Origin: a virus
Virus record (IMG/VR): IMGVR_UViG_3300044445_000018
Location: 1 to 64,000 of that record
Reading direction: 5' to 3' (one strand)
DNA: 64,000 bases
In this document: positions 1 through 64,000 of the stretch, in pieces
How positions within the stretch are numbered: the first letter of the stretch is position 1
Layout: the number at the start of each line of letters is the position of its first letter
Notes under the pieces: model-generated
Database searches by the model: none
What the model was told of the DNA's origin: nothing
Seen by the model: the letters and a program-made list of their open reading frames with translations, nothing else
Position numbers and translations under genes: made by a program

Positions 1-23
1 TTCTTCTTGATGCTGACAGACAT
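1..23 (-). CDS. 5' end of a CDS that continues left of the window (MSVSIKK...)
   Basis: ATG at 23-21 (minus), 4 nt after GGAGCG. The N-terminus resembles the x-hydrophobic-x-hydrophobic-KK leaders seen in other genes here. Confidence 0.3.
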
Positions 24-58
24 AGTTCGCTCCTCGTGACGATAGGGGCGAACCTATA

Positions 59-94
59 CCAGGGACACTTCGGATGCTACCGTCATGTCCCTGG
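59..94 (-). other. Stem-loop between the polymerase stop and the next gene start
   Basis: CCAGGGACA (59-67) pairs with TGTCCCTGG (86-94). 9-bp stem, 18-nt loop, no clear U-run. Confidence 0.4.
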
Positions 95-116
95 TCGGAC
101 TTGAGCAAGAACCGCC

Positions 117-2513
117 TCAGGCAGCTTGCTTGATCTCCTTGAGATTGGCCATGTCGTAGCCAGCCTCGGCGTCAGCGGGGAAGTTCAGCACCGGGTCCCA
201 TCCCAGCTTGTGGAAGGGCAGGTTCATCATGATCTGCTGCGCCTGTCCCGCGCGCAGGGCCACCTGATCTTCGTCCACGTAGGCGATCATCGCGTCATGG
301 ACCATCCCGACGATGGCGATGTCGTCGTTGGCCCCGTAGTTGGCCTCGATCTCCGCGATGCTCCAGCACATCATGTCTGTCAGGGTGGACTGCACAGGCG
401 CGTTGATGGCCTGACGACGAGCGTCACTGCGGGCCTTCTGATCCCACGACTTGATGGCTGGCAGATGCCGGACACGGCCTAGCGGGGAGCGGACGTGCTC
501 GTACTTGCGCACGAAGTCTGTGATGGCGTCGTGGTAGCCGGGAAGGCCGGGGTAGAGGGCGAAGAACGCAGCGCGAATGTCCTCGGCCTCCTTAAGGGTC
601 AGCTTCAGGCCGTAGCCATTCCACGCGTATGCCTGGAAGCCTTCCGCCGACATGCCGTAGAGCAGACCGAAGTTGGCAGGCTTGGCACGGTCACGCATGA
701 GCTTGAAGAACCCGGAGACGTCGGGGTCCTCGCTGTCCTTCATCAGCAGGAACTCTTCGAGAGGCTTCCCGCACAACTGCGCCCCGGTCACGGCGTGGAG
801 ATCGAGCTTCTTCTCGTAGGCCGCGATCATCTGCTGTTCGTTGGCGATACACGCCACGACCCGCAACTCCCCTTGCGAGAAGTCGAGGTTGAGCATCTTC
901 TTGCCTTTGGGGGCGACGTAGCACTCTCGGATGCGCTTGGCCCACTTGGTCTTCTTGGGGATGATCTGGAACGCCGGGTTCTTGCAGGACAAGCGTCCGG
1001 TGGTGGTCCCGCTCTCAGTGTCGCCTGCCTCTTCGAAGTCGGAGTGCCCCAGGAAGTACGTCGGGTGGATCAGGCCGTCGGGACGGATATGTATTTGGAA
1101 GCCGTCCACGAAGGTTGAGCGCGTCTTGCTGGCCGTGTCCAGGGTGGTCAGAGCTTCCACCATCGCCTTAGCCTCGGGGACGTCCCCGAACTTGCGCAGA
1201 TGGGCCTTCGCCATGCTGGGCTCACCGGACTTGGCGGTGGTCTCCAAGGGCTTCAGGTCCAGGCCGCTCTTGCTGAAGAAGAAGTCCTTCAGGATCGACG
1301 GCAGCATGGGCGACTTGCCGGCTTGTAGCTGCTCGGTAATCCTGTCCCGGTACTTGATCTTCATCCGGGTCGGTAGAAGCTCGATACAGGTCTGCTCGCT
1401 GTTCTTGATCGCAGTCGAGAGGTCGTCCCGCAGGACCGCGAACTTCTGCTGGTCAATGTAGACCCCGCGACGCTCGACGCGCTCAAAGGCCCTGGCGGCG
1501 GGGTGGAGGATGGTCACGTAGAAGTCGGTCAGCTTGCCGTCTTCCGCGAGTTCGTTGCGCAATTGATTGCACACGCGTTGTGCGGCGTCGGTGTCACCCC
1601 CGGCATAGGTCAGGAAGTCGTCCCCTGGGGGGATCGTCTCCATCTTGCCCTTGTCATACTTGTCGTTGAACGCATCGTCGTAGCCGCCCATCTCGGTCTT
1701 GGTCTTGGCGAGATGGTTGAGGGAGTTGGAGCGGTTCTCGTCAAGAAGCGTGCCGGCCAACATCCCGTCGAACTTGAAGTTCGTGCATTCGATGTTCCAC
1801 TTCTTCCATATCCAGATCAGGTCGTACTTGAAGTTCTGACCCCGCGTCCTGACCATCGGCGAGTTGAGCAGCCAGTCGATTTGCGCGCCGACGTCTACCC
1901 CTGGTTCCTCGGGGACAGGGCTCTCGAACTTCGGGCCGCAGTAGAGCAGTTCCGCCATCCCGGCTTCGTCTGTGAAGCTGATCGAGACGATCTCCTTGTC
2001 GTCGTACCAGGGATAGAACCCCATCGTCTCGGTATCACACGACACGTCCTGAGGCTTGCCGGTCTCCGCGTATCGCTTCTTGATGCGCTCGATCATCGGC
2101 GCGTAGGACGCCACGTACTTGTAGGTGCCGATGGGAGGCTTGAGGCTGCCCGTCTTCAGGTAGCGGGCCGCGAGGCTGACGTCCCAGGTGATGGTCTGCT
2201 GCTCGTGGGGCTCGGAGGCCACCACATTGGGATCGAACGTCAACATGTAAAACCCGCCTTCGGGGGCGGGCAGTAGTTTCTCGCGGAGAGATGTGACGGT
2301 GCGGCCCTTCTGGGCTCGGCTGGCCTTCTGGAGTTCCGAGAGACATTTGCTCCCGCAGGCCAGGACGATCTCCCCGGCAGCGGGAACAGGGATTTCGCCA
2401 TCGACGTAGGCAACGAACTTGTGCTGGGGGGTCTCGGGGCGAAGGTCTTTGAGAGCGGCCCCGAGAGTACGGGTGATCGTCTGGGTATTGGCGGCAGTCC
2501 AGATAATGAGCAT
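117..2513 (-). CDS. polA: Family A (Pol I-type) DNA polymerase with 3'-5' exonuclease domain
   Basis: Exo I VSCDTETMG. Motif A DFSQGELRVVA, motif B RDRAKPANFGLLYGM, motif C MVHDAM. ATG at 2513, 6 nt after GGGAG; the track start at 2519 is TTG. Confidence 0.9.
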   Translation of the reverse strand: MLIIWTAANTQTITRTLGAALKDLRPETPQHKFVAYVDGEIPVPAAGEIVLACGSKCLSELQKASRAQKGRTVTSLREKLLPAPEGGFYMLTFDPNVVASEPHEQQTITWDVSLAARYLKTGSLKPPIGTYKYVASYAPMIERIKKRYAETGKPQDVSCDTETMGFYPWYDDKEIVSISFTDEAGMAELLYCGPKFESPVPEEPGVDVGAQIDWLLNSPMVRTRGQNFKYDLIWIWKKWNIECTNFKFDGMLAGTLLDENRSNSLNHLAKTKTEMGGYDDAFNDKYDKGKMETIPPGDDFLTYAGGDTDAAQRVCNQLRNELAEDGKLTDFYVTILHPAARAFERVERRGVYIDQQKFAVLRDDLSTAIKNSEQTCIELLPTRMKIKYRDRITEQLQAGKSPMLPSILKDFFFSKSGLDLKPLETTAKSGEPSMAKAHLRKFGDVPEAKAMVEALTTLDTASKTRSTFVDGFQIHIRPDGLIHPTYFLGHSDFEEAGDTESGTTTGRLSCKNPAFQIIPKKTKWAKRIRECYVAPKGKKMLNLDFSQGELRVVACIANEQQMIAAYEKKLDLHAVTGAQLCGKPLEEFLLMKDSEDPDVSGFFKLMRDRAKPANFGLLYGMSAEGFQAYAWNGYGLKLTLKEAEDIRAAFFALYPGLPGYHDAITDFVRKYEHVRSPLGRVRHLPAIKSWDQKARSDARRQAINAPVQSTLTDMMCWSIAEIEANYGANDDIAIVGMVHDAMIAYVDEDQVALRAGQAQQIMMNLPFHKLGWDPVLNFPADAEAGYDMANLKEIKQAA

Positions 2514-2526
2514 CAACAACTCCCGG

Positions 2527-2934
2527 TCAGGCCGGCACGACTGCCTCCTGCCACAGACGGTCTTTCTTCTTATGGAACAGCGCCACGGTCATGGGCTTTA
2601 GCGACGTCACAACGTCGGCAAGCGCAGGCGTTCCATCAAGGTTCTCGATGTGCTTGTGGAGGGGCTTAGCGCACTTCGCTTGGTCCAGCAAGATCAAGCT
2701 GGCGCGAATACGGCTGTCGAATCCTGCCAGCACTGCACAAGCAAGATTGCCCATCAGTGTTGCGATGACCATCACGCCGTCATCACTGATCATACTGGAC
2801 ACGACGTTGACAGTGACGGGCACTTCGATGCCCTCGATCTCGAAGGTGTGCGTCCGCATGCCGACGATGACGCCTTTGCTCACCATCAGTTCGGTCGCAA
2901 GCTGGTCGGCCAGGGTGTAGATGCTCGACTTCAT
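2527..2934 (-). CDS. hypothetical protein (135 aa)
   Basis: ATGA start/stop overlap with the upstream gene at 2931-2934. GC-rich third codon positions. Confidence 0.5.
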   Translation of the reverse strand: MKSSIYTLADQLATELMVSKGVIVGMRTHTFEIEGIEVPVTVNVVSSMISDDGVMVIATLMGNLACAVLAGFDSRIRASLILLDQAKCAKPLHKHIENLDGTPALADVVTSLKPMTVALFHKKKDRLWQEAVVPA

Positions 2935-3149
2935 GTCAGCTTCCAATCAATTTGCGGCTTGCTGTAGTCGGCGATCCACACGCCGAGGGTAACACCGAAC
3001 CACGTCGCGACGAACGTCACGTTCTTGTGCTCGGTGTTGTGGTTGCGGACCCGTAGCTGCAACGGCTTCGGGGACAGTCCTTTGAGGAGGCTGTCCATCT
3101 GAACAACGTCGCCTTCATCCAGGCTCTGCAAATCATCTTGCGTCAACAT
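2931..3149 (-). CDS. hypothetical protein (72 aa)
   Basis: ATG preceded by GGAGGG. Co-directional ORF. Confidence 0.5.
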   Translation of the reverse strand: MLTQDDLQSLDEGDVVQMDSLLKGLSPKPLQLRVRNHNTEHKNVTFVATWFGVTLGVWIADYSKPQIDWKLT

Positions 3150-3173
3150 GTGCCCTCCGTGGCCGTTACAGGA

Positions 3174-4079
3174 TTACTTGCCCTTGATCTTCTGAAGGTC
3201 GGGCAGGCCGCTGGTGATCTCGATCCCGAGACCCATGATCATGGCGCCCACGATCTTGCGAGCGACGTCGATGGTCGGCGCTTGGACATGCACAGACGCG
3301 TAACCCTTGCTGCCTTTGGGTTCGAGGCCGAGGGCGGCGAGGTTCTTGATGTGCTCCATGAACTTGGGGCCCTCGACGCGAATGGACAGGCTGGCGCCGT
3401 TGTAGCGAGCCGACATGCGGAGGTCGTCGCTGACGGCCACGACATAGTAGCGGCTGCCGCCTGACGTGCCCTGGGTGGGCTGGTAGAGCTTGGTGGCGTC
3501 GCGGAGCTTGATGGGCTCTGCGGTGGTCAGTTCCGACAGCGGGAACTCCCCAGCTTTGTCCACGGGCTGGCCGACAGAGACGGCGGCGGGGGAGGTCTTG
3601 ATGGTCTTGGCGGCGCCTGCCTTGAGCAGGGCGAGGGTGCCGTTCATGGTGGAAAAGTCCTCTGTTTCGATGATGAGCATGATGACTTGAACGACGTCGC
3701 TACAGACTTGCGTCTTCACAAGTTCGGAGGCGAGGCCGTTCTTGATATCTTGGATGGTCGCGTAGTTGATGGGGAGAGTGTGGATCGTGTAGCTCTCGCC
3801 GTCGAAGAACGTGGTCCCGCTGGTTGTGTGCGGGAAATACTCGAAGCGCAGACCCGAAGCCCCGGAGATGCACTTCACTTTCTTAGCGAGTAGTTGCTGG
3901 ATCAGGTCGGCAGGGACCCCGAGTTGCTTGAGCAGGCTGGGCTTCGGCTTATAGCCGGGTTTGGCGGCGGGTGCCTCACCCTTGATCTTGATGTTGACGG
4001 GCATTGGCTTGCTCTCGATTGGCTGGAAGAACGGGTGATTGTCGCTGTACGCGACACAGGTCTGTTCTGCCTTACCCAT
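3174..4079 (-). CDS. hypothetical protein (about 301 aa; start uncertain)
   Basis: The ORF is open to 4169 (TTG). ATG 4079 follows GGAGTGGAC, and GC3 rises only downstream of it. Alternative ATG at 4136. Confidence 0.5.
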   Translation of the reverse strand: MGKAEQTCVAYSDNHPFFQPIESKPMPVNIKIKGEAPAAKPGYKPKPSLLKQLGVPADLIQQLLAKKVKCISGASGLRFEYFPHTTSGTTFFDGESYTIHTLPINYATIQDIKNGLASELVKTQVCSDVVQVIMLIIETEDFSTMNGTLALLKAGAAKTIKTSPAAVSVGQPVDKAGEFPLSELTTAEPIKLRDATKLYQPTQGTSGGSRYYVVAVSDDLRMSARYNGASLSIRVEGPKFMEHIKNLAALGLEPKGSKGYASVHVQAPTIDVARKIVGAMIMGLGIEITSGLPDLQKIKGK

Positions 4080-4185
4080 GTCCACTCCGACGACTTTTGC
4101 GTCTTTAGGTATGGATTGGATGTTTGGTAAGGTCATGAACGTTTTTGACACTGTGACACCGTGGGTCAAGTGAAGTTAACTGCAC

Positions 4186-5010
4186 TCAGCGGGTCGGCCC
4201 GGCGAAGATGCTGCCTTCTGTCGTGAGCGGAGTGTAGACCTCGGGGCCCTTCGCGCGGGGCTTGCTGACTGGGCTGCTCTGGCGGTAACTGCCTTCCTTG
4301 GAGCCCGCGACCTTGGTGACGCCGAAGTGCTCGTGGAGGAAGTTGATCTGCCGGCTGCTCTCGACGGCCTTCTTGCAGTAGTTGGTGCGGACATACGTGA
4401 TGGCGTCAGGCTCCCCGAACTCGGACACGAGGGCTGCGAGGAAGGTGCCGGTGCGGCCATGACCGCCGATGCAGCCGCAGTGGACTTTGAGCCCCTTGTC
4501 CAGTTGCTCGCGGGTCCACTTGATCAGCTTCTTGAACTCGGCTGCGTCGCTGGGCGCGTCCATGTCGGTGATCTTGAACAGGAGTTCGGCACCCTTCTTC
4601 CAGGGCCAGTGCTTCTGTGTGAAGCGCATGCCGCTGTCGAAGCCGATGTACACGTCTGCGTCTTTCACGGACGGGGAGCAGCAGGAGCCGCCGAAAATCT
4701 GAAGGTCGCTGTTGGGGATCGCGAGCGCGGGGTGCGTCTCGTAACAGCGGAGGCTGGTAGTGCTGACCGACGACGACTTATGGCTACCCCACCGGCTGTC
4801 GCTGTCGAGGAAGTCACGGACGCTTGACCCGCCCTGGTTAGGACTGGTGCTGCCGAACTTCTTGGCCTCGGTCTCCTTGCTGAACAGGCGGTCGGTGAAG
4901 CCCTCGCTCACGTCCCCGCCGTAGGTGGCGGTCTTGGGGTAGCTCACGCTGCCACCGCGAATGGTGGCGCGGTCGCCGTGGATGGTGTCATTGAGATTTT
5001 TGCGAGCCAT
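4186..5010 (-). CDS. Cys-based (CX5R) dual-specificity/tyrosine phosphatase-fold protein
   Basis: P-loop HCGCIGGHGRTG, then YVRTNYCKKAVESSRQINFL (KAP/Cdc14-like arrangement). SD GGAGGG. Paralogue of 6203..6802. Confidence 0.65.
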   Translation of the reverse strand: MARKNLNDTIHGDRATIRGGSVSYPKTATYGGDVSEGFTDRLFSKETEAKKFGSTSPNQGGSSVRDFLDSDSRWGSHKSSSVSTTSLRCYETHPALAIPNSDLQIFGGSCCSPSVKDADVYIGFDSGMRFTQKHWPWKKGAELLFKITDMDAPSDAAEFKKLIKWTREQLDKGLKVHCGCIGGHGRTGTFLAALVSEFGEPDAITYVRTNYCKKAVESSRQINFLHEHFGVTKVAGSKEGSYRQSSPVSKPRAKGPEVYTPLTTEGSIFAGPTR

Positions 5011-5034
5011 GATAGTGCCCTCCGTGGCTGATGG

Positions 5035-6066
5035 TTACGCTGCGCGCAGGATTTTCTTGACGTGGAAGCCGGGGTAGATTTCGAGATGCGTCTTGGCGAA
5101 CTCTTCGGCTTCTGCCTTGGCTTTGGCCTCGGCAATGGCTTCTTGCTCGGCGGCCTTCTTTGCAGCGGCCTGGGCCGCGATAGCCGCTTGCTTCTCGGCT
5201 TCTGCCGCGTGCTCGGGGACGCCGTATTTCTCGGCCTGCATGAGCTTGTCGCTCGGGTACATCTTGACTGAGCCAAGTTGTTCGACGGTGTACCAGCACA
5301 CATGTCGCGGAAGATCGTACTTGTCGATCAGCCGTTTCATAAGCGATTCGAGTTGATCATCCACGAAGGGGTTGAGCTTCTTGTCGTAAATGACGGCTGT
5401 CGGGATTTGACCGGAACGCTGAATGTCGAGAAGACGGATCAGCTTGTCCCCGTTGTACATCCCGTACAGATGACCCTTGTTGAAGATCGGGCCGTTGTTG
5501 TGGGAGAGGGTCCAGATGGTGTCAAGCATCATCTCGGCACTGAATGTGCCGGTCACGAAGTTGACGAGGCAGTCGGTGACTTTGCCCCACGCCTTGCCGC
5601 CGTAGCCGCCGGGCCACGAGCAGTTGTAGAACATCCACTGCACGCACTTCGTCAGGTTGCCGATGGTCGTATTGGGTGGGGAGTTCTTCAGGTTCTCGTG
5701 GATGCCGTGCTCGCCCTTGCTGTTCTTCATGAAGTTCGCCATGGGAGCGCCAAACTTCGCCTTGATCTCATCGAACTTGTCGCTGAGGTTCTTGCAGTGG
5801 CGGGCCTCGCGAACGCAGATGATCAGCAGATAGTAGAAGGCGCGAGCAGACTTCTCGGTCATCTGTGCGTGGTAGTTCTTCACGAACTCCAGTTCCTCGG
5901 GAGGCAGGGGCTCCAGGGGATCGAAGTTCTGGGAGATCAGCGCCATGCCATGGTTCATGCCGTAGAACCACAGGGCCTCGTTCTCGGGGATCACGTTCTT
6001 GTTGGTCACGCTCTCCGTGTACAGGGCCATGCGGTGGACCACGTCAGCCGCTGGAATGGCCGACAT
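5035..6066 (-). CDS. hypothetical protein with C-terminal Ala/Glu/Lys-rich helix (343 aa)
   Basis: Long ORF. ATG 6066 (MSAIPAADV) chosen because the region upstream reads like off-frame Arg/Pro-rich sequence. No motif recognised. Confidence 0.5.
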   Translation of the reverse strand: MSAIPAADVVHRMALYTESVTNKNVIPENEALWFYGMNHGMALISQNFDPLEPLPPEELEFVKNYHAQMTEKSARAFYYLLIICVREARHCKNLSDKFDEIKAKFGAPMANFMKNSKGEHGIHENLKNSPPNTTIGNLTKCVQWMFYNCSWPGGYGGKAWGKVTDCLVNFVTGTFSAEMMLDTIWTLSHNNGPIFNKGHLYGMYNGDKLIRLLDIQRSGQIPTAVIYDKKLNPFVDDQLESLMKRLIDKYDLPRHVCWYTVEQLGSVKMYPSDKLMQAEKYGVPEHAAEAEKQAAIAAQAAAKKAAEQEAIAEAKAKAEAEEFAKTHLEIYPGFHVKKILRAA

Positions 6067-6171
6067 GTCCCGATGGGTGGTGAACACTCTGGATAGATGG
6101 TGCCGGAGAGTGTCTGTGGGGTCCGTAATGGGCACAGGAAGCCCCCTTTGGGGTTGAGGGGTGGAACGGTG

Positions 6172-6199
6172 AGTATGGCACAAAGGCCCCGTGGTGGAA
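6172..6199 (-). promoter_or_regulatory. possible sigma70-like promoter TTCCAC-16-CATACT
   Basis: Lies in the 136-nt gap upstream of 5035..6066. TGTGCCATACT resembles the early-promoter -10 regions. Confidence 0.35.
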
Positions 6200-6202
6200 G
6201 GT

Positions 6203-6802
6203 TTATTGCGGCTTGAAGTTCGTGTTGAACGAGCGGGCCACGTCGCCGAAGAACCGCCGGGTCTTGTGCCGCCACGCCCGCGCATGGATCAGGTGTGTGA
6301 TGGGCTTGATGTCGAAGTCGTTGACATAGGCCAACTGGTTCTCCGTCTCGACCGCATGGCTGTAGTAGTTCTTGCGGACGAACTGCACGGGGTCGGGGAT
6401 GCCCGCGCACTTGGCCATGATCGCGAGGAACAGGCCGGTGCGACCCATGCCACCCATACAGCCGACATACACGTCACGGCCGCCGAACGCCGCGTCGAAG
6501 GCGGTCAGCACAGCCGAGGCGACGAGGTCGTATTGCTCGGCGGTGGGGACTTGGAAGTCCACGATGGGAACGACGAGATCGGCGTGCTCCGGGACACGCT
6601 CCTGGCGGACACAGACGCCGAAGGTGTGAGGGTTGCCCTTGGGGTAGCCGTCGAAGGGACCCCCCGTGATGTGGACCTTCTGGTAAGCACCTGCGAAGCC
6701 GAATGACAGGGCGAGTACCCCGTTGGCGCGGGGGAAAGTGACCATCTCGGAGGCGATGTCACGCGAGCGGGGGGAACGAGCTTTGGCCATAGGTGCCCTC
6801 AT
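6203..6802 (-). CDS. Cys-based (CX5R) phosphatase-fold protein, paralogue of 4186..5010
   Basis: P-loop VGCMGGMGRTG, then FVRKNYYSHAVETENQLAYV. SD GAGGG. Confidence 0.65.
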   Translation of the reverse strand: MRAPMAKARSPRSRDIASEMVTFPRANGVLALSFGFAGAYQKVHITGGPFDGYPKGNPHTFGVCVRQERVPEHADLVVPIVDFQVPTAEQYDLVASAVLTAFDAAFGGRDVYVGCMGGMGRTGLFLAIMAKCAGIPDPVQFVRKNYYSHAVETENQLAYVNDFDIKPITHLIHARAWRHKTRRFFGDVARSFNTNFKPQ

Positions 6803-6820
6803 TGGCTGGGTGGAGAATGA

Positions 6821-6848
6821 ATTGTAGGGGATGGACCGGTCTTGTCCA
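6821..6848 (-). promoter_or_regulatory. sigma70-like promoter TGGACA-16-TACAAT
   Basis: Intergenic, upstream of 6203..6802. Confidence 0.5.
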
Positions 6849-6852
6849 ATGG

Positions 6853-7011
6853 CTACATCTGCTTCTGAAACACCGCGAGCAGGTTCAGCAGAGTGTTCTT
6901 CTGCTCGTTTCGGTCATGATCGAAGGGTAAGCTTTCGAGCACGTCGATCAGCGCCAGCACAGCGGCTTCGAGCAACAGATCGCGAGTTTCTTTGGGAACG
7001 TCGAACGGCAT
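6853..7011 (-). CDS. hypothetical small protein (52 aa)
   Basis: ATG 7011 preceded by GGGAGGG. The track start at 7047 lies inside the palindrome. Confidence 0.45.
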   Translation of the reverse strand: MPFDVPKETRDLLLEAAVLALIDVLESLPFDHDRNEQKNTLLNLLAVFQKQM

Positions 7012-7031
7012 TGCAGCGCCCTCCCTGGCTT

Positions 7032-7047
7032 GTGCAATTAATGTCAA
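7032..7047. promoter_or_regulatory. junction palindrome GTGCAATTAATGTCAA
   Basis: Contains the TGA stop of 7044..7244. 20 nt upstream of ATG 7011, with the SD in between. Confidence 0.85.
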
Positions 7048-7244
7048 ATCAGGTCGATGGACTTCACCTTGTTCCCATCGACCCGCAGGACGAACTCATC
7101 GAACCGCCGGTTGCCCAACGGATGCGTGAGATTGGCGGCCCGGCGTGCCATCCGTGCGAGACGGGCCGACACGTTGCCGCCGATCCCCAGGCGCTTGGCC
7201 TGGGTGATGGCTTGATCGGAGATGTCGAAGCCGTGGGCTTCCAT
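7044..7244 (-). CDS. hypothetical small protein (66 aa)
   Basis: TGATG overlap with the stop of 7244..7519. Confidence 0.45.
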   Translation of the reverse strand: MEAHGFDISDQAITQAKRLGIGGNVSARLARMARRAANLTHPLGNRRFDEFVLRVDGNKVKSIDLI

Positions 7245-7519
7245 CACACTTTCTCCCGCAGACACTCACCCCGCAGGATGCGGATGCTACGCGGAGCCGA
7301 CAGAGCGACACGGACAGTCGCGGACGGGGGCATGTCCCCGGCCGACACGAACACGTCGTCCATGATCTCGACAGCGTGTTCGTCGGTCACGGTGTGGAGC
7401 TTGCCGGTTCCGTCGTCGCGCAGGACGAACTCCATGTCGGCAACGATCTGTTGCACGACGAAACGGCGCTCACCCGCGACGAAGTCTTCGCCTTCACGCA
7501 GCGTCAATACCAGGGCCAT
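7244..7519 (-). CDS. CsrA/RsmA-like protein with an internal insertion of about 40 aa
   Basis: MALVLTLREGEDFVAGE resembles CsrA MLILTRRVGETLMIGD. TVRVALSAPRSIRILRGE resembles VRIGVNAPKEVSVHREE. ATG 7519 is 6 nt after GGAG. Confidence 0.4.
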   Translation of the reverse strand: MALVLTLREGEDFVAGERRFVVQQIVADMEFVLRDDGTGKLHTVTDEHAVEIMDDVFVSAGDMPPSATVRVALSAPRSIRILRGECLREKV

Positions 7520-7557
7520 GACAGTCTCCACACCGTTTCTTACTTCTATCTATCTGA

Positions 7558-9702
7558 TCAGGTCAGCACCTGAAAGACCGCATAGTCTGCGGGGGCTGCT
7601 TGCGGAACCACCTTGGTTTCGACCCCGGCTGTCTTGAGCATGTCTTGCAGCTTGGCCCACGCCTCGTCGCCGCCGATGATGTTGGCGATGAAGTCCTTGG
7701 TGGGTGCCCCCGCGCCGTTGAGAAGATCGGCCACGGTGGCGGGGGCTGTGCTGACGAATACGCCCCGAGCCGAGAGGGACTTGAGGGTCCCCTTCGAGAG
7801 AAGCGGTGCGTTGAGTATCGTCAGGCCCTTGAGAGCGTCTGTCGTCCCGAGGTTGATCACGTAGTCGATCACTGTCTTGGCGAACTCCCCGAGGGGCTTG
7901 GCCGTCTGGAACGCGTCGGCCAGGACACTGTCCTCGATATAGGCGAACGACTGCGGGTGCGCGAGATCGAGGATGGTGGTGGATGCCTTACCCCACTCTG
8001 CGATGCCGTCGATGGCCACTTCCATCTCGCTTTCGTCGTCCCACCAGTCGGCCGCGTGAAGCATGATGGGGCGGTCGATGTCCTCGGGGAAGCTCATGCT
8101 CTCCGCGTACCCCGTGATGGACTGAGCCCAGTGTCGCACAGTGTTGAGTTCGACACTGTCGGATGCGTCGATGATCGGCACGTTGCTCTCGGCCCACACA
8201 CGGCCGGTGGAGCCGCAGATGGTGAGCTTCGTGATCTTGGACTTCTGCATGTCGTGGATGTCGAGGCCGGTGCAGCCGACGACACACGGCTTGTCCATCG
8301 CTCTAGCCACGACAGCCGCGTGGCTGGTGGCGCCGCCGGTTGCAGTGAGGATGCCCTGGGCCTTGTTCATGCCTGCGATGTCGTCGGGGTCCGTCTCGTG
8401 GGTGACGAGGATCACAGGGTCCTTGGCAGACACCGCGTCGGCACTGGAGTAGACGGGACGGCCGACAGCCACGCCGGGACAGGCGGGGAGGCCGACAGCA
8501 TCTGGTGTGCCCTTGTACTTGGGGTCGATGGTGGGGCGCCGCATCAGCTTGAACTGAGCACGGGTGAGGCGCTTGATCGCGTCCTGGGGCACGATCTTGC
8601 CTTGCGTCACGAGGTCGATGGCGATCTTGAACGCGGCGAAGGCACTGCGCTTACCCACGCGGGACTGGAGGATGTAGAGCACACCGTCTTGCACGGTGAA
8701 CTCGATATCGACCATGTCGTTGTAGTGAGCCTCCAGATCACCGCAGACGACCGCGATCTTGTTGGCGATCACAGGCCACGGCGCAGGCATCTCCTGCATC
8801 TTCGTGATGTTGAGGGGGGTGCGGATGCCGGCCACAACGTCCTCACCCTGGGCGTTGGGTAGAAACTCGCCCATGATCACGTTTTCCCCGGTGGAGGGGT
8901 CGCGGGTGAAGAGGACGCCCGTGCCGGACTGGTCGTTGAGATTGCCGAAGACCATGGCCTGGACGTTACAGGCGGTGCCCATCGCCGGATCGATCTTGTT
9001 GATCTTGCGGTACTCGATAGCGCGGTCGTTGCCCCACGAGTTGAAGACGGCGCCGATGGCGGCTTTCAACTGTTCCTCGCGGGTGGCTGGGAACGTGTGA
9101 CCGACTGCCTTGGCGAACGCTTTCTCATACTCCACGACGACAACTTTGAGATCGTTTGCGCCGAGTTGCGTGTCCTCGGTAGCCCCGACGTCTTTCTTGA
9201 CCCGTGCCAACTGAAAGTCGAACACGCCCATGTCGATGTCGTATGCGGTAGAGCCGAGCATCTGAATGAGGCGGCGGTAGCTGTCCCACGCAGCACGCTC
9301 GCCGATGCGCTCGATCCACTCGTTGAGATTGTGGTGAGTGAGGCCGACGTTGAGGATGGTGTCCATCATGCCGGGCATAGACACAGGGGCGCCGGAACGA
9401 ACGGAGACGAGGGGAGCGTACCCCATGGTCTCCGTGAGCCACGCATCATGCTTGAGCACTTCCTGCATGAGCACGCTGACGAACTTGTGTTCTTCGGGAG
9501 ACCCTGCGCCGAACTTTGCGAGGATATCCATGAACTGGTTGCAGATGCGGGTGGTGATGCAGAAGGCCGGGGGCACGTTGAGCCCCATGTCAACCATGTC
9601 GTGGAGGCCCGCACCCTTACCCCCGAGGATGGCCTTCTTAGGGGCCTCCTCAGTGTAAGGAGTGCAGGACCCCTTCGCGATACGATAGAAGTTGGTATCC
9701 AC
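7558..9702 (-). CDS. PPDK-like dikinase: ATP-grasp + phosphohistidine swivel domains with a non-PPDK C-terminal ~200 aa
   Basis: Collinear with pyruvate phosphate dikinase through LGGKGAGL, VSVRSGAPVSMPGMMDTILNVGL, NAQGEDVVAGIRTP and TATGGATSHAAVVARAMDKPCVVG. No PEP/pyruvate TIM-barrel motifs follow. GTG start 5 nt after GGAGG. Confidence 0.8.
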   Translation of the reverse strand: MDTNFYRIAKGSCTPYTEEAPKKAILGGKGAGLHDMVDMGLNVPPAFCITTRICNQFMDILAKFGAGSPEEHKFVSVLMQEVLKHDAWLTETMGYAPLVSVRSGAPVSMPGMMDTILNVGLTHHNLNEWIERIGERAAWDSYRRLIQMLGSTAYDIDMGVFDFQLARVKKDVGATEDTQLGANDLKVVVVEYEKAFAKAVGHTFPATREEQLKAAIGAVFNSWGNDRAIEYRKINKIDPAMGTACNVQAMVFGNLNDQSGTGVLFTRDPSTGENVIMGEFLPNAQGEDVVAGIRTPLNITKMQEMPAPWPVIANKIAVVCGDLEAHYNDMVDIEFTVQDGVLYILQSRVGKRSAFAAFKIAIDLVTQGKIVPQDAIKRLTRAQFKLMRRPTIDPKYKGTPDAVGLPACPGVAVGRPVYSSADAVSAKDPVILVTHETDPDDIAGMNKAQGILTATGGATSHAAVVARAMDKPCVVGCTGLDIHDMQKSKITKLTICGSTGRVWAESNVPIIDASDSVELNTVRHWAQSITGYAESMSFPEDIDRPIMLHAADWWDDESEMEVAIDGIAEWGKASTTILDLAHPQSFAYIEDSVLADAFQTAKPLGEFAKTVIDYVINLGTTDALKGLTILNAPLLSKGTLKSLSARGVFVSTAPATVADLLNGAGAPTKDFIANIIGGDEAWAKLQDMLKTAGVETKVVPQAAPADYAVFQVLT

Positions 9703-9737
9703 AATGACCTCCGTGTCTGTATGTGGGTAACAGTTTT

Positions 9738-9765
9738 AATATAGCTGATGGGTCCGTGAGGGGAA
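9738..9765 (-). promoter_or_regulatory. possible sigma70-like promoter TTCCCC-16-TATATT
   Basis: Upstream of the dikinase gene. Confidence 0.4.
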
Positions 9766-9768
9766 GTG

Positions 9769-9894
9769 TTATTTCTTCTGGAAGTCTACCGGGCGCCGAG
9801 ACTTCGGGTCCTGGCTGAGCACCTTGGCGCCCTTCGATTGCTTCGGCTTCGCCGCCGTCTTCGGGGTCGGTTTCGGAAGGACGTGCGTCGTCAT
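9769..9894 (-). CDS. small Lys/Pro-rich protein (41 aa), not in ORF track
   Basis: MTTHVLPKPTPKTAAKPKQSKGAKVLSQDPKSRRPVDFQKK. TGATG overlap with the stop of 9894..10412. Strongly GC-rich third positions. Confidence 0.45.
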   Translation of the reverse strand: MTTHVLPKPTPKTAAKPKQSKGAKVLSQDPKSRRPVDFQKK

Positions 9895-10412
9895 CACGCG
9901 ATAGCCTTTTTCTGGTCGAGCCGCCGGGTGTAGCAGCCCTGGAACTGCGCACGAACGAGCATGTTCTGTGCAGTTGATTTCACTTTGGCGCGGTCGTGCT
10001 TGTAGTCAAGGAGGTCTCCCATGTCCTCGATCTCCGTGTTCACGAGCATGGCCACGAGCACCGCCATGTTGTCCACGTCGGCGAGGTAGCCTTCCTCCAC
10101 GAGCACGAGGATGAACTGCGCACAGCAGTAGAAGCCCTGGACAGGATCACTGGCGCCAACGTCGCGTAAGATCGAGACGGCGAGCCCGTCGATCCGCTTG
10201 GCCACGAGTACCATCCGTTCTTGCGGCAGGGTCGTAATAACAGCCTCGACGGCCTTGTTCAGCTTGTCCACGATATCGGGCCGAAATTGGTAGCCCTTGG
10301 TGTGAGCTTGATCGTGCATCAGGATCATCATGTGCGCGGGCAGGCACTGCTCCGTCACTGACAAGTCCGCCAGGGCGATCTGCTCCTTGTGGGTGAAATT
10401 CACGACGGTCAT
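9894..10412 (-). CDS. hypothetical protein (172 aa)
   Basis: ATG 10412 (MTVVNFTHKEQ). High GC3 from this point onward. Confidence 0.55.
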   Translation of the reverse strand: MTVVNFTHKEQIALADLSVTEQCLPAHMMILMHDQAHTKGYQFRPDIVDKLNKAVEAVITTLPQERMVLVAKRIDGLAVSILRDVGASDPVQGFYCCAQFILVLVEEGYLADVDNMAVLVAMLVNTEIEDMGDLLDYKHDRAKVKSTAQNMLVRAQFQGCYTRRLDQKKAIA

Positions 10413-10575
10413 AGCTTCCAAACTCCTGGGCGATCTCTTCTACGGCGGGGGTGTCGTAGGGGAGCGAGACCGTGTCCCCCTCGACGTAGTGCGAAACTCC
10501 GAGGTCGTCTAGTAAGTCCGCAAATTCGGACGCTGCACCATCGGAACCGTACCTATAGGTGATCCTTCGGTCCAT
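10147..10575 (-). CDS. questionable ORF: only the first ~54 codons (10413..10575) look coding
   Basis: Acidic N-terminal part MDRRITYRYGSDGAASEFADLLDDLGVSHYVEGDTVSLPYDTPAVEEIAQEF. The ORF then runs out of frame through 9894..10412 with low GC3 and no stop until 10147. Confidence 0.25.
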   Translation of the reverse strand: MDRRITYRYGSDGAASEFADLLDDLGVSHYVEGDTVSLPYDTPAVEEIAQEFGSYDRREFHPQGADRPGGLVSDGAVPARAHDDPDARSSSHQGLPISARYRGQAEQGRRGCYYDPAARTDGTRGQADRRARRLDLTRRWRQ

Positions 10576-12617
10576 CGTGTGTCTACCCCTTCCTTGAAGC
10601 GGTCCTGCCGCAGCTTCTCGACGTACGTGATGGACTTCTTGTGGGCCGTCCGCTGCTGTTCCTCCAGCGTCTTGGGGATTTGCCGGATCGAGACACCGTG
10701 CTTGACCCAGATTTCCCGACGCATGGTCAAGCCGTACACGACACCGGCCATCGCATCCGTCAAGTCCTTCGATCCGTTGGGAGGGTGGTCGATGACCCCG
10801 CTGGACGGGACAAGCTCCAACTGTGAGGCTTCCTTGATCGCCTTGATCTGCGGCGGACAGACGACACGCCCGTCATAGATCGCCTGTTTCAGCATGTCGT
10901 AGGCGAGGTTGTCCGTGTCCATTGACTGCGTGCCGGTCGTGAAGCCCTGGCCTGCCAGGATTTGCAGCATGTCCTTGGACTGGTGCGTGTCCGCCGAGAC
11001 CCACTTCAGCTTCACATGCTTGTTGACCATGTAGAGCATCCGGCGAATGCGCCCGTAGTCGATCTCGCCACCCTTGGGCGGCAGCACTTCGAGGATGAAG
11101 TCGAACTGGATGACGGGCAGGATTTCCTTCACGTCCCCGCGATCCACTTCCACGAACTTGGGCACGAACCCGCACGCGACCCCTGTGCTGTCCTTCGTGT
11201 CAGACAGATCGAGATGGGCGAAGCGCGGCTCCTCCTTGTGCATGAAGTGCTTCGGATACATGGCGATCTGGGACGTTACGAAGTCCCCCTTGTCCCGCGA
11301 CAGGACAGAGCGCACGAGGCCGAAGCACGCGGCGATGGCGTCGGTGTTGAGCATGAACGGGTGCATGGCCTGCGTTGCCACACCCACCACGTCACGCAAC
11401 TGCGTGAGCAAGTCCTTCTCCACGAACGCGGCCTTGAACTCGATGGGCACGGCGTGGACGAGATGCCGGTCCTCTTCCTTGAACTCCAGCGGGCTGTCCA
11501 CGAGGCGGGGCTTGCGGGTGCTGTCGCCGACGAAGACGTGGAACCAGAAGGGGTAGTTCTTGCCCCACCGTTCTTCCAGGGCCTCCGTCCGCGTGCCCCT
11601 GTAGAAGCCGAACCGCTCGGGTCTAAGCTCCCAGATGCGGCGGTCGTAGATGTAGATCGTCTTGTTGGTCTTGGCCTCGGCTTCCTTCTTGTCCGTGAAC
11701 TGGCCGGGGTAGTTTCGCGACGACACTAGACAGAGCATCCCCGGCAGCGCGCCTAGCTGGGCGAAGCGGGAGTTCCGGCGGGTGGCGATGCTCTCGTAGT
11801 TCTGGGTGGCCTGATCGTAGGTCTCGCCGTTCTTCGACTGCTTCGACTTCTCGACCACGGCCATGAAGTTGATCTCATCGATAATGCCCCCGATCACGTT
11901 CTGGCCGATAGCCGCCGTGTCCTGGCCCGAGATCGGCTTGATGATCATGTTGCGGGGGAACCGCATGTCGGTCTCACGGTCCTTCTGGTACGGGAAGTTC
12001 TCCTCGAACCAAGGCGAGTTCGACACCATGTCCCGCAGACGCTTGTAGTCCACGTCCTGCGCGACGTTCTTGTTGAGGGACTGGAGCACCATCAGGATTT
12101 CGGAGGACGGATCGAGATCGAAGGTCTCGTGCGGTTCCTCCATGCAGGCCAGCACATACTGCTGGTAGGCGATGGTGTAGATGGCCAGGGTGGTCTTGGC
12201 GACACCGATGGCGCCGGTCAGCACGGCCTCGACGTAGTCCCCCGAGTTGATCCTGACCCCGTGCTCGATGACCTTGGGCCACAGGATGCCGGGCTTGTTC
12301 AGATACTCGGGGCTCTCACAGAACGTGCGGAAGTCAACGGGAAGCTCGCGGTAGCCGATCTTCTCCTTGAGCTTCTTGCGCAGGTGTTTGATCGCGTCGA
12401 GGTAGTAGTCCAGCCGCTGCTGCTGGCTCCAGATCAGGTCTTCCTTGCGCTTGCGAAACTGGGGCTCCGACCCGTCCTGATAGTCCCCGACGTACCACTT
12501 GCCGAGCTTCCAGATGCGTTCCCCGATGGGGCCGAAGTTCTGGAGGATTTGCAGGCACGTCGTCAGTTGCAGGACAATGGGGTCTTGCTGCTTAGGCGAT
12601 GTCTTCGGCGGCTTCAT
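10509..12617 (-). CDS. terL: terminase large subunit
   Basis: 702 aa. Walker-A-like VLTGAIGVAKTT. C-terminal nuclease-like acidic segment AHLDLSDTKDSTG. Lies next to a small-terminase-like gene. Confidence 0.7.
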   Translation of the reverse strand: MKPPKTSPKQQDPIVLQLTTCLQILQNFGPIGERIWKLGKWYVGDYQDGSEPQFRKRKEDLIWSQQQRLDYYLDAIKHLRKKLKEKIGYRELPVDFRTFCESPEYLNKPGILWPKVIEHGVRINSGDYVEAVLTGAIGVAKTTLAIYTIAYQQYVLACMEEPHETFDLDPSSEILMVLQSLNKNVAQDVDYKRLRDMVSNSPWFEENFPYQKDRETDMRFPRNMIIKPISGQDTAAIGQNVIGGIIDEINFMAVVEKSKQSKNGETYDQATQNYESIATRRNSRFAQLGALPGMLCLVSSRNYPGQFTDKKEAEAKTNKTIYIYDRRIWELRPERFGFYRGTRTEALEERWGKNYPFWFHVFVGDSTRKPRLVDSPLEFKEEDRHLVHAVPIEFKAAFVEKDLLTQLRDVVGVATQAMHPFMLNTDAIAACFGLVRSVLSRDKGDFVTSQIAMYPKHFMHKEEPRFAHLDLSDTKDSTGVACGFVPKFVEVDRGDVKEILPVIQFDFILEVLPPKGGEIDYGRIRRMLYMVNKHVKLKWVSADTHQSKDMLQILAGQGFTTGTQSMDTDNLAYDMLKQAIYDGRVVCPPQIKAIKEASQLELVPSSGVIDHPPNGSKDLTDAMAGVVYGLTMRREIWVKHGVSIRQIPKTLEEQQRTAHKKSITYVEKLRQDRFKEGVDTRWTEGSPIGTVPMVQRPNLRTY

Positions 12618-13209
12618 GGTCGATCACTTTCCCCTTCTCGCCTGCGATGCGTGTGTCGGCAATGGCCAACAGCTTGTCAGCCTCTTCGGTCCATGTGAAC
12701 TGCCGGGTCTCGCCCTCTTCGTTCGTCACCATGCCATGCACAGTCTTCGGCGCCCGCTTCATGCCGATGCCGGTCTCCAACTGCATCTTGGAGAGTTCGG
12801 TGGTGGCTTCCTTCAGCAAGCGCAGTTCGTCGGTGGTCTGCTTCAGGAGGATGCCGCCGGGTAGGGACTGCTCTTTCAGCAGCAGCTTCTCCACGCGGGT
12901 CTTCTGGATCGTGCAGATCAACTCCATCTCGTCCAGGGCGATCAGCCGCTTGTGGGTGTTGGCGACGTTCTTGCCCTTCACCTTCTCCACGATTTCCTGC
13001 ACGACGGCAGCTTGCAGATCAACGGAGCGGTAGCGTTCGAGGTTCTTCTTGACCGAGCCCGGCTTGAGGTCCGTGAGTAGCCCCAGTTCCTCTTGCAGGT
13101 ACTTGGCCACGTTCGAGGGCGTATCCCCGCCCAGGAGCCGCTTGTTGACTTCCTCGACTACTGCGGGATCGAGGGTGTGGAGCCGTTTGAAGGCGACCTT
13201 CGAGGCCAT
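12592..13209 (-). CDS. terS: putative terminase small subunit / DNA-binding protein
   Basis: 205 aa directly upstream of terL and overlapping it. Helical N-terminus (TPSNVAKYLQEELG) followed by coiled-coil-like sequence. Confidence 0.4.
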   Translation of the reverse strand: MASKVAFKRLHTLDPAVVEEVNKRLLGGDTPSNVAKYLQEELGLLTDLKPGSVKKNLERYRSVDLQAAVVQEIVEKVKGKNVANTHKRLIALDEMELICTIQKTRVEKLLLKEQSLPGGILLKQTTDELRLLKEATTELSKMQLETGIGMKRAPKTVHGMVTNEEGETRQFTWTEEADKLLAIADTRIAGEKGKVIDHEAAEDIA

Positions 13210-13210
13210 G

Positions 13211-14161
13211 TCACGCCACTCCCTTCAGGCTGTCGAGATGATCCTTGGTCGGGGCCACGGCCATCTTCTTCGGGATCGTGACCATGCTGGTCTTCTTGAC
13301 CAGGGCCGGCATCGTGGGGGTCTCGCCTTGTGCAATTAATTGCAGAGCCGCCCCGACGACGTCGTCAATGGTGCGCTGCTTCTCGATGCACTGTTCCCCG
13401 ATCAGGTCGAGGGCCTTCATCGTCTTGCCTTCGATACGGAGCCACATGCTGCGCTGGCCGCCGTGATCGAACACCATGTAGCCGAAGGGCAGCGTGTCCC
13501 CGAACTTGGTGAACATCTCGTTGAGGAGCTTCGACAGCCCATCGACCGTCTTGATCTCCTTGGCGGCCTCCTTGAACTTGTCCTGGGAGGTCTTGTCGGG
13601 CAGCGCCTTGGCGGTCTGATTGATCAGCTTCTGCCACTCCTTGTCGTCGGAGATGGCGAACGCCTCCTGCATCACGTCAGGCCCGTAGACCTTCTCCAGG
13701 GACTGCACGAGGTCCATGAACGACTGCGGGTCCATCTTACCGTGGATCGCATTCATTCTGACGATCTGGAATTTCTCCGCGTCGTCATCGAAGTCTTCGG
13801 CCATGACGATGGTCACGGGGACTTCATCGAAGTCGAGGTACAGGGCGGCCTTCAGGCGGTGGTGGCCTCCGACGACACGGAAGCGGAGCGACTTGCTCGC
13901 GGCAGCCTTGGCGAAGGTCTCGGGGTCCTGCCCCGCCTTAGTCCAGACCTTCTCACACTCGGAGCGGTCGAGAGGACGAATGAGGATCGGGTCCGTCAAG
14001 CCCGTCTCTTCGATGTTACGACAGAGGTTGTTGAACTCTCGGTCGGACATCTTGTTGGGGTTCAGCGTATTCTCTTCGAGGAGAGCCGGTGCCAGGAAGC
14101 AACGGATGGTCTCCTTGGTTTTCTCAAAAGCGCCCACACCGGCCTCCGTGTCGCGGGACAA
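13211..14161 (-). CDS. ParB-like nuclease (ParB/Srx N-terminal) domain protein
   Basis: Motifs DPILIRPL and RVVGGHHRLKAA. Track start at 14161 is TTG; a GTG at 14137 follows GGAGG. Confidence 0.7.
   Translation of the reverse strand: MSRDTEAGVGAFEKTKETIRCFLAPALLEENTLNPNKMSDREFNNLCRNIEETGLTDPILIRPLDRSECEKVWTKAGQDPETFAKAAASKSLRFRVVGGHHRLKAALYLDFDEVPVTIVMAEDFDDDAEKFQIVRMNAIHGKMDPQSFMDLVQSLEKVYGPDVMQEAFAISDDKEWQKLINQTAKALPDKTSQDKFKEAAKEIKTVDGLSKLLNEMFTKFGDTLPFGYMVFDHGGQRSMWLRIEGKTMKALDLIGEQCIEKQRTIDDVVGAALQLIAQGETPTMPALVKKTSMVTIPKKMAVAPTKDHLDSLKGVA
13330..13345. promoter_or_regulatory. palindrome GTGCAATTAATTGCAG (intragenic)
   Basis: Perfect 14-bp core inside the ParB-like CDS (codes LQLIAQ), 121 nt upstream of the TerS-like start. 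Confidence 0.8.
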
Positions 14162-14197
14162 TTCCGAGACACTTCTACGGGGTGGGCGCTGTCTTTG

Positions 14198-14521
14198 CTA
14201 CTTCGTTGGTTCGCTACGGACCAGGGCCGCGTCCAGCTTGTGCTTGAGGACAGCCACGATATCGCAGATGTCGTACACGATCTCGTTGAAGATACGATCC
14301 GAGACCGCTTGCTGATCGAGCGGTTCGTTGATGTACTCCAGTTCGACGTCACGCTGTAGACGCACGTTGTACTGAACATTGACCGCACCGCCGGGGCCGA
14401 CGAAGCAGCGGATCATCTGCCACAACTCGTGGTCCTCCGCTTCGATCCGGTTCATGGCGGTGACGACTTCATCCCCGATGGGTTCTTCTCTGATGACCAC
14501 TTCCGTCTGATCGTCCGCCAT
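14198..14521 (-). CDS. hypothetical acidic protein (107 aa)
   Basis: ATG 14521 lies 1 nt after the dcd-like stop. Confidence 0.5.
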   Translation of the reverse strand: MADDQTEVVIREEPIGDEVVTAMNRIEAEDHELWQMIRCFVGPGGAVNVQYNVRLQRDVELEYINEPLDQQAVSDRIFNEIVYDICDIVAVLKHKLDAALVRSEPTK

Positions 14522-14522
14522 G

Positions 14523-15170
14523 TCACTTCTCCTTGGTCAGGGCCGCAAGGTGGTCTTTGTCCTCCGTCCAGATACCCGGTGCGCTCTCGAAGCGGGCACC
14601 GTGGGCGCCCTTGGTCTGATGCTGGTACTTCCCGTCGTAGGGGTTCTCCGCATCGGCGTCGAGCCAAGTGAAGATGAACTGGCAGACGGCGTCACCCTTC
14701 TTGTAGCTGACGACCTTCTCGGAGAAGTTCACCAACTCCAGCGTGGCGTTGCCGTGGAAGCCGGGGTCGAAGAAGGTATTGAACGCCGAAACGAAGACGC
14801 GAGCATAAGTGCTCTTGTCACAGACCGCTCCTCCGACGTCTGCTGGGAGATGGAAGTCTTCGACGGTGTACGCCAGCGCGTAGTGAGGCGGTTCGTTGCG
14901 GAGTTCGGACTGTAGGGCGGGTAGATCACGCAGCGCCCTCCACAGTCCTCGGATACTGGCGAAGTCCTGTCTCAGCAGCCAGTCTTTCCAGACGATGCCG
15001 GGGTGTCTCCCGAGAGTGAGGTCGTGATCGATGCTCGCATCGTAGCTCGCGTGACTGAGCCCCTTGCTGGCCCCGTTCACTCTGATCTTCTCGTTGAGGA
15101 ACGGCGAGATCAGCGGCACTTCCGTGTTCGTGCAGAGGTTGCGGATGCTCTGCCCTGTCAACTGCGTCAC
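14523..15170 (-). CDS. dcd: dCTP deaminase/dUTPase-fold protein
   Basis: FDPGFHGNATLELVN signature and SYDASIDHDLTLG. GTG start. Confidence 0.75.
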   Translation of the reverse strand: MTQLTGQSIRNLCTNTEVPLISPFLNEKIRVNGASKGLSHASYDASIDHDLTLGRHPGIVWKDWLLRQDFASIRGLWRALRDLPALQSELRNEPPHYALAYTVEDFHLPADVGGAVCDKSTYARVFVSAFNTFFDPGFHGNATLELVNFSEKVVSYKKGDAVCQFIFTWLDADAENPYDGKYQHQTKGAHGARFESAPGIWTEDKDHLAALTKEK

Positions 15171-15363
15171 GGGTCTGTTCCTCGAAGCTGTGAATATGCG
15201 TGTGGGGGAATGTCTTCAGGATGCCGTCTTCCGTATCGACGGCGAACAGCATGTAGCACCAGGGATGGTACTCGTTCTCCGCGTACTTGCTGTATTGCGG
15301 GTTGACGAGCCGCTTGCGCCGCTCGCCCCTGTGGTTCGTGTAGTCGATCAGCGCATACGTCAT
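14926..15363 (-). CDS. small ORF whose first ~63 codons (15171..15363) look coding
   Basis: MTYALIDYTNHRGERRKRLVNPQYSKYAENEYHPWCYMLFAVDTEDGILKTFPHTHIHSF. The frame then continues 245 nt into the dcd-like gene with low GC3. Confidence 0.35.
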   Translation of the reverse strand: MTYALIDYTNHRGERRKRLVNPQYSKYAENEYHPWCYMLFAVDTEDGILKTFPHTHIHSFEEQTRDAVDRAEHPQPLHEHGSAADLAVPQREDQSERGQQGAQSRELRCEHRSRPHSRETPRHRLERLAAETGLRQYPRTVEGAA

Positions 15364-15373
15364 CCCAAGTACC

Positions 15374-16834
15374 TCAGTTCTTGCTCAGGACACCCGGCGT
15401 ATTCGTGTCCTTCCAGCCAGCCATGTTCAGGTACACCTTGAGCAGGTGCGCGTTGGCTCGCTTGCCCACGGGGATGCCCTTGAACTGGGCAGCGTTCGTC
15501 ACGAATACACCCTGCTCCCGTGCGAAAGCCAAGGCGTCTATCGAGGTCTGTCCAGTCGCCTCGATCTTTGCCACGAGGTCTTTGTACATCTGCCCGCCGT
15601 CCGTCTGCTCCAGCCTCTTGCGGAGGTACACTTCCTGATCGTCCACGAGCTTCTTGACCACGTCCAGCGTCGGATTGTTGGCCGCGCTCTCCACGAGGTC
15701 TCGCCATGTCGTACTCTCCCACTGCTTGAACTTGGCCATCTGGCCTTTGTAGTCGGTCGCGAACTCCCGCACGATGGCATACGCCTCGACGTAGTCGTTG
15801 GCGCGGAAGGGGTAGTCCTTGCCGAGGAAGTCGGCCCACGGGTGCTTGGGCACGATCACGGGCACACCGAACAGCAAGGGCTCGTAGGTGGACAGTGAGA
15901 AGTCCTCCACTGTCGAGAGGTTAACCACGACGTGCGCTTTGCCCTTCAGGAGGGCGTGGAACTGATCGCGGTTGTTGTGCTGCACGTCCATGAAGTCGAT
16001 CTCGCCCACGTTGGACGAACCGCTGGAGGCCGAGTTCGTGGAGACGATGAAGTTCATCTGCTTCTTCGTCGTGACGTGCGAAATGGCGTAGTGGTCCCGG
16101 AAGAGTTCAGCCACTTCTTTGAAGTTGCGGGTCCCGGTCATCCGGCCTGCGAAAACGACGTTCAGTCCTTTCCCAGGCATCTTGATGGTATTCGTAGCGA
16201 GCCTGGAGAGCTTCACGGGGACGCACTCGTGTATGGTCTTCTGCAAATCGAGTGCCTTTGACGGCGTCAGCCACTGCTTGGCGATACGCATCACTTCGCG
16301 TTTCGACCAGAGGTTGTTGATGATCACCGCTCCAGCCGATTGGTAGGCTGCCAAGCTGGTCAAGTCCATGTTGCCTGAGGAGGCCCATGAGACCGTGTCT
16401 CGAAAAGAGAACACTGGCATCTCTTCCAGGCCGATAAACAGCCGTTGGGTCCCTTTGGGGTAATTCCCGACTTCCCGCCCGGCCACATTCCGCATGAAGG
16501 GCAGTTGCGAGATACGCGACGTGAGCACGACATCGAAGTCCCATACCGGTGTATCCCCTGGTGCGAGAATGTGGATGAGCGGGTCAGACAGCTTGAACTG
16601 TTCCTCGACACGGTCGGCTTGCAGGTACGGATACGGCACGAGATGCACGCAGTCCGGTCGGCGGTTGAGGAACTTCCATTCCTCTTCGTTGTTCTTCGAC
16701 GCCTCGGGGTACATCAGGTAGAAGAAGACGTCGTCGCTCTTGGCCCGCAAGCCTTCGATGATCTCCCACGCGAGGTAAGAGGTCGAGCACTTGTGCGCCT
16801 TGCCCGTGTAGATCGGGTCGATCAGGATTTTCAC
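15374..16834 (-). CDS. GT-B fold glycosyltransferase
   Basis: EDFSLSTYEPLLFGVPVIV (E-x7-E region). GTG 16834 after GAAAGG. The track N-terminus upstream reads as off-frame. Confidence 0.6.
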   Translation of the reverse strand: MKILIDPIYTGKAHKCSTSYLAWEIIEGLRAKSDDVFFYLMYPEASKNNEEEWKFLNRRPDCVHLVPYPYLQADRVEEQFKLSDPLIHILAPGDTPVWDFDVVLTSRISQLPFMRNVAGREVGNYPKGTQRLFIGLEEMPVFSFRDTVSWASSGNMDLTSLAAYQSAGAVIINNLWSKREVMRIAKQWLTPSKALDLQKTIHECVPVKLSRLATNTIKMPGKGLNVVFAGRMTGTRNFKEVAELFRDHYAISHVTTKKQMNFIVSTNSASSGSSNVGEIDFMDVQHNNRDQFHALLKGKAHVVVNLSTVEDFSLSTYEPLLFGVPVIVPKHPWADFLGKDYPFRANDYVEAYAIVREFATDYKGQMAKFKQWESTTWRDLVESAANNPTLDVVKKLVDDQEVYLRKRLEQTDGGQMYKDLVAKIEATGQTSIDALAFAREQGVFVTNAAQFKGIPVGKRANAHLLKVYLNMAGWKDTNTPGVLSKN

Positions 16835-16991
16835 GCGCTTGCCTTTCGGTAGACGCGCCAACCCCCATCGGTCTTGCGCGCAGTCTTGCGGTAGTCGATC
16901 CCCAGATGCGTGATGGCCTGGGTCAGTGTTCCGGGGTACTCGCGGATCGAAACGTACTGATCCGGCTCTCCGGGTGCTATAAGACAGCACA

Positions 16992-17486
16992 TCACGCGAG
17001 GGAAGAACATTGAGCCTCCTGCGTCAAGAAGCGTTTGCGGATACGAGAGCCGGGCACGTTCTTGCTGTTCTGGGACTTCGTGGCCCAGCGCAGGTTGCGA
17101 CGGCGACAGTCCAGGGTGTTCCCGTTGCGATGATCCCCGATGCGGTAAGGTCTCCGAGGGCCTTTCCACCGCGTGAGGATTTCACAGTGCAGGAACAGGT
17201 TCCCGTAGCGAGGACGTCCCGAAGGCAAGAACCCGTCGATCTGAACAGACCGGCGGGCATAGATGCCATCAGGGCGCTCTAGGGCGTTCATCCAGGGCAG
17301 GTACTTGCCTGACCCGTACGTGTGGCACCAGAGGAAGTCTTTGGCCCACACGTAGTCTTGGTAGTCGAGCAGGACGTTGAGGTCCCACCGGTTCGACAGG
17401 CAGATCGCGAAGGTCGCGTCCGGTGCCGGTTCCGTGTCCCACGTCCTGGGATCGAATGGATCAGCCAGTAGCAAGTCTTCGAACAT
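16992..17486 (-). CDS. HNH homing-type endonuclease
   Basis: GDHRNGNTLDCRRRNLRWATKSQNSKN. Free-standing, between the glycosyltransferase and methyltransferase-like genes. Confidence 0.75.
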   Translation of the reverse strand: MFEDLLLADPFDPRTWDTEPAPDATFAICLSNRWDLNVLLDYQDYVWAKDFLWCHTYGSGKYLPWMNALERPDGIYARRSVQIDGFLPSGRPRYGNLFLHCEILTRWKGPRRPYRIGDHRNGNTLDCRRRNLRWATKSQNSKNVPGSRIRKRFLTQEAQCSSLA

Positions 17487-17498
17487 GAGCCGCCCCGA

Positions 17499-17514
17499 GT
17501 GACGTTAATTGCAC
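17499..17514. promoter_or_regulatory. junction palindrome GTGACGTTAATTGCAC
   Basis: Abuts the TGA stop at 17515-17517. 12 nt upstream of the HNH ATG. Confidence 0.85.
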
Positions 17515-18198
17515 TCAGATCGGCTCGACTTGCAGCGCGAGACGGAAGGCGTACGGTTCGACCCCTTGCACGTCGGAGTAGCAGGGCACAGACAGAACCG
17601 ATGTCACCGCGAGGTTTTGGTCTGCCAGAACCTCACGATAGGCGGCGATAGCGTCTTCCTCGCTGATGATGCCGTGGGAGCCCACGTCGTAGAACGATGC
17701 TCGCGCTGCCATCCATTTCTTGTAGTTGAACTCGGCGTACTCGTCGTAGCCGTGGGACCCGACCTCCTCCTTGTTGTAGGGCCGCTTGTTCACGTACAGA
17801 ACGATCAACGCCTTGGGCTTGAGCATCCCCTTGATGTGCCGCAGCACGTCGAAGTGCTCGATATGAGCGATCCCGAACGCGTCGTTGTGAATGCCCTGGG
17901 GCGTGTCGATCACGACCATGTCGTACTTGTGGGTGCAGCCACCCATGCTGGTGTACGAACAGCCGATGATGATCTCACGCGGATTGAACTTCTCCAGGGC
18001 CGGACGGTGCTCGGCGTTCAATTCCCACAGGTCGAGGTTGTTGATCTCGGTGTAGTAACGGCTGACGGTGAGCGCCCCATCACGGGCGAACATGTCGAGT
18101 GCATCGGGACCGATCTCGTAGAAGCCGAACAAGGCGTCGAAGAACAGCTTCGCACTGAGCTTGTCCGCGCCGGTCACGTCACAGGTACGAATTTTCAC
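17515..18198 (-). CDS. Rossmann-fold methyltransferase-like protein (RsmD/DNA-MTase-like)
   Basis: Motif I-like LDMFARDGALT. Motif IV position reads VVIDTPQG rather than DPPY. Confidence 0.4.
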   Translation of the reverse strand: MKIRTCDVTGADKLSAKLFFDALFGFYEIGPDALDMFARDGALTVSRYYTEINNLDLWELNAEHRPALEKFNPREIIIGCSYTSMGGCTHKYDMVVIDTPQGIHNDAFGIAHIEHFDVLRHIKGMLKPKALIVLYVNKRPYNKEEVGSHGYDEYAEFNYKKWMAARASFYDVGSHGIISEEDAIAAYREVLADQNLAVTSVLSVPCYSDVQGVEPYAFRLALQVEPI

Positions 18199-18213
18199 GG
18201 GGGCTGTCCTCGA

Positions 18214-19260
18214 TTACGAGCGAAGGTGACGAAGGATTTCGTCGGTGGTTTGGCCTGCGTACATGCCCTCGTCAAGAGGCAAGCAAGCAAACATGGACGC
18301 GACAAGCTCCGCGCCGATGTATCTGCGCTCAGTCGTCAGGTTAAGCGCAGAGATCAACTGGTCGGAAGTCTGGTAGACATGCCCCGAGAACTTTTTGATC
18401 CCGAGACAATCTGCTTCGAGGCGATCCACCGGGTACTTGTACCAGTTGCGGTGGTGGGCTCTGGCGAAGCGGTTGATGGGCTGGATGATCTTGCCGAGTT
18501 GGTGAGCCGCTTCCTCCCGCTTCTCCAGAAGCTCGTTGAGGCGCTTCATCTGGAGGTAGCCGACTGCCGCCGTCCATTCATCCATGCGGAAATTGAAGCC
18601 TCCGCTGCGGTGGCGAAGCACGCCCTCCTTGTCCCGGTACTTCCCGTAGTTGCGGAACTCGCGGCAAGCCTGAAGGAAGTCGGGGTCGCGGCTCACGATG
18701 ATGCCCCCCTCACCCGCAGGCACGGCCTTGGTCGGGTAGAGGGAGAACACCGCACCCTTAGACATGCGGCCGGGTCCGAAGATGCTGTTGACCCTGACGC
18801 CGAGGACGTGGGCCGCATCCTCGAACAGGGGAATGCTGCGCGCCATACAATACGCTGCGATCTGCTCGTAGTGTCGAGAGATTTTGCCCCCAACGTGAGT
18901 GAGGATCACGGCCGAGGGCTGCACAGGTTGGACTTCGAGGTCGTTGACGCACATGGACAGGTCGTCCGGTGTACAGTCAATGGGGATGACGCTGTAGCCC
19001 GCTTCGATAGGCATGGCCCCGGTGGCGAAGAACGTGTTGACGGGGACCGCGACAGGTTTCCCCACCGCGACCCCCGACATACGCAACATGGTGTAGAGGC
19101 CGGTGCCTGCCGAGTTGACAGCGCAGGCGGGAATGCCGCCCCACGCCTCGACGGCCTCTTCGAGAAGCCTGACGTACTTGCCTTCTGTCAGGTGCCCCGA
19201 CAGCCTGATCTCGTCCCAGGCTGCATGGAGGTCTTTCGGATCGACACCGACCACGCTCAT
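18214..19260 (-). CDS. DegT/DnrJ/EryC1-type PLP-dependent sugar aminotransferase
   Basis: AVNSAGTGLY and FSLYPTKAVPAGEGGII (Lys region). ATG 19260 overlaps the upstream stop (TAATG). Confidence 0.8.
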   Translation of the reverse strand: MSVVGVDPKDLHAAWDEIRLSGHLTEGKYVRLLEEAVEAWGGIPACAVNSAGTGLYTMLRMSGVAVGKPVAVPVNTFFATGAMPIEAGYSVIPIDCTPDDLSMCVNDLEVQPVQPSAVILTHVGGKISRHYEQIAAYCMARSIPLFEDAAHVLGVRVNSIFGPGRMSKGAVFSLYPTKAVPAGEGGIIVSRDPDFLQACREFRNYGKYRDKEGVLRHRSGGFNFRMDEWTAAVGYLQMKRLNELLEKREEAAHQLGKIIQPINRFARAHHRNWYKYPVDRLEADCLGIKKFSGHVYQTSDQLISALNLTTERRYIGAELVASMFACLPLDEGMYAGQTTDEILRHLRS

Positions 19261-19442
19261 TACGCCACCTTCGTCAGCGAGTAGCCTTCGAGGTAGTCCG
19301 AGTGGGCCACCCCGCGCTCGTCGGTCCACACGACCTCGAACTTGTCGATGCCTTCGGGATCGCCGACGATGGTCATGATCGGGGCGGTCTCGTCGTCATC
19401 GTTGCGGCGAACGTGATCGCCGGGCTTGAACTTGTCGGCCAT
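19260..19442 (-). CDS. small protein (60 aa), YodC/DUF2158-like
   Basis: KFKPGDHVRR...PIMTIVG pattern. Confidence 0.4.
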   Translation of the reverse strand: MADKFKPGDHVRRNDDDETAPIMTIVGDPEGIDKFEVVWTDERGVAHSDYLEGYSLTKVA

Positions 19443-19444
19443 GG

Positions 19445-20395
19445 TCAGATGTCCTTTCCGTAGAAGCGCAAAGCGTTTGCGCGGTGGTCGGGGGAAAGCT
19501 GGTCGATGTACTCGACCGTTTTACGAATACTGTCCTCGAACGGGACGACGGGCAGGATGCCTTCGCCTTCCCAATAGGACATATCCGCAACCAGATTGAC
19601 GCCGGGCTTCTCGCCTTCGCGCATGGGCACGTTGACGATCTTGGACCCTTTGTCCTTGTAGCGGTACTTCTCGTTGACGATACGCAGGATGGTGTGCGCC
19701 GCGTCCTGGCACGAGATGGCCTTGCCCGAGCCCAGGTCCACGACATCGGCACGACGGCCGAGATTGCGACACGCATGGACGGTCAGGGCGGACAGGTCTT
19801 CCACGTCGATGGGGTCGATGGTCTGCGATCCGTCGCCGTAGACTTCGAGGTCGAAGCCGTACATGGCGAACAGGATCATCATGGGCAGGAACTTCCGCAC
19901 CGGGTACAGGTGCTGGTACGGGCCGACCGCGTTGAGCCAGCGGACGGTGGCCACTTCCATGTCGTACTTCTGCTGGTAGAGGCGGCCGACGAGTTCACCC
20001 GCGTGCTTGGTCAGCGTGTACGAGTTCTCGTCGTAGCCGTCGAAGTGAGGCTTGGCGACGTTGTAGACCCGCTTGACCCCGGCGAGACGGCACGCGTCCA
20101 TGACGTTGTTGGCGCCGACCACGTTGGTCTCACAGGCGAGGCTGGAGATCGCGATCAGTTCCGACGTGCCGAGGATGCCCGCCAGATGGTAGACCTCGTC
20201 CACGCCCTTGAGCGGGGCCAGCAGGGAGGACAGGTTGCGGATGTCCGCGTAGTGGAAGCTGGCCTTCGGCGGCATCCGAACCTGGGGCACCGCGACGTCG
20301 ATCAGGACAAGCTCGGTCTCGGGTTCGTACTTAGCGAACCACAGCATCAGGTTCGTACCGATGAAGCCTGACGATCCGGTGATGGCAACGCGCAT
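19445..20395 (-). CDS. NAD-dependent sugar epimerase/dehydratase (SDR)
   Basis: ITGSSGFIGTNL (GxxGxxG) and YTLTK (YxxxK). Confidence 0.8.
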   Translation of the reverse strand: MRVAITGSSGFIGTNLMLWFAKYEPETELVLIDVAVPQVRMPPKASFHYADIRNLSSLLAPLKGVDEVYHLAGILGTSELIAISSLACETNVVGANNVMDACRLAGVKRVYNVAKPHFDGYDENSYTLTKHAGELVGRLYQQKYDMEVATVRWLNAVGPYQHLYPVRKFLPMMILFAMYGFDLEVYGDGSQTIDPIDVEDLSALTVHACRNLGRRADVVDLGSGKAISCQDAAHTILRIVNEKYRYKDKGSKIVNVPMREGEKPGVNLVADMSYWEGEGILPVVPFEDSIRKTVEYIDQLSPDHRANALRFYGKDI

Positions 20396-20399
20396 GGGT

Positions 20400-21041
20400 C
20401 TATGCTTCCTTCAGATATTTGACATGATAGGCTTCGGCATACTCGGCTCCGCACTGACTGCCCCACACGCGAGCTTGTGCAATTAAGTTCACTGGTGAGC
20501 GGGGTCCTTCGGTGCGGCTCTCGGTGGTGTAGCAGGCCATCGCCTCGATCTTCTTGTCCATGACCTCCTGTGTCATGGGCAGGTAGAAAGAGGGTTGCCG
20601 CACAATACCGTCCAGAGCGAAGAACTCAAGGACGCGGTCGATCTTGCCGAGATTGATCGGACGCAGGGCAATACCACAGACGTGGTTCAGATGTCGATGG
20701 TCTTGATTAAGATCATCACCCGCCGGGATGATGACTTCATCCGGCTCGAAGTTCTTCAGAGCCCATTCGATCTTGCGCAGCAGATCGTAATAACCGACTT
20801 TTCCTGGCTCTCCTTCGGTAGAGGGGCGTCCTGCCGAGACCTCTACGAAATCGAGTAGCTTCTTGGCTTTGAGGAAGTCGGGATATTCCTGCTGCCAGCC
20901 ATCCTTCTGGCCGTGGAAGTACGCCCTGGTAAAGACGACGAGGACGAGAACGTCGATGCCTTCACGACGACGGGCCTGAATGAGGCCCGCGCATGAGATC
21001 GTCTCGTCGTCTAGGTGGGGGGCGATGATCAGCGTTCTCAT
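20400..21041 (-). CDS. PIG-L/LmbE family N-acetylglucosaminyl deacetylase
   Basis: IIAPHLDDETISCAG motif. ATG 21041 in ATGA overlap, 9 nt after GGAGGA. Confidence 0.75.
   Translation of the reverse strand: MRTLIIAPHLDDETISCAGLIQARRREGIDVLVLVVFTRAYFHGQKDGWQQEYPDFLKAKKLLDFVEVSAGRPSTEGEPGKVGYYDLLRKIEWALKNFEPDEVIIPAGDDLNQDHRHLNHVCGIALRPINLGKIDRVLEFFALDGIVRQPSFYLPMTQEVMDKKIEAMACYTTESRTEGPRSPVNLIAQARVWGSQCGAEYAEAYHVKYLKEA
20477..20492. promoter_or_regulatory. palindrome GTGCAATTAAGTTCAC (intragenic, near 3' end)
   Basis: Inside the deacetylase CDS (codes VNLIAQ), 82 nt upstream of the epimerase ATG. Confidence 0.8.
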
Positions 21042-21277
21042 GGTTTCCATTCCTCCATCTGTGTCAGCAAGGGTTCAGCCATTTTGAGGTAGTGCTGCTG
21101 TTCGAGCACAGTGGCCTGTACCCAGGCTTTGTTGCGCTCGTGCATGAGAAGAACACCCGCGACGTAGACTAATCGCCGGTTGCGCAGACGCTTTTTCTGA
21201 CCCTCTTTGCGGTTGCGCGGGACGAGAGGGCCGTTGAGGAGTTCGGCTCTGGTCGCGAGCTTCACTTCGCGGCCCAT
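21038..21277 (-). CDS. hypothetical basic protein (79 aa)
   Basis: Co-directional ORF that overlaps both neighbours by a few nt. Confidence 0.4.
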   Translation of the reverse strand: MGREVKLATRAELLNGPLVPRNRKEGQKKRLRNRRLVYVAGVLLMHERNKAWVQATVLEQQHYLKMAEPLLTQMEEWKP

Positions 21278-22386
21278 TTGCGCTTCTCGTTCAGGATGTG
21301 GATGTTGTCGTACACGATCTGGATGGTCTCAGGCGTGCATAGTTCGGGAGGCAGTCCCTTGCCGAGCATGAAGTTGTAGTCCTGAAACCACTTCATGTCT
21401 TCGAGGGTGGAGGACATGATGCGACGACTGACGCAGCCGCCCTCGGCAATGAAGATCAGCGCGCCCATGGGACCCTTGGTCTTGTCCCACGGGATCATGC
21501 TGAACTGCTCGTGCTTCGTGCAGAGGTGCGTGTGGAAGGCTTTGCTGGCCTTGTTGCCCTGCATCGTGTGCATGTCGAACGCATACGACGGGACGGACTT
21601 GATCTCTTCCACGGGCGGGTAGGCGTCGTCTTGTATGCTGTCGGCCTCGCTGCCGTCTGCCTCTTGGAACATCCGCATGGTGGGGAATAGCGCGAGGGAC
21701 ATGCTGTCGGCGGTACGCTCGAAACTGAGCATGGCAGCCCGTTGCCACGCCACGTCGTGCAGGTTGTCACGGATCACGAGCAGGGCTTCGGTCAGCGCCT
21801 CGATCCCGCCCCCGCGCAGTTTCTTCCGCAGCACACAGGCCGCGATGTAGGAGAACATCGGGTTGGTCGAGGCGAGCACTTGCAGAAGCACGCCCGTGTC
21901 CATGCTGGGCATCTGACGCCACATCTCGGGGTAGTCAGACGGGACTGGCCACGGGGGCTTGGGGTTGCCGTCCTTGTCGGTGCCGTCCGCCTGGATGTCA
22001 CAGCCGAGGGACAGTTCACAGCAGGAGCGGGTCTTGTCCGCGACACAGGCACGGGAAATGAGGCCCGCGTACAGCATCTCGGGCTCCATCTTGTCGCGCA
22101 CGGACTTGAGCGTGCATTGCGTGGAGTAGGCCACGAGGTCGGGATCGCCGAAGCCGATGTCTTCGATGATCATCGTGGCGAGACCCTGCCAGCAATACGT
22201 GTCGTCTGCCGTGTAGACGTACTCACCCATACGCAGGGCTGTCTGGATGTCGCCGCGTCGGATGGACTTCTGGAGGGCGGACTTGACCAGCCACTTGTTG
22301 TTGGCGTTGGACAGGGAACGAGGCGAAAACCCCGGTGCCTGGGCACAGAGGTCTTGCATCTCGTCATAGATGGGATCGTCTGCCAT
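21262..22386 (-). CDS. protein with MgsA/RarA C-terminal-like helical domain, no AAA+ module
   Basis: SALQKSIRRGDIQTAL...MIIEDIGFGDPDL resembles KSxRGSD...EDIGxADP of MgsA_C. Confidence 0.45.
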   Translation of the reverse strand: MADDPIYDEMQDLCAQAPGFSPRSLSNANNKWLVKSALQKSIRRGDIQTALRMGEYVYTADDTYCWQGLATMIIEDIGFGDPDLVAYSTQCTLKSVRDKMEPEMLYAGLISRACVADKTRSCCELSLGCDIQADGTDKDGNPKPPWPVPSDYPEMWRQMPSMDTGVLLQVLASTNPMFSYIAACVLRKKLRGGGIEALTEALLVIRDNLHDVAWQRAAMLSFERTADSMSLALFPTMRMFQEADGSEADSIQDDAYPPVEEIKSVPSYAFDMHTMQGNKASKAFHTHLCTKHEQFSMIPWDKTKGPMGALIFIAEGGCVSRRIMSSTLEDMKWFQDYNFMLGKGLPPELCTPETIQIVYDNIHILNEKRKWAAK

Positions 22387-22412
22387 GTCTGAGGGGTGCT
22401 CTGTGATTGAAC

Positions 22413-22781
22413 TTAGAGTGTATCACTATGGTCGGTCTGTGAAAGGTAAAAGTCGCTGTTGATGACCCAATGCTCGACAGTGACGTCTCTCCCCTCAGAC
22501 CGCAGCTTGGCCCCGAGCAGTTCTGCCAGGACCACGGAGCGGTGCTTGCCGCCGATGCAGCCGAAGCCGACTGTCTTGCCGTGACAAGCCGCAAGGTAGC
22601 CGCGCTGCACGAGGTCTTCTGTCTCCACGGCTTCCTTGACGTACGCCTGGACCTTGGGATCGAGGCCGTTCAGGTGGCGCAGCGCCGGATCGCTGTGCGG
22701 GTTGGGGAGGACGCGGCAGTCGATGCGCATGTCCACGATCTTTGGAGCCCCGAGGCGATAGCTGAAACTAACGATCTTCAC
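22413..22781 (-). CDS. stand-alone RapZ (YhbJ) C-terminal domain homologue
   Basis: VSFSYRLGAPKIVDMRIDCRVLPNPHSDPALRHLNGLDPKV and GCIGGKHRSVVLAELL match the RapZ C-terminal domain. No P-loop N-domain. GTGA overlap with the upstream stop. Confidence 0.75.
   Translation of the reverse strand: MKIVSFSYRLGAPKIVDMRIDCRVLPNPHSDPALRHLNGLDPKVQAYVKEAVETEDLVQRGYLAACHGKTVGFGCIGGKHRSVVLAELLGAKLRSEGRDVTVEHWVINSDFYLSQTDHSDTL
22417..22444 (-). promoter_or_regulatory. possible sigma70-like promoter TTTCAC-16-TACACT
   Basis: Overlaps the 3' end of the RapZ-like CDS. About 30 nt upstream of ATG 22386. Confidence 0.4.
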
Positions 22782-22966
22782 GCGGTCTTGTCCTTCTCGA
22801 TGATGCGCTTGAGCGCCGTATGGTTGCGACGGAGGATGGCTTTGGCAGCGTCGTCCCGCAGAAGCAATTGGGTCGGGATGATGAACTGACGGAACTTGCC
22901 TGTCGCTTTGTGGCGCAGCGTCGTGACGTCTCCGTTGCGGGTCAGGATGTAGTTGGCGTTTTGCAT
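22778..22966 (-). CDS. hypothetical small protein (62 aa)
   Basis: Strong SD AAGGAGGG upstream of the ATG. Confidence 0.55.
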   Translation of the reverse strand: MQNANYILTRNGDVTTLRHKATGKFRQFIIPTQLLLRDDAAKAILRRNHTALKRIIEKDKTA

Positions 22967-22991
22967 TGCTGCCCTCCTTGGTTGCCTTTTG

Positions 22992-23019
22992 AGTATAACC
23001 CCTAGGGACGTGGTGTGAA
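22992..23019 (-). promoter_or_regulatory. sigma70-like promoter TTCACA-16-TATACT
   Basis: The -35 overlaps the palindrome at 23015..23030. Confidence 0.5.
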
Positions 23020-23030
23020 GTTAATTTCAC
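23015..23030. promoter_or_regulatory. junction palindrome GTGAAGTTAATTTCAC
   Basis: Contains the TGA stop of 23027..23500. Confidence 0.85.
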
Positions 23031-23500
23031 TCGATGGCGTCGAAGGCGTCGTCCTTCACGTCGTTGAGCTTCACGCCCCAGGAAATCTGAGCAAGCCGAC
23101 ACGCAGCCCCGCGCACCGACAACGGGTAGTCGCCTCCCCGCAGCCGATACAATGACCCCGTTTCGAGGTCTTCCTGAGTGAACAGGTGCTTGTGTGGGTG
23201 TTCGACGTCTTCCCAGTTGTCGAGCATTTCCTTCGCGATCTGGTCGTACAGCGCGTCGGACAGCAGCGACTTGTTGTGGATGTAGTACAGGTAGCTGGCC
23301 ATGCAGAACCACGGCACGATAGCCATGGGTGCGAGCTTGATCGCCGCACGGCACTCACCGTCCAGCACAGGCTCCACACCGATTGGCGGCGCCGGTTTGG
23401 GCGCAGGCGGCATGATCGGCGCCTTCTTGGGTATGACGAGCGGTGCCGCCACGGGTACGGGAGGCGGGGCGGCGGTGCCCTTCTTGATGATCCTGATCAT
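23027..23500 (-). CDS. hypothetical protein: MIRIIKK leader + Pro/Ala linker + helical domain
   Basis: ATGA overlap at 23497-23500. The N-terminus duplicates that of 23497..23847. Confidence 0.5.
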   Translation of the reverse strand: MIRIIKKGTAAPPPVPVAAPLVIPKKAPIMPPAPKPAPPIGVEPVLDGECRAAIKLAPMAIVPWFCMASYLYYIHNKSLLSDALYDQIAKEMLDNWEDVEHPHKHLFTQEDLETGSLYRLRGGDYPLSVRGAACRLAQISWGVKLNDVKDDAFDAIE

Positions 23501-23847
23501 TTCTGGGGGAGGCTCCGGTAATGCTTGCCATTCATGCACTCTTGCGACTGCGCGGCATTGCAGGGCTTGATGTACCACTGCTTGCAGTGATCGCACTCCT
23601 TAGCCTTGGCGCCCGGCGGGGGCACGCCACCCCACCGCTTGATGCGCTCGGCATCAGTCAGATCGGAGTAGTGCGTGGGCTGGTTCCCAGAAATGGGCTT
23701 GGGAGGCGCCTTGGGCTTGATCGGGATGCGGAGGCCCCCGTTGGGGACGACAGCCGCTGGCGGGGCTGCTGTGGGGACTACAGGGGCCACGACAGGTGCC
23801 GCGATGGGCGGGGCTACGCCGGGGGTCTTCTTAATGATCCTGATCAC
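23497..23847 (-). CDS. hypothetical protein: MIRIIKK leader + Pro/Ala linker + Cys-rich C-terminus
   Basis: GTG start after AGGGAG. C-terminal CDHCKQWYIKPC. Confidence 0.5.
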   Translation of the reverse strand: MIRIIKKTPGVAPPIAAPVVAPVVPTAAPPAAVVPNGGLRIPIKPKAPPKPISGNQPTHYSDLTDAERIKRWGGVPPPGAKAKECDHCKQWYIKPCNAAQSQECMNGKHYRSLPQK

Positions 23848-23925
23848 GCCAGAACTCCCTGATTACGAAGATGGCCAGACACGAGGCGGGCGACGTCTCG
23901 CCTCTGCTCAAAGTCGGGAAAGGCT

Positions 23926-24264
23926 TCACCAGTGTCTGAGGTCATGTTGGGGGTCTCCTTGCAGGGGTCGAAAGATGATGAAGCGGAAGCACGCGCAGTC
24001 GGTCTGGCAGTCTTCCCGCCGGATGCGCTCCACATAGTGCTGTCGCACAGCCTCGTTGAGCACTTTGCGCAGCTTGTGGCTAGGCCAGAGACGGCCTGTG
24101 CGCTGTCGAACCCAGGTCGCCAACGTCGATTGCCCACACCCCTTGAGGAAGGCGTGGGTCTCGCGGTGATAGGTCAGACAGAGGTCGTACCACATGAGAT
24201 TGTCGGCAAGGTAGCCGTTCTCAGTGCGACAGCGGGAGGCGGAACGTTCCTGTCGGCGGCTCAT
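23926..24264 (-). CDS. hypothetical protein (112 aa)
   Basis: ATG 24264 abuts the palindrome. No SD seen. Confidence 0.4.
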   Translation of the reverse strand: MSRRQERSASRCRTENGYLADNLMWYDLCLTYHRETHAFLKGCGQSTLATWVRQRTGRLWPSHKLRKVLNEAVRQHYVERIRREDCQTDCACFRFIIFRPLQGDPQHDLRHW

Positions 24265-24521
24265 GTGCAATTAACTTCACTCGGGTCGAGAATGAAGACT
24301 TGCCCTTCTTGGCCGCCAAGCAGCCAGTCACCGCCTTCGTTTTGAATGGTCTCGCCGGGGTCGGGGCATGGGCCGTCTACTGTGTAACACCCGCTTGCAA
24401 CCCCGACAGGATCAGTTTTCTCGCGGTCTGCTATCCAGGCTTCAGCCTGCGTCAGGGTGGCTGTGTCGGCGACTTGCGTCAGCGTTGTGCCGCGCTCGTA
24501 CTTAATTCTGTAATGCGACAT
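24261..24521 (-). CDS. hypothetical protein (86 aa)
   Basis: ATG 24521. The C-terminal codons SEVNCT are encoded by the palindrome. Confidence 0.45.
   Translation of the reverse strand: MSHYRIKYERGTTLTQVADTATLTQAEAWIADREKTDPVGVASGCYTVDGPCPDPGETIQNEGGDWLLGGQEGQVFILDPSEVNCT
24265..24280. promoter_or_regulatory. junction palindrome GTGCAATTAACTTCAC
   Basis: Covers the last codons of 24261..24521 and is directly followed by ATG 24264. Confidence 0.85.
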
Positions 24522-24528
24522 CAAGCCC

Positions 24529-24813
24529 TCACTCGAACTCGGCGGATACGACAGAGACCTGAGTGATCTGTGCCCAAATCATGGAGCCTGCGAACACTTC
24601 GGGGTTCTCGATCAGCCCTTGCTCCAGGCAGCCTGCCATGGTCTGCGGAGAGACTTCGCTGAAGCCGCTGTCTTCGTGGTCGATGGGATCACTTCCGTGA
24701 GCCACAGCGGCGTCGGACATGGCCTTCAGTTCATCCTTGGTCTGCTGATCCATCTCCTTCTCTTCGATGTTGACCCGCAGCGTCACGAGAAGGGTCTTTC
24801 TGTCGAGCGTCAT
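24529..24813 (-). CDS. hypothetical protein (94 aa)
   Basis: ATG 24813 in ATGA overlap with the upstream stop. Confidence 0.45.
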   Translation of the reverse strand: MTLDRKTLLVTLRVNIEEKEMDQQTKDELKAMSDAAVAHGSDPIDHEDSGFSEVSPQTMAGCLEQGLIENPEVFAGSMIWAQITQVSVVSAEFE

Positions 24814-25085
24814 GATCTTTCCCATTCTGCACTTAGTTGCACGCCTTGTGTCTTCTTGAACCATCGGATCATGCGCTCCACGAATGAGCGATAGCGATCC
24901 CCACTCGCTATGTAGCTGCCAGATACGATGATCAGACTGGATGGCTCAGTAGCATTCTTTGCGTTCTCTTCTTCATCGGCGAGATAGCAAGGGCATCTCT
25001 TGCGCTCAACGACAGAAGCTTTGAACCGCATCATCTGGTGAGGCGTGACCCGAGGACATGCGTGTAGTTTGACAAGGTATCCCAT
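24810..25085 (-). CDS. hypothetical protein (91 aa), locally lower GC
   Basis: ATG 25085 is 5 nt after GGAG. Confidence 0.45.
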   Translation of the reverse strand: MGYLVKLHACPRVTPHQMMRFKASVVERKRCPCYLADEEENAKNATEPSSLIIVSGSYIASGDRYRSFVERMIRWFKKTQGVQLSAEWERS

Positions 25086-25105
25086 GACCACTCCGTGAGG
25101 TTAGT

Positions 25106-25121
25106 GTGCAATTAGCTTCAC
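25106..25121. promoter_or_regulatory. junction palindrome variant GTGCAATTAGCTTCAC
   Basis: Centre is TTAG. Contains the TGA stop of 25118..25420. 20 nt upstream of ATG 25085. Confidence 0.75.
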
Positions 25122-25420
25122 TCTTCGGGAACGATGCTTGTTGACCCGGAAGCGAACGCAGACAGTGCGTCGCGAACACGGGTCAGTGCTTGCTTGTCCG
25201 TCTCCCGCAGAGGCTCGTAAAGAAGGTCCGAGATGGCTTTGACAGCCAAGCGAGCGTCGCCTTGGCAAAGTGCGTGCTCTCTACTCTCATCGTAACTGGT
25301 GCTCACGGTTGTCTCCTGTTGTTCGAGGATGTGGTTCGCCGCCTTGTAGAGCGCCCGACCGCCTCGGCTGAGGATGCTGCTCTGCGGATCGATGTGAAGG
25401 GTGACGCCACGCTTGCTCAT
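25118..25420 (-). CDS. hypothetical protein (100 aa)
   Basis: ATG 25420 is 5 nt after GGAG. Confidence 0.45.
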   Translation of the reverse strand: MSKRGVTLHIDPQSSILSRGGRALYKAANHILEQQETTVSTSYDESREHALCQGDARLAVKAISDLLYEPLRETDKQALTRVRDALSAFASGSTSIVPEE

Positions 25421-25422
25421 GA

Positions 25423-25719
25423 TCACTCCGTCAGGTTGGTGTGGTTGGGCTTGCCGCCGCCGAAGAACTTGAGTTGGCCGCCAGCAATGTCGCCGGGCGT
25501 GATGAGCACGGGGCCTTGCTTGTGGAGTTGGCCGACAGGGAAGCTCTGAGCGTCAGGGTGGTGCGCGCCGACAGTCACACGACGATGGATGGGCGCGAGC
25601 ACGTTGGAGCACGGCGCGGTGCGCTGCTCGGTGGACAGGTCGGGCATGAAGTTGGGACGACGCTTGCCGTGCTTGGCACGAAGGGCGGCGATCTCTGCGG
25701 CACGCTTGGACCACTTCAT
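25423..25719 (-). CDS. hypothetical basic protein (98 aa)
   Basis: ATG 25719 after AAGGAGGGG. Has its own promoter and terminator upstream. Confidence 0.55.
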   Translation of the reverse strand: MKWSKRAAEIAALRAKHGKRRPNFMPDLSTEQRTAPCSNVLAPIHRRVTVGAHHPDAQSFPVGQLHKQGPVLITPGDIAGGQLKFFGGGKPNHTNLTE

Positions 25720-25755
25720 AATCCCCTCCTTGGGATGGAATGAAGGTGAGCCTGT

Positions 25756-25783
25756 AGAATAGAGGATGTGCCGGGGATGTAAA
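25756..25783 (-). promoter_or_regulatory. sigma70-like promoter TTTACA-16-TATTCT
   Basis: Immediately downstream of the terminator at 25787..25818. Confidence 0.6.
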
Positions 25784-25786
25784 GGT

Positions 25787-25818
25787 AAAAGCAAAGAACC
25801 CAGCCGGTGAGGGCTGGG
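25787..25818 (-). terminator. intrinsic terminator
   Basis: Minus strand CCCAGCC-loop-GGCTGGG followed by TTCTTTGCTTTT. Confidence 0.7.
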
Positions 25819-25839
25819 CTCCGAGGTCAGACTACTTGA

Positions 25840-26202
25840 TCAGCCGTCGTCATCGACAAGGCGGTACATGGCCGCCACGAACATGCTCTTGGCCACGTCG
25901 GGGTGGTCGGCCGGAACGAGTTCCCAGGTCCCCGGCGTCTCCCCGCGTTCCAGCCTGAACTTCTCCAAGATCGAGGTCGCGAACTTGACCCCTTCCTCGA
26001 ACGTGCCGGTGGCGACCCGTCCCTCGGTGATCTTGTCGATGTACAGTTGGTTCGAGAACGTGGGCCCCGCCACCGTCGCGAGTTCGTTGGTGGAGCACAT
26101 GTGTCCCCGCGTGACCGGTGCCTTGGTCCGCAGGATTTCGATGCAGCCGTCCACCCCCTTCGTGAACGCGCTGACCTTCGGGGCTACTCGGACTTTTCCC
26201 AT
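25840..26202 (-). CDS. hypothetical protein (120 aa)
   Basis: ATG after GGAGAG. Confidence 0.5.
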   Translation of the reverse strand: MGKVRVAPKVSAFTKGVDGCIEILRTKAPVTRGHMCSTNELATVAGPTFSNQLYIDKITEGRVATGTFEEGVKFATSILEKFRLERGETPGTWELVPADHPDVAKSMFVAAMYRLVDDDG

Positions 26203-26214
26203 GGTCGTCTCTCC

Positions 26215-27489
26215 TTACGCCGCCTTCTGGGGCGGGATCGTGGCGCGCTGCTCGGCAGTCATGTTGGACGTGAAGCCCGAACCCCAGATGGTCGTGACTT
26301 CGTCGTTCGTCAGGAGACGGCCGAGAATGAACTCGCAACACAGCCGCTGGAAATCGCGATAGTCCATCGAGAAGTTCAGCAGGCGGTTGTTGAACGGAGA
26401 CTGGTAGCTGCCCGCATCGAAGAACGCGGCGCTGCTGGCGCGGTAGTCGAGCACCTTGCCGACGATGTCGGACTTGCAGGTGGGTCCCCAGGCGTAGGCA
26501 TGGCAGGACTGGCCATGGTCGGCGCCGAAGTTGCCGTTCTCGCGCATCGTGCGGTGGAACTCGGTCATGGTGGTGAGCATCACGCGCTGGGAGTTGCCGC
26601 TCTGCTCCATGTCGTAGATGAAGGCTTCGATTGCGTCCGAGAACGTCGCCATCATCAGCGCATGACGGCGAGCGCCACGCGGGGTGTTGATCGAGCCACC
26701 GGCATCGGAGTGGTGATCCCAGCCGTCGTAGTCACAGCAGATGTACCGGGCCGGCACGCCTGCGATGATCATCCGCGCCGCGTCCCGCAGCTTCTGCGAC
26801 CAGCTATCCGAAGGATACTTGGGCGCATTGGCGTTGAGGTCCGAGGGCGTCTGAGCGGGGACCGGAAGCGAGCCGAGACCTTCGTTGGTGTCGAGCATCG
26901 CCATTGCCGTGGCGCGACCGGTGACGGCCTCCACGTTGGTCGCCGAGGGAGCGGCCTTCATGAACTTCTTGGCCAGGGCCACCGGCTCGGGCAGCAGAAG
27001 CGGGACGACGCTCTTGGTGGACGCGTACGTCGAGACAAGACCGATGACAGACCGGGTCGGCGCGTTGCCGAGCGAGATCAGATCGAGAGGCGTCGCGACC
27101 GGCGGCTTGAAGAGGCCGGCGAACCGGTTCATGTAGCCCGAGTTCAGGAAGTTGTAGTTGACGCCGCCGCAGTCGATGCGGCCCTGCTCGTAGAAGTGCG
27201 AGCGGGTGGCGGCCGGCGTGCCGAGGGTGAAGAACGCCGTCATCGCGTAGGACGGGTGGTTCCACCGATTGGTCATGGCCTTGAAGCGGGTGTTGAGCCC
27301 GTAGCCCTTCTGGCCTTCCAGTTCGATGGTGTCCGCAATCGCTGCGTGCGAGTTGGGGAAGCGGTTGGCCGAACGGTAGTCGTCCAGCCAGGAGACGCCG
27401 GGGATCGACTTGTGGGCGACGATCTCGTTCGTGCCCATGGCTGCACCACGGCGGAAGATGCAGACTACGATACGCTGGTCGTTTGCCAT
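26215..27489 (-). CDS. DUF1501 (sulfatase/alkaline-phosphatase-like) family protein without Tat signal
   Basis: VVCIFRRGAAMGTNEIV, TRSHFYEQ, GWDHHSD and TEFHRTMRENGNFGADHG match DUF1501 landmarks. The protein starts directly at the mature domain. Confidence 0.75.
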   Translation of the reverse strand: MANDQRIVVCIFRRGAAMGTNEIVAHKSIPGVSWLDDYRSANRFPNSHAAIADTIELEGQKGYGLNTRFKAMTNRWNHPSYAMTAFFTLGTPAATRSHFYEQGRIDCGGVNYNFLNSGYMNRFAGLFKPPVATPLDLISLGNAPTRSVIGLVSTYASTKSVVPLLLPEPVALAKKFMKAAPSATNVEAVTGRATAMAMLDTNEGLGSLPVPAQTPSDLNANAPKYPSDSWSQKLRDAARMIIAGVPARYICCDYDGWDHHSDAGGSINTPRGARRHALMMATFSDAIEAFIYDMEQSGNSQRVMLTTMTEFHRTMRENGNFGADHGQSCHAYAWGPTCKSDIVGKVLDYRASSAAFFDAGSYQSPFNNRLLNFSMDYRDFQRLCCEFILGRLLTNDEVTTIWGSGFTSNMTAEQRATIPPQKAA

Positions 27490-27501
27490 AGATCAGGGTC
27501 C

Positions 27502-29298
27502 TTAGGCTGCGTAGAAGGAGAGGTCGATGCTGGTCACAGCGCGGAACAGTTGCTGGAGCTTCTTGCGAAGCGCCTCGCTGTTCCAGTCGGTCACAGTATC
27601 GAGCGGCATGGCCAGATGGTCGTACAGCGTCTGCAACTGGGCCGCAGTGCCACGATCTCCGAACCAGTAGTGGTTGATGTCCTCGATCAGCTTGCGAGGC
27701 GTGTTGAGCCCTCGACCCTGTAGGTAGCCGGTGTAGTTCACACAGAACGACGCTTGGTTGTTCTGGTTGTTCGGCAGAGAGAAGCCGGTGCGGTAAGCAC
27801 GTTCCGCAAGGTGTCCCGGTGCGAGCCAGTAATCCGGCACGTCGGGGAAGCCTGCGGGCGTCTGGTACGTCAGCGTGTTGTACTCTTCCTTCTCGCAGTA
27901 GCCCTTGATGATGGCCACGTCGCGCTCGGAGAAGAAGCCTTCGCCGAAGTAGTTCAGGAACTTCGCCCAATACTGGATCGGGGTCGAAGTCCGCTTCGCG
28001 GTCGAGTAAGAGCCGCAGAAGTCCTCCGAGAAGAACAGGACGCGGAGCACCTGGGCGATCTGGTCGGGGGCCTTGGCGGTCTCCACCCACTTGTCGATCA
28101 TCTTCTCGCGGAGAGCCGGGCTCGGCTTCACGCCCATGAACCAGATCGCGATCTTGGTACACATGAAGCGGGCGGCGGGCCGATGCGTGGCGAGCATGTC
28201 GATGAACAGGCTGGCCTCGGGGCAGAGGTAGTAGCCTTCGACACCGCGACCCTGCTTCGCAGAACTGAACTCGAAGCCGGGGAAGAAGGTGAAGAACTTC
28301 GGGTCGTGGTCGTGTAGCTTCGGCCAGTGCCAGCCAGTCTGCTGGTGCGAGTTGTACTGGTGGACGCCGGTCGCGTTGTTCCAGTAGATCGCAGGCTCGT
28401 CTTCGCCGAACTGCTTGTCACCCCGCGTGTACGGCCCACGGATGTGCAGCGGGTCGTCATCGATCTTGAAGCCGGCCTCGTCCTTCTTGATTGTCCGCGT
28501 GCCCTGTCCCGAGAAGAGGCGGGTACATTCGATGACGTCCACCACCTGATCGTAGTGCGGAGGCTCGTCTTCGTCGCCGATGCCGAGGAAGAACAGTTCG
28601 AGCACTTCGCGGCCCAAGTTCTCGTTCGGGGCACCTGCGATGTTCAGGTAGTTGTCCATGAAATACTGGAGAACGGCGGTGCGGAGGAAGTGCTTGCCGA
28701 GTTCCGCCGCGTTGCCGAGGCCCTTCTTGAAGCAGGCGTCATCGAACGCCGTCAGACCCGCGAACCGCGTGTTGGCGCGGATTTGGTAGCCGGTCACGAA
28801 GTGGTTCACCCAGAACTCGTGCATCATGGACTGCACGTTCTGACGGCTACCCGCGAGACGGGCGACGTGAAGGGCCTGCGGTCCCAGGTCGTCCGAGAAG
28901 TGGTAGTCCACCATCTCGAAGCCGAGAGGCCACGTCTGGTACTTCCGCTTGGTGTTGACGTCGTGGAACGCCGGGTTCAACTGCCGGTCGATGTACTGCT
29001 CGACGCCGAGAGCGATGATCTCAGCTTCGTCCTGCGGGCCGCCGAACGCGATCCGATCACGGGTCCGCGCAACACTGGGAACGAAGGCCGGACGAACGCT
29101 GGCCGACTGCACGATATCGGTCACATTGGTGATCTTGGGCGACGAGCCTGTGACGTTGGTAGCTGTCTCGATGCAGCGAAGACGACAACCGACGTCGTCG
29201 CCCACGGGGATGTAGGTCAGGTTGGTGGCGCCTGGAATGGCGGTCCAGGGCTCACCAGACCCGAAGTTGTCTCGCTGCCACTGACGGGTGATCTGCAT
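27502..29298 (-). CDS. DUF1800 family protein with an N-terminal Ig-like half-repeat shared with the fibre protein
   Basis: MHEFWVNHF and NENLGREVLELFFLGIGD...YDQVVDVIECTRLFSG match DUF1800. The N-terminal RQWQR..IPGATNLTY..DVGCRLRCIETATNVTGS matches repeats in 29373..31739. Confidence 0.7.
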   Translation of the reverse strand: MQITRQWQRDNFGSGEPWTAIPGATNLTYIPVGDDVGCRLRCIETATNVTGSSPKITNVTDIVQSASVRPAFVPSVARTRDRIAFGGPQDEAEIIALGVEQYIDRQLNPAFHDVNTKRKYQTWPLGFEMVDYHFSDDLGPQALHVARLAGSRQNVQSMMHEFWVNHFVTGYQIRANTRFAGLTAFDDACFKKGLGNAAELGKHFLRTAVLQYFMDNYLNIAGAPNENLGREVLELFFLGIGDEDEPPHYDQVVDVIECTRLFSGQGTRTIKKDEAGFKIDDDPLHIRGPYTRGDKQFGEDEPAIYWNNATGVHQYNSHQQTGWHWPKLHDHDPKFFTFFPGFEFSSAKQGRGVEGYYLCPEASLFIDMLATHRPAARFMCTKIAIWFMGVKPSPALREKMIDKWVETAKAPDQIAQVLRVLFFSEDFCGSYSTAKRTSTPIQYWAKFLNYFGEGFFSERDVAIIKGYCEKEEYNTLTYQTPAGFPDVPDYWLAPGHLAERAYRTGFSLPNNQNNQASFCVNYTGYLQGRGLNTPRKLIEDINHYWFGDRGTAAQLQTLYDHLAMPLDTVTDWNSEALRKKLQQLFRAVTSIDLSFYAA

Positions 29299-29325
29299 AG
29301 TCTGCGCCTCGCGCTAGGGTGCTTC

Positions 29326-29357
29326 AGACGAAGAAACCCCCCGCCGTGAGGCGGGAG
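29326..29357 (-). terminator. intrinsic terminator after the fibre/adhesin gene
   Basis: Minus strand CTCCCGCC-TCAC-GGCGGGGG followed by TTTCTTCGTCT. Confidence 0.6.
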
Positions 29358-29372
29358 GCTCCTGGGGTTGGC

Positions 29373-31739
29373 TTAGGCGCCAGCGGTGCCGTAGTACGAG
29401 CGGGTCGAGGCCAGCATCTTGGCATCGTCCGAGGCCGAAGGCTTGGTGGCGAAGCGGCCGATAGCGGCGATGCCGTTGACCGACGTAGTGGACCCGCCGA
29501 TCTGGAGCTTGCCGCCCTGCACCAGAGCCGGAGCCGTGGTGCTGGTCGCCGGAGCGCCGCCGTCTACGACGATGGTCGTTCCAGCAGCGTCGAAGTCCAC
29601 GGCGATATAGCCGAGGGTTCCTGCCGCCAGCGCCGCCGCTGCCGTGTTAAGGACCGAGCCGCCTTGCTTCAGGGTCTGCACGAAGTGCGTTCCGTTGAAG
29701 CGGACGTGACCCGCGCCTGCCACGGTGCCGCGCACGAGATCGCCGTTACCCGACGAGCGGTGATCGGCCACAATGCGGTAGGACATGGTGGTGTTGCCGG
29801 GGTCGATGTCGATGCTCGGGCTGGAGTGCGCTACGCCGGGGATCGGCATGATCGCCCGGTTGTTCTTGAGCACGATGGCACCGGCCGACACGATCTTGGG
29901 CTGTGCGCCGGACGGGAAGGTCAAGTCCTTGCCGTTGCCTGACTGATCCTTGACCGAGACGATGTACCCCTCACTGGCCGTCACGCGACCCGTGAAGTTC
30001 AGCACAGCGTCGAAGTCGAGGATGTTGGCCGCATCCCACCCGAACTCAGCTTCCAGGCCATCGGCACGACGGATGCGGACGTAGTTGCCCGAACCCATGT
30101 TGGCTGCCGAACGCCGCAAGCTGATCCAGAACTCGGGCTTCTGATCGAGGGTGTCGAGCAGGAAGGCGGCGCTGGAGGCCACGGGGATCGTGATCGGACC
30201 GAGAATGGCCGAACCCGACGTGTCGGTGACGGTGATCTTCACGGTGTCGTAGGTGCCCGCCGTGGTCGGTGTGCCGGTGATGGCGCCGGTCGTGGACGAG
30301 AAGTTCATGCCCGGAGGCAGGGTGCCCTCGAACGTAAAGCCCTTGGTCGAACCATTGCCGCCCGTGACCGCCGGGGTGAAGGTGTAGGCGGACCCGACAG
30401 TGGCGTTGCCAGGGGTGCCACTGATTGCCAGCGGAACGACGGCTGCGGCCACGTTGATGCTGAACGCCGGAAGATCGGCAGTGGCGCCGGCCGCGTCAGT
30501 CGCACGGATGATGATGTTCGCGTAGTTCTGCGCCGAACCCGTAGCCGAACCGCTGACAGCACCCGTATCTACGTTCAGGCTGATGCCCGGCGGGAGAGGG
30601 TTGCTGACGACGCTGTACTTGTAGGGGCCTTGGCCGCCCGCCGCAGCCACCGAGAAGCCACCGTAGGCCGAACCGATGGTCGCCGAGGTCACGGGCGAGC
30701 CCGAGATCGACAGCGCAGAACCCGCCGCGAGGACGGGAGCCGTGGGATCGGAGGTCCGGCTGGTCGAGCCGCCCGCGTTGGTCGCCGTGACGGTACAGGT
30801 GATGGCCGCGTTGAGATCGGCGGCCACCAGCGTGTAGGTGGTCCCGGTGGCGTCGGCGATGTTCGTGCCGTTCCTCTTCCACTGACGGGCGAAGCTCGTC
30901 GGGTTGTTGTCCCAGGTGCCGTTGGAGGCGGTCAGCACCTTGCCGACCTGAACGGTGCCGGTGATGATCGGACGCGACGTGAACACCGGAGCCGCCGGGC
31001 TGACGGTGCCGGTTTCGCCGGAACTCTCCGAACCGGTGCCTGCCGCGTTCTGGGCCGTGACGATGACGGTCAGCACGGCGCCGACGTCTTCCGGGGTGAG
31101 GGCGTAGGTCGGCTGGACAGCACCGGCAATCGGGATGCCGTTGCGGCGCCACTGGTAGCCGTAGGCGCTGGGGGTATCCGACCACGTTCCCGACGTGACG
31201 ACCAGGGTCTGGCCCTGCTGCGGGGTGCCGGTGATGACGGGCGGGGCGATGTTGGTGGGGGCGAACAGTTCCTGCGCGTCGAGCACAGTCACCGTCACCT
31301 GCTTGGTCACGAACTGCGAGAGGTTGCCGGCCGTCGCGCACTTCACGGTGCAGATGTACGAGTTGTTCATGTCCCGGTCGGCCGGGTTCTCGAAGTCCAC
31401 GTTCAGCGCGGGAATGAACTGGAGGATGTCGCCGTCGATCAGGAACGCCGCGTAGTCATCGTTGAGGCCGGGGACAAGAGACCACACCACGTTCGGCTTG
31501 TTGGCGACAAGCTGGGTACGGAACAGCGAGTTCTCGGGGACTGCGAAGGCGCTGCCGATGGCGATGACGGGCGCGGTGTTGTCGGACGGATTGATGCCGA
31601 TGGCCAGGGCGAGGTCGTTCAGACTGCACTCGCCGTAGTTGCCATCGTCGGTGGCAGACGACTTGCTCGGGTCACGGAGCACGAACCGGTGGTTGAGGCC
31701 GGGAGTGATCGGGTTCTGGAAGGGTTGCTTCTGGGCCAT
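29373..31739 (-). CDS. multidomain adhesin / tail-fibre-like protein (788 aa)
   Basis: Cadherin-like N-domain, two Y-QW-R-NG..I-GAT..TY Ig-like repeats, LPPG(I/M)..TGA(V/I)(S/T)G Ig repeats, and a C-terminal lectin/LamG-like region. Confidence 0.6.
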   Translation of the reverse strand: MAQKQPFQNPITPGLNHRFVLRDPSKSSATDDGNYGECSLNDLALAIGINPSDNTAPVIAIGSAFAVPENSLFRTQLVANKPNVVWSLVPGLNDDYAAFLIDGDILQFIPALNVDFENPADRDMNNSYICTVKCATAGNLSQFVTKQVTVTVLDAQELFAPTNIAPPVITGTPQQGQTLVVTSGTWSDTPSAYGYQWRRNGIPIAGAVQPTYALTPEDVGAVLTVIVTAQNAAGTGSESSGETGTVSPAAPVFTSRPIITGTVQVGKVLTASNGTWDNNPTSFARQWKRNGTNIADATGTTYTLVAADLNAAITCTVTATNAGGSTSRTSDPTAPVLAAGSALSISGSPVTSATIGSAYGGFSVAAAGGQGPYKYSVVSNPLPPGISLNVDTGAVSGSATGSAQNYANIIIRATDAAGATADLPAFSINVAAAVVPLAISGTPGNATVGSAYTFTPAVTGGNGSTKGFTFEGTLPPGMNFSSTTGAITGTPTTAGTYDTVKITVTDTSGSAILGPITIPVASSAAFLLDTLDQKPEFWISLRRSAANMGSGNYVRIRRADGLEAEFGWDAANILDFDAVLNFTGRVTASEGYIVSVKDQSGNGKDLTFPSGAQPKIVSAGAIVLKNNRAIMPIPGVAHSSPSIDIDPGNTTMSYRIVADHRSSGNGDLVRGTVAGAGHVRFNGTHFVQTLKQGGSVLNTAAAALAAGTLGYIAVDFDAAGTTIVVDGGAPATSTTAPALVQGGKLQIGGSTTSVNGIAAIGRFATKPSASDDAKMLASTRSYYGTAGA

Positions 31740-31752
31740 TAAGGTCGGTTCC

Positions 31753-32406
31753 TTATGCGACTTTGAGGAGGGGAGTGCCGTCCACGTTCAGCAAGACCGT
31801 CCCATCGACGTTCTTGAGGACGTTGTCGTTGACCGGCTGCTCGATGGGGGTGTTGGCGGTCTGCATGTAGACCGTCTGGGAGATGGGTCCTTTCCCGCTG
31901 GTGTTGAGCGCCGTCACCCGGAAGCGGTAGGTCGTGCCTTCCGCGAGCCCGGTCACAGTGCAATTAACGTCACTCGTGCTGGCGACGAAGGTCGTCCAGG
32001 GGGACGAGCCGCTGCTGCGCCGGTACTCGACCTTGTATCCGGCCGGGGTGCCGCCGCGCTTCGGGGGCTTCCACGCCAGCGCCACGGACTTCGTGGTGAT
32101 GCTGACGGCACGAAACTCATCGACCGGGCCCGGCATGGGCACGTCGGACGCCACGGTGTCCGTGGTGAAAGCGATGATGGTGGTGGGGGCGAACTTCGCC
32201 TTGGCGAAGACCTTCTGACCGGGGAAGTTCACGGGCAGGTTGGGGAGACGATTGTCGAGGGTGAGCCCGTCTCGCGACGTGGCATCCGGCATCGTCTGGC
32301 CGATGTAGACAAGGACGGGGTTAGCGTCTGTCAGGGTGAGCGTCACGGGAGAAGTCCCGAGATCGACCCACGCACCTGGGATCAGGTTCTTTTTCGCGGT
32401 TGACAT
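31753..32406 (-). CDS. fibronectin type III domain structural protein
   Basis: VSITTKSVALAWKPP...YKVEYRR...TVTGLAEGTTYRFRVTALN. ATG 32406. Confidence 0.6.
   Translation of the reverse strand: MSTAKKNLIPGAWVDLGTSPVTLTLTDANPVLVYIGQTMPDATSRDGLTLDNRLPNLPVNFPGQKVFAKAKFAPTTIIAFTTDTVASDVPMPGPVDEFRAVSITTKSVALAWKPPKRGGTPAGYKVEYRRSSGSSPWTTFVASTSDVNCTVTGLAEGTTYRFRVTALNTSGKGPISQTVYMQTANTPIEQPVNDNVLKNVDGTVLLNVDGTPLLKVA
31958..31973. promoter_or_regulatory. palindrome GTGCAATTAACGTCAC (intragenic)
   Basis: Inside the FN3 CDS (codes SDVNCT), about 220 nt upstream of the fibre gene start. Confidence 0.8.
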
Positions 32407-32435
32407 ACAGGGGGACCTCGTCTTGGGACAGTGCG

Positions 32436-32464
32436 TCCGTACGAAGCCCCCCATTTTTTGTCAA
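32436..32464 (-). promoter_or_regulatory. possible promoter TTGACA-17-TACGGA
   Basis: Intergenic, upstream of the FN3 gene. Confidence 0.35.
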
Positions 32465-32494
32465 TTTGCGGTCGCCCATTTGGCCCGGCTTTGA

Positions 32495-32845
32495 TCAGGT
32501 AGCCGCCTGTGCGAACACTTGTATTTTGGTCCCAGGGGACAATGGATCAGGCTCGTACCCTGCAAGATCAAGTAGACTAACAACGGTGGCCATCTTGGCC
32601 CGCGACTTCCTGACGATGAACTGGCAGCCGTTTTTGGTCAGCGATCCGTTGACGATGGTGACGTTGATCGTGCGGTTGTCCGCGTCAGCGATGCCTTGGG
32701 CCCACACGCGCGGAGGGGCGGTGAACAGTCCATCAGGAAAAGTCACCGTCACCAGAGCCGTCGTTGCGACAGCGATGCCTTCGCCGGTCCAGAGCGCGGG
32801 CGCTGGACCTTTCAGGTTGGAGACCTTCTTGATGGTCAGAGGCAT
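32495..32845 (-). CDS. tail-fibre-like protein sharing its N-terminal anchor with 32845..33117
   Basis: MPLTIKKVSNLKGP N-terminus. TAATG overlap with the upstream stop. Confidence 0.5.
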   Translation of the reverse strand: MPLTIKKVSNLKGPAPALWTGEGIAVATTALVTVTFPDGLFTAPPRVWAQGIADADNRTINVTIVNGSLTKNGCQFIVRKSRAKMATVVSLLDLAGYEPDPLSPGTKIQVFAQAAT

Positions 32846-33117
32846 TACTGAACCTCGAACCAGTCTCCTGTGGTCGTGTTCAGCCAGCTATCGCCGACGA
32901 TGGCTGTATCGAGGAACGTGCTGGGGGGATCACCGGCTCCCGACGAGTGACGGGTTCCGCGTGTTCCCGGAGGTCCAGCAACGGTGCTGTCCGATCCCTT
33001 GAGACTGGCGAGCCACTGAGCACGACTTCCTGTGAAGCCTGCGGCGACGGCAACGGTATAAGCATCGTCGCCGGGAGGGCCTTTAAGGTTCGAGACTTTC
33101 TTCATCGTCACGGGCAT
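32845..33117 (-). CDS. short collagen-like tail-fibre-like protein
   Basis: MPVTMKKVSNLKGPPG N-terminus, GPPGTRGT, and C-terminal GDSWLNTTTGDWF. Confidence 0.5.
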   Translation of the reverse strand: MPVTMKKVSNLKGPPGDDAYTVAVAAGFTGSRAQWLASLKGSDSTVAGPPGTRGTRHSSGAGDPPSTFLDTAIVGDSWLNTTTGDWFEVQ

Positions 33118-33385
33118 CGGACATCTCCATCATGTAAACGTCGCCCGTCTTGGCATCGAACGAATACTGGTTCGAGCCGAGAAGGACTTCGGACGGTGTG
33201 AGGGGGACGGCGATGGTACTGTCGGGGGTCAGACCGGTCGCACTGACATAGAGGGTTTGAGAAGGATCGAGGTCAGTTGCTTTATGCCACGCCACCACGG
33301 CGAGCACTTGCTTGCCGCCGACATTCAGCACGGCAAGGTCTGGGACCATTACAGAAGGATAGGTGACGGGTCCGGGTCCTGGCAT
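33083..33385 (-). CDS. hypothetical protein (100 aa)
   Basis: Co-directional ORF with a 35-nt overlap with the next gene. Confidence 0.45.
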   Translation of the reverse strand: MPGPGPVTYPSVMVPDLAVLNVGGKQVLAVVAWHKATDLDPSQTLYVSATGLTPDSTIAVPLTPSEVLLGSNQYSFDAKTGDVYMMEMSDARDDEESLEP

Positions 33386-33394
33386 GGGAACCTC

Positions 33395-33802
33395 CTAGTA
33401 TCGGAGGACACGGACAGTGGAGGCTTTGCCCGACGCTGTCACCCCGAACATGGCACGCTGCGTCCGACCCAGACGGTCCTGAGTGAAGGGTTGGCCTGGA
33501 CGGAGCGGGTAGCCCTTCTCGGGTGTCACGTCATCACCACCGAGCCAGATGGTCTCCTGGCCGTCGTTCAGCACAACGCTGAAGACGAAGTCGGTGTACC
33601 CGAACAGGATGGGTGTCGGGTCGTCGGTGACAGGTAAGGCGTCGGTGAACACGTCGTTGTCAGACGGAGGCGCGTCGCTGGCAGCAACACCAGGGACAGT
33701 GACGAGGGCGTAAGCCCCGCTCTCCAGTCTGTGCAGGGCCATGGGGACTGGACGTCCGTTGAAGACGTTCAGTACGAGGATGGTTTCCTCTCCGGTTTCC
33801 AT
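33395..33802 (-). CDS. hypothetical protein (135 aa)
   Basis: ATG 33802 lies 5 nt after the terminator U-run. Confidence 0.5.
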   Translation of the reverse strand: METGEETILVLNVFNGRPVPMALHRLESGAYALVTVPGVAASDAPPSDNDVFTDALPVTDDPTPILFGYTDFVFSVVLNDGQETIWLGGDDVTPEKGYPLRPGQPFTQDRLGRTQRAMFGVTASGKASTVRVLRY

Positions 33803-33803
33803 A

Positions 33804-33829
33804 GCAAAACCCCGCCGGTAGCGACGGGG
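33804..33829 (-). terminator. intrinsic terminator after the XRE gene
   Basis: Minus strand CCCCGTCG-CTAC-CGGCGGGG followed by TTTTGCT. Confidence 0.65.
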
Positions 33830-33859
33830 CTGGATAACATAATCGTGAATAAAATCAAC

Positions 33860-34165
33860 CTAGCGGGGGAATGTGAAGCCCGCAATCAGTGCAGCAGCAA
33901 TGCGACTTCTCTGCGTAGGATCAGCCTCTGCTTTTAGACGCTTCGTCCTGACCTCCTGCAATGTCTCGGTCGGCTCTGCTTCTAATTCGTAACCTAGATA
34001 CTCAAGTACAGTCTCGATGATCGTGATGTCACCGCCGCCGTCTTGCTCGATACGGCGTAGTGTAGACCTGTTGACAGACGTGGCCGATGCAAGCTGTCGT
34101 TGAGACAACCCTTGCTGCATCCGCAGATCGACAATCAACTTGCCCCAGAACATCGGATCGGCCAT
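33860..34165 (-). CDS. XRE-family helix-turn-helix transcriptional regulator (101 aa)
   Basis: QGLSQRQLASATSVNRSTLRRIEQ HTH. ATG 34165 lies 11 nt after the GNAT stop. Confidence 0.75.
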   Translation of the reverse strand: MADPMFWGKLIVDLRMQQGLSQRQLASATSVNRSTLRRIEQDGGGDITIIETVLEYLGYELEAEPTETLQEVRTKRLKAEADPTQRSRIAAALIAGFTFPR

Positions 34166-34176
34166 GACGTCTGCCC

Positions 34177-34605
34177 TCAGAACTGGAGAACGTGGGTCTT
34201 GGTCTTGGGCGCCATCTTCAGGGCGTACGTCGCGTGGGTCATCTCGGCGTTGCCGAAGGACATGTCCACGACAATCCGGTTGATGCCTGCCTTCCGCCCG
34301 ATGAACTTCAGATGCTCGAACATTTGCCGGAAAGCGCCCTGACGACGGCTGGTCTGCTCGACGTAGGCTAGGGTGACTTCGTAGGAACGGTGATCCATCT
34401 GCTCGTACGTCAGGATACCGACGATGTCCTTGGCCTTGGCGTCGATAGCCAAGATCGCAGGGCTGTTCAGATCGACAGGATACAGACCCTCGGGCCAATG
34501 CTCCAAGCCCGCCTGCATGATCTCGTGGCAGCCCTCGTAGACGACAGACGCACCCTGCGACGAGCCAACGTGATCGACGTCTACGATAGTGAACTTTTCC
34601 GACAC
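34177..34605 (-). CDS. GNAT family N-acetyltransferase
   Basis: VTLAYVEQTSRRQGAFRQMFEHLKFIGRKAGINRI (motif A). GTG 34605 is 5 nt after AAGGAGGG. Confidence 0.6.
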   Translation of the reverse strand: MSEKFTIVDVDHVGSSQGASVVYEGCHEIMQAGLEHWPEGLYPVDLNSPAILAIDAKAKDIVGILTYEQMDHRSYEVTLAYVEQTSRRQGAFRQMFEHLKFIGRKAGINRIVVDMSFGNAEMTHATYALKMAPKTKTHVLQF

Positions 34606-34625
34606 CGTGACCCTCCTTGGCCTTA

Positions 34626-34641
34626 GTGCAATTAATGTCAT
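34626..34641. promoter_or_regulatory. junction palindrome GTGCAATTAATGTCAT
   Basis: 7 nt upstream of the GNAT SD. Confidence 0.85.
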
Positions 34642-34691
34642 TCCTGACTTAGGACCCGACTGCGTGCGTGTCAATCGGGTCCGTGGGATTG

Positions 34692-34976
34692 TCAGGCGGC
34701 TTTTACAGGAAGGCTCCAGGCTTCGATGAAACGCTCGACATGGTCGAACTTCATCTCCAGGCGCTTGAAGCCAGTATCCCGCTTGAGCATTTCTTCCCGC
34801 GTAGCCAGTAACAGTTCGCGAATGTCGGGCTTCTCAACTACACCGTCAACTGTAACCTTGATGCTGACGTTGATTTCCTTGCCGGACTTCACGAGAACGC
34901 CTTGAACTTCTTCGTGCTCCGTAGCGACGATTGTGTCACCGGCTTCGTTGAGCGACAGAACCCAGATACGCTTCAT
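34692..34976 (-). CDS. hypothetical protein (94 aa)
   Basis: ORF-track ORF with an ATG start. Confidence 0.5.
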   Translation of the reverse strand: MKRIWVLSLNEAGDTIVATEHEEVQGVLVKSGKEINVSIKVTVDGVVEKPDIRELLLATREEMLKRDTGFKRLEMKFDHVERFIEAWSLPVKAA

Positions 34977-35046
34977 AGGGGGTGCGCCTCCTTGCGCAAA
35001 AAAGCGCCCCAGGTTGCCCCAGGACGCTCGTTACAGTCTGGAAGGA

Positions 35047-35376
35047 TCAGGAACGCTTGCCGGTGACTTGCGGGGCGTCAGCGGGCTTCCCAGGCGCCGG
35101 AGCGTCCTGTGCCGGCTGCACACGCCCGTCCTGAATGATGGGGGCTGCATCGGTCGGCGAGGAACGGGCCGCGCCCTCGGACTGGTTCACGCCGTCCTTG
35201 GCGATGGGCTGCCCCGCCGCCTCCTGAGCCGATGCCTCGGCGAGCTTGCGCTGCTGGTTGGCGCGGCGCTGGAAGCAGTCGGCGAGGATGTGGGCCGGGA
35301 CGCCGGTCGCCGCGCCGATGATGCTGTCGAGCGCGTCTTCGACACCGCGATACGCTTCCTGAAAATTCTGGGACAT
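35047..35376 (-). CDS. hypothetical protein (109 aa)
   Basis: ORF-track ORF with an ATG start. Confidence 0.45.
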   Translation of the reverse strand: MSQNFQEAYRGVEDALDSIIGAATGVPAHILADCFQRRANQQRKLAEASAQEAAGQPIAKDGVNQSEGAARSSPTDAAPIIQDGRVQPAQDAPAPGKPADAPQVTGKRS

Positions 35377-35439
35377 GGGACCGTCTCCTGTTATGCGGCC
35401 GGGGCCGGGGGGTTAACCTACACTATGAGATCGCTACAG

Positions 35440-36453
35440 TCACTCGTCTTCGTCGGATATAGGACTGTTACCCGGCGGGACTAGGGTCGAGGCGACCTCG
35501 AAATCGGGATCGCTGGGCTGGAGATCGTAGCGGTCGATCTTGTACCCCTTGGCGCGGAGCACCTTGACCTGTTGGGGGGTCGGCTTGTGGGTCGTCCAGT
35601 CTCCTGCCAGCGTGCCGGGGACTTCGCCCATCGTGTACCACAAGGCGCCGCGATAGCCCCCACGCAGCTTGGCCCAGCCAAGAGCATCGAGCCGCTTCTC
35701 CGACGTGCCGATAATGCTGCTGGCGGTGTAGCTGTGACCGCTGCTATCGCAGCCGTAGAAGGTGCCATCCGGGGCGAGCCAGCCGGTGTCTGAGGTCTCG
35801 TCACAGGTCGCTGGGTCGTCGTAGAACATGTCCCAGTTCTGGGCGATCTGTGTCTTGATCACCTTGTCGGTCACTCTTTTCGGGGAGCCGCCGCCCGCCG
35901 AGTTGTAATAGTAGTTCCGCTTCTCGTCGTACTGCCACCACGTCTGCACGCCGAAGTTGTCGAGCAGGTGGAAGGTCAGGGCCTCTTCGCTGTTGTGAGC
36001 CCACAGGCGGTAGACGTTCTCACCCTCCGCGCCGACGTTGTACGCGACGATCTCGAAGTGGAAGTCCCCGATGTCGATGGGCACGTTCTCCGGTCTGGAG
36101 ATGTACAGCGCGTCGCCGTTGCACAGATACCGCTCGAACACGACGCTCGCGAAGCCGTTGTGACAGGGCCGGGCGATGATCATGCAGTCCAGACGCTCGA
36201 TCTCTATCCAGTCCGTGGTGGCGTCGAGGATTTTGATGTCCGGTACGCACGCCTGTTCCTTCGGGTAGAGGTCGTACGCTTTCACGTCGAACCCCTTGTC
36301 CCGCATCTGTCGGGTGAGGCAGCCCATGCCCGCGCCGATGTCGTGGAACTGCTTGTGCCGCCAGGGCAGCTTGTTCAGAAACTCCCAGAAGTTCTCGTTG
36401 GGTTGGAAGAACACAAGCCCGCCCTTGAACATGAAGTCTGCGATCTGATCCAT
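35440..36453 (-). CDS. SAM-dependent methyltransferase domain fused to an unknown C-terminal domain
   Basis: Motif I FHDIGAGMGCLT, then DVKAYDL. The C-terminal ~170 aa has no recognised motif. Confidence 0.5.
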   Translation of the reverse strand: MDQIADFMFKGGLVFFQPNENFWEFLNKLPWRHKQFHDIGAGMGCLTRQMRDKGFDVKAYDLYPKEQACVPDIKILDATTDWIEIERLDCMIIARPCHNGFASVVFERYLCNGDALYISRPENVPIDIGDFHFEIVAYNVGAEGENVYRLWAHNSEEALTFHLLDNFGVQTWWQYDEKRNYYYNSAGGGSPKRVTDKVIKTQIAQNWDMFYDDPATCDETSDTGWLAPDGTFYGCDSSGHSYTASSIIGTSEKRLDALGWAKLRGGYRGALWYTMGEVPGTLAGDWTTHKPTPQQVKVLRAKGYKIDRYDLQPSDPDFEVASTLVPPGNSPISDEDE

Positions 36454-36454
36454 G

Positions 36455-36712
36455 TCAGTCTCCGAGAGGAAGGAGGGCGATGGCCGACAGCATCAACTTA
36501 CGCCGAGCTTTGTCGGACGCAACTGCTACGGCGATGCTCATGTAAATCGGAGCCGGGCACTCGTCGGGAGGGCACTGCTTGTCGGGGCGCAGCGCGAACG
36601 CCGCGTTCTGCAACTGCTGCCCGAGCTTCACGATGGCTGGGTTTAGCTGGCAGTTGCGCTCGTAGTCGTCACGCACACTCGGCGGGGTGTGCTTGGGGAG
36701 TTTGAAAGCCAT
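36455..36712 (-). CDS. hypothetical protein (85 aa)
   Basis: ATG after AAGGAGGG. Own promoter at 36800..36827. Confidence 0.5.
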   Translation of the reverse strand: MAFKLPKHTPPSVRDDYERNCQLNPAIVKLGQQLQNAAFALRPDKQCPPDECPAPIYMSIAVAVASDKARRKLMLSAIALLPLGD

Positions 36713-36799
36713 GATTGCGCCCTCCTTGGCGGCTTACGAAAGTGCCCAACACATCCCCAGGCTGCGATGTTGGGGGATGGTTGGGGTGGTGATGAAGTG

Positions 36800-36827
36800 A
36801 GATTAGAGGAAAGTGCAAGGGTGTAAA
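36800..36827 (-). promoter_or_regulatory. sigma70-like promoter TTTACA-16-TAATCT
   Basis: Intergenic. Leader of about 85 nt to ATG 36712. Confidence 0.6.
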
Positions 36828-36834
36828 TAGGGTA

Positions 36835-37005
36835 TTATCGAGGACCAAAGTTGATGATGACTTCCGCCCCCCAGCCCGCGATCACGTACAGGATGCAGAT
36901 CAGGAACAGCCAGCGCGTGTCCCCGCACATCTGGTTCACCTTCATGACGTACCAGAAGATCAGCAACATGGTGAAGACGAGCAGGGCGACTTGATCGAGC
37001 GGCAT
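36835..37005 (-). CDS. small membrane protein (56 aa)
   Basis: MPLDQVALLVFTMLLIFWYV... has two hydrophobic stretches. ATG 4 nt after AGGAGGG. Confidence 0.5.
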   Translation of the reverse strand: MPLDQVALLVFTMLLIFWYVMKVNQMCGDTRWLFLICILYVIAGWGAEVIINFGPR

Positions 37006-37016
37006 GACGCCCTCCT

Positions 37017-37032
37017 GTGAAATTAATGTCAT
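37017..37032. promoter_or_regulatory. junction palindrome GTGAAATTAATGTCAT
   Basis: Contains the TGA stop of 37029..37139 and abuts the SD of 36835..37005. Confidence 0.85.
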
Positions 37033-37139
37033 TCCTCGGGGATGACGTAGGACAGCATGATAAACAGGACGAGCCCGACAAGCACCACCATCCAGATCAC
37101 GTCTGCGTGCTCACCGAGCCGCACGAGCCACTTGTTCAT
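37029..37139 (-). CDS. small membrane protein (36 aa), not in ORF track
   Basis: MNKWLVRLGEHADVIWMVVLVGLVLFIMLSYVIPEE. ATGA overlap with the upstream stop. Confidence 0.45.
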   Translation of the reverse strand: MNKWLVRLGEHADVIWMVVLVGLVLFIMLSYVIPEE

Positions 37140-37567
37140 GGCTTCCTAGCCTTCTTTCCGAGCACCACGTCGAGCGGTCCCCTGATCTGGGTCATGAGCA
37201 TCCGCATGTGGTCCCACACGCGCTTCTGCCGGTCGTTGTACGCGTCGGTAATCCCGTCCCGCTCCTTCACCTGCTGGCAGGCCAGGATTTCCTCACAGGT
37301 GTCGTGCATCTGCACGGTGAGCGCGGCGCCGGCCACGAGGGCGTGCCCCTTGGTCAGCAGGGCCTCCACGAGGATGCGGGTCTGATGGTCTCCCTCGGCG
37401 AACCCTAGTGTGAACACCAGCCGACCGTCTGCATCCACGACCTTGTAGAAGTCCACCGGCCCGTCTTTCTGCTTGGGCTGCGGCTTCATCTTCCACTGAT
37501 TGGATTTGCCGATCTGCGTCATGAGTTGCAGATCATCCAAGATCGAGGCGGCGGTCGGCTGGCTCAT
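37136..37567 (-). CDS. hypothetical protein (143 aa)
   Basis: ORF-track ORF with an ATG start. Confidence 0.5.
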   Translation of the reverse strand: MSQPTAASILDDLQLMTQIGKSNQWKMKPQPKQKDGPVDFYKVVDADGRLVFTLGFAEGDHQTRILVEALLTKGHALVAGAALTVQMHDTCEEILACQQVKERDGITDAYNDRQKRVWDHMRMLMTQIRGPLDVVLGKKARKP

Positions 37568-37589
37568 GGGTCCCTCCTTGGAGCAGGTG

Positions 37590-37889
37590 TCAGAGGCGTT
37601 CGAGAACGGCAGCGGTGGTCGGATGGGGGCGATCCACGACGAGCGCCTTCACCATGACCCCGCCGTTTTCACGCTTGCAGGAGAACTGGACGTGCGCCCA
37701 GTGTCCGTCCTTGAGGCCGAGCAGCTTGGTCATGGCCAGGGCCGCTTCGAAGACAGACGCCGGGATGCTCTCGGTGGTGACGGTGATGGCCTGCTCGTCG
37801 CCCGGCGTCGTGGTCTCGATGTTGGCCTTGAGCAGGGTGTCCTGCGAGTAGAGCTTCGCGTTGAACGCGGCGATGTCGGTGTCTTTCAT
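37590..37889 (-). CDS. hypothetical protein (99 aa)
   Basis: ORF-track ORF with an ATG start. Confidence 0.5.
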   Translation of the reverse strand: MKDTDIAAFNAKLYSQDTLLKANIETTTPGDEQAITVTTESIPASVFEAALAMTKLLGLKDGHWAHVQFSCKRENGGVMVKALVVDRPHPTTAAVLERL

Positions 37890-37937
37890 AGGACGAACTC
37901 CGTCTTCGTGTACTTGATCAGGGTGAGGTTGCCGTCG

Positions 37938-38210
37938 CTACTTCTTCGGATGCTTGACGCCGGGCAGGGTCTTGAGCACCCGGCCGCTCTCCGCGTAGTT
38001 CTGGCGGTTGTAGAGGGCGCAGTAGAGTTCCTTGCTGGTGACACCGCTCTCTCCGACTTTCTTCAGCGTGACCTCCGAGAGGGTGCTGTCGATCCCGTCG
38101 TTGCGAAGCGCCGTCATGTGCCTCTCCGCGAAGACTTTGGTTGTGAACATCGCGTCCTCGAACATCCCCGTCCCGATGATGCGGTGCTGAACTTTGTAGA
38201 GCGTGGTCAT
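37938..38210 (-). CDS. hypothetical protein (90 aa)
   Basis: ATG after AAGGA. Confidence 0.5.
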   Translation of the reverse strand: MTTLYKVQHRIIGTGMFEDAMFTTKVFAERHMTALRNDGIDSTLSEVTLKKVGESGVTSKELYCALYNRQNYAESGRVLKTLPGVKHPKK

Positions 38211-38280
38211 GGTGGTGTCCTTACTAATGGAGAAGGCCCCTGTAGCAGCCTAAAACCGCCCCAGGAAGCCCTTTAACGTC

Positions 38281-38430
38281 CTACAGGGCCCACAGGGGCC
38301 TCAACGTGACCTTGACGGCCCTGGCGAGGATTGTTCCCCACTGGAGGACCGCCAAGTTGAAGAAGAACAGCATGTGGTAGACGAGGGACCCCATGATGAT
38401 CTGATTGAACAGCCGCCGTCGTGGGCTCAT
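38281..38430 (-). CDS. small membrane protein (49 aa)
   Basis: MSPRRRLFNQIIMGSLVYHMLFFFNLAVL. ATGA overlap with 38427..38597. Confidence 0.45.
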   Translation of the reverse strand: MSPRRRLFNQIIMGSLVYHMLFFFNLAVLQWGTILARAVKVTLRPLWAL

Positions 38431-38597
38431 CGCGTATACCACGAGACCGCAAGGGTGACAGCCCCGAGGGCAATGCAGAGCACCATGAAGGACTGCCCGA
38501 TCACGAACCTCCACCGAGCCGCGTTGCGCCGTTTGCGAGCCCTGATCAGCAGTTCCTCCCGCAGCATCGTCTTCAGTTCTTGGTCGAGGTCCATCAT
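38427..38597 (-). CDS. small membrane protein (56 aa), not in ORF track
   Basis: MMDLDQELKTMLREELLIRARKRRNAARWRFVIGQSFMVLCIALGAVTLAVSWYTR. ATGA overlaps at both ends. High GC3. Confidence 0.5.
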   Translation of the reverse strand: MMDLDQELKTMLREELLIRARKRRNAARWRFVIGQSFMVLCIALGAVTLAVSWYTR

Positions 38598-38920
38598 GTC
38601 GGGTTCTTTTTGTTAAGCGCGTTGGCGACTTCCGGGACCTCGTTGACAGGCCGCAGCCCAGAAAGCTCCTCGTCGGTCATCTCCGCGTCGTCGTCAGGCT
38701 CTGCCTTGGGGGCCTGGGCATCGGCCGCGTTCTGCGCAACGTTGAGCATGGACTGTTGCAGCTTGAGGGCGTCCGCTTCGAGCACGTACCCCGAGATCGA
38801 CATCGCGACCGGGACCATGGCCTGCCCGTTCACCTGAATGACCCGTTCCGTGAGGACGCGGGTCTGTAAGGCGACAGGGCTGGGGTTCTGTAGGATGGGG
38901 GTGGTGGGGCCTTCACTCAC
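38594..38920 (-). CDS. hypothetical protein (108 aa)
   Basis: GTG 38920 is 6 nt after GGAGG, in a GTGA overlap. Confidence 0.45.
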   Translation of the reverse strand: MSEGPTTPILQNPSPVALQTRVLTERVIQVNGQAMVPVAMSISGYVLEADALKLQQSMLNVAQNAADAQAPKAEPDDDAEMTDEELSGLRPVNEVPEVANALNKKNPT

Positions 38921-39060
38921 TGGAAACCTCCGAGGATGATCTTGAGGATGACGAAGCCGACCGGCCCGAGGGCCACGGCGACGAGCAGGGCGATGACGAT
39001 CCACTCGAACGTCTTGTTGCGCGGCGGATCGAGCGGGTCGTAATCAGGGTCGTCGTTCAC
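38917..39060 (-). CDS. small membrane protein (47 aa)
   Basis: GTG 39060 after AAGGAGG. TM stretch WIVIALLVAVALGPVGFVILKII. Confidence 0.45.
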   Translation of the reverse strand: MNDDPDYDPLDPPRNKTFEWIVIALLVAVALGPVGFVILKIILGGFQ

Positions 39061-39245
39061 GGGCGTGTCCTCCTTGTGACGGTGCGGACCAGGGTGAAGA
39101 CAATGGCGTACACGCTGTAGCTGCCCAAGAGCAACCATGCCCCGACTTCTCTGAGGGATGCTGGAGGGTCCCTGACCCGCGCGAATTTTTTTGGAGGGGA
39201 TTTGGGGGTGGGGTTCGGGGGGAACGCGCGCTCAGCCTTGCCCAT
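39057..39245 (-). CDS. small membrane protein (62 aa)
   Basis: ATG 39245. TM stretch WLLLGSYSVYAIVFTLV. Confidence 0.4.
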   Translation of the reverse strand: MGKAERAFPPNPTPKSPPKKFARVRDPPASLREVGAWLLLGSYSVYAIVFTLVRTVTRRTRP

Positions 39246-39549
39246 CTTTGAACTCCTTGAGAGCTTTGATGATGCTGCCACCCGTCACGAACCACATCTT
39301 GACCGTCTCCCCGTTGGCATTCCGAAACCGGACGACATTGCCATCGACCCGGTAACGGACGGCGCCTTCCGGGGCTCTGGTCGTCCATGCTTTGATCAGC
39401 ACTCCTTGGGGGCTGTCCAGTCTCAAGACGGTGAGCGACTGCCCGGCCTTGCAGGGCCCGTACTCGAACCCTCCGTTGAAGAAGGGGCTCACCATCCACC
39501 AGCTTCCCGACTTTGCTGCCGTGATGGCTGCCATGTTCGCTATCGCCAC
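39232..39549 (-). CDS. hypothetical protein (105 aa)
   Basis: GTG 39549 is 5 nt after GGAGGGAGG. Confidence 0.5.
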   Translation of the reverse strand: MAIANMAAITAAKSGSWWMVSPFFNGGFEYGPCKAGQSLTVLRLDSPQGVLIKAWTTRAPEGAVRYRVDGNVVRFRNANGETVKMWFVTGGSIIKALKEFKDGQG

Positions 39550-39572
39550 TGCGTCCTCCCTCCGTCGAATGG

Positions 39573-39689
39573 TCCCACCAATTTTCCCACCAATTTCCCC
39601 CTATTCCCAGGCTCAACACCCAGAGACAAGTTCGACGCCAATTCCCCCACCCACCGCCAGGGACAAGTTCCCGACCTTTCCCACCAATT
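39573..39689. repeat. dispersed direct repeats TCCCACCAATT (x3, plus one variant) with GACAAGTTC partners
   Basis: Copies at 39573, 39585 and 39679, with a variant at 39647. GACAAGTTC at about 39625 and 39662. All lie in a 277-nt ORF-free gap. Confidence 0.6.
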
Positions 39690-39826
39690 CCGGGCGCCTA
39701 GCGACGACGCCTCCCTCTGCAACTGGCTTCATCGTGCAAATTCACCAGACCTGCTGGCAGGCTGGCCTTCTCACTGCACCTGGGGGGCAGGGCTCCCGGC
39801 TGGGGGCCCCACCCTTCTGTCATCTG

Positions 39827-39976
39827 TCACTCAACAGCAGCAGCAACTGCCTCACGGACATCAGAAGGCATGCTATCAAGCAGGCCGATCAGGGCATCTG
39901 CCTTCTCACTGTCGCCCGCCTCAACGGCTGCTTCAATCTGGGCTACCATCATGTCGATCAGGTCTTGGCTGGTCAT
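39827..39976 (-). CDS. small acidic protein (49 aa), not in ORF track
   Basis: MTSQDLIDMMVAQIEAAVEAGDSEKADALIGLLDSMPSDVREAVAAAVE. Preceded by the conserved GGAAAAGGAGTTCC block. Confidence 0.5.
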   Translation of the reverse strand: MTSQDLIDMMVAQIEAAVEAGDSEKADALIGLLDSMPSDVREAVAAAVE

Positions 39977-40005
39977 GGGGAACTCCTTTTCCTTGACTAC
40001 GACTT

Positions 40006-40033
40006 ACCGTAGCACGGGACGACACCTTGTCCA
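40006..40033 (-). promoter_or_regulatory. early-type promoter P1 TGGACA-16-TACGGT
   Basis: Upstream of 39827..39976. Confidence 0.55.
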
Positions 40034-40184
40034 CCCAAATCGACCTTCGTCTGCCTATTCCCGTACACCGGACTAGCGTCCTGTCAGGCGGACTTGCTGT
40101 CTTCTCCCAGACATCTGCCTTCCATGCCTACGTCCTTCTCCCGACTACGCCTCCGTGACTTCTGACGGTCAGCGTCACACGTCA

Positions 40185-40200
40185 GTGCAACTAACTTCAC
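40185..40200. promoter_or_regulatory. palindrome variant GTGCAACTAACTTCAC
   Basis: Centre is CTAA. Intergenic, adjacent to the iteron array. Confidence 0.7.
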
Positions 40201-40213
40201 ACAGGCAGGCAGG

Positions 40214-40329
40214 CACCTAGCCTGCTCCACCTAGTCTGCTTCGTCTGGCCTGCATGCGCCTTGTCTGCAATCGCCTAGTCTGCATCGACCTAGCCTGCTT
40301 CGGCTAGTCTGCTTCTGGTCTAGTCGTCC
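40214..40329. repeat. tandem array of about 8 degenerate 14-16 bp units CCTAG(C/T)CTGC(T/A)TCG
   Basis: Units begin at 40216, 40230, 40244, 40259, 40274, 40289, 40303 and 40319. Confidence 0.8.
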
Positions 40330-40520
40330 AGGCCCAACGTCCAATCCCTGTACGTCTCGAACCTCGGGACATGCGGACGCTCGGCATACTGGCACACGAG
40401 GCTGATCGGCTCGACGTCCCCACACTGCATGCGGTACGCGCGGGCTTGCAGACGGGTACGGACTTCCCAGTACGCGACGGGGGAGGCGATCAGCAGGGCG
40501 GCGATGACGTACCAGAACAT
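40320..40520 (-). CDS. small membrane protein (66 aa)
   Basis: MFWYVIAALLIASPVAYW. ATG 6 nt after AAGGAAG. Confidence 0.45.
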   Translation of the reverse strand: MFWYVIAALLIASPVAYWEVRTRLQARAYRMQCGDVEPISLVCQYAERPHVPRFETYRDWTLGLDD

Positions 40521-40599
40521 GTCGGACTTCCTTCTATACATACGAGCGGGGGGATGGGGAGCACACTGACTTGCAGGGCTCCCCGAGGCTGTGCGGTCC

Positions 40600-40776
40600 T
40601 TACAGAGCAGCGTCCTCTCGGGCTTCTTCCTCCTCCTCGATCTCCTGCTTGGCCAAGTCCCAGGCTGCTGCACTGTCAGAGCAGCCCCTGAAGCGGGCGT
40701 AGTGGGCGATCTCCTCCTGCCACTTCGGGTCGGTCAGCATGGCGGCGGAACGGGCGGCGATCAGCTTGGCGGACAT
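40600..40776 (-). CDS. small acidic protein (58 aa)
   Basis: ATG 40776 after GGAAAAGGAGTTCC. Confidence 0.5.
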   Translation of the reverse strand: MSAKLIAARSAAMLTDPKWQEEIAHYARFRGCSDSAAAWDLAKQEIEEEEEAREDAAL

Positions 40777-40816
40777 CTTGGAACTCCTTTTCCGGGGGCT
40801 CGCTTGCCCCACGAGT

Positions 40817-40844
40817 ACGATGGCACAAGGGCAGGGACAGGCAA
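40817..40844 (-). promoter_or_regulatory. early-type promoter P2 TTGCCT-16-CATCGT
   Basis: GGTGTTTTT block directly upstream of the -35. Confidence 0.45.
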
Positions 40845-40861
40845 GTGAAAAACACCTGCCT

Positions 40862-40877
40862 GTGCAATTAACGTCAG
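40862..40877. promoter_or_regulatory. junction palindrome GTGCAATTAACGTCAG
   Basis: Contains the TGA stop of 40874..41128. Its centre is 28 bp from the P2 -35 centre. Confidence 0.85.
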
Positions 40878-41128
40878 TACCCCATGCGGGCGCGGCGGTC
40901 CTCGTACATCTGCTGGGCTTTCGTCTCGGCCGCCTGTTCCAGGCTCATCCTCTTCTGCCGCTGGGCGAGGCTGCGTTCGATCCGCTCCTCATCCAACTCC
41001 CGGTCGGTCGCCTCGGTCCTCAGGTACATCTCCCGCTCGCCGTACGCTCGGGCGCCCTGGGCGACTTTCGTCACGCTGTGGGTGCGGGCGGCTTGCTCGG
41101 CGAGGGCGCGGAGGGCAGCTTTGGTCAT
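40874..41128 (-). CDS. small charged helical protein (84 aa)
   Basis: ATG after GGAAAAGGAGTTTCC. Confidence 0.5.
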   Translation of the reverse strand: MTKAALRALAEQAARTHSVTKVAQGARAYGEREMYLRTEATDRELDEERIERSLAQRQKRMSLEQAAETKAQQMYEDRRARMGY

Positions 41129-41161
41129 CTGAGGAAACTCCTTTTCCCTGGGACTGACTTA

Positions 41162-41189
41162 ACGATGGCACAATGGCGACGGATGTAAA
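41162..41189 (-). promoter_or_regulatory. early-type promoter P3 TTTACA-16-CATCGT
   Basis: Directly follows the hairpin at 41195..41218. Confidence 0.55.
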
Positions 41190-41194
41190 GAGGA

Positions 41195-41218
41195 GGGGGA
41201 CCTTTTTAGGGGTCCCCC
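41195..41218 (-). terminator. GC-rich hairpin (possible terminator)
   Basis: GGGGGACC-CCTAAAAA-GGTCCCCC, then TCCTCTTT. Confidence 0.45.
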
Positions 41219-41228
41219 AACTAGGTAG

Positions 41229-41459
41229 TTATTCCCCGTCTGGGAGGGGGGAGAAATGGCACTGGAAGATGTCTGAGAGCCTTTCCACCAAATTGTGATC
41301 TGAGGAGATGGAGATGGTGTGGCTCTCCTGGGGGTCTATTCTGATGGTGACTGAGCCCCCTGTGGGGGGTGTGTTTTCCCCATCTGAGTTGATGTAGTCT
41401 GAGGCTTCTTGGGTAATGATGTCTAGGAACTGCTGAACTGTGATCTGGAAGGCTGCCAT
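41229..41459 (-). CDS. small protein (76 aa), locally lower GC
   Basis: ATG 41459 after GGAAAAGGAGTTCC. Confidence 0.5.
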   Translation of the reverse strand: MAAFQITVQQFLDIITQEASDYINSDGENTPPTGGSVTIRIDPQESHTISISSDHNLVERLSDIFQCHFSPLPDGE

Positions 41460-41490
41460 CTGGGGAACTCCTTTTCCTGGTGACACTTAG

Positions 41491-41518
41491 ACGATAGCCC
41501 CAGAGCAACTACTGTAAA
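41491..41518 (-). promoter_or_regulatory. early-type promoter P4 TTTACA-16-TATCGT
   Basis: Directly follows the hairpin at 41521..41545. Confidence 0.6.
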
Positions 41519-41520
41519 GA

Positions 41521-41545
41521 GGGGCCCGCCAAAAAAGCGAGCCCC
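41521..41545 (-). terminator. GC-rich hairpin (possible terminator)
   Basis: Minus strand GGGGCTCGC-TTTTTTG-GCGGGCCCC. Confidence 0.45.
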
Positions 41546-41556
41546 GTCGCCTTATT

Positions 41557-41742
41557 CTACTCCGGGATTTCCGTGTTGAGGCACGTAAAGAACACCGTGA
41601 ACCCCTCCTCCGTCCACATCACCTTTGCGTACTCCACCGCCTCCGCCCTATCTGCTGCGGAGATGATTGCAAACCGCCATTCCGGGTCTGCGTCTCCGAG
41701 GCTGCAAGAACCGTTCACCAAAAAAGTCTGCTCCGGCATCAC
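41557..41742 (-). CDS. small protein (61 aa)
   Basis: GTG/ATG start after GGAAAAGGAGTTC. Confidence 0.5.
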   Translation of the reverse strand: MMPEQTFLVNGSCSLGDADPEWRFAIISAADRAEAVEYAKVMWTEEGFTVFFTCLNTEIPE

Positions 41743-41771
41743 CTGAACTCCTTTTCCGTGTTGACCTCTAC

Positions 41772-41799
41772 ACGGTAGCCCAGGGTCTGCGCACGTAAA
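41772..41799 (-). promoter_or_regulatory. early-type promoter P5 TTTACG-16-TACCGT
   Basis: Directly follows the hairpin at 41802..41828. Confidence 0.55.
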
Positions 41800-41801
41800 G
41801 A

Positions 41802-41828
41802 GGGGACCCGCCTATTTGACGAGCCCCC
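41802..41828 (-). terminator. GC-rich hairpin (possible terminator)
   Basis: Minus strand GGGGGCTCG-loop-CGGGTCCCC, with G-U pairs. Confidence 0.4.
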
Positions 41829-41847
41829 GTCCTTTTGTCTTCTGGGA

Positions 41848-42255
41848 TCAGACCGCGAGGGCCTGGAGCTTGCGGTCCTTCACCCCACGCTCGGGCAGGG
41901 TCACTTCCCAGACACCGTCCGTCTCAGCCCAGGCGGTCAGGAGCCGCTTCTCGAACCAGCGCGGGCGGCCCCCGAACTCCGGGGTGATGATGTAGAGGGG
42001 CGTCTCCTTGGTGCCAACCGGGCACCGCAGGGTCATCGTCTTCACCCGAGGCAGGTCTTTCACCGTCTCGCCGGGGATCACGGTCAGTGCCGTGCAGGGC
42101 TGAGCGGCCAGTATCTGGACACCCGTGCTCTCGCTGAACTCGCTCACGATCTCCGGGGTGTGGAGCAGGATGGCCTGGGGCTGGCAGTCCGCATCGAACA
42201 GCTTGGCGTCGAAGGACTTGGCATTGCGGGAGAGGCTGATCTTCTTGGCGGCCAT
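41848..42255 (-). CDS. PRWFEKR-family early protein, paralogue 1 (135 aa)
   Basis: MTLRCPVGTKETPLYIITPEFGGRPRWFEKRLLTAW is shared with 43701..44072 and 44489..45052. Confidence 0.6.
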   Translation of the reverse strand: MAAKKISLSRNAKSFDAKLFDADCQPQAILLHTPEIVSEFSESTGVQILAAQPCTALTVIPGETVKDLPRVKTMTLRCPVGTKETPLYIITPEFGGRPRWFEKRLLTAWAETDGVWEVTLPERGVKDRKLQALAV

Positions 42256-42316
42256 GGTGGAAACTCCTTTTTCCGGTGGCTGGTGGGCTGGGGTGTTTCC
42301 CCGTTGCCCATGATTT

Positions 42317-42344
42317 AACGTAGACCCTGTGCGACTGCTGTAAA
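42317..42344 (-). promoter_or_regulatory. early-type promoter P6 TTTACA-16-TACGTT
   Basis: Upstream of 41848..42255. Confidence 0.6.
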
Positions 42345-42371
42345 GAGGTTTTTCGCTGGGTCTGTCGATTT

Positions 42372-42387
42372 GTGCAATTAATGTCAG
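42372..42387. promoter_or_regulatory. palindrome GTGCAATTAATGTCAG
   Basis: Its centre is 38 bp from the P6 -35 centre. Confidence 0.85.
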
Positions 42388-42492
42388 ACGCTGGAGGTCT
42401 GCTCGAAGGCTGCGTCTGCGGGGTCATAATTACGAATAACGTATACGGCTTCGCACGAGGGAGAGGGGCTGGTGGGCCCCTCCCGTCTTCTG

Positions 42493-42702
42493 TCAAATCC
42501 TGTTGATCACGCCCGCCTCCTCGGCGTCTTCCAGTACATTGTTGCAGAAGCGCATAAGTAGCTTGTCTTCCGGGTCCGTCTCGGTGGTCTCAATCTTCCT
42601 GCTCAAGGTGAAGGTCTCGGACCCGCCACCAATGGGGCTCACCGCGTAGAGGGCAACCTTGATGAGGAGCAATTCGCGATCCGTGAGGGTGATGGTCTTC
42701 AT
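42493..42702 (-). CDS. small protein (69 aa)
   Basis: ATG after GGAAAAGGAGTTC. Confidence 0.5.
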   Translation of the reverse strand: MKTITLTDRELLLIKVALYAVSPIGGGSETFTLSRKIETTETDPEDKLLMRFCNNVLEDAEEAGVINRI

Positions 42703-42746
42703 GTCCAGAACTCCTTTTCCGGGGTGGGGTTTGTTGCCCCACGAAT

Positions 42747-42774
42747 ACCGTAGCCCAGGCCCGGTGCATGTCCA
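42747..42774 (-). promoter_or_regulatory. early-type promoter P7 TGGACA-16-TACGGT
   Basis: Upstream of 42493..42702. Confidence 0.55.
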
Positions 42775-42791
42775 GGGAAATGTCGCCTCCC

Positions 42792-42807
42792 GTGCAATTA
42801 ATTGCAG
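42792..42807. promoter_or_regulatory. palindrome GTGCAATTAATTGCAG
   Basis: Perfect 14-bp core. Its centre is 28 bp from the P7 -35 centre. Confidence 0.85.
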
Positions 42808-42862
42808 ACGGGCCAGTTCGAGGGCTGCGTCACCGGCAGCATCTGGCGTGCCATTCCCAGGG

Positions 42863-42886
42863 CCCCTCCCTTTTTAGGGGGAGGGG
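42863..42886 (-). terminator. GC-rich hairpin after 42899..43141
   Basis: CCCCTCCC-CCTAAAAA-GGGAGGGG. Same loop as the hairpin at 41195..41218. No U-run. Confidence 0.4.
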
Positions 42887-42898
42887 TGATGAGTGACG

Positions 42899-43141
42899 TC
42901 AAACGTCAGTGGTCAGGGTCCGTAAGGTGAGATGGGTCCAGTCAATTATGGGTTGAAATTCTGAGACCTCCACCAACTCCCCAACTTCCAACAGCCGCAG
43001 GGCGTCAGGGTTTTGGGCCAGTTGGTAGTAGTCATTCTTTTTGAGCCACCGCTCCAGGCCCACGGAGGGGTGGATGATGGAGATGGCCTCGGCCCCCTCC
43101 TCGTTGAACCCGTAGAGAATGTGAGTGGTGATCTGGGCCAT
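42899..43141 (-). CDS. small protein (80 aa)
   Basis: ATG after GGAAACGGAGTTCC. Confidence 0.5.
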   Translation of the reverse strand: MAQITTHILYGFNEEGAEAISIIHPSVGLERWLKKNDYYQLAQNPDALRLLEVGELVEVSEFQPIIDWTHLTLRTLTTDV

Positions 43142-43185
43142 TTGGAACTCCGTTTCCAGGGGGGTTGTTTTTGCCCCCGTGATTT

Positions 43186-43213
43186 AACGTAACACGGGTG
43201 GTCGTCAGGGAAA
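43186..43213 (-). promoter_or_regulatory. early-type promoter P8 TTTCCC-16-TACGTT
   Basis: GGTGTTTTT block upstream of the -35. Confidence 0.45.
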
Positions 43214-43274
43214 GGGAAAAACACCTGCGTGCGCCTAAAAGATCATGCCATGTCGTGTGGTGTTTCTGCCTTCA

Positions 43275-43290
43275 GTGCAATTAATGTCAC
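43275..43290. promoter_or_regulatory. palindrome GTGCAATTAATGTCAC
   Basis: Lies in the ORF-free region 43225..43700. Confidence 0.85.
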
Positions 43291-43551
43291 TCGCCTGGGA
43301 AGGGTCTGGACGGCCCTGGACTGGGGGCGGGCCCAGGCATGAACCTTCGTTGACGGTCCTGTCAAATCTGCGACTGGCGTGCCCATACGGGCTTTGACTG
43401 GCCATTGACTAGCCTCCGAAGCTGCTAGGCTGCGCCTTCATGACGAATGTCGCCCAGCGTCAGGCGTCACCAAGTGACGATTGACGTCAAGCATCACACG
43501 GTGTCGTCATTCTTCATTCGTCACCAACTGCGTGCATACGTGCGTGCGCTC

Positions 43552-43614
43552 GCCTAGCCTGCTTCGTACGTGCATGCGCCTAGCCTGCTCCATACGCTCG
43601 TACGCCTAGCCTGC
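43552..43614. repeat. three exact GCCTAGCCTGC copies at 26-bp spacing
   Basis: Copies at 43552, 43578 and 43604. Confidence 0.85.
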
Positions 43615-43650
43615 ATTTTTCAGTTCGAAGGCTGCGTCAGGCGTCTGCGC

Positions 43651-43675
43651 ACAAAAACGGGACCCGAGGGCCCCG
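43651..43675 (-). terminator. intrinsic terminator after paralogue 2
   Basis: Minus strand CGGGGCC-CTCG-GGTCCCG followed by TTTTTGTG. Confidence 0.65.
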
Positions 43676-43700
43676 CCTTGCTTACTTCTGGTGCCTTGTG

Positions 43701-44072
43701 TCAGGCGATGTAGGCAGTCAGCTTCCGCTCTTTGACACCCCGCTCTGCCAGCGTCACCAAGTAGCTGTCACCGTCAGCCACCCATGCGGAGAGCAGGCGC
43801 TTCTCGAACCAACGGGGCTTCCCACCCATCTCCGGGGTGATGACATACAGGGGGGTCTCCTTCGTCCCGACCGGGCAGCGGAGCGTCACCATCTTCGGGG
43901 TGGGCTTGCGGGCCGGGGTGAGGTCGATCACGCCTTCACCGGGGATGAGGGCCAGGGCCGTGCCGGTGGGCTTGGGCTGGGAGAGGAACGCCGTGACGTG
44001 AGCGTCGTGCGAGAGGAGGGCCGCGTCGAACTTCTTGGCGTTCTTGGAGAGGGTGATGGACTTGCGAGCCAT
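43701..44072 (-). CDS. PRWFEKR-family early protein, paralogue 2 (123 aa)
   Basis: ATG 44072 (MARKSITLSKNAKKF) after GGAAAAGGAGTTCC. Confidence 0.6.
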   Translation of the reverse strand: MARKSITLSKNAKKFDAALLSHDAHVTAFLSQPKPTGTALALIPGEGVIDLTPARKPTPKMVTLRCPVGTKETPLYVITPEMGGKPRWFEKRLLSAWVADGDSYLVTLAERGVKERKLTAYIA

Positions 44073-44125
44073 GGGGAACTCCTTTTCCCGTTTGCCCTGG
44101 GAGGTGTTTCCCTTGGGCATGATTT

Positions 44126-44153
44126 AACGTAGCACTGGCCCGACTGCTGTAAA
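44126..44153 (-). promoter_or_regulatory. early-type promoter P9 TTTACA-16-TACGTT
   Basis: GGTGTTTTT block upstream of the -35. Confidence 0.6.
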
Positions 44154-44356
44154 GGGAAAAACACCTTCTTCTGTCGATTGACGATTGACGCCCAGCGTCA
44201 GTCTTCAGGCTGCGTGCGTGCGCCTCGTTCGAAGGCTGCGTCACCGTGACGAATGTCGTCAAGCATCAGTCGTCAGTGCTGACAAACAGCACCATCGTCA
44301 GGTTACATCTGCCGTCATCGTCATCTGACTGCGTGCGTACATACGAGCATGCGTGC

Positions 44357-44423
44357 GCCTTGTCTGCTTTTCGTGCGTGCGTCCGAGCGTGCGTACGCCT
44401 AGCCTGCATGTGCGCCTAGCCTG
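44357..44423. repeat. iteron-like copies (GCCTTGTCTGC, GCCTAGCCTGC x2)
   Basis: Copies at 44357, 44397 and 44413. Confidence 0.8.
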
Positions 44424-44431
44424 CTTCGCAC

Positions 44432-44458
44432 AAAAAAACCCCGCTCTTGCGAGCGAGG
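44432..44458 (-). terminator. intrinsic terminator after paralogue 3
   Basis: Minus strand CCTCGCTC-GCAA-GAGCGGGG followed by TTTTTTTG. Confidence 0.7.
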
Positions 44459-44461
44459 CTT

Positions 44462-44477
44462 GTGAAGTTAACTGCAC
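44462..44477. promoter_or_regulatory. palindrome GTGAAGTTAACTGCAC
   Basis: Between the stop at 44489 and the terminator hairpin. Confidence 0.85.
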
Positions 44478-44488
44478 TGGGTGGCTGG

Positions 44489-45052
44489 TCAGGCAGCCTG
44501 GGCGGGGACGCTGAGTTCGACCGCGTCGGTCTCGGGGCCCATGTGCTCGGTCTGCAACTCGATGGGCGCGGGCTCCTCGTTGGCCTTCGTGTCGAGTTGG
44601 GCGAGCAGGTGGCCCAGGCCACGCGAGGTCAGTTCCTTCGTGTTGCAGGTGATCCGCACACCACCCTGGATGGCCTCGGCACTGTCGAGGCGCTTGCGCT
44701 CGAACCAGCGGGGCTTGCTGCCGAGCACGGGGGTGATCACGTACTGGGCGGTCAGCTTGGCGCCGTCGATCTCCAGGGTGACAGTGCTGCCGTGCATCAC
44801 CTTCTGGGTGGGAGGCGTCTCGTTGATGATGTCGTCGGCCTCGTTCATGAGGTCCGTCGCCGCCGATAGGTTGTCGGAGGTCTCGCTCGAAGGCTGCGTC
44901 ACCGAAGCCGTCTCGACGCTGACCGGGTTGGAGAGCACGACCTCGTACTTGCCGTTGCTCTCGACCACGACGTACTGGGCGTCGGGGGTGGACTTCTTGG
45001 CCGCGATCTTCTGGGCGGTCTCGGCGGAAGCGTAGGACTTGATGACGGGCAT
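44489..45052 (-). CDS. PRWFEKR-family early protein, paralogue 3 (187 aa)
   Basis: C-terminal YVITPVLGSKPRWFERKRL. ATG after GGAAATGGAGTTCC. Confidence 0.6.
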   Translation of the reverse strand: MPVIKSYASAETAQKIAAKKSTPDAQYVVVESNGKYEVVLSNPVSVETASVTQPSSETSDNLSAATDLMNEADDIINETPPTQKVMHGSTVTLEIDGAKLTAQYVITPVLGSKPRWFERKRLDSAEAIQGGVRITCNTKELTSRGLGHLLAQLDTKANEEPAPIELQTEHMGPETDAVELSVPAQAA

Positions 45053-45112
45053 TGGGGAACTCCATTTCCCTCACCGCTGAACCCTGGGATGTGGGTGGCT
45101 GGTGATGCTTAG

Positions 45113-45140
45113 ACGATATCCTGTGTGCGGGGGCTGTAAA
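45113..45140 (-). promoter_or_regulatory. early-type promoter P10 TTTACA-16-TATCGT
   Basis: GGTGTTTTTT block upstream of the -35. Confidence 0.6.
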
Positions 45141-45157
45141 GGAAAAAACACCATTCT

Positions 45158-45173
45158 GTGCAATTAACTTCAC
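45158..45173. promoter_or_regulatory. palindrome GTGCAATTAACTTCAC
   Basis: 10 nt after the stop at 45184. Its centre is 28 bp from the P10 -35 centre. Confidence 0.85.
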
Positions 45174-45183
45174 AGCCCTTATG

Positions 45184-45489
45184 TCATTCCCCTTGCATGC
45201 GTGCGCGCTTCTTCGCGCGGCTGCGTGCGTTCATCTCCGACTGCGTCATCGGGCGGTCGCCGAGCGTCGGACGTCCGCGCTTCTTCGGGGCGGGCTGCGT
45301 GTCAGCGTGCGTGCGTGCCGCCCCATGCGTCCGCCTAGCCTGCTTTTCAGACGGGCGTGCATCCGAACTCGTATGCACCTGGCCTGCATCCTGCGGGCTT
45401 GCGGGCGTGGCTTCAGGCATAGCTGCATGCGCCTGGCCTGCATTTTTCAGGGCATTGTCGGCAGCGATCTGGGCAAGCGAGCGTATCAT
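45184..45489 (-). CDS. basic protein with AT-hook-like KKRGRP C-terminal region (101 aa)
   Basis: ATG 45489 is 6 nt after AAGGAG. The CDS contains three iteron-like copies. Confidence 0.45.
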   Translation of the reverse strand: MIRSLAQIAADNALKNAGQAHAAMPEATPASPQDAGQVHTSSDARPSEKQARRTHGAARTHADTQPAPKKRGRPTLGDRPMTQSEMNARSRAKKRARMQGE

Positions 45490-45501
45490 CTGCAACTCCT
45501 T

Positions 45502-45558
45502 TTCCTAACCATTTTCCTAATCATTTCCTAACCATGCGTCAAGCAATTTCCTAATCAT
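45502..45558. repeat. four copies of TTCCTAA(C/T)CAT
   Basis: Copies at 45502, 45514, 45525 and 45548, just upstream of the 45184..45489 start. Confidence 0.8.
45514..45542 (-). promoter_or_regulatory. weak candidate promoter TTGACG-17-TAGGAA
   Basis: Embedded in the TTCCTAAYCAT repeats. Confidence 0.3.
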
Positions 45559-45828
45559 TTCCGTTACGCCATGCACCTAGCCTGCATGGGCTAAGTGACT
45601 GATTTCATTCATGCAAACGTCCCATTTCCGGCATGCAAATCGGCCGCCGTCAAACTGGAGCGTACTGCGCCTACGGCGGGGGCTACTGGTTTCTATGGCT
45701 CTTGCAATAGCTACAGTTCTTCCGCCCCAACGTGCTTGGATTTTCCCTGGGCGGGGTGTACGGGCTTTTCCCGGGATTTTTCCAGGCTTTGGATACACGA
45801 ACGCCCCGGATTTGGGGTCCAGGGCGTT

Positions 45829-45844
45829 GTGCAATTAACTGCAT
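45829..45844. promoter_or_regulatory. palindrome GTGCAATTAACTGCAT
   Basis: 17 nt after the stop of 45862..46260. Confidence 0.8.
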
Positions 45845-45861
45845 GAGATCGTTTTGGTTTT

Positions 45862-46260
45862 TCAGCCTCCCGACTGCTGCCAATCCCTATCCAGACCATC
45901 GGTCTCTGCTGTGTCGTCCAGAGTTTCCCCGACCTCGGTCTGTCCCAGGAAACCGCGTCCCGGAGATGTCTTGCTAGTGAGGGTGCTTTTGCCTTGCAGA
46001 TAGCCGTTCTGGTAGGCTCTCTCCAGTCCCTCGAAGACACCCTGGATCGCCTCAGGTTCACCCAGGACAACGGCTCCCGGAAGTTCTCGGAACGCGGTCT
46101 GATGCTCGTACGCGTCTTCCTCAGTCTTGTACGTGAGGGTCAAGGGTTTCCCGCAAACTTGCAGGATTTGGAACCCGAAGGTGCGGGCAGTGTCGTCCGG
46201 CCCCACGGCATTGGGCGTGACGGGTCCGACGTAGGTAATAGGGGTGCCTCGTCTGGTCAT
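45862..46260 (-). CDS. hypothetical protein (132 aa)
   Basis: ORF-track ORF with an ATG start. Confidence 0.5.
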   Translation of the reverse strand: MTRRGTPITYVGPVTPNAVGPDDTARTFGFQILQVCGKPLTLTYKTEEDAYEHQTAFRELPGAVVLGEPEAIQGVFEGLERAYQNGYLQGKSTLTSKTSPGRGFLGQTEVGETLDDTAETDGLDRDWQQSGG

Positions 46261-46269
46261 GTGTTCTCC

Positions 46270-46518
46270 TTACGAGAATGGGCCTTCGGTGCGGGGCGCG
46301 TTGGCTTCATCCAGGGCGACACGATCCCGCTCCTCGACCAGGGCTGCACAGACGGCTCTGTCGATCTCACGCTCGATGTAGCGCGCCATGGTCACAACCC
46401 CGTCCACGGTGATGGTGCCGAAGGGCTGGTCTCGCTTGGAGATGATCTGCCCGCCTTGCTCCAGGGCCTTCTTGATGGCCTCGGCGTGACGGATGCTCTC
46501 GCTCACGGTATTGTCCAT
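46270..46518 (-). CDS. hypothetical protein (82 aa)
   Basis: ORF-track ORF with an ATG start. Confidence 0.5.
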   Translation of the reverse strand: MDNTVSESIRHAEAIKKALEQGGQIISKRDQPFGTITVDGVVTMARYIEREIDRAVCAALVEERDRVALDEANAPRTEGPFS

Positions 46519-46520
46519 AG

Positions 46521-47027
46521 TCAGCCTCCAAAATCGTTGCTGGCGTTGTCGAGCGCGATGTCTTGTTCACGCTCCTTGACCGCTGCTTCCACGGCGGTAT
46601 CGATGGTATAGATCAGTTCGGACATGTCCAACCACGCAAAGGCTGTCAGGCCCATATCTTCCAGGGCCAGAGGGTACGAACCCTCGGGATGCTGTGGGTA
46701 GAGCTTGCCGTGGTCAGCACAGGTGCAGACGATGGTCCTAATGTTCTCGGGCTCGTCCTTGTTGAAGGCCGCCACAGCCATCCGCTCATGAGGCCAGGGG
46801 GCCTTGTGCTCGGACATGGGGCGCCACTTGCCCAGCATGCCGTTGTGGGTCAGGAAGTCCACGGCGGCCCTGTCGAGGTCGTACAGGCCGTTGAGGACTG
46901 TTCCCCCGTCCTTGATCGGGGTGAAGGGCCCCTTGCCCTCCCGGTTGGGATCGTTGGGGTTCTTCTCGTCCTTGATCAGGGCGTCGAACAGCAACACCCC
47001 GAGGGTCTTCATGCTGGGCTCGTTCAT
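46521..47027 (-). CDS. hypothetical protein (168 aa)
   Basis: ATG 47027 is 5 nt after AAGGAGAG, in a TGATG overlap. Confidence 0.5.
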   Translation of the reverse strand: MNEPSMKTLGVLLFDALIKDEKNPNDPNREGKGPFTPIKDGGTVLNGLYDLDRAAVDFLTHNGMLGKWRPMSEHKAPWPHERMAVAAFNKDEPENIRTIVCTCADHGKLYPQHPEGSYPLALEDMGLTAFAWLDMSELIYTIDTAVEAAVKEREQDIALDNASNDFGG

Positions 47028-47209
47028 CACTTCTCTCCTTTGTAGCCTTGCTCGATCTTGTTGAAGAACGACCCGAACTCCTTGGGGTCGGTTGCGATCT
47101 TGTAGAGGATGACGGCCCCCATCCCCCAGATGCAGAGGATGATGACGAGTAGTCCCGCGTAGAACAGGTTGTGCCAGCGCGTGTCGATCAGGTGCTCGCG
47201 CTTACGCAT
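47027..47209 (-). CDS. small membrane protein (60 aa)
   Basis: TM stretch LFYAGLLVIILCIWGMGAVILY. GTGATG start region. Confidence 0.45.
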   Translation of the reverse strand: MRKREHLIDTRWHNLFYAGLLVIILCIWGMGAVILYKIATDPKEFGSFFNKIEQGYKGEK

Positions 47210-47757
47210 CACTTCACGAACCTGATCACAGCGTCTGCCTGCTTGCGGGCGGCATCAAGCTTGTCTTGCCACTCCTTACTCTCCCCAAGCATTTGCTCGT
47301 ATTCGAGGAGGTCGATGATGTCGGCCTCGCTCAGCCCGTCGTACGCAGAGACAAGAATTACCCACGCCATTCTCTCGCGACGCTCGTGTGCCTTTTCCTC
47401 GTCTGAAGCCCTGCGGCGCAGGTTCTTCGCGCTGAAGATGTGCAAGCTTTTGCGGTCATCCTCCACCACATAGCGACGCTGACCATCCCGCTTGAGGAAT
47501 GACGCCACGACGGTTCCGGGGAACAGGTACTCGCCCCCATTCTTCTCGACAGGCGTGGTGATGGGGAATGGGTCGTCGGGGTCGGTCAACAAGACCTGTG
47601 CGTCGAGCACAGGCATTTGAGCAAACTGCTCCAGAATACGTGCCGCCTCTTTGAGCGTGTCTTTGCTAATCTCGTCAGGGATGCGGGCGCGCTCTTTGCA
47701 CCTGTAGGCGACATCCTCAGCTTCCATCACGAGGTCATTGATTTTCTTACCGGTCAC
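47209..47757 (-). CDS. hypothetical protein (182 aa)
   Basis: GTG 47757 is 5 nt after AAGGAGG. Confidence 0.5.
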   Translation of the reverse strand: MTGKKINDLVMEAEDVAYRCKERARIPDEISKDTLKEAARILEQFAQMPVLDAQVLLTDPDDPFPITTPVEKNGGEYLFPGTVVASFLKRDGQRRYVVEDDRKSLHIFSAKNLRRRASDEEKAHERRERMAWVILVSAYDGLSEADIIDLLEYEQMLGESKEWQDKLDAARKQADAVIRFVK

Positions 47758-47917
47758 GCGGACCTCCTTGCTCAAAGCGGTTGTCTTGGACGCGGCCCGC
47801 CAGGGTGACGGGCTTGCGCTTGTTGGCCGAGGGTGCCGCGACCATGCGGTACACGTCCTTCAGGCACTCTCGATCAGACTTGGGCCGCACGTTGATGGAC
47901 TTGATCGTTCTGATCAT
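47747..47917 (-). CDS. small basic protein (56 aa), not in ORF track
   Basis: MIRTIKSINVRPKSDRECLKDVYRMVAAPSANKRKPVTLAGRVQDNRFEQGGPRDR. Very GC-rich third positions. Overlaps both neighbours. Confidence 0.45.
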   Translation of the reverse strand: MIRTIKSINVRPKSDRECLKDVYRMVAAPSANKRKPVTLAGRVQDNRFEQGGPRDR

Positions 47918-48209
47918 CTTCTCGCTCTGTGACGTCAGTAGACGGGTGGGGGCTGTCGAAGTCCCCGTGCCAAAGGTCCAGGCTCATGATCATCGTATGC
48001 CGGTGACGATCATTGACCGTCACTTTCTCGTACTGGCTCGGCTTAACCTCTGGTTTCGTGAATTGCAGCGCGCACGCGACAGCACTGTCGAGGTCACGGA
48101 AAGCCTGAGAAGTCGTCCCGCCCTCACGCGAGAGGGTGATGACGACGTAGCGAGCGGCGTCACGAGCCCATAAACCTCCCCCCACTTTCTTGAACCCGTT
48201 GTCGCTCAT
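47874..48209 (-). CDS. hypothetical protein (111 aa)
   Basis: ATG after AAGGA. Confidence 0.5.
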   Translation of the reverse strand: MSDNGFKKVGGGLWARDAARYVVITLSREGGTTSQAFRDLDSAVACALQFTKPEVKPSQYEKVTVNDRHRHTMIMSLDLWHGDFDSPHPSTDVTEREDDQNDQVHQRAAQV

Positions 48210-48222
48210 GATCTGTGTCCTT

Positions 48223-48238
48223 GTGACGTTAATTGCAC
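48223..48238. promoter_or_regulatory. junction palindrome GTGACGTTAATTGCAC
   Basis: 4 nt after the stop at 48243. Abuts the SD of 47874..48209. Confidence 0.85.
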
Positions 48239-48242
48239 ACGC

Positions 48243-48959
48243 TCAGCGCCAGCGACGGTTGGCCACTTCCCGCCGTAGTTCCTCGGAGACCTCGGTGGTC
48301 TTGTCGAGCATGGCCACGAGTTCGTTGTACTGGTCCTCGTTCACGCGCAGCAGGCCCGGTGAAGTCTCTGCCGAACCCAAGACGGCCAGGGCCCCATGCA
48401 GGTAGTTGGATAAGTCCAGGGCCTCCTCATAGGCATGGCGCAGTAACTGCTCGTGGGTGAGCTTGGAGTTCCCCAGGGTCACACCGTACTTCTTGACGCC
48501 AAGGCGAGAGCGGGATCGAAGGTCTTGCACCACGCCCTCGATCACGGTGTCCGCGCAGGGATCGTCGCCCTTGATCTGGTTGAGGCCGATTACAGGTCCC
48601 TGCTCGCTGGTCAGCATGTCCTTGGCCGACTGCTCGACATCCTGCATGGTGGGGGACTTAGGTGCGTCGTAGGCCCCGCACAGCACGAACACCATCATGG
48701 CATAATTGGCGACGTCAGCCGCACGCTTTACTACCTCGATGCGTGACTGCGCCTCGGTATGCCCGGTGTGTAGGTTCCAAGCGCCGATAGCGTCATCGAG
48801 CCTATAGTGGACGCGTTCGAGATGCTGCGAGGCGACATAGGGGCAGTCCCATTGCTCCCAGGTTTGCCCGTGGTACTTCTTGTCACCACGACGGAGGCGC
48901 CGCTCCATCTCCTGGGCGAACGCGAGGACTTCGGGGCGCAGCGTTAATGTCTCGGACAT
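48243..48959 (-). CDS. tandem MazG-like nucleotide pyrophosphohydrolase-fold protein
   Basis: Two helical repeats: VKRAADVANYAMMV, and KKYGVTL...HAYEEALDLSNYL. ATG 48959. Confidence 0.45.
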   Translation of the reverse strand: MSETLTLRPEVLAFAQEMERRLRRGDKKYHGQTWEQWDCPYVASQHLERVHYRLDDAIGAWNLHTGHTEAQSRIEVVKRAADVANYAMMVFVLCGAYDAPKSPTMQDVEQSAKDMLTSEQGPVIGLNQIKGDDPCADTVIEGVVQDLRSRSRLGVKKYGVTLGNSKLTHEQLLRHAYEEALDLSNYLHGALAVLGSAETSPGLLRVNEDQYNELVAMLDKTTEVSEELRREVANRRWR

Positions 48960-48969
48960 GATGGTCTCC

Positions 48970-49215
48970 CTAGCGAAAGGCGATGATGTAGCCGCGATCC
49001 CAGCCCGTACAGACAGCACCCTTGACGTGCCGTCCGCTGGGACTGGTGGCGCGAAAGCCGGTGGATCGTGTGTCGTTGTGCCCACACATCAGAACGTCGA
49101 ACCCGGTGATCTCGATGTCCGTGTAGCCTGCTTTGGTGAGGACACGACGAGCCGTGGGTTCATCGCTACAAGCAGACAGCGCGAGCACAGTCAGGATGAC
49201 AGCTACCTGCTTCAT
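48970..49215 (-). CDS. lipoprotein (81 aa)
   Basis: MKQVAVILTVLALSAC signal peptide with lipobox. Confidence 0.55.
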   Translation of the reverse strand: MKQVAVILTVLALSACSDEPTARRVLTKAGYTDIEITGFDVLMCGHNDTRSTGFRATSPSGRHVKGAVCTGWDRGYIIAFR

Positions 49216-49239
49216 GGCGACCTCTGTGTACAATGGATG

Positions 49240-49512
49240 TCAGTTCAGGGTGACTTCTGCCCCCGTCATCTCTGCGATCACGTCCCACTCTGCATGGGAC
49301 AGACCGTGGAGACGCACTTCGTACTGAGTACCGGGGCGGTAGACCACGATCTCTTCTCCGAGATGGGTGACAGTCTCGTACTCGATGTGACTGTCGCTGC
49401 CGTTTATCTGGTTGTCGATCATGACGGTCGCTTCGATAAACGCTGCGACCACGCTCCTGGCGGTGGCAAAGTTCTGAACTTTGTCGCCGTACACAATACT
49501 GTACTGGTCCAT
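49240..49512 (-). CDS. hypothetical protein (90 aa)
   Basis: ORF-track ORF with an ATG start. Confidence 0.5.
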   Translation of the reverse strand: MDQYSIVYGDKVQNFATARSVVAAFIEATVMIDNQINGSDSHIEYETVTHLGEEIVVYRPGTQYEVRLHGLSHAEWDVIAEMTGAEVTLN

Positions 49513-49517
49513 GAATA

Positions 49518-50501
49518 CTAGCCCTTTTCTGTGAGGGGTGGTGAGTTAACTTTACCTTGTTGGACGCCTTGGTAAATGAGGAATTGCGAGGGGACTGGCA
49601 CGTCATGGCCTGCCTCAGAATTGGTCCCCACCATGTCGAGGTACTTCCACAGCTTCAGCTTCCCGAGGGCCGGGGTCTTGATCGCCATGTTCCAGTGCTG
49701 CTTGACAAGGTCTTTGGCTATGAACGCGACGCTCGTCTTGGCGAGGTAGCACAAACCCCCGGCCGGGTTGTCGGGATCGATGTACTTGTAGAACTCAGGG
49801 GTCTCCCCCACGATCATGTCGAACGGCACCTTGAACAGGTAGAACTGAGGCGTGAATGCTTTTGGCGCTTTGTCTACCGTCTTGACGCCGACTAGATAGC
49901 TGCCGACCTGGGTTTTAGCATTAGGATCAATCGTCAGGACGCCGTTGTCGTCTATACTCACCCCTGGCGGATTGCCTTGCACCGACCACTTTGCCTTGCC
50001 CGTGTTACCTGTCTTGGTCTCCGTAAATGTCGGCTTGTAAACTCCCGGCTCGGTGGGGACGCCCGAGATCGTCATACCGTCGTCGCTGACCTCGACCCCT
50101 GGCGGGAGACCGGACCACTTGTACGTGTGACCGGTGGGCTCAGCACTCCAGGCACCCTCTCCCATGGTGGCAGGTTTGCCGGAAATCGTGGGTGCAGCAG
50201 CCCCCGTCACTTTTAGCGGGTCGTAAGGCGCGCTCATGGCGGGTTTGATCCCGGCATGGACGGTCGGCATAATGGGCTTCTTCTTGGGTGTCGGGATCAT
50301 CTTGGACTTTATGGCGTGGTCCGAGACGAGAGACTTGCCCGAGAAGGCGGGCTCGTCGCTGCCGGGGTCGATGCTGACCTCAGGCTCCTTCACCACCCAT
50401 CCCGCCGGGGTCTTCTCGACCCAATGGTGCAGGCCGGTCTTCTTGAACTTCTTCGCCGCGACTTGACTGGCGATCAGTTCGCTCAGGTAGGTCTTCTCCA
50501 T
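49518..50501 (-). CDS. hypothetical protein with Ig-like LPPGV..G..ISG repeats (327 aa)
   Basis: GLPPGVEVSDDGMTISGVPTEPGVY and NPPGVSIDDNGVLTIDP. Confidence 0.5.
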   Translation of the reverse strand: MEKTYLSELIASQVAAKKFKKTGLHHWVEKTPAGWVVKEPEVSIDPGSDEPAFSGKSLVSDHAIKSKMIPTPKKKPIMPTVHAGIKPAMSAPYDPLKVTGAAAPTISGKPATMGEGAWSAEPTGHTYKWSGLPPGVEVSDDGMTISGVPTEPGVYKPTFTETKTGNTGKAKWSVQGNPPGVSIDDNGVLTIDPNAKTQVGSYLVGVKTVDKAPKAFTPQFYLFKVPFDMIVGETPEFYKYIDPDNPAGGLCYLAKTSVAFIAKDLVKQHWNMAIKTPALGKLKLWKYLDMVGTNSEAGHDVPVPSQFLIYQGVQQGKVNSPPLTEKG

Positions 50502-50502
50502 G

Positions 50503-51120
50503 TTAGGCTTCCTTCGGTATGTGGAGGCGGGGCGCCTGCTTGGGGGTCTCTTGCTCGATGGCAGCCATAGCCATGGAATGGCCGAACGCGGGGTCCAGTT
50601 GTACTCCCGCTCTCCAGTACGTCACGGCGACGTAGGGCTGCCTCGGTTTGAAATACGAGGTCGTGGGCTGGGGAAGCTCTTTCGCTCCCGTGGTCATCAC
50701 CGCCACGAACAGTTCAGGCTGACCGGGGTCCTGGGTGTTGTCTGCCAGGATGTGTGCCGTCTTGTCGGACAGGGTCTGTGCGTCGATCCTGTGAGCGTAG
50801 GAGGGCATCGCCAGGAAGGGGCAGACTTGCAGGGCGTACTCCACGCACTCCTTGTGCATGGCAGGGTCCACGTAGGCCCCGTGAGGGTGGAAGGCTGACT
50901 TCGGCCCGCCCACGTACCAACGCCCGCGCAGCAACTTCTGACCGCAGATCGAGCAGCGATCCTCGCGGATAGCCTTGGCCCGCATGACGTCGGAGTTGAT
51001 CGTGAAGTGCGGTCGGCCCGTGCTGTCCCGGAACACGATGTACGGCACGGGGTAGCCCCGCCTGTCTTTCGACATGCCAATCATACGCACAGGGATGGCG
51101 ACGTTGAGGAACGGCTTCAC
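50503..51120 (-). CDS. hypothetical Cys-containing protein (205 aa)
   Basis: GTG 51120 is 6 nt after AAGGAG. CSICGQK...HKECVEYALQVCP. Confidence 0.5.
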   Translation of the reverse strand: MKPFLNVAIPVRMIGMSKDRRGYPVPYIVFRDSTGRPHFTINSDVMRAKAIREDRCSICGQKLLRGRWYVGGPKSAFHPHGAYVDPAMHKECVEYALQVCPFLAMPSYAHRIDAQTLSDKTAHILADNTQDPGQPELFVAVMTTGAKELPQPTTSYFKPRQPYVAVTYWRAGVQLDPAFGHSMAMAAIEQETPKQAPRLHIPKEA

Positions 51121-51132
51121 GATCAACTCCTT

Positions 51133-51148
51133 GTGCAGTTAATTGCAG
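51133..51148. promoter_or_regulatory. junction palindrome GTGCAGTTAATTGCAG
   Basis: 4 nt after the stop at 51153. Abuts the SD AAGGAG. Confidence 0.85.
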
Positions 51149-51152
51149 ATGG

Positions 51153-51839
51153 TCAGCCCTTAACGACGTGCTCGACGCCGCTTTCGAGGACGATCACGAT
51201 GCGGTCACACTGCGAGAGCAGGTATTGAGACACCGCACGGTAATTGCCGAAGTCCCGCATGTCCTTCTTATGATCGTCCACGTCAGCCCGAGTGAGACGC
51301 AGTTCGATCCTCTTGCCTTCTTGTCTGGCAAGCGAGCGAATGGTTCTGAACCGTTCCCCGATAGCGACGTCCGTGTTCCCGTTCTCGGACAGTTCCGCCA
51401 TCGTCACGACACGATGCTTGACGGTATCGGTCTTTGGTACGCGCGGAGTTCCCATCGGGCCGGGGTCGTCGCCGTGCAGACATTTGAACGTCATCATGGT
51501 CTGGATTTGCATCGCCCTGATGACTTCGAGCAGGCTCATGATCTGGAGGTTGTTCGCGACACACGTCAGCGATCCGAGGTCTCGGTTGTCCGCGATGCTC
51601 TGCGACTTGACGGTCAGTTCCTCGATCAATTGATCACAGAGGTCTTCGAGCTTCCAGCCGGTCGGGTAGCCCTGCTGCATCAGGACACCGGGGTACTCGT
51701 TCAGCGGTTTAACCCTGACGTCTAGGGTCCCTGGTCCCTTGAAATGCGCCTCGACCGCGTCTCGGGCGTACCCGACCGCCGTGTTGTCCATGTCGTTATC
51801 CACGGTGTCGAACGACACGACGTAAGCCAATTTGGTCAT
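51153..51839 (-). CDS. hypothetical protein (228 aa)
   Basis: ATG 51839 after AAGGAGAG. The track N-terminus upstream reads as off-frame. Confidence 0.5.
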   Translation of the reverse strand: MTKLAYVVSFDTVDNDMDNTAVGYARDAVEAHFKGPGTLDVRVKPLNEYPGVLMQQGYPTGWKLEDLCDQLIEELTVKSQSIADNRDLGSLTCVANNLQIMSLLEVIRAMQIQTMMTFKCLHGDDPGPMGTPRVPKTDTVKHRVVTMAELSENGNTDVAIGERFRTIRSLARQEGKRIELRLTRADVDDHKKDMRDFGNYRAVSQYLLSQCDRIVIVLESGVEHVVKG

Positions 51840-51841
51840 GG

Positions 51842-52159
51842 TCACTCTCCTTCTTCGAACAGGTTGACTTCGGTGATGGTTTCCATCCGCTGCACGATGC
51901 GCAGCGCATAGGGGTGCTTGCGAGCACGGATGAACGCCCACAGGTTCATGGCTGCCATCGGCGTGGCCACGATCATGCGCTCGCGGGCGAAGTCTATCCC
52001 GGTGTGGTTGACCACGCCAGGGAACTCCCGCAACTCCTGCCAGTCGGTGATGCACGTCCGCGCGCAATCACACCACTGCGGGTTGTTCATGCTGACGTTT
52101 AACATGGCCTGCACGACGTAGTACGTGGCGTCTCGATGACGGATGCGGTCAGACGACAT
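51842..52159 (-). CDS. hypothetical protein (105 aa)
   Basis: ORF-track ORF. Confidence 0.5.
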   Translation of the reverse strand: MSSDRIRHRDATYYVVQAMLNVSMNNPQWCDCARTCITDWQELREFPGVVNHTGIDFARERMIVATPMAAMNLWAFIRARKHPYALRIVQRMETITEVNLFEEGE

Positions 52160-52469
52160 AGTGGAGTCCCCAGCCTAGGGCCATGCCGATCAGCACAGCC
52201 GTGGTCATGACGGTGTTGTGGTGAGGAGCCCGCACGTACTTCTCGCGAATGACGCGGACAGTCTCGGGGACGGGCTCGGTGCCCTTGGACACAGCCATCT
52301 CGGGGGATGGTGTGGGGACGGTCTTGAGCACGGGGACGATGCGGATGTCCGCACTGTCGCTGATCTTGCCCGCCTTGACGAGGGCGCGGATGGCTTTGTC
52401 AGCCTTGCCGAAGTCCTCGTACTCGGTGGGCTGCCGCTTGCCGTCGATCTGAAGCTGAAGTGCGGGCAT
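52149..52469 (-). CDS. hypothetical protein with C-terminal TM segment (106 aa)
   Basis: ORF-track ORF. C-terminal VMTTAVLIGMALGWGL. Confidence 0.5.
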   Translation of the reverse strand: MPALQLQIDGKRQPTEYEDFGKADKAIRALVKAGKISDSADIRIVPVLKTVPTPSPEMAVSKGTEPVPETVRVIREKYVRAPHHNTVMTTAVLIGMALGWGLHYVV

Positions 52470-52702
52470 TAGCCGACCCGCATGAAGTGCTTGGCGGCGA
52501 TGGCTTCCATGTCGCGGAAGTCGCGGCCGTCGAGGTCGCCCACGTTGAACGACAGGATGTCCACGGCGTTGCGCAGCGTGGCGGGGTAGCCCGTCGCGTT
52601 GACGTAGAAGTCAATCTCGCGTTGCTGGACTTTGTAGCCGGTGTGCTCCTCGACGGCGAGGGCGGCGGCACGGGCGAGAGCGGGACGGAAAATGTTGGTC
52701 AC
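52469..52702 (-). CDS. hypothetical protein (77 aa)
   Basis: GTG start after AAGGAGGGG. Own promoter at 52740..52767. Confidence 0.5.
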   Translation of the reverse strand: MTNIFRPALARAAALAVEEHTGYKVQQREIDFYVNATGYPATLRNAVDILSFNVGDLDGRDFRDMEAIAAKHFMRVG

Positions 52703-52739
52703 AGGAAACCCCTCCTTGGGTTAGTGGAACCTGAGAATG

Positions 52740-52767
52740 AGTATAGGGGGAGGGGCGACAATGTAAA
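52740..52767 (-). promoter_or_regulatory. sigma70-like promoter TTTACA-16-TATACT
   Basis: Intergenic, upstream of 52469..52702. Confidence 0.65.
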
Positions 52768-52773
52768 GAAGGA

Positions 52774-52983
52774 TCAGACCTTCTGCGCCTTATAGCCTTC
52801 GAGGAAGTCGGCAGTACAGTGATCGCAGATGCGAAGGTCCCAAGGACCGTACCGCAAGCGGTGGCCCTTGGAACAGCGGACTGCCTGGACGTACTCAGCC
52901 CGCTCCTTGTTCGTCAGCTTCGTGAAGGCGAACTCGGAGAGGCCGTTACGGTCGAGCGATCTTGACGACATGCTGCACGCCAT
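52774..52983 (-). CDS. hypothetical small protein (69 aa)
   Basis: ORF-track ORF. Confidence 0.4.
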   Translation of the reverse strand: MACSMSSRSLDRNGLSEFAFTKLTNKERAEYVQAVRCSKGHRLRYGPWDLRICDHCTADFLEGYKAQKV

Positions 52984-53425
52984 CTTCGTCCATGTCGGAC
53001 AGTTCGACTTCTCGGGCCTGCCCGTTCTGCACGAAGTACGAGCGCGACCCCGACTTCACGAGAAAGCGGAGAGGCTTCTTCCCTTGATCGGTCGTGGCGT
53101 TGTAGAGGAACGCCGAGAACGGACCCTCCTGCCATGCCGCCGGAAAGCCGGGATCGACGTGACAGGTGATGACCTCCTGATCCACGGGAAAGGTCATGAC
53201 GACCTTGCACTTGTCGGGGCGCATCTCGGGGGGCAGGGCGTTGGGAGCCTCCTGAGACTGGAGCCACACGCAAGCGTAGTCATGGCACGACTGCGGCCGG
53301 GTCTCATATATCTTGCAGCCCTTACCGGGGTGCGTGTGCTTGCACCACTGGTTGATCGGCTTGTCGAACTCCTTGATCCCAAGCACCTTACAGCAGAGCG
53401 TGCAGGTTCCGCAGTCGCCAGCCAT
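52946..53425 (-). CDS. YkgJ-like CxxCxxCC zinc/iron-chelating domain protein
   Basis: MAGDCGTCTLCC at the N-terminus, with further Cys/His pairs. ATG after GGAAGGAAG. Confidence 0.55.
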   Translation of the reverse strand: MAGDCGTCTLCCKVLGIKEFDKPINQWCKHTHPGKGCKIYETRPQSCHDYACVWLQSQEAPNALPPEMRPDKCKVVMTFPVDQEVITCHVDPGFPAAWQEGPFSAFLYNATTDQGKKPLRFLVKSGSRSYFVQNGQAREVELSDMDEDGVQHVVKIARP

Positions 53426-53426
53426 T

Positions 53427-53633
53427 TTAGTCTTCCTTCCACACGAAGTTGACCGTATCACCGTCCGTCGCTGTGTGCCGCTGCTGCCGGTCAACGAGGC
53501 GGTACACGCCGGGCTTCATGTTGTGGGCTTTGGCATCATCGTATGCGCCGATGGCGAACGGGGGCAGGCTGAACTCCATCGCCCGGCTCTGTCCGTGCCG
53601 TGGCCCGCCTTGGTACGTGATGATGATCTGCAT
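53427..53633 (-). CDS. hypothetical protein (68 aa)
   Basis: ATG 6 nt after AAGGAG. Confidence 0.5.
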   Translation of the reverse strand: MQIIITYQGGPRHGQSRAMEFSLPPFAIGAYDDAKAHNMKPGVYRLVDRQQRHTATDGDTVNFVWKED

Positions 53634-53645
53634 GTCAGTCTCCTT

Positions 53646-53661
53646 GTGCAGTTAATGTCAC
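53646..53661. promoter_or_regulatory. junction palindrome GTGCAGTTAATGTCAC
   Basis: Contains the TGA stop of 53658..53858 and abuts the next SD. Confidence 0.85.
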
Positions 53662-53858
53662 AACTGGCCGATCCCGATCAGAACCAGCATGATCACCAGG
53701 GCCAGGGTGATGGCCCCTAGATGGATGTGCCAGATGAGGGCTAGGGGCTCCGTAGAAGGCCGTGGAGCGGCTTGAGGGGGTGTTGAGTAGGGATTGGTCC
53801 CTGTTACCTCCCTGAACGCCTTGTTGAACTCTGGACGTAGCTCTACCGGGTCGGCCAC
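53658..53858 (-). CDS. small protein with C-terminal TM segment (66 aa)
   Basis: GTG start after GAGGA. LGAITLALVIMLVLIGIG. Confidence 0.45.
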   Translation of the reverse strand: MADPVELRPEFNKAFREVTGTNPYSTPPQAAPRPSTEPLALIWHIHLGAITLALVIMLVLIGIGQL

Positions 53859-53865
53859 GGTGTCC

Positions 53866-54123
53866 TCACAGTTTGGCGAGATCGACGGTGAAGGTCTTCT
53901 TGCCGACCGGAGCGCGCTTCAGTTCGCCGGTCGGGAGGATGGCTGCGGCCACGCCCTTGTGATGGCGGATGAAGATAGCCGACTTGCCCCGGTACGTGCT
54001 GATCTTCTCGACGGACCAGCCGAGGCCGGTCACGTTAGTCACGCGCTCGGCCTGAATAGGCGTGCTGCGCTCAATGGCGATGTCGAGAAGCTCGGACTGC
54101 GACTGAACTCGGATGGTGCCCAT
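53866..54123 (-). CDS. hypothetical protein (85 aa)
   Basis: ATG after AAGGAGGG. Own promoter at 54162..54189. Confidence 0.5.
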   Translation of the reverse strand: MGTIRVQSQSELLDIAIERSTPIQAERVTNVTGLGWSVEKISTYRGKSAIFIRHHKGVAAAILPTGELKRAPVGKKTFTVDLAKL

Positions 54124-54161
54124 GATGCCCTCCTTGGCTGGGGTAGGTGTGACCTGGGATG

Positions 54162-54189
54162 ATCCTAGGGAAAATACGTCCCTTGTAAA
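54162..54189 (-). promoter_or_regulatory. sigma70-like promoter TTTACA-16-TAGGAT
   Basis: Directly follows the terminator at 54190..54220. Confidence 0.55.
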
Positions 54190-54220
54190 GAAGAAGCCCC
54201 CGCACCGTGAGGCGCGAGGG
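54190..54220 (-). terminator. intrinsic terminator
   Basis: Minus strand CCCTCGCGCC-TCAC-GGTGCGGGGG followed by CTTCTTCTTT. Confidence 0.6.
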
Positions 54221-54277
54221 CGTGAAGCTCAGTCACTTGGGAGGAAGGCCCCACCATAGTGGCGGGGCCGTCTTGTG

Positions 54278-55576
54278 TCAACCCAGATTGCCGTCCTCGG
54301 GAAGCTCGACGTTCACGACCACATTCGGGAACGCCGCCTCGATAGCGGCGAAGGCTTCCTCGACACCCGCCGCCTTGATCTGCTCGGCGAGGGACGGAAG
54401 CCCCTGGGCCTTGCCGCTGGCCTTGGCGTTGCCCGCGAGGAAGTCGAGACAGATGAAGTCGAGCGCCACGGTATCGACGGCGGTGCCGCTGTCCTTCTTC
54501 GCCTTCTCGATGGCGAGTTCGATGTTCTTCTTCTGGTCCTCGTGGACCTTGAAGGTCTTCGTGGTGACGGTGACGGCGGCGCCTTCCTGCACCTGGGCCG
54601 TGGTCTCGCCCTGGCTGGCCGCCGCCTTCTTGGCCGCCTTGACGCTGTCGATCAGTTGCAGGACCGTCTGGCTCTTGGCCAGTTCGACCCACTGATCCAC
54701 GTTCTCCGGGGTGATGACGTCCGCGATCTCCTTGAGCTTGGTCCAGCCGACGTCCTTGACGCTGTCCCAGGCGATCTTGTTCTCGACCAGGGCGTTGTAG
54801 ATGCCGACGTAGTACAGGGCCGTGCGGTACTGGAGGCCGTGGACCTGCTCGATGTACTCGCGGAAGGACGCGTAGGGGGCGTACCAGCCGTTGGACTGGA
54901 TCACCGCGAGGACGCCGCCGAGACGGAAGTAGGTGAGTTCAGTCTGGTCGTTCAGGATGGCCGCGAGTTCGAGCGCGTCCTTCTCCTTCAGGTTCTCGAC
55001 GTGGTGGGCGAAGTCCGCGATGGCGTCCTTGCCGGTCAGGTCCGCGACGACACCCGCCTTGGCCTTAGCCGGGGTGGTCTTGCCGCCCTTGGGCGCGGTG
55101 GCCGGCGCAGCGGTGGCAGCAGCGGGAGCAGCCGGGACTTCGGCAGCCACGGTCTCCGCAGCCGCTTCCGTGGTGGCCTCGGCCTCACCTTCGCCGCCGA
55201 ACATCTTCTTGATGATGGCTCGCTTCTCGGCGACCTTCATCTTGGCGAAGCCCTCGGGCATGTCCGCCTCGTAGCCGGCCTCCTTGATCATCTTGTCGAT
55301 CTCGGCGGACGACATCTTGTCCACGTCCACTTCCTGGGCCTCCTCGTTGACGGCCTCGGTGGTCGTCTCCGTGGCAGCCTCGGCGGCAGCGGTCTCGGCC
55401 GGGGTGGGTGTGGGGGTCTCGACCACGGGCGCGGTGGGCGCAGCGGCCTTGGTGCCGAACTTGATGCCGCCGGTCTTGGCGGGGGCAGCAGCCGGGGCCG
55501 GGGTGGCGGCAGCAGCGGGGACTTCGGCGGGCTTGGTCTTGCCCTTCAACAGCATAAGCGACGGGGAAGCGGTCAT
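54278..55576 (-). CDS. hypothetical protein: Ala/Pro/Glu-rich N-half, helical DNA-binding-like C-half (432 aa)
   Basis: ATG 6 nt after AAGGAGGA. No specific motif recognised. Confidence 0.5.
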   Translation of the reverse strand: MTASPSLMLLKGKTKPAEVPAAAATPAPAAAPAKTGGIKFGTKAAAPTAPVVETPTPTPAETAAAEAATETTTEAVNEEAQEVDVDKMSSAEIDKMIKEAGYEADMPEGFAKMKVAEKRAIIKKMFGGEGEAEATTEAAAETVAAEVPAAPAAATAAPATAPKGGKTTPAKAKAGVVADLTGKDAIADFAHHVENLKEKDALELAAILNDQTELTYFRLGGVLAVIQSNGWYAPYASFREYIEQVHGLQYRTALYYVGIYNALVENKIAWDSVKDVGWTKLKEIADVITPENVDQWVELAKSQTVLQLIDSVKAAKKAAASQGETTAQVQEGAAVTVTTKTFKVHEDQKKNIELAIEKAKKDSGTAVDTVALDFICLDFLAGNAKASGKAQGLPSLAEQIKAAGVEEAFAAIEAAFPNVVVNVELPEDGNLG

Positions 55577-55621
55577 GGTCCATCCTCCTTGATGCCCAAC
55601 GGGGGCTTGATGGGTGAGTTG

Positions 55622-55649
55622 ATGATAGAGGTTTGGCCGTCAATGACAA
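55622..55649 (-). promoter_or_regulatory. sigma70-like promoter TTGTCA-16-TATCAT
   Basis: Between the RuvC stop and 54278..55576. Confidence 0.5.
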
Positions 55650-55652
55650 CGG

Positions 55653-56189
55653 TTAGTTTGAAATTAACTGCATTTCCCCGACCACTTCGTTCTGGATCGT
55701 GGTCAGGTTTGTCAGGAGCCCCTTGTAGGCGAGGCCCATGACGGCCAGTCCGTAAGCGTCTGCGATGTCGTTGGAGGCGGGCTCGAAGCCCCACCGCTTG
55801 TAGACTTGCAGCATGACTTGGTCTTTGTCCGAGTTTCCCTTGCCTGTCACGAACCTTTTCAGTTCGCTGGCGCGGGGGTCGGCCCAGGAGAGGCCGTCGA
55901 GTTTGAGACAAAAGCGCAGAAGCCCTCCGAGTTCCACGAGGGGGATCACGGAGGACGCGTTCTTCATGTTCAGGCTGTAGCCCTCGATCACGATGACGTC
56001 GGGTTGCCACTCCGTAATGCGCTCCATGATCTCCGATACGATCCACTGAGCCCGGTCGATCCCCGCGAGCTTCTTGGGGACGAGCGTGCCTGCAAACAGC
56101 GTCTGAGGGACCTTGATCTTGTCGGCCGCGTAGAGATGCACGAGACCCGTGGCCTTAGTAGACGGGTCGATGCCGAGGGCCGTAGTCAT
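55653..56189 (-). CDS. ruvC: RuvC-like Holliday junction resolvase
   Basis: ALGIDPSTKATG, VIVIEGYS, VTGKGNSDKDQV and NDIADAYGLA. ATGA overlap at 56186-56189. Confidence 0.75.
   Translation of the reverse strand: MTTALGIDPSTKATGLVHLYAADKIKVPQTLFAGTLVPKKLAGIDRAQWIVSEIMERITEWQPDVIVIEGYSLNMKNASSVIPLVELGGLLRFCLKLDGLSWADPRASELKRFVTGKGNSDKDQVMLQVYKRWGFEPASNDIADAYGLAVMGLAYKGLLTNLTTIQNEVVGEMQLISN
55658..55673. promoter_or_regulatory. palindrome TTGAAATTAACTGCAT
   Basis: Covers the last codons (MQLISN) of RuvC, 2 nt before its TAA stop. Confidence 0.75.
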
Positions 56190-57103
56190 GCGTCGTTCCA
56201 CTCGTACTGCGGGGGATGTTTGCCGCTGAAGCACAGCGCCTTGCGGTCGCAGAACTGCGCACGCTTCACGTTGGCTGTCGAGCAGATGCCGTGGGGCATG
56301 GGCACTTGCTTGGCCCGGAACGCTTTGATCACGGCAGCCCGCAGAACGAGATGTTCGGTCTTCTCGTCGTTACGGTGGACGACATACTCCTTGAACGGGG
56401 AGAACTGGTCGGACAGGTTCCACGCCTTCAGATCGGGATCGAGGCAGCCGAAGCCGCCTTTGGTGGTGTAGAGGATGTCTCCCTTCTCCGTGTCGATCTT
56501 CCAGCCGTTGACGTTCGTGTTGAACCCGCTCTCAGCGATGATCCGCAAGTACAGGTTGGTCCGCAGCTTGTGCTCAGCCAGGGGCGCCACGAGACCCTTG
56601 AACTGATCCTTGTCCATCGTCTTGATCTCGGTCACACGAAGTAAGCCGGGAGCCACGATCCGCAGCATGTCGATGCCGCAGTCCGCCGCGTTGAGGCTCG
56701 ACTGGAACCGGCACTCGATGGGCTTGAACTTCTTACACCCGCACTCACACTGCTTGGGCCGGGCCTGGAACGTGTGGTTCTTCTCGCAGGCAAGACACTC
56801 CCAGTCCCCGATGCACTTGCCCATGTCGGCGAAAGCGTGGACGAGCCGGTCCTGAATGTCGTGGCCGATGTCGTACGTCACGACTTCCGAGGCCGTCAGC
56901 CACTCGTCCGCAGGTTTCGTCTGGCCTGCATCGTGAAGGGCGTAGTAGCGGGGACATAGCCCTTCAGCCTTAGTCAAGGCCGAGGCGTGAACCTTGGACA
57001 GAGACCGCGCTGGCTGTGCCCCGGTCAGGTGGCTGTGCAGTTGATACCGCATCGATCCCGTGGGGATGACAGCGGACAGCTTCTTGAGGAACGTCAATGC
57101 CAC
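56186..57103 (-). CDS. Cas4/RecB-like PD-(D/E)XK exonuclease with Cys clusters
   Basis: GIDMLR...RVTEIKT (D...ExK). One N-terminal Cys (LCPRYY) and C-terminal CSTANVKRAQFCDRKALC. GTG start after GGGAG. Confidence 0.6.
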   Translation of the reverse strand: MALTFLKKLSAVIPTGSMRYQLHSHLTGAQPARSLSKVHASALTKAEGLCPRYYALHDAGQTKPADEWLTASEVVTYDIGHDIQDRLVHAFADMGKCIGDWECLACEKNHTFQARPKQCECGCKKFKPIECRFQSSLNAADCGIDMLRIVAPGLLRVTEIKTMDKDQFKGLVAPLAEHKLRTNLYLRIIAESGFNTNVNGWKIDTEKGDILYTTKGGFGCLDPDLKAWNLSDQFSPFKEYVVHRNDEKTEHLVLRAAVIKAFRAKQVPMPHGICSTANVKRAQFCDRKALCFSGKHPPQYEWNDA

Positions 57104-57104
57104 G

Positions 57105-57923
57105 TCAGGCTCCCGATTTCTTGCTCAGAGCCAGCAACGTGCTCTGCGTGCCGATAAGCTGCGTGTGCAGCGACTGCATCTGTGTTTGCAGGGTATAGAT
57201 GTCTTTCGCCATCCCGTCGATCATATTCGTCAACTCGCCGAAGACATGTGCCGGAACAAACTCCATCGGAAGATCAGTGACTTTGCCGACAAGATCGTTC
57301 AGGGACATGGCAACGTTCCAGAGCATCATCCCGTTGTCAGCAGCCTGATTGATCATCCCCGGATTGACGCCCGAGACAGCCGGAACGAAGGGCTTCCACA
57401 CTTTGTCCTTGTGCGCTGGGAAGGGCGCGTAATTAAGCATCTCAGGCTCTTTCGGAAAGAACGTGAAAGGCTTTTCGTATGCCGGCTTGGAGTAGACGCC
57501 CGACATCTTCTCTTTGAGCTTTTCCATGTCGATGGAGACGGGCTTGTCGTATTCCGACATGGGGGTAATGTGGGGTTCGTCTTTTGGCAGCAGGTAGTCT
57601 TCGAGATAGAACGGCTTCTTCTCGGCGCTGTGCCCTTTGAGCAGGACGTGCTCGATGTCGGCTTGGATGCCTGCCTGCAACTTGTTGATCACGAACGCTT
57701 GCAACTGCTTGGTGCTGGAGTCGGTGGCTTGGTCGTGGAAGCTCTCCCCCAGCTTCATCTTACCCAGGTTTTCACTGTTGGCGTTGCTCGGCTTGTTGGG
57801 GTCGAACGGCCACCACGGATTGTCCGCCGCGTTGAGTTCAGGAAGCTCAAGCACCGCGCCGGGAATGAGCTTGGGGTAGCTCGTGTGTGCAGCTAATTTC
57901 ACCACGGTCTTGAGCCACCGCAC
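57105..57923 (-). CDS. hypothetical protein (272 aa)
   Basis: GTG 57923 is 4 nt after GGGAGGG. Confidence 0.5.
   Translation of the reverse strand: MRWLKTVVKLAAHTSYPKLIPGAVLELPELNAADNPWWPFDPNKPSNANSENLGKMKLGESFHDQATDSSTKQLQAFVINKLQAGIQADIEHVLLKGHSAEKKPFYLEDYLLPKDEPHITPMSEYDKPVSIDMEKLKEKMSGVYSKPAYEKPFTFFPKEPEMLNYAPFPAHKDKVWKPFVPAVSGVNPGMINQAADNGMMLWNVAMSLNDLVGKVTDLPMEFVPAHVFGELTNMIDGMAKDIYTLQTQMQSLHTQLIGTQSTLLALSKKSGA
57887..57902. promoter_or_regulatory. palindrome variant GTGCAGCTAATTTCAC (intragenic)
   Basis: Centre is CTAA. Covers codons 8-12 of 57105..57923. Confidence 0.7.
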
Positions 57924-57924
57924 G

Positions 57925-58440
57925 TCACCCTCCCTTGCGCTTGCTGATGTAGTGGATGCCGGGGGTCGCGTCGTAACGCCAGTCCCAGTAGTACCACGCC
58001 AGTTGCTCGTCCCCGACGCACACGAACTTCGCGGCGAAGGGCAGCTTGTCGAACACAGGAGCGAACAAGGGGTTGGCGTCGAGGCTGTGCTTGGCCAGCA
58101 GGAGGACCGCGCCGTCGTTCAAGTCCATGAGATCGAGAGCGTGTTCGACCCACTGTGTGTTACCGCACTGCTCGGGTCTGAGACGAGTGCAGATCAGCTT
58201 GATCGAGGGATCGACGTTATCGACGGCCAGGAGATCGTCCACGCCATCACAGGCTTCCCACTTGGGGCGCACGGTGTCGGTGGCCAGCACCTTGAACTCC
58301 CGTCTGCGAAGCACTTCCGTGATATGCCCTTCCCCGCAGAGCGGGTCCCAGACCACGGTGTCGAGGACAGGCAGGATGCCCTTGTCGAGCACCCGGTGAA
58401 CGATCCAGTGTTGCGTCACCACTCCGAGAGACATGCTCAT
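57925..58440 (-). CDS. methyltransferase-like protein with atypical motif IV
   Basis: Motif I VWDPLCGEGHI. The NPPY position reads LICTRLRPEQ. ATGA overlap at 58437-58440. Confidence 0.4.
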   Translation of the reverse strand: MSMSLGVVTQHWIVHRVLDKGILPVLDTVVWDPLCGEGHITEVLRRREFKVLATDTVRPKWEACDGVDDLLAVDNVDPSIKLICTRLRPEQCGNTQWVEHALDLMDLNDGAVLLLAKHSLDANPLFAPVFDKLPFAAKFVCVGDEQLAWYYWDWRYDATPGIHYISKRKGG

Positions 58441-58793
58441 TCTCCGACTAGCAATCGCCAGTCTGCTAAAGGGATACAGACCCATTCCCCGGATGGGACG
58501 GGCCTGCCGTCAGGATTGATGAAGGAGAGGGCCAGGGCCGGCGTCTTGCCTTCTGAGCGGGCTTCCTTGGCGATCTTGGCCAACCACTCGTGTTTGAGCC
58601 CCATAGAGGCCCCTTCCGTGGACTTGGCTTCCATGAGGACGGACCCGAGGTCGATGTCGCCCTTGGCCCCTTCCATGGCCCCGGAGGCCGGGCGTACCCG
58701 ACCCCCTAGTTTCTTGGCGAGGCGGGTTTCCGAGGCCCGACCTCCCTTGCCGATGGTGTGCTGACTGCGGCGGTCGAGGTACTTATTCGGCAT
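58437..58793 (-). CDS. PD-(D/E)XK (Hjc/resolvase-like) nuclease
   Basis: SGAMEGAKGDIDLGSVLMEAKST (D...EAK). Confidence 0.45.
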   Translation of the reverse strand: MPNKYLDRRSQHTIGKGGRASETRLAKKLGGRVRPASGAMEGAKGDIDLGSVLMEAKSTEGASMGLKHEWLAKIAKEARSEGKTPALALSFINPDGRPVPSGEWVCIPLADWRLLVGE

Positions 58794-59847
58794 CTCCGAT
58801 CCCGTTCTGCTCGCGCACGAACGAGATGATGGCTGCCCTCACTTCGTCCCCGAACGCCTTCTGGCCATAGATGCGATCCTTGAAATCGCTGATCTTGTCG
58901 TACTGGTCGCCGAGGATCGTGTACCCCTTGCCCTTCGCATTCGGTTCGAAGTGCCCGAAGTTCTTCAGATACTCGGAGATCGTGTTGAAGTCGTCGGTAT
59001 TGCCGACCGACAGCCCCTTGTGGGGCATGGTGATCATCGAGAACATGCCCGACGCGCCGATGATCGGGCACTTCCACTTCTTGACGACGAAGCTCACTTC
59101 CTTCGCCACCGGCATACTGTCGCTGATCTTCGTGTCCTTGACGTTCTTGCCGTAGACACGCAGCGAGATCGCCGCTTGATACTTGGGTGCGTTGCCTCCC
59201 GGCATCGTCTCAGGATCACCGAACATGACCCCGATCTTGAACCGGATTTGGTTGATGTAGAACAGGGTCGGCCGATACCCCTGCTTCTCAGCCTCGGCCA
59301 GCGCCGCTGTGGTCTTGCGGACGAGTTTGCCGGTGACGAGACCGGACCCGCCCACATTGGCCTTCTCGGCGCTGCTGTTGCTCTCCTGGGTGGTCACGAG
59401 GGCCGCGAGGCTATCGATGATGATGACCCCGATGTCCTCGGCCCCCAGGAGCCCTTCGACTTGATCGACCATCTGCTCTGCGTACGATGGCCGCATCACG
59501 ATCAGGTCGTCTACCTTGACCCCGAGCTTCGCCGCCCACGCTGGGTCGAAGCTGTGCTCTATGTCGAAGAAGACGTTCTTCTTCTCCGGGTAGATGCGCT
59601 GGTGCATCGCGACCGCCATGAGCGCGATGTTCGTCTTGCAGGAGCTTTCGGGCCCCCAGATGATGCTGGCCTTGCCCATCGGGAAGCCCCCGCCCAACGC
59701 GAGGTCGAGGGGGAACAGGCCGGTGGGCAGTCGAGGGGCGTTGGTCAGTTCGCCCCCGTAGGTGCCGATGTCGTCCCCACTGTCTTTCTTGAAGGCAGTG
59801 AGGAGACCATCGACAGAGGCTTTCTTGGCCTTATCGACTGCGGCCAT
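58783..59847 (-). CDS. recA: RecA-family recombinase
   Basis: Walker A WGPESSCKT, IIIDSLAAL, and INQIRFKIGVMFGDPETMPGGNAPKYQA. Confidence 0.85.
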   Translation of the reverse strand: MAAVDKAKKASVDGLLTAFKKDSGDDIGTYGGELTNAPRLPTGLFPLDLALGGGFPMGKASIIWGPESSCKTNIALMAVAMHQRIYPEKKNVFFDIEHSFDPAWAAKLGVKVDDLIVMRPSYAEQMVDQVEGLLGAEDIGVIIIDSLAALVTTQESNSSAEKANVGGSGLVTGKLVRKTTAALAEAEKQGYRPTLFYINQIRFKIGVMFGDPETMPGGNAPKYQAAISLRVYGKNVKDTKISDSMPVAKEVSFVVKKWKCPIIGASGMFSMITMPHKGLSVGNTDDFNTISEYLKNFGHFEPNAKGKGYTILGDQYDKISDFKDRIYGQKAFGDEVRAAIISFVREQNGIGDAE

Positions 59848-60099
59848 TTACTTGATCCGTTCGAAGCTGATGCTCTCGCCGTCAACACCGATGGAGTAAT
59901 CCGGGATATCCTCCTCGTCTCCCAGGGTCTCGAACTCGTCACAGATCAGCAGATAGCGGATGCTGTCCGTGAGCGGGTTCGGGGTCGCTGAGAGCACGAG
60001 GCACTGCCCGAAGATCGCCTTCACGATATCCGGGTGTTCGTCCATGGTGGCGACTTCGACGTCGAGGAAGCCGGACTTGCTGCGGTCGATGGCTGACAT
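59848..60099 (-). CDS. hypothetical acidic protein (83 aa)
   Basis: ATG 60099 is 9 nt after GGAGAG. The track start lies upstream of the palindrome. Confidence 0.45.
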   Translation of the reverse strand: MSAIDRSKSGFLDVEVATMDEHPDIVKAIFGQCLVLSATPNPLTDSIRYLLICDEFETLGDEEDIPDYSIGVDGESISFERIK

Positions 60100-60116
60100 G
60101 GTTTTGATCTCTCCGA

Positions 60117-60132
60117 GTGACATTAATTGCAG
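60117..60132. promoter_or_regulatory. junction palindrome GTGACATTAATTGCAG
   Basis: 11 nt after the stop at 60144 and 17 nt before ATG 60099. Confidence 0.85.
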
Positions 60133-60143
60133 AAGGGCTCGGG

Positions 60144-60632
60144 TTACTCGCCGGAACCCGTGAGGCCGGAGACGGCGGCTTGCATCTTCGTGTTGCACCA
60201 GCCCTCCACGAACTCGTACACTTCATCGATCTCGTCAGCGGCACACGGCACCGACAGGCTCACGCCGATGCGGGTGCTGTTGTAGTTGCCGAGGTTGTGC
60301 GTGTAGCTGGCATCCACGGTGATGCGGCAGAGAGCCTGCGCGTCGCTTGTGGCCTGGGCCGACGAGGGCGGAACGACGACCTTCTGCTGGGTCTGCTCCG
60401 TGTCCACGATGGTGCCCTTGTGGATGTTGTCCTTCGTGACGGTGGCGCTCCCGAGGATCGGCTTGCTGGGGTCGGCCTTCGCCGCTTCCGCCGGGGTCTC
60501 CTTCAGCACTTCGGCGACGGACTTCTTGCCGATCTGAATGCCGCCCTTCTTCGGGGCGGGGGTGTCCGCCGCCGTCACCGGAGCCGGGTCCTCGGCAGCC
60601 GGGGCGTCCTTCTTCTTGATGTTGATACCCAC
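60144..60632 (-). CDS. hypothetical protein with MGINIKKK leader and Ala/Pro linker (162 aa)
   Basis: GTG start 4 nt after AGGAGAG. Confidence 0.5.
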   Translation of the reverse strand: MGINIKKKDAPAAEDPAPVTAADTPAPKKGGIQIGKKSVAEVLKETPAEAAKADPSKPILGSATVTKDNIHKGTIVDTEQTQQKVVVPPSSAQATSDAQALCRITVDASYTHNLGNYNSTRIGVSLSVPCAADEIDEVYEFVEGWCNTKMQAAVSGLTGSGE

Positions 60633-60659
60633 TGGTCTCTCCTGAGTTACGAGATCGCC

Positions 60660-62024
60660 TCATGCAATCTCTTTGATCACGCAGCCAATCGACTTGTACC
60701 ACTTCAGCCGACTGTCCGCGTAACTCTCGAACACCGGACTGTCGGTATCGACGTAGTCCAGTACAACGATGGCAGCCTTGTTCTCGTATTCGCGTCGGAT
60801 GCGGCCGACGATCTGAATGACGTTCGAACGAGGCATTGCAAGGGAGCATGTGTCGAGCCAGGGGAAGTTCGTTCCCTCGGAACACATGGAGAAGGTGGTG
60901 AGCATGATCGGGCGGGCCAGAGCCTTGTCCCGTTCAGCAATCTCGGCCTTGGTCGTGGCTCCGATGTACTTGCCAATATCCTTACCAGGGATACCGAGCT
61001 TTACGCAAGCCCTGAGGATGTTGTCCAGATGCTCTAGGGTCGAAGAGAAGACCACATGCTTGCGGCCCTTCTGGTAGACGTCCAGGGTGTTCCTAGCGAT
61101 CAGCGCATTCCGCTCGTCGTTGTTGGCCAGCATCTTCTCCACATGGGCCGTCTTGCCGGCCGAATGCGGGACCTTGATGACGGAACGCTCGCCGGTCTCC
61201 TTGTTGACACGGATCGTCTTGGGGCACTTCCACTCGGTCTCGACCCGCAACACCTTCGGCACCATCAGTTCCGCTTCGGTCTGAGCACGAATGGGGCCGA
61301 TATGCGCGTTGAGCATCAGGTCTTTGCCGTCCTGCCTCTCCTTGGTGGCGGTGAGGCCGAGGCGGACGCGAGCCGGGAACATCCAGGCCACCTTGGAGAA
61401 GTGCTCTGCCGGGAGGCGGTGGCACTCGTCAAAGATGACCAGCCCGAACTCCTTGAATATCCAGTCGGGATACTTGCCTTCGCGAGACAGGGAGTGGATC
61501 AGCGCCACGCAGAACTTCGTGCCGATGATCTCGCACTTGTCCTGCCTGATCTCGCCGACCTCACTGGGTTTGATCCCGAGAAAGGTGGGGGCGTCGGCGA
61601 TCCACTGATCGTAGATGTCGGACTTGGTGGTGATGACCAGGGTCTTGCACTGGCGGACCCAGGCTGCCCGGTAGCCGAGCCACGTCTTGCCCCATCCGGT
61701 GTAGCAGCACACGAGGCCCGACTTGCCCGCTTTGATGAAGGCGTCCACTTCCTCCATCACGGCGACTTGGTTGGGCCGGGGTTTGGGCTCCTTGGGGAAG
61801 ACCGTCGCTACGCCGTCTGTCCTGGCATCCGTCATGCCGATGGGGCACAGGGCACGCGGCAGGTGGATGAAGTTGCCCTCGACCTTGTGCAGCGGCACGA
61901 CTTCGTCATCGAAGCGGCTCTTGAACGTGTACTTCTGGGCCAGCTTCAGATCGTACCCGTAGACGGCGGATGCACCGGTCTTGATCGGGACGGCTGTCGT
62001 AGCCAGTGTACGGATCGAGGACAT
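60660..62024 (-). CDS. superfamily 2 DEAD/DEAH-box (ResIII-type) DNA helicase
   Basis: Walker A YTGWGKTW, DEXH box VIFDECHR, and C-terminal helicase domain motifs. Confidence 0.8.
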   Translation of the reverse strand: MSSIRTLATTAVPIKTGASAVYGYDLKLAQKYTFKSRFDDEVVPLHKVEGNFIHLPRALCPIGMTDARTDGVATVFPKEPKPRPNQVAVMEEVDAFIKAGKSGLVCCYTGWGKTWLGYRAAWVRQCKTLVITTKSDIYDQWIADAPTFLGIKPSEVGEIRQDKCEIIGTKFCVALIHSLSREGKYPDWIFKEFGLVIFDECHRLPAEHFSKVAWMFPARVRLGLTATKERQDGKDLMLNAHIGPIRAQTEAELMVPKVLRVETEWKCPKTIRVNKETGERSVIKVPHSAGKTAHVEKMLANNDERNALIARNTLDVYQKGRKHVVFSSTLEHLDNILRACVKLGIPGKDIGKYIGATTKAEIAERDKALARPIMLTTFSMCSEGTNFPWLDTCSLAMPRSNVIQIVGRIRREYENKAAIVVLDYVDTDSPVFESYADSRLKWYKSIGCVIKEIA

Positions 62025-62034
62025 CGTGTTTCCT

Positions 62035-62066
62035 TACAGCAGAAGGGGACCGGTCGCCCGATCCCC
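62035..62066 (-). terminator. hairpin / possible terminator upstream of the helicase gene
   Basis: Minus strand GGGGATCGG-GCGA-CCGGTCCCC followed by TTCTGCTGT. Confidence 0.5.
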
Positions 62067-62077
62067 CGTAGGTATGC

Positions 62078-62200
62078 GCCTAGCCTGCTTGCGACAGGTT
62101 GTTCAGATGCCTCACGGCGTCTTGGTAGCGGTAGGTCGCAGCAGGGGAGACGTTCCCGAGAAGCGAGCGGGCAATATGCGGGCACGCCCGCCTAGCCTGC
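62078..62200. repeat. two exact GCCTAGCCTGC copies
   Basis: Copies at 62078 and 62190. The second lies inside CDS 62080..62439; the first straddles its stop codon at 62080-62082. Confidence 0.8.
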
Positions 62201-62439
62201 TTATCGACCGGGGTCTCGGTGACGGCGACCTTGTCGGTCTTCGGCTTGCGAGGAGCGCGAGGCTTCTTGGGTTGGGCCTTCACGAGATCGACCTGACCGT
62301 CAGTCTCGCCGAGTACGACATGGGCCGGGGCCACCTTCTTGGCACGGGGCTTGGGCAGCTTCTGCATCTCGGGGTCGGTCGGGGTGCGGGCGGTGGCAGT
62401 CTTGCCGAGCTTCTTGAGCTTGTCAGCCATCTCAGTCAT
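62080..62439 (-). CDS. hypothetical basic protein (119 aa)
   Basis: ATG after GAGGAAG. Confidence 0.5.
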   Translation of the reverse strand: MTEMADKLKKLGKTATARTPTDPEMQKLPKPRAKKVAPAHVVLGETDGQVDLVKAQPKKPRAPRKPKTDKVAVTETPVDKQARRACPHIARSLLGNVSPAATYRYQDAVRHLNNLSQAG

Positions 62440-62452
62440 GTCGCTTCCTCAA

Positions 62453-62468
62453 GTGACGTTAATTGCAC
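62453..62468. promoter_or_regulatory. junction palindrome GTGACGTTAATTGCAC
   Basis: 13 nt upstream of ATG 62439. Confidence 0.85.
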
Positions 62469-62534
62469 AAACCCCTAGGAGAGGGAGGGGGTGGAAAGAG
62501 TGTATCCCCTCCCCGCCCTATGGGAAGGGTTTTG

Positions 62535-63011
62535 TCAAAGGACGTGAGGCCACAACTGGCCTCTCGCGATCTTGTTGACCGTCGACTGATTGACCCCGAA
62601 CAGAACTGCGAGAGCAGCCCCGCCGTTGATAGGATTGCCTTTGACAAAACGCTTGCGTATCTCTCGCACGGTTTCTTCGGTCAGCTTTGCGTTATGGACT
62701 TTTTCGCCTCGGGTTTGGCGTCCCTTCGAGACGCTGTCGTCGTAATTCTCTTTCTTGGTTCCTGCGGACAAGTGCTGAGGATTGCAGCAGGGCCTGTTAT
62801 CACACGAATGAAGGACGCACGATCTCGCAGGCACTGATCCGCCTTCAGCACGGAAAGCGTAGACGTGAGCGCCGACAAGCTCACCATGAGCAACAGCGAA
62901 CAGACCGTAGCCGCTGCTCTTGTCAATCGCTGCGGTCCAGGGCCAGCAGGCTTCAGGCCCACCAGACTTGTCCACTTTGCTCCAAAAGCGTTCGGCTACG
63001 GTCTGCTTCAT
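62535..63011 (-). CDS. HNH endonuclease with C-terminal HTH
   Basis: CWPW...GYGLF...VLHSCDNRPCCNPQHL...GTKKEN, then a C-terminal NQSTVNKIARG helix-turn-helix. Confidence 0.8.
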   Translation of the reverse strand: MKQTVAERFWSKVDKSGGPEACWPWTAAIDKSSGYGLFAVAHGELVGAHVYAFRAEGGSVPARSCVLHSCDNRPCCNPQHLSAGTKKENYDDSVSKGRQTRGEKVHNAKLTEETVREIRKRFVKGNPINGGAALAVLFGVNQSTVNKIARGQLWPHVL

Positions 63012-63012
63012 A

Positions 63013-63861
63013 TCACAACTCCGAGGCCAGATCGGACTTGGACTTGTCCTTCATCCCGCTCTCGTAGCCGATGCCCGAGGGCTTCTTGCCCACACCGAGT
63101 TCGATCAGTTCATCCGGGGTGCGGTAGGACAGTTCGTTTTCGTAGTCGGCCGGCTGCACGTCGGTGAGGGGGATGTTGTACTTCGCCGCGAGTTCTTCGA
63201 GAGACTGCTTCTCCACAAACTCGAACGTGTCACCCACAGCCGCCGACTTGTCCCCGCCACGGCTCACGTCGAAGGTGCAGCCCACGAGGCCGCCGCGCTT
63301 GGCTGCCTGCTTCATCAGGGTCTTGTGGGTGGTCTTCTTGCAGGCGAACAGCTTGCGGGAGTTGGAGATGACCTTGCCCTGGTTCTTGCCGCTCTGAACT
63401 GTGTAGGGCGTGTGGTCGATCACAGTCAGGTAGACCATCATCGTGGACGGGCTGTCGCCACGCTCACAGAGAGGGCAGGCCACGGACTTGTCCGTGTCGG
63501 CCGTACACATGAAGTTCTCGGATCGGCCGTTGAGCTTGATCCGGTGCTCGTAACCGATGGTGACGTCGAGTAGACCGTCTGCGTCAAGGTCGCCGTCGAG
63601 GAAGGTGATCTTCCGCTCGGTGTCCTCGTTCATCCAGAAGCGGAACATCTTGCCGTAGCTCTCCTTCTGGAGATCGGCCTTGTGTTCCTCCTTCTTGACG
63701 GTCTCCCGCGCATCAGCGCCGCGCTTGAGAAACGAAAAGCCGCCAGCCTTCTTCGGCGGGGACGAACCCTGCGCCGGTAGGGCTGACGGCTTGTTGGTGG
63801 TGGAGGGGGCTGAAGGGGTCGCTGCGGGGGGAGCGGTCTTCTTGACGAAGTTGAAAGGCAT
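63013..63861 (-). CDS. putative gp32-like single-stranded DNA-binding protein
   Basis: KMFRFWMNEDTERKITFLDG...EH...F.C...CPLCERGD resembles the T4 gp32 Zn/OB core. Sits at the head of the replication module. Confidence 0.45.
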   Translation of the reverse strand: MPFNFVKKTAPPAATPSAPSTTNKPSALPAQGSSPPKKAGGFSFLKRGADARETVKKEEHKADLQKESYGKMFRFWMNEDTERKITFLDGDLDADGLLDVTIGYEHRIKLNGRSENFMCTADTDKSVACPLCERGDSPSTMMVYLTVIDHTPYTVQSGKNQGKVISNSRKLFACKKTTHKTLMKQAAKRGGLVGCTFDVSRGGDKSAAVGDTFEFVEKQSLEELAAKYNIPLTDVQPADYENELSYRTPDELIELGVGKKPSGIGYESGMKDKSKSDLASEL

Positions 63862-63933
63862 GTCGCTATCCGAGGGGTTCTGAGTGTTTCCAAGTTGTCC
63901 ATAGGACAGGACTAACCTAGCACACCCTAAACC

Positions 63934-64000
63934 CTAGTCAAGGACAAGATCGTCAAGATCGAAGTGCTCCCCGATGACTTCGGCAAGCTCCTGCACAGTC
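63934..64000 (-). CDS. 3' end of a CDS entering from the right (...TVQELAEVIGEHFDLDDLVLD)
   Basis: Open frame to the window edge, ending at the TAG at 63934-63936. Confidence 0.4.
   Translation of the reverse strand, partial: TVQELAEVIGEHFDLDDLVLD

Follow-up and report, generated by a model that had tools for sequence, protein, structure and literature searches.

An evenly dispersed palindrome in a clade of large temperate siphoviruses, probably recognized by a putative genome-wide DNA-binding protein

What reads a short palindrome that recurs about every 2.5 kb along a phage genome of ~ 100 kb? In the window analyzed here, a 64,000-nt stretch of a 101-kb contig in which all real genes lie on the minus strand, the exact word TGNNNTTAANNNCA (TG-N3-TTAA-N3-CA) occurs 23 times versus 0.17 times expected from dinucleotide shuffles (maximum 2), and the repeat described in the original prediction is therefore real and beyond chance. 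Each site spans 14 bp (16 bp with its flanks) and is two-fold symmetric, following TG[C/A][A/C][A/G]-TTAA-[T/C][T/G][T/G]CA, with sequence conservation ending at the 16 bp. The half-sites are those listed originally plus one TGAAC. The proposed G...C flanks hold for the downstream C (25/26), but the upstream G is found in just 15 of the 26 sites. The sites themselves also stand, but their original coordinates were one base lower because the flanking G had been included. Three sites with a variant centre are genuine, as their arms are typical of the family; in transcribed orientation they read CTAA (25107), TTAG (40186) and TTAG (57888).

Every one of the 26 window sites reaches at least 20.3 bits with a PWM trained on them; next come 9969 (17.4) and 24828 (16.2), with the remainder at 11 or below. 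This gap in scores leads to 26 firm sites and two additional probable ones that had been missed before. Five more sites lie just beyond the window on the same contig. The sites of the window, none of which is assigned a strand, are as follows.

4171..4184, palindrome, 2 nt past the stop of the PTP-like gene 4186-5010; CTTGACC 1 nt later
7033..7046, palindrome, TGA arm serves as stop codon of 7044-7244; ATG of small ORF 6853-7011 22 nt past the site end
9969..9982, probable extra site TGAAATCAACTGCA with TCAA centre, within gp5-like gene 9894-10412 (3' end)
13331..13344, perfect palindrome within the ParB-N gene (3' part), where CTG CAA TTA ATT GCA encodes LQLIA
17500..17513, palindrome, 2 nt past the stop of 17515-18198; 14 nt before the ATG of 16992-17486
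20478..20491, palindrome within deacetylase-like gene 20400-21041 (3' end)
23016..23029, palindrome, TGA arm is the stop of 23027-23500
24266..24279, palindrome within a long non-coding stretch
24828..24841, additional probable site TGCAACTAAGTGCA, immediately upstream of 24529-24825
25107..25120, centre variant TGAAGCTAATTGCA, TGA arm is the stop of 25118-25420
31959..31972, palindrome inside gene 31753-32406
34627..34640, palindrome; TTGACA-17-TAAGTC promoter 5 nt upstream; GTG of the GNAT-XRE operon follows after 22 nt
37018..37031, palindrome, TGA arm serves as stop codon of 37029-37139; next ATG 13 nt past the site end
40186..40199, centre variant TGAAGTTAGTTGCA, non-coding, adjoining AGCAGGCTAGG repeats
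40863..40876, palindrome, TGA arm is the stop of 40874-41128; 3' of it GGTGTTTTT, then -35 CTTGCC of an early-type promoter at 17-18 nt
42373..42386, palindrome, 28 nt upstream of an early promoter's -35 TTTACA
42793..42806, perfect palindrome, 18 nt upstream of an early promoter's -35 TGGACA
43276..43289, palindrome in the non-coding early region
44463..44476, palindrome, 13 nt past the stop of 44489-45052; intrinsic-terminator-like hairpin directly after
45159..45172, palindrome; promoter of 44489-45052 (TTTACA-16-TATCGT) 18 nt downstream
45830..45843, palindrome, 19 nt past the stop of 45862-46260, then a GC hairpin
48224..48237, palindrome occupying a 33-nt gap; ATG 15 nt past its end
51134..51147, palindrome occupying a 32-nt gap; GTG 14 nt past its end
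53647..53660, palindrome, TGA arm serves as stop codon of ORF 53658-53858; ATG of 53427-53633 14 nt past the site end
55659..55672, palindrome at the 3' end of a RuvC-like gene; gp66 promoter (TTGTCA-16-TATCAT) 9 nt downstream
57888..57901, centre variant TGAAATTAGCTGCA, 5' edge of 57105-57923
60118..60131, palindrome between gp59-like and gp60-like genes; ends 19 nt before ATG
62454..62467, palindrome, ends 15 nt before the ATG of 62080-62439

At least 11 of the 14 nt are non-coding in 21 of the 26 sites, compared with 11.9% of random positions (P = 1.4e-15). The claim that the repeat falls almost always at gene junctions thus describes this phage but not its relatives, where roughly half of the sites lie in genes (15/33 in Vibrio phage PG28 and about half in Stenotrophomonas phage DLP5). 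The TGA arm supplies the upstream stop codon at 7044, 23027, 25118, 37029, 40874 and ORF 53658, as had been noted, and a start codon follows the site end by 13-22 nt in nine cases. Sites would thus be placed in short intergenic gaps where possible and otherwise within genes, those in gaps often doubling as a TGA stop codon or directly preceding a Shine-Dalgarno sequence. Small early gene cassettes are flanked by sites.

Location next to start codons raises the question whether the element acts as RNA, namely as a hairpin or linear motif of the polycistronic mRNA that affects how the gene 13-22 nt downstream is processed, stabilized or translated. Such a role agrees with the positions of nine window sites and of ~ 60 family sites out of 318, which lie 8-24 nt before a start codon beside the Shine-Dalgarno sequence, with the single coding strand for all genes and with a 12-13:1 preference for TCAA over TTGA in the sense orientation of Rhodobacter phage RcZahn. 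However, this orientation bias is absent in other relatives, where both asymmetric centres are used (6:5 in L011 and ~ 20:10 in DLP5). The arms of most window sites are non-complementary and less alike than chance: 82 arm positions match, versus 94 in permuted arms, and two palindromes are perfect versus 5.3. No common hairpin emerged among the sites by folding; the predicted structures differ between sites, their z-scores lie close to 0, and an Rfam search with the element returned no match. Many sites moreover lie upstream of promoters or after terminators, hence outside the relevant transcript. An RNA element is on these grounds hardly credible. The lack of covariation between the arms, together with inconsistent folds and the empty Rfam search, therefore points to a double-stranded DNA site, and the use of both centre orientations likewise favors the symmetric, dimeric binder originally suggested.

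The motif is conserved in related genomes, orthologous junctions included (RcZahn, a Hyphomicrobium relative and PG28). The family consensus TGCAA-N4-TTGCA, with a phage-specific centre, is found at 21 sites in RcZahn (0.17 expected), at ~ 35 in DLP5, at 33 in PG28 and in dozens of IMG/VR contigs; eight palindrome sites fall within 21 kb of a Hyphomicrobium prophage, and an exact 15-mer is found in at least 119 IMG/VR stretches. Hosts of these phages are very different bacteria of different classes. Sites at orthologous junctions persist despite ~ 50% protein identity. At the junction of site 4171 (gp11/gp12), RcZahn (9730) and the Hyphomicrobium relative also have a site, at that of site 60118 RcZahn (54597) and PG28 (3189) do, and the arrangement at 45159 has an RcZahn ortholog at 82723. 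RcZahn gp5 carries a site in its 3' end too (4175), like the probable site 9969, and CTAA centres such as that of 24828 are also present in relatives.

In-gene sites of the ParB-N and epimerase genes retain the same codon column, while their centre co-varies with the variant of each phage and the encoded residue adapts (QLIA/QSIA/QQIA/QTIA). For site 13331, DLP5 uses the same column, as do ~ 16 of 30 homologous genes. Recurrence at both junctions and codon columns suggests that selection acts on the DNA word itself. Centre and outer flank are phage-specific and the arms are conserved, which hints at co-evolving site specificity. The clade carrying the sites is large, comprising temperate, one-strand-transcribed siphoviruses of 80-100 kb (RcZahn / Delepquintavirus / SSP002-like). 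DLP5 is an episomal prophage or phagemid, DLP3 is lysogenic, and one relative is located within a 4.6-Mb chromosome. Such a dispersed palindrome array has apparently not been described before.

A link to transcription becomes visible when -35-like hexamers are counted downstream of the 318 non-redundant family sites. At 7-8 nt there are 17 in the sense and 0 in the antisense direction, at 17-20 nt 12 versus 1, and within 42 nt 55 versus 16, many of them with a near-consensus -10. With the site ending 7-9 or 17-18 nt before the -35, its centre lies near -51 or -61. The early -35 boxes reported for the window are indeed in place, with gaps of 17-18 nt at three sites and 28 nt at one. In RcZahn, TTAA-centred sites precede promoters in 5-6 of 7 cases and TCAA-centred ones in 0 of 14. 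The unit consisting of a site, a gap of 8/9 nt, a promoter and gp66 is conserved between the window (55659), RcZahn (58281), DLP5 (47683), PG28 (6177) and several contigs. Just ~ 10% of all sites are promoter-coupled, which counts against a transcriptional role.

These features can be best explained by a dispersed operator array on double-stranded DNA, read by a dimer of a putative phage-encoded protein from the conserved core of the clade and acting genome-wide on transcription, a reading to which we assign a probability of roughly 0.55. At a subset of sites, the protein would sit upstream of sigma70-type promoters, at a constant distance that keeps the helical phase; at other sites, inside long co-directional operons, it could block or insulate read-through. 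The outcome may be silencing or timing, as for stoperators or KorB. Strong -35 and -10 boxes beside the sites are compatible with activation and repression alike, and the temperate lifestyle fits a silencer role. The likeness to the stoperators of phage L5 drawn in the original prediction holds functionally, with many sites along one-directional operons. Membership in the stoperator family fails, as stoperators are asymmetric and orientation-biased whereas the sites here are palindromic. In its logic, the array resembles stoperators as well as KorB, which does both promoter-linked and structural jobs.

The spacing of the sites adds a second constraint. The coefficient of variation of the intervals is 0.37 in PG28 and 0.49 in DLP5, both tested over the whole genome, and 0.46-0.52 in the window and RcZahn, where early clusters were excluded by a post hoc choice, versus ~ 0.93-0.96 when sites are placed at random (P between < 5e-5 and 0.003). 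The longest gaps, too, are smaller than under random placement. Selection would thus retain one site per roughly 2-3 kb across the whole genome. A genome-wide role outside transcription (in partition, condensation, packaging or marking) accounts for this evenness equally well. The sites could accordingly be loading or nucleation points for a ParB/Noc/KorB-like protein that partitions the episomal prophage in a centromere-like manner, compacts phage DNA, tethers it to the membrane or marks it for packaging, the junction bias merely reflecting where a 14-bp word is tolerated.

In-gene sites filling the long gaps, the coding location of about half of the DLP5 and PG28 sites, and the maintenance of DLP5 as a phagemid agree with such a structural array. 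Noc and ParB bind dispersed 14-16 bp palindromes, and parS is located within spo0J, which recalls the conserved site within the ParB-N gene. Strand-specific, distance-fixed coupling to -35 boxes is however unexplained unless the protein has both jobs, like KorB, and one or a few sites suffice for partition. We consider a purely structural array possible but rather unlikely.

Even distribution, coding regions included, would also suit targets of an enzyme, be it a nickase or endonuclease ('ParB-like nuclease', RuvC/HNH) or a DNA-modifying enzyme, or else recombination hot spots for module exchange. A palindrome would be an apt target for a dimeric nuclease or modification enzyme; RuvC-like, Cas4-like and HNH proteins are encoded in the genome along with many sugar- and phosphate-handling enzymes, sites border the early cassettes, and DLP5 DNA is reported to be heavily modified. 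Its resistance to 32 of 36 restriction enzymes, however, points to base-wide modification rather than to ~ 35 sites, and promoter-phased placement is unexpected for an enzyme target. As conservation stops at 16 bp, there is no extended homology for recombination, and we regard this group of roles as improbable.

Preference for the operator array leaves the question which protein would occupy it. Three genes come into consideration.

13211..14137, minus strand, ParB/KorB/Noc-like protein, homolog of RcZahn gp1, candidate binder; carries site 13331
33860..34165, minus strand, XRE-type HTH protein, the binder proposed originally
54278..55576, minus strand, gp66-like core protein, positional candidate with a conserved operator-promoter upstream

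The XRE protein might act as an immunity-type repressor with the repeats as its stoperators, in the manner of L5 gp71. It is a true HTH_3 protein with 51% identity to its RcZahn counterpart, the family is temperate, and its operon in the window is preceded by a sigma70-like promoter, with site 34627 directly after. However, homologs are limited to three alphaproteobacterial phages (RcZahn and two Rhizobium phages) and close relatives are absent from IMG/VR, while DLP5, PG28 and many contigs are equally motif-dense without it. Even in RcZahn, no site precedes the GNAT-XRE operon. The arms are constant across host classes, unlike fast-diverging immunity specificities, and the protein resembles the antitoxin of a GNAT/HTH pair. 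A protein restricted to a subclade is unlikely as the family-wide binder, and the immunity-repressor reading is very improbable.

The best candidates, both unproven, are the other two proteins. The product of 13211-14137 has a borderline Pfam ParB_N match and belongs to a 'ParB-like' PHROG family; its AF2 model (pLDDT 81) finds Noc, KorB and ParB as top Foldseek matches over 200-246 aligned columns. It is part of the phage core, and its gene adjoins the terminase genes, which also speaks for a structural array. Against both roles, its box II reads GGHHR, not GERR, and its putative DNA-binding region does not follow the motif: in PG28 the region is very divergent yet the palindrome identical, whereas Arthrobacter phage Kitkat is similar in this region without such a palindrome. 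For gp66, a fold search against the PDB gave no match and no recognisable DNA-binding fold. The conserved site upstream of its promoter suggests that gp66 may be autoregulated. Its N-terminus is rich in Ala, Pro and Lys, and one homolog is tagged as a member of the HC2 histone-H1-like family.

The pattern TGNNNTTAANNNCA, which describes the 14-bp palindrome TG-N3-TTAA-N3-CA, occurs 23 times in the 64-kb window, whereas dinucleotide-preserving shuffles hold a mean of 0.17 and a maximum of two copies, bearing out the enrichment claimed in the original prediction. The G+C content of the window is 60% throughout; it contains 47 TTAA tetramers in all, and half of them thus belong to sites. Three additional copies that differ from TTAA in their 4-bp centre are genuine as well, since their outer half-sites (the arms) are typical of the family: CTAA at 25107, and TTAG at 40186 and 57888, in the transcribed orientation. 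A weight matrix trained on these 26 sites and scored across the window yields at least 20.3 bits for every one of them, 17.4 bits at 9969 and 16.2 bits at 24828, with at most 11 bits elsewhere. The latter two positions are probable sites that had been overlooked, giving 26 firm sites plus two. Coordinates reported earlier were one lower than those used here because the flanking G had been counted in. The consensus in transcribed orientation is TG[C/A][A/C][A/G]TTAA[T/C][T/G][T/G]CA; a C comes after it in 25 of the 26 sites and a G before it in 15. The 16-mer form with flanks is GTGCAATTAATTGCAC.

Judged from codon-position G+C and a simple gene caller, the genes lie essentially all on the minus strand. 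At least 11 of the 14 nt are non-coding in 21 of the 26 sites, compared with 11.9% of random positions (P = 1.4e-15). The TGA arm serves as stop codon of the upstream gene in five annotated cases and for ORF 53658. In nine sites the distance from the site end to the following start codon is 13-22 nt, and two sites have a terminator-like hairpin after them. The positional statements made before hold for the window genome. A second short word, CTAGGGGTT, lies beside sites 62454 and 23016 (at 62478 and 23005, minus strand), with TATACT after one of them.

The window encodes a family A DNA polymerase, the large terminase, a PPDK-like enzyme, two dual-specificity phosphatases, RecA/UvsX, RuvC-like and Cas4-like nucleases, an SF2 helicase and a cluster of sugar-modifying enzymes; its source contig measures about 101 kb. 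Megablast with 20 kb of the window found no near-identical GenBank phage, and relatives were therefore identified through their proteins. The closest is Rhodobacter phage RcZahn, with 55-59% identity and syntenic gene order, followed by the Rhizobium phages TM16 and Y1_11, the Stenotrophomonas phages DLP5, DLP3 and Summit, and Vibrio SSP002/VHS1-like phages.

Conservation of the motif in related genomes, proposed earlier as a check, is evident. RcZahn carries 21 sites (0.17 expected), DLP5 about 35, nearly all of the form TGCAAT[C/T][A/G]ATTGCA, and Vibrio phage PG28 33, of the form TGCA[A/G]TTAA[T/C]TGCA. A syntenic relative within the 4.6-Mb chromosome of Hyphomicrobium sp. ghe19 displays eight sites in 21 kb. 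The exact 15-mer is found in at least 119 IMG/VR stretches, often in several copies per contig of about 90-100 kb, and the frame TGCAA-N4-TTGCA is enriched in nearly all loci retrieved through RecA or through the ParB-N protein, the product of 13211-14137 and homolog of RcZahn gp1.

Across these genomes conservation holds for the arms, and each lineage has its own 4-bp centre: TTAA, TCAA/TTGA, TCAG/CTGA, TCGA, GCGC, TCGC, CAAA, TATG, TTTA or ACGT. In a few lineages an arm base is also changed (TGCACT..AGTGCA or TGAAAT..ATTTCA), and the outer flank is symmetric and again lineage-specific, G...C in the window and T...A in PG28 and RcZahn. The hosts are Alpha- and Gammaproteobacteria, and genome G+C ranges from 46 to 64%. 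Such a breadth of host classes and base composition favours a reader encoded by the phage and co-evolving with its site, which would be far more likely than a host factor.

Despite only about 50% protein identity, the window and RcZahn share sites at orthologous junctions, at the following positions (gp numbers are RcZahn gene names):

gp59-gp60 junction
end of the RuvC-like gene, before gp66
gp11-gp12 junction
upstream of gp113
3' end of gp5
portal-protease junction

Sites within genes are conserved as well. In the ParB-N gene, the same codon column reads CTG-CAA-TTA-ATT-GCA in the window and GTG-CAA-TCA-ATT-GCA in DLP5, and about 16 of 30 homologous genes contain a site there. Its centre matches the dominant centre of the respective phage (CAAA in the relative L159; TCGA in L167; TCAA in DLP5, L157 and L165; TTAA in the window and L151), and the encoded residue shifts along with it (QLIA, QSIA, QQIA, QTIA). 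A second site kept in the same codon column lies in the epimerase gene of RcZahn and DLP5, and a third conserved in-gene site is located near the 3' end of the O/DnaD-like initiator gene. These comparisons indicate that selection is acting on the DNA word itself. A copy of the form TGCAA[C/T]TGATTGC[A/C] is kept in the RuvC-like gene of many relatives (loci L008-L010, L014-L017, L019-L022 and L027), upstream of gp66 by about 1.2-1.4 kb. Read in frame as GCA-ATT-GAT-TGC, it specifies AIDC, which is probably the catalytic Asp motif; either the agreement of protein motif and site is fortuitous, or codon usage is constrained by the site.

A palindrome at gene junctions could also act as an RNA element, through a hairpin, a processing signal or a terminator. 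One clue considered for such a function, or for a promoter function, is the orientation of asymmetric centres in RcZahn, which is biased 12-13:1. This bias is confined to RcZahn: TCAA/TTGA centres occur in both orientations relative to transcription in other relatives (6:5 in L011, 4:3 in L021, 3:3 in L022, about 20:10 in DLP5), and we do not take it as a pointer to either function. Within the window, paired arms match at 82 positions, compared with 94 for re-paired arms, and perfect palindromes number 2 rather than the 5.3 expected under permuted arms (P about 0.001-0.007 for arm matching together with the palindrome count), and compensation between arms is absent. RNA folding of eleven sites gives a different structure each time, with z-scores from -2.5 to +1.4 that are mostly near zero, and an Rfam search of the window returned no match. 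An RNA element is on these grounds a minor alternative. Non-compensating arms, inconsistent folds and the use of both orientations are instead the signature of two-fold symmetric double-stranded DNA sites, with a putative dimer as reader, as the original prediction had favoured over a hairpin.

The pairing of arms differs among the phages in its own right. Judged from arm frequencies over the 26 sites, perfect palindromes are avoided in the window, where one consensus arm TGCAATT is usually combined with one variant arm; DLP5 and PG28 have mostly perfect arms instead.

Sites are distributed more evenly along the genome than expected by chance. The coefficient of variation of the intervals in complete genomes is 0.37 for PG28 and 0.49 for DLP5, versus about 0.96 when sites are placed at random; not one of 20,000 simulations matched this regularity in either phage, and the largest gaps fall short of those that random placement produces. 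The window and RcZahn give 0.46-0.52 (P 0.0005-0.003), with the early-promoter cluster left out as a post hoc choice. About half of the sites in DLP5 and PG28 lie in coding regions, where they fill long genes such as the tape measure gene. Location at gene junctions is thus a preference and not a rule: the earlier description of the sites as almost always junctional suits the window, with its 21 of 26 non-coding sites, and does not extend to DLP5 and PG28.

Part of the array is phased to promoters. Among 318 non-redundant sites, a -35-like hexamer starts 7-8 nt after the site 17 times in sense and never in antisense orientation, and 17-20 nt after it 12 times in sense versus once in antisense. 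Within 42 nt the counts are 55 versus 16, and many of these hexamers are accompanied by near-consensus -10 boxes. In RcZahn a promoter follows five or six of the seven TTAA-centred sites versus none of the 14 TCAA-centred ones, and the single TTAA-centred site of DLP5 likewise precedes a promoter. The unit of site, 8/9 nt and promoter leading into gp66 is kept in the window (site 55659), RcZahn (58281), DLP5 (47683), PG28 (6177) and several contigs. The reverse order is met sporadically, for instance at 34627, where the site follows closely behind a promoter, and a proposed class of sites placed over the transcription start yielded no systematic peak.

The early region, at about 40-46 kb, comprises nine small transcription units with a common leader, GGAAAAGGAGTT. 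About half of their promoters have a site upstream, 17-18 nt from the -35 and in one case 28 nt. We rejected the idea that the palindrome is itself a core sigma70 promoter element, as it lies upstream of the -35, at about half of the nine early promoters, and most sites are promoter-less. A generic promoter/terminator scan performed near background and added two promoters and one terminator only. The region has several further features:

39990-45503, minus strand: early units with leader GGAAAAGGAGTT-N4-6-ATG downstream of TTTACA/CTACGTT-type promoters
45152, 44165, 43225 and 40856: GGTGTTTTT tract, UP-element-like, between palindrome and -35; the same tract occurs in RcZahn
62201, 62089, 45344, 44425, 43589, 43563, 40299 and 40226, minus strand: direct repeat AGCAGGCTAGG(CG), on the transcribed strand only
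around 40.2-40.3, 43.5-43.6 and 44.4 kb: degenerate copies of AGCAGGCTAGG

The AGCAGGCTAGG repeats cluster at a spacing of about 20-26 nt in the non-coding early region and near 62.1 kb, which gives them an iteron-like appearance. They may represent an origin, or an array bound by the O/DnaD-like initiator, whose gene lies just beyond the window. RcZahn contains 8-9 copies of a related word, AAAGCAGGCGC.

Taken as observations, these data establish that the palindromic double-stranded DNA sites form an array that is conserved, co-evolving and evenly spaced, and that part of it is in phase with sigma70-type promoters. We consider it somewhat better than an even bet (probability roughly 0.55) that a phage-encoded dimer binds the sites and acts on transcription throughout the genome. 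At some sites the bound dimer would sit beside a promoter, the centre of the site falling around -51 or -61; elsewhere it would form a roadblock or insulator within long co-directional operons. The main rival retains the same protein-DNA array and assigns it a structural role, in ParB/Noc-like partition, in compaction or as a packaging mark, which we regard as unlikely; KorB illustrates that structural and transcriptional roles can coexist. That the sites are targets of an enzyme for nicking, modification or recombination is a minor alternative.

The core common to RcZahn, DLP5 and PG28 encodes few possible DNA binders. The proteins considered as readers include:

13211-14137: ParB-N protein, in the core; its gene adjoins the terminase genes and carries the conserved in-gene site
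54278-55576: gp66 of the window
33860-34605, minus strand: two-gene unit with its own promoter, GNAT acetyltransferase plus XRE HTH protein (33860-34165)
43342-43743 in DLP5 (L147/L148) and 2417-2824 in PG28 (L184): MerR-type HTH gene between the SF2 helicase gene and a gp59-like gene

The ParB-N protein belongs to a PHROG 'ParB-like' family and has a borderline match to Pfam ParB_N. Its AlphaFold (AF2) model (pLDDT 81) matches Noc, KorB and ParB over 200-246 columns (E 6e-6 to 1e-4), with Noc 7nfu as the top Foldseek match and KorB 8qa9 and 8qa8 also found. These alignments cover the N-domain and the central domain, whereas sulfiredoxin-type matches extend over only about 100 columns. Box II reads IVGGHHRFDAA, versus IVAGERRWRAA in ParB, and departs from the canonical CTP-binding GERRxRA. 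The PG28 homolog is very divergent in the putative DNA-binding stretch, although the PG28 palindrome equals the window consensus, and Arthrobacter phage Kitkat encodes a protein that is similar in this stretch, while a search of Kitkat for a comparable dispersed palindrome found none. For these two reasons the ParB-N protein is a candidate binder only.

Protein gp66 is a candidate by position, since the operator-promoter in front of its gene is conserved. Its N-terminus is rich in Ala, Pro and Lys, and a helical domain is predicted with confidence, but sequence searches of Pfam, NCBIfam and PDB gave no match, nor did a fold comparison with PDB.

The XRE protein, which the original prediction had put forward as the binder, is a true HTH_3 protein with 51% identity to RcZahn gp135. 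Its homologs are restricted to three phage records, RcZahn and two Rhizobium phages, and a peptide-pattern search of IMG/VR found none. DLP5 and PG28 lack it, yet contain 33-36 sites each, and no site is present upstream of the GNAT-XRE operon of RcZahn. The proposal fails on these points, and a family-wide stoperator system read by XRE is a minor alternative; at most, the protein could use a single site locally. Since XRE weakly matches HipB/Y4mF-type antitoxins, and the GNAT acetyltransferase gene adjoins, the pair may constitute a toxin-antitoxin-like module, as opposed to a master regulator of the phage.

Other candidates were rejected. The MerR-type HTH protein, annotated in DLP5 as the 'transcriptional regulator' DLP05_060 and considered because its gene is a conserved neighbour of a likewise conserved site, occurs only in DLP5 and PG28; its gene is confined to gammaproteobacterial phages at the helicase/gp59-like position, is absent from the window and RcZahn, and is not homologous to gp59 of the latter two. 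The gp51-like HTH protein is the O/DnaD-like replication initiator encoded outside the window and is more likely tied to the iteron-like AGCAGGCTAGG repeats. The motifs of sigma54 (-24/-12), IHF, Fis, CtrA and FNR/CRP seem to misfit in spacing or invariant bases.

Several known systems resemble the array in part. The stoperators of L5 and other Cluster A phages, bound by the gp71 repressor, are 13-bp asymmetric sites recognized by a monomer and oriented relative to transcription. As in L5, two to three dozen copies of a short site are strung along the co-directional operons of a temperate phage, mostly in short intergenic gaps or overlapping starts and stops, with a sequence that varies with phage lineage and a proposed logic of genome-wide silencing by transcription block. 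The stoperator trait of many copies in lytic operons is present, with 26-28 copies in 64 kb, all genes co-directional and temperate relatives. Unlike stoperators, however, the sites are 14-16 bp palindromes used in both orientations, their arms are conserved across bacterial classes of hosts, and many are intragenic in relatives; no gp71-like repressor was identified. The likeness to L5 drawn earlier thus stands for the number and setting of the sites, while palindromic, orientation-free sites are not stoperators by definition.

KorB, a ParB-family global repressor of plasmid RK2, binds 12 O_B operators, palindromes of the 13-bp class, and serves both partition and silencing. The phage array shares with it the dispersal of palindromes over a replicon of about 60-100 kb, some just upstream of promoters and others far off, and the phage core encodes a structural homolog of the KorB family (ParB N-domain plus HTH). 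Differences are the operator sequence (TTTAGCSGCTAAA), about three times more sites in the phage array, their even spacing, and GGHHR in place of the GERR CTP-binding motif. The PG28 and Kitkat comparisons also argue against a simple KorB-like link between protein and site.

Noc binding sites (NBS) and ParB parS sites are 14-16 bp palindromes for ParB-family dimers, with dozens of NBS per chromosome and parS within parB/spo0J. The phage sites are of the same size and include one conserved within the ParB-N gene. In contrast, the Noc and ParB systems are cellular, serve division-site control and segregation, lack promoter phasing and have unrelated sequences. Because the CTPase motif is not conserved in the phage protein, the array is not yet classed as a ParB-parS system.

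The CIRs of Streptomyces phage phiC31 are repressor-bound inverted repeats of about 17 bp, scattered and often near early promoters or terminators. They resemble the phage sites as multiple scattered inverted repeats and differ in sequence and phage lineage; even spacing or intragenic conservation is not known for them. PeSL cassettes of T4-type phages combine real stem-loops with promoters, occur in hyperplastic regions only and are thought to drive cassette shuffling. The early small genes of the window are similarly separated by a stop codon, a palindrome and then a terminator or promoter, but the palindrome is mostly non-pairing, genome-wide and also intragenic.

The lifestyle of the relatives fits a role in silencing or maintenance. 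DLP5 is temperate and kept as a 'phagemid', and DLP3 forms stable lysogens (PMC5834331, PMC7326821). Together with the relative in mid-chromosome of Hyphomicrobium sp. ghe19, this makes a genome-wide silencing or maintenance function biologically plausible. A bolder version, which we hold to be doubtful, is that the palindromes are loading sites for a non-canonical phage protein, ParB/KorB-like or of unknown fold, that coats, loops or slides over the 80-100 kb genome from a site every ~2.5 kb. During lysogeny, whether episomal or integrated, it would switch off the whole one-directional transcription, or else it would mark the genome and organise it for partition and packaging; the system would be conserved among phages of Alpha- and Gammaproteobacteria, its site centres co-evolving. 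If true, a virus would here possess a system that silences or organises its whole genome in the style of a chromosome.

The site array is apparently new to the literature: we found no description of the motif in the RcZahn, DLP5 and DLP3 papers or by searches with sequence strings and phage names, a scope that did not include the Vibrio SIO-2 genome paper. As a shared regulatory or architectural signature it joins a large and little understood clade of temperate siphoviruses of about 80-100 kb that were previously treated as unrelated singletons or genera, namely RcZahn, Rhizobium TM16/Y1_11, Delepquintavirus DLP3/DLP5, the Vibrio SSP002/VHS1-like phages, and metagenomic and prophage relatives; it can serve as a marker for clade members in metagenomes. 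With about 35 copies per genome and lineage-specific centres, the 14-bp word offers a handle on a global regulator or organiser, and on the silencing or timing of a 100-kb single-orientation genome. Several phages of the clade are studied for therapy (Stenotrophomonas, aquaculture Vibrio), so control of lysogeny matters. Even spacing and codons changed to keep the site clearly exemplify selection for DNA words across coding sequence, and the co-evolving centres form a natural series for the evolution of DNA-binding specificity. The array is real, widespread, strongly selected and directly testable.

Some gene content of the window deserves mention in its own right:

26215-29298 and 29373-31739, minus strand: DUF1800/DUF1501 gene pair and 788-aa He_PIG Ig-domain protein, in a region without RcZahn homologs
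4186-9702 and 15374-22386, minus strand: core with the PPDK-like enzyme and two DSP/PTP-type phosphatases, along with deacetylase, epimerase, aminotransferase, methyltransferase and glycosyltransferase
7244-7519 and 22413-22781, minus strand: weak CsrA-like match (E 5e-5, below the Pfam cut-off) and clear RapZ C-terminal domain

DLP5 DNA is reported to be heavily modified, resisting 32 of 36 restriction enzymes and cut by 4 of 36 (PMC5834331, PMC7326821). The core sugar/phosphate enzyme genes of the window may build a DNA hypermodification. The DUF1800/DUF1501 pair and the He_PIG Ig-domain protein are unusual phage cargo. The CsrA and RapZ families are RNA binders in bacteria.

Follow-up and report, generated by a model that had tools for sequence, protein, structure and literature searches.

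A conserved phage cassette joining a PPDK-type dikinase, a candidate acceptor-site protein and two CX5R phosphatases, with fused counterparts in bacteria

We show here that a dikinase, two CX5R phosphatases and the gene lying between the latter, here called MID, form a single conserved module, predicted to transfer phosphate, that is shared by hundreds of phages and also occurs in some bacteria. The window, a 64,000-nucleotide stretch of viral DNA, carries the phage form of this module. We propose that MID is the missing third domain of the dikinase, a putative acceptor-site domain supplied in trans. Chances are about even that MID binds an acceptor other than pyruvate, that the split dikinase transfers phosphate to it and that the phosphatases hydrolyse the product.

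Layout of the locus

The genes concerned are as follows.

9894..10421, minus strand: ORF175, a conserved gene just upstream of the dikinase gene in closer relatives (tblastn, 24 loci)
7558..9702, minus strand: dikinase, 714 aa, with PPDK-type ATP-grasp, swivel phospho-His (GGATSHAAVVAR) and a ~200-aa lineage-specific C-terminal domain
7244..7531, minus strand: CsrA-like small protein, 95 aa, with an internal insertion (Pfam CsrA, sub-gathering)
7044..7265, minus strand: conserved small ORF, 73 aa (tblastn conservation)
6203..6802, minus strand: PTP-B, a CX5R dual-specificity-type phosphatase, 199 aa as called (Pfam PTP-SAK)
5035..6135, minus strand: MID, 366 aa from GTG 6135 (homology to the C-terminal domain of bacterial fused dikinases)
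4186..5010, minus strand: PTP-A, a CX5R phosphatase, 274 aa (Pfam PTP-SAK and Tc-R-P)
3174..4169, minus strand: ORF331, whose C-terminal ~135 aa (~3177-3581) constitute the F3 domain (phrog_25950)

As the original prediction had stated, all genes run in the same direction downstream of the PPDK-like dikinase: on the minus strand, the dikinase (9702-7558) is followed by three small ORFs, PTP-B, MID and PTP-A, and the phosphatase/MID block lies four genes downstream of the dikinase. The middle gene had been described as encoding 343 aa with no motif and an AEK-rich tail. It indeed belongs to no known family, and the tail is real, but its length is likely 366 aa. GTG 6135, with AAGGGGG 7-8 nt upstream, is the most likely start instead of the earlier call at 6066, and the 23 extra residues (PITDPTDTL...) agree with the N-terminal MALTDPxDTL of homologues. 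For PTP-B, ATG 6790 is the probable start, with GAGGG as its ribosome-binding site; a GGAGG site precedes the PTP-A start at 5010.

The accessory genes are conserved as well. ORF175 (24 loci) and the 73-aa ORF (~40 related phage loci) were both found by tblastn in unchanged position, and family searches gave no match for either (Pfam, NCBIfam and PHROG in the case of ORF175). The CsrA-like protein matched Pfam CsrA at E 5.4e-5 with 23.5 bits, under the gathering score. Its gene was located by tblastn between those of the dikinase and PTP-B in ~50 related phage loci and was missing from the bacterial operons examined. In Vibrio phage J26, the equivalent gene is annotated CsrA (PMC12038007).

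Distribution of the cassette in phages and bacteria

Co-occurrence with the dikinase in relatives had been set as a check beforehand, and it was found throughout. The dikinase is present in all 39 complete phage genomes carrying MID, and the order dikinase, PTP-B, MID, PTP-A, DNA polymerase is kept in 77 of 77 related phage loci from metagenomes with enough flank. The wider order TerL, ORF175, dikinase, CsrA-like gene, PTP-B, MID, PTP-A, ORF331-like gene, PolA, portal is shared across phages of Rhodobacter, Rhizobium and Stenotrophomonas and ~30 phages of Vibrio, at protein identities of 25-65%, and the cassette was also detected in 80 IMG/VR loci. The cassette forms a core module in a large family of siphoviruses, 80-100 kb in size; rarity in phages, as implied by the original prediction, is not borne out.

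The phage co-occurrence is inseparable from shared ancestry, and independent support for the linkage rests on the bacterial operons. Eight loci in bacterial genomes, one of them on a 6.69 Mb Obscuribacterales chromosome, encode a single 721-965-aa protein comprising PPDK_N, PEP-utilizers and MID-like domains, and at least 19 further such fusion ORFs were found in metagenomes. Neighbours of the fusion loci are housekeeping genes, and neither TerL nor PolA was found within 8-10 kb. Since they occur on at least 27 independent contigs, the fusion ORFs are unlikely to be assembly artefacts. Most are followed by a gene for a CX5R phosphatase (~190 aa) and then by an F3 homologue; a PTP was not detected at fusion loci L106, L109, L113, L119, L122 and L123. 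L119 and L122 have genes for a PIG-L deacetylase and an esterase in place of F3 and PTP. The dikinase-plus-phosphatase logic put forward originally is upheld by this recurrence of the pairing outside phages, beside the dikinase-MID fusion. We propose that three-domain dikinases whose acceptor domain is MID, present as fusions in bacteria and as split proteins in phages, represent a new family, united by homology between MID and the fusions and by PTP and F3 genes downstream in most loci.

F3, defined by the motif GT[SE]G..Y.V.A....R....R[VI]E, is a fourth conserved component of the module, a partner that may act as adaptor, reader or substrate. Of 85 phage loci, 72 encode this C-terminal part of ORF331 after PTP-A, and it aligned with the third gene product of the bacterial operons (hhalign, 93.2%, E 3e-7). 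The small domain had no family match and no PDB match.

The dikinase is not a PPDK

The dikinase of the window matched Pfam PPDK_N (2.9e-44) and PEP-utilizers (2.5e-24) and no other family. It shares ATP-grasp and swivel phospho-His domains, over residues 22-528, and the catalytic TSH motif with PPDK and PEP synthase, is ~45% identical to real PPDKs along the first ~500 residues, and aligned with maize PPDK (PDB 1vbg) at E 6.6e-121 in a match confined to residues 22-488. It differs from these enzymes in having a ~200-aa lineage-specific domain and a separate MID protein and no TIM barrel. PF02896, the PEP/pyruvate TIM barrel, was not detected by Pfam at E up to 0.1. The match to TIGR01828 covered profile positions 13-526 of 865 and scored 539.5 bits (cutoff 843), and that to PRK05878 411 bits (cutoff 456). 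A bona fide PPDK was rejected on the absence of PF02896 and the score under the PPDK equivalog cutoff of TIGR01828.

The C-terminal domain of ~200 aa is 25-37% conserved among relatives, had no PDB match and is unrelated to MID. In an alignment of this region (A3), V5, P6, D76 and D88 were nearly invariant and no position was fully invariant.

The published annotation holds instead that the gene encodes a genuine PPDK serving as an auxiliary metabolic gene, which would make the phosphatases unrelated tools of host signalling and MID irrelevant. The ~45% identity to real PPDKs speaks for this, as does the report on phage J26, in which residues 524-691 were modelled as a four-stranded "TIM barrel" with PEP docked there (PMC12038007). 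However, the poorly conserved C-terminal region measures about half a PEP/pyruvate domain, homologues have MID where the C-terminal region of PPDK would be, and MID and the PTPs are strictly linked to the dikinase across phages and bacteria. Judged from its domain content, the label is not supported because the dikinase has no PEP/pyruvate domain, and we regard this explanation as scarcely credible.

Rifampin phosphotransferase (RPH) and the prodigiosin ligases PigC/RedH, to which the dikinase had weak NCBIfam matches, and glucan water dikinase (GWD) are PPDK-type modules with swapped acceptor domains. In RPH and PigC/RedH, too, exchange of the third domain turned the ATP-grasp and swivel-His domains to a new acceptor; unlike the window cassette, they are systems without a phosphatase. 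In RPH, the acceptor domain is located between the ATP-grasp and His domains, and no Foldseek match of MID to RPH was obtained at E below 0.3.

MID as a candidate acceptor-site domain

MID matched phrog_20946 and no Pfam or NCBIfam family, and its own family comprises 1788 clusters at 50% identity (E up to 1e-3). The AF2 model is all-alpha with a pLDDT of 93.2, the AEK-rich tail being modelled as a single long helix with a small beta-hairpin after it. Foldseek searches with this model gave no structural match in the PDB (best E 0.33, TM 0.14) and retrieved only its own orthologues from BFVD. As modelled, MID is a new all-alpha fold. A cluster of polar residues is conserved within the motifs E..RH, YGGK.WG and D..T..HN.GP.FNKG.

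The assignment of MID as the third dikinase domain is based on its fusion to ATP-grasp and swivel-His domains in bacterial and metagenomic proteins (single 721-965-aa proteins at 27 or more loci) in addition to co-occurrence. MID and the fusion C-terminus aligned by hhalign at 98.2%, E 3e-14. A role of the middle gene as acceptor domain of the dikinase, proposed here, was missed by the original prediction. The ~200-aa C-terminal domain of the phage dikinase, which is absent from the fusions, could alternatively be the real acceptor domain and MID an accessory, an argument against a split dikinase.

Two paralogous phosphatases with intact-looking active sites

The original claim that two paralogous CX5R phosphatase genes flank the middle gene was borne out. 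PTP-A (ORF 4186-5010) carries HCGCIGGHGRTG and YVRTNYCKKAVESSRQ, PTP-B (ORF 6203-6802) VGCMGGMGRTG and FVRKNYYSHAVETENQ. BLASTP aligned the two at E 1e-15 with 34% identity over 90 residues of the catalytic half and gave no alignment between the N-terminal halves, which had been said to differ. Matches to Pfam PTP-SAK and Tc-R-P (PTP-A, ~28 bits each) and to PTP-SAK (PTP-B, 1.6e-6, 28.7 bits) passed the gathering cutoff of 27 narrowly. Both proteins contain the CX5R(S/T) P-loop, general-acid Asp and water-positioning Gln loop of the Cys-based PTP superfamily.

Retention of the catalytic Cys and Arg in homologues had been named as decisive. In PTP-A, both are kept in ~79 of 83 orthologues, and the P-loop C180-IGGHG-R186-T is retained as CIGGHGRT in 70 of the 83; D149, C180, R186, T187, E217 and Q221 are invariant in the alignment (A2). 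All 82 PTP-B orthologues retain CX5R[ST] (P-loop C-MGGMG-R-T), with the general-acid D of DF.vP and the AvET..Q motif at least 90% conserved. The general-acid loops ITDMDAP and IVDFQVP of the two phosphatases align with PIPDFTAP of Tk-PTP. Because both enzymes keep the general-acid Asp, a Thr following the Arg and the water-positioning AVE..Q loop, they are probably competent. These comparisons confirm PTP-A and PTP-B as paralogous, catalytically intact-looking, DSP-like CX5R phosphatases and predicted hydrolases.

The predicted fold also held. In the AF2 model, PTP-A has the PTP fold, with a core (residues 88-235) at pLDDT >90 flanked by a disordered N-terminus of 85 residues and a disordered C-terminal tail (~40 aa), which contain the conserved short motifs RKNLNDxIHGDR and GSIW, respectively. 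Foldseek retrieved 188 PDB matches at E <=1e-3, the best 50 all being PTPs or DSPs, with Tk-PTP (4.6e-7), ShufPTP, VHZ and KAP at the top. The suggested KAP/Cdc14 likeness is consistent with this result: PTP-A has both as structural neighbours, though Tk-PTP, ShufPTP, SsoPTP and VHZ are closer. For PTP-B, the same fold is suggested by paralogy with PTP-A and by Pfam, and its best PDB sequence matches were ShufPTP and Tk-PTP.

Overall, the window phosphatases best match the archaeal and atypical small PTPs Tk-PTP (5z59), SsoPTP (2i6i), ShufPTP (9e9l), VHZ/DUSP23 and KAP, with which they share I/V-D-F/M-x-x-P, the P-loop C-x-G-G-x-G-R-T/S-G and AVE(T/S)xxQ. They differ from these in the disordered extensions of PTP-A (~85 aa N-terminal, 40 aa C-terminal), in the lack of a His before the Cys in PTP-B, and in being part of a dikinase cassette.

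The RNA triphosphatase role considered in the original prediction fared less well. If the PTPs were RNA 5'-polyphosphatases or end-healing enzymes and the dikinase with MID phosphorylated polynucleotide ends, the module might serve to alter the decay of host mRNA or to mend RNA after cleavage. Baculovirus RNA 5'-phosphatase (BVP, rank 35), PIR1 (ranks 39-40) and the human capping-enzyme phosphatase are indeed structural neighbours of PTP-A at ranks 35-40, the cassette includes a gene for a CsrA-like, RNA-binding protein, and PNPase genes adjoin the operon at L101, together with an NYN RNase gene, and lie near a standalone MID-like gene at L105. However, this adjacency is limited to these two loci, and the module has no ligase. 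PTP-fold RNA 5'-triphosphatases (BVP, PIR1, metazoan capping enzyme) have an HCTHGxNRT-type P-loop and are missing the general-acid Asp; PTP-A and PTP-B have different P-loops and both retain this Asp. We consider RNA-end chemistry very improbable.

Proposed mechanism and nature of the acceptor

By homology to PPDK, the ATP-grasp of the dikinase would load the swivel His with the ATP beta-phosphate, and the swivel domain would bring the phospho-His to another active site. True PPDK has its PEP/pyruvate TIM barrel for this; in the cassette, MID might provide such a site in trans, as its association with the dikinase by fusion and co-occurrence suggests. A non-pyruvate acceptor bound by MID would thereby become phosphorylated, and both CX5R phosphatases would dephosphorylate the product, either directly or after processing, so that the cassette would write and then erase or trim a phosphate mark. 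A tentative candidate for the acceptor is a glycoconjugate with a sugar or aminosugar, perhaps attached to phage DNA. A nucleic acid or nucleotide is a doubtful one, and so, to the same degree, is a protein, F3 itself being the obvious choice; another small molecule appears unlikely. Two further points run against the split-dikinase reading: kinase and phosphatase acting on the same group would form a futile cycle unless separate in time or place, and several fusion loci are without a detectable PTP.

To our knowledge, plant starch turnover, with GWD or phosphoglucan water dikinase (PWD) and SEX4/LSF2, is the only process in which a dikinase works with DSP-type phosphatases, and it likewise combines a His-swivel dikinase with DSP-fold enzymes; SEX4 and LSF2 are two phosphatase paralogues of differing specificities. 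By analogy, the dikinase might phosphorylate a polysaccharide or glycosyl groups (host glycogen, or sugars of phage DNA or virion), with the two DSPs removing position-specific phosphates. Genes for a GT4-like glycosyltransferase and aminosugar enzymes (PIG-L, epimerase/dehydratase, DegT) are located 6-11 kb upstream in the window, related sugar genes occur in RcZahn and RHph_TM16 and a glycosyltransferase gene in V-YDF132, and in one bacterial lineage esterase and PIG-L deacetylase genes precede the dikinase-MID fusion. A CsrA-like gene would fit as well, CsrA being a regulator of glycogen metabolism. However, the PIG-L association is confined to that single lineage, and most bacterial operons are missing sugar genes. 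GWD has CBM45 starch-binding domains and a nucleotide-binding domain C-terminal to the His domain, whereas the window dikinase has the ATP-grasp before the His, as in PPDK, and Pfam detected no CBM family, including CBM20, CBM45 and CBM48. The P-loops CIGGHGR and CMGGMGR depart from the glucan-phosphatase signature C-(hydrophilic)-A-G-(aliphatic)-G-R, SEX4, LSF2 and laforin are not among the best 50 of the 188 Foldseek matches of PTP-A, and MID resembles no carbohydrate-active fold in the PDB. The starch or glucan analogy drawn originally is therefore not sustained, and a glycan-directed module of this kind is improbable.

The PTPs are nearest, by sequence and structure, to the protein phosphatases Tk-PTP, SsoPTP, VHZ and KAP. 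In a partner-switch-like scheme, the dikinase and MID would phosphorylate F3 or a host protein, with the PTPs as erasers and F3 as output. F3 is a constant companion of the enzymes, with a conserved Ser/Thr-rich loop and, in the phage family, invariant Tyr and Arg, and the conserved motifs in the disordered tails of PTP-A suggest protein docking. PTS Enzyme I has a homologous swivel-His domain (matches at 2e-5); it draws its phosphate from PEP, not ATP, and its transfer to HPr is a precedent for phosphorylation of a protein. Among the cassette proteins scanned, none was HPr-like or of the DUF299 type. Against such a scheme, no protein-phosphorylating ATP-grasp dikinase is known, the F3 Tyr is replaced by Phe in one bacterial homologue, the numerous invariant polar residues of MID resemble a small-substrate active site, and L119 and L122 dispense with both F3 and PTP. 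We hold it to be unlikely.

The phosphatases might also regulate the dikinase, its product not being their target, by removing an inhibitory phosphate from the Thr beside the catalytic His or by discharging phospho-His. In PPDK and PEP synthase, this Thr is the target of PDRP/PSRP, and bacterial PEP synthase regulators are encoded beside their enzyme. About 72 of 74 phage dikinases retain the T-S-H motif, and regulation would explain the universal linkage without a futile cycle. However, the Thr is conserved in PPDKs whether regulated or not and thus does not discriminate, it is Gly in one fusion (L102) that still has a PTP, and a single site poorly explains two diverged paralogues with differing P-loop residues. 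This is as improbable as the glycan-directed module.

It is tempting to speculate that the module provides a new route to hypermodified nucleic acid, although we think this quite unlikely. The dikinase and MID would O-phosphorylate a base or sugar substituent of phage DNA or of a deoxynucleotide precursor, comparable to the enol phosphate of PPDK or to CTP synthase or PurA/PurZ activating a lactam oxygen. Once activated, the group would be either replaced or retained, with the two phosphatases and F3 processing the intermediate; the remaining steps would fall to the neighbouring genes for a dedicated DNA polymerase, a dCTP-deaminase-like enzyme, a glycosyltransferase and aminosugar enzymes. 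Stenotrophomonas phage DLP3, whose DNA was resistant to 15 of 15 restriction enzymes tried (PMC7326821), carries the dikinase/MID/phosphatase cassette, and such a route, if true, would account for this resistance.

Organization of the cassette

In the window, the minus strand carries every gene near the locus of the phosphatases, the middle gene (MID) and the dikinase.

Genes of the locus in transcription order
12617-10509, minus strand, large terminase, first in the order
10421-9894, minus strand, ORF175, after the large terminase
9702-7558, minus strand, dikinase, 714 aa, after ORF175
7531-7244, 7265-7044 and 7047-6853, minus strand, three small ORFs between the dikinase and PTP-B
6802-6203, minus strand, PTP-B, CX5R phosphatase, ahead of MID
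Between PTP-B and PTP-A, minus strand, MID, no family
5010-4186, minus strand, PTP-A, CX5R phosphatase, after MID
4169-3174, minus strand, ORF331, after PTP-A, followed by two small ORFs
2519-117, minus strand, family-A DNA polymerase, last gene, after the two small ORFs

MID most likely starts at GTG 6135, preceded by AAGGGGG, which would give a protein of 366 aa with an N-terminus as in its homologues, and PTP-B probably starts at ATG 6790. A sigma-70-like site (TGGACA-16-TACAAT, 6821-6848, minus strand) lies just 5' of PTP-B and is the sole match in 16 kb; since shuffled sequences yielded more, the promoter and terminator scan gives no promoter evidence. Within the cassette, 7244-7531 (minus strand) encodes a CsrA-like protein of 95 aa, whose Pfam CsrA match is below threshold (E 5.4e-5). 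The protein has an internal insertion; its gene keeps its position in many phage relatives and is not found in the bacterial operons described below.

The dikinase lacks the PEP/pyruvate barrel

Over residues 22-528, the dikinase closely resembles true pyruvate phosphate dikinases (PPDKs; E 6.6e-121 to maize PPDK) and has the catalytic motif GGATSHAAVVAR. The domains detected by Pfam are limited to PPDK_N and the mobile His domain, the PEP/pyruvate TIM barrel being absent. The protein falls below the PPDK equivalog cutoff (539 vs 843 bits), its match covering no more than the first 526 of the 865 positions in the profile. The last ~200 residues are only 25-37% conserved among relatives, matched no solved structure in a profile search of PDB sequences and yielded no matches as seed of a homologue search. 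That they form part of MID or of the fusion proteins described below was considered, compared and rejected. In a 2025 study of Vibrio phage J26, this region was read as a four-stranded TIM barrel with docked PEP (PMC12038007). We do not think that the sequence evidence supports this reading; judged by its domain content, the enzyme is not a PPDK. In dozens of published phage genomes, the enzyme is entered as an auxiliary metabolic gene for a "pyruvate phosphate dikinase", and the phosphatases are described as tools of host signalling or even as "thymidylate synthase"; the present evidence says that these labels are wrong.

PTP-A and PTP-B resemble small archaeal-type phosphatases

The original prediction of two paralogous CX5R phosphatases around a middle gene holds: the quoted motifs are present, and PTP-A and PTP-B align over the catalytic 90 residues (BLASTP E 1e-15, 34% identity), their N-terminal halves being unrelated. 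Both narrowly exceed the PTP-SAK/Tc-R-P Pfam thresholds. Their nearest solved relatives are the small archaeal-type PTPs Tk-PTP, ShufPTP and SsoPTP, with which they share the general-acid loop I-x-D-F/M-x-x-P, the P-loop and the AVE(T/S)xxQ loop. D149, C180, R186, T187, E217 and Q221 of PTP-A are invariant among 37 homologues. Across ~80 related loci, CX5R(S/T) is kept in 82 of 82 PTP-B and ~79 of 83 PTP-A orthologues, and the PTP-B orthologues show at least 90% conservation in their Asp and Gln loops. From this conservation, both look like genuine and competent phosphatases. A PTS-like relay with the PTP Cys as phospho-carrier is unlikely: the general acid is conserved, as is the Gln loop that serves hydrolysis, and MID can be fused straight to the dikinase.

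In the AlphaFold model of PTP-A, residues 88-235 form a confident core, flanked by disordered stretches (the initial 85 and last ~40 residues) that carry the conserved short motifs RKNLNDxIHGDR and GSIW. Its Foldseek neighbours are Tk-PTP, ShufPTP, VHZ, KAP, SDP-1, SsoPTP, VH1, PTPMT1, PRL and Cdc14. The baculovirus RNA 5'-phosphatase appeared only at rank 35 and PIR1 at rank 39-40, and the top 50 matches included no glucan phosphatase. The two analogies first offered for the locus, starch-type glucan phosphorylation and RNA triphosphatase activity, failed on those features of membership that could be checked. PHROG 17568 and several GenBank phage records (DLP5, DLP3, sm030, 29Fa.3, CAU_VPP01) label the phosphatases "thymidylate synthase", which looks like a propagated misannotation.

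MID is an orphan

Pfam, NCBIfam and PADLOC contain no MID family, and a weak DUF6905 match (3 of 45 members only) was dismissed as noise. The AlphaFold model, based on 45 homologues, is confident and all-alpha (pLDDT 93.2, pTM 0.82). A Foldseek search with this model found no counterpart in the PDB (best E 0.33, TM 0.14), and among the BFVD viral models it retrieved nothing but MID orthologues; the MID profile matched no PDB sequence. Going by the model, MID is an orphan with a new fold. It has many invariant polar residues, which lie in three motifs, REARH, GGYGGKAWG and SAEMMLDTxWTLSHNNGPIFNKG. Among 1.84 billion representative proteins, its profile retrieved 1788 clusters at E<=1e-3 and 616 at E<=1e-30. 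Two public records label MID "putative membrane protein"; the model is that of a soluble helical protein. A standalone MID-like protein of 271 aa is encoded on a Candidatus Vogelbacteria contig (L105, 7014-7829), with FGGKKWG and IEHNGGMIFDK and without the RH of the E..RH motif; PNPase is close by, and neither dikinase nor phosphatase is nearby.

The cassette is conserved in a large phage family

The annotations of Rhizobium phage RHph_TM16 and Rhodobacter phage RcZahn show a matching gene order, and tblastn located the cassette in RHph_Y1_11, in Stenotrophomonas phages DLP5, DLP3 and Summit, and in ~30 Vibrio siphoviruses (including SIO-2, VHS1, V-YDF132 and J26). A scan of IMG/VR added 80 loci. 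The module is not rare in phages. The dikinase lies 2-4 kb upstream of MID in all 39 complete phage genomes with MID and is present in 77 of 77 loci with enough flank, the eight dikinase-less loci ending <2.3 kb upstream of MID. By local tblastn, all IMG/VR loci with enough flank have the order dikinase, PTP-B, MID, PTP-A, ORF331-like, PolA. SIO-2 is without PTP-A, and two loci (L073, L075) are without PTP-B; no cassette locus is without both phosphatases. A large family of phages has thus kept the cassette as a unit, although within phages its linkage cannot be separated from common descent. A related prophage on the Hyphomicrobium sp. ghe19 chromosome (L004) encodes an Acb1 (anti-CBASS) domain protein (17731-19344) between its portal and protease genes.

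Dikinase-MID fusions outside phages

Scanning bacterial genomes with the MID profile revealed eight phage-type loci and eight in which a single ORF of 756-943 aa comprises PPDK_N, the swivel-His domain and a C-terminal MID-like domain. Of the latter, six belong to Candidatus Obscuribacterales MAGs, including one located on a 6.69 Mb chromosome, and uncultured Gammaproteobacteria account for the other two; metagenomes contributed at least 19 more fusion ORFs (721-965 aa). Profile-profile comparison matched phage MID to the fusion C-termini (98.2% probability, E 3e-14), with E..RH, YGGK.WG and D..L.HN.G..F.K aligned. No terminase or polymerase was found within 8-10 kb of the fusion loci, which adjoin housekeeping genes (TPR protein, HAD hydrolase and M3 peptidase; PNPase and NYN RNase; FolD and SHMT). 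The position of the MID-like domain at the C-terminus of fused dikinases implies that MID takes the acceptor-domain place of a PPDK-type enzyme and that the phage version is split. These fusions are the decisive evidence for the split/fused relationship. MID had been described as lacking a recognizable motif; it belongs to no known family, and its proposed role as acceptor domain had been missed.

In most fusion loci, a CX5R phosphatase of ~190 aa directly follows the fusion gene (P-loops CFASQGRT, CAASHGRT, CQGSHGRT, CHAGHGRT). The profiles of PTP-A and PTP-B score these phosphatases about equally, which places the A/B duplication on the phage side. The third gene encodes an N-terminal domain homologous to the C-terminal ~135 residues of ORF331 (hhalign 93.2%, E 3e-7); this domain, F3, is therefore a fourth conserved component. 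No further neighbours are conserved across the fusion lineages. F3 belongs to no known family, and its profile matched no PDB sequence; repeats in the bacterial F3 proteins were considered as HeH/SAP DNA-binding motifs and found no Pfam support. The idea that dikinase and phosphatases act together is strongly supported; their linkage recurs outside phages, beside the bacterial fusions.

In one bacterial lineage (L119, 4880-8729; L122, 4734-8729), the fusion comes after genes for an alpha/beta hydrolase and a PIG-L deacetylase, and no PTP or F3 was detected. This single variant operon hints at a sugar-type acceptor; confined to these loci, PIG-L was rejected as a general partner.

Proposed function and possible acceptors

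What is established is the domain architecture, how the split and fused forms are related, the conservation of catalytic motifs and the four-component linkage in two unrelated genomic settings. We propose that the swivel His would be loaded from ATP and the phospho-His handed to a site on MID, leading to phosphorylation of a non-pyruvate acceptor, and that the phosphatases may hydrolyse the phosphorylated product or its derivative.

Hints to the acceptor diverge, and none is decisive. The only dikinase-DSP pairing known acts on glucans, which hints at a glycoconjugate, as do the GT4-like glycosyltransferase and aminosugar genes upstream in the window (related genes occur in RcZahn and RHph_TM16), a glycosyltransferase in V-YDF132 and the PIG-L/esterase variant operon. 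Nucleic acid is hinted at by the constant position of the cassette between terminase and DNA polymerase, by a nearby dCTP-deaminase-like gene, immediately upstream of the dikinase in V-YDF132, and by the resistance of DLP3 DNA to 15 restriction enzymes (PMC7326821). The deaminase gene is not a constant neighbour of the dikinase: it was not detected in most loci, and its place in the window's clade is upstream of ParB and TerL. A protein acceptor would accord with protein phosphatases being the closest relatives of the PTPs and with F3 lacking a known family match.

The cassette genes form one system, whose proposed third catalytic domain represents an uncharacterized fold that spans ~1800 sequence clusters and lacks a family model. 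While the catalytic parts are of known kinds, the fold of the proposed acceptor domain is new. The searchable literature holds only genome descriptions, with no functional work and no description of the four-component system, and the chance of new chemistry is realistic. Should phage DNA or a glycoconjugate be the acceptor, a new modification chemistry would exist in a widespread family of siphoviruses (80-100 kb) of Vibrio, Stenotrophomonas, Rhizobium and Rhodobacter, with some members under development for therapy; a protein acceptor would make the enzyme the first ATP-grasp dikinase acting as a protein kinase. The fusions suggest a testable design, in which dikinase and MID are combined with labelled ATP to find the acceptor.

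Other genes of the window

Just upstream of ParB and terminase is an aminosugar/glycosylation cluster (14523-21050, minus strand), into which an HNH endonuclease gene (16992-17486) seems to have been inserted; RcZahn and RHph_TM16 have genes similar to those of the cluster.

Aminosugar cluster
20400-21050, minus strand, PIG-L deacetylase
19445-20395, minus strand, NAD epimerase/dehydratase
18214-19329, minus strand, DegT aminotransferase
15374-16990, minus strand, GT4-conflict-like glycosyltransferase
14523-15170, minus strand, dCTP-deaminase-like gene

A gene run at 26215-32454 (minus strand) forms a set unusual for a phage.

Gene run at 26215-32454
26215-27489, minus strand, DUF1501 protein
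27502-29298, minus strand, DUF1800 protein
29373-31739, minus strand, He_PIG Ig-domain protein, 788 aa
31753-32454, minus strand, fn3 protein

The protein encoded at 22413-23354 (minus strand) has a RapZ C-terminal-like domain (E 3.1e-26), and RcZahn encodes a "RapZ-like protein" in the same region.
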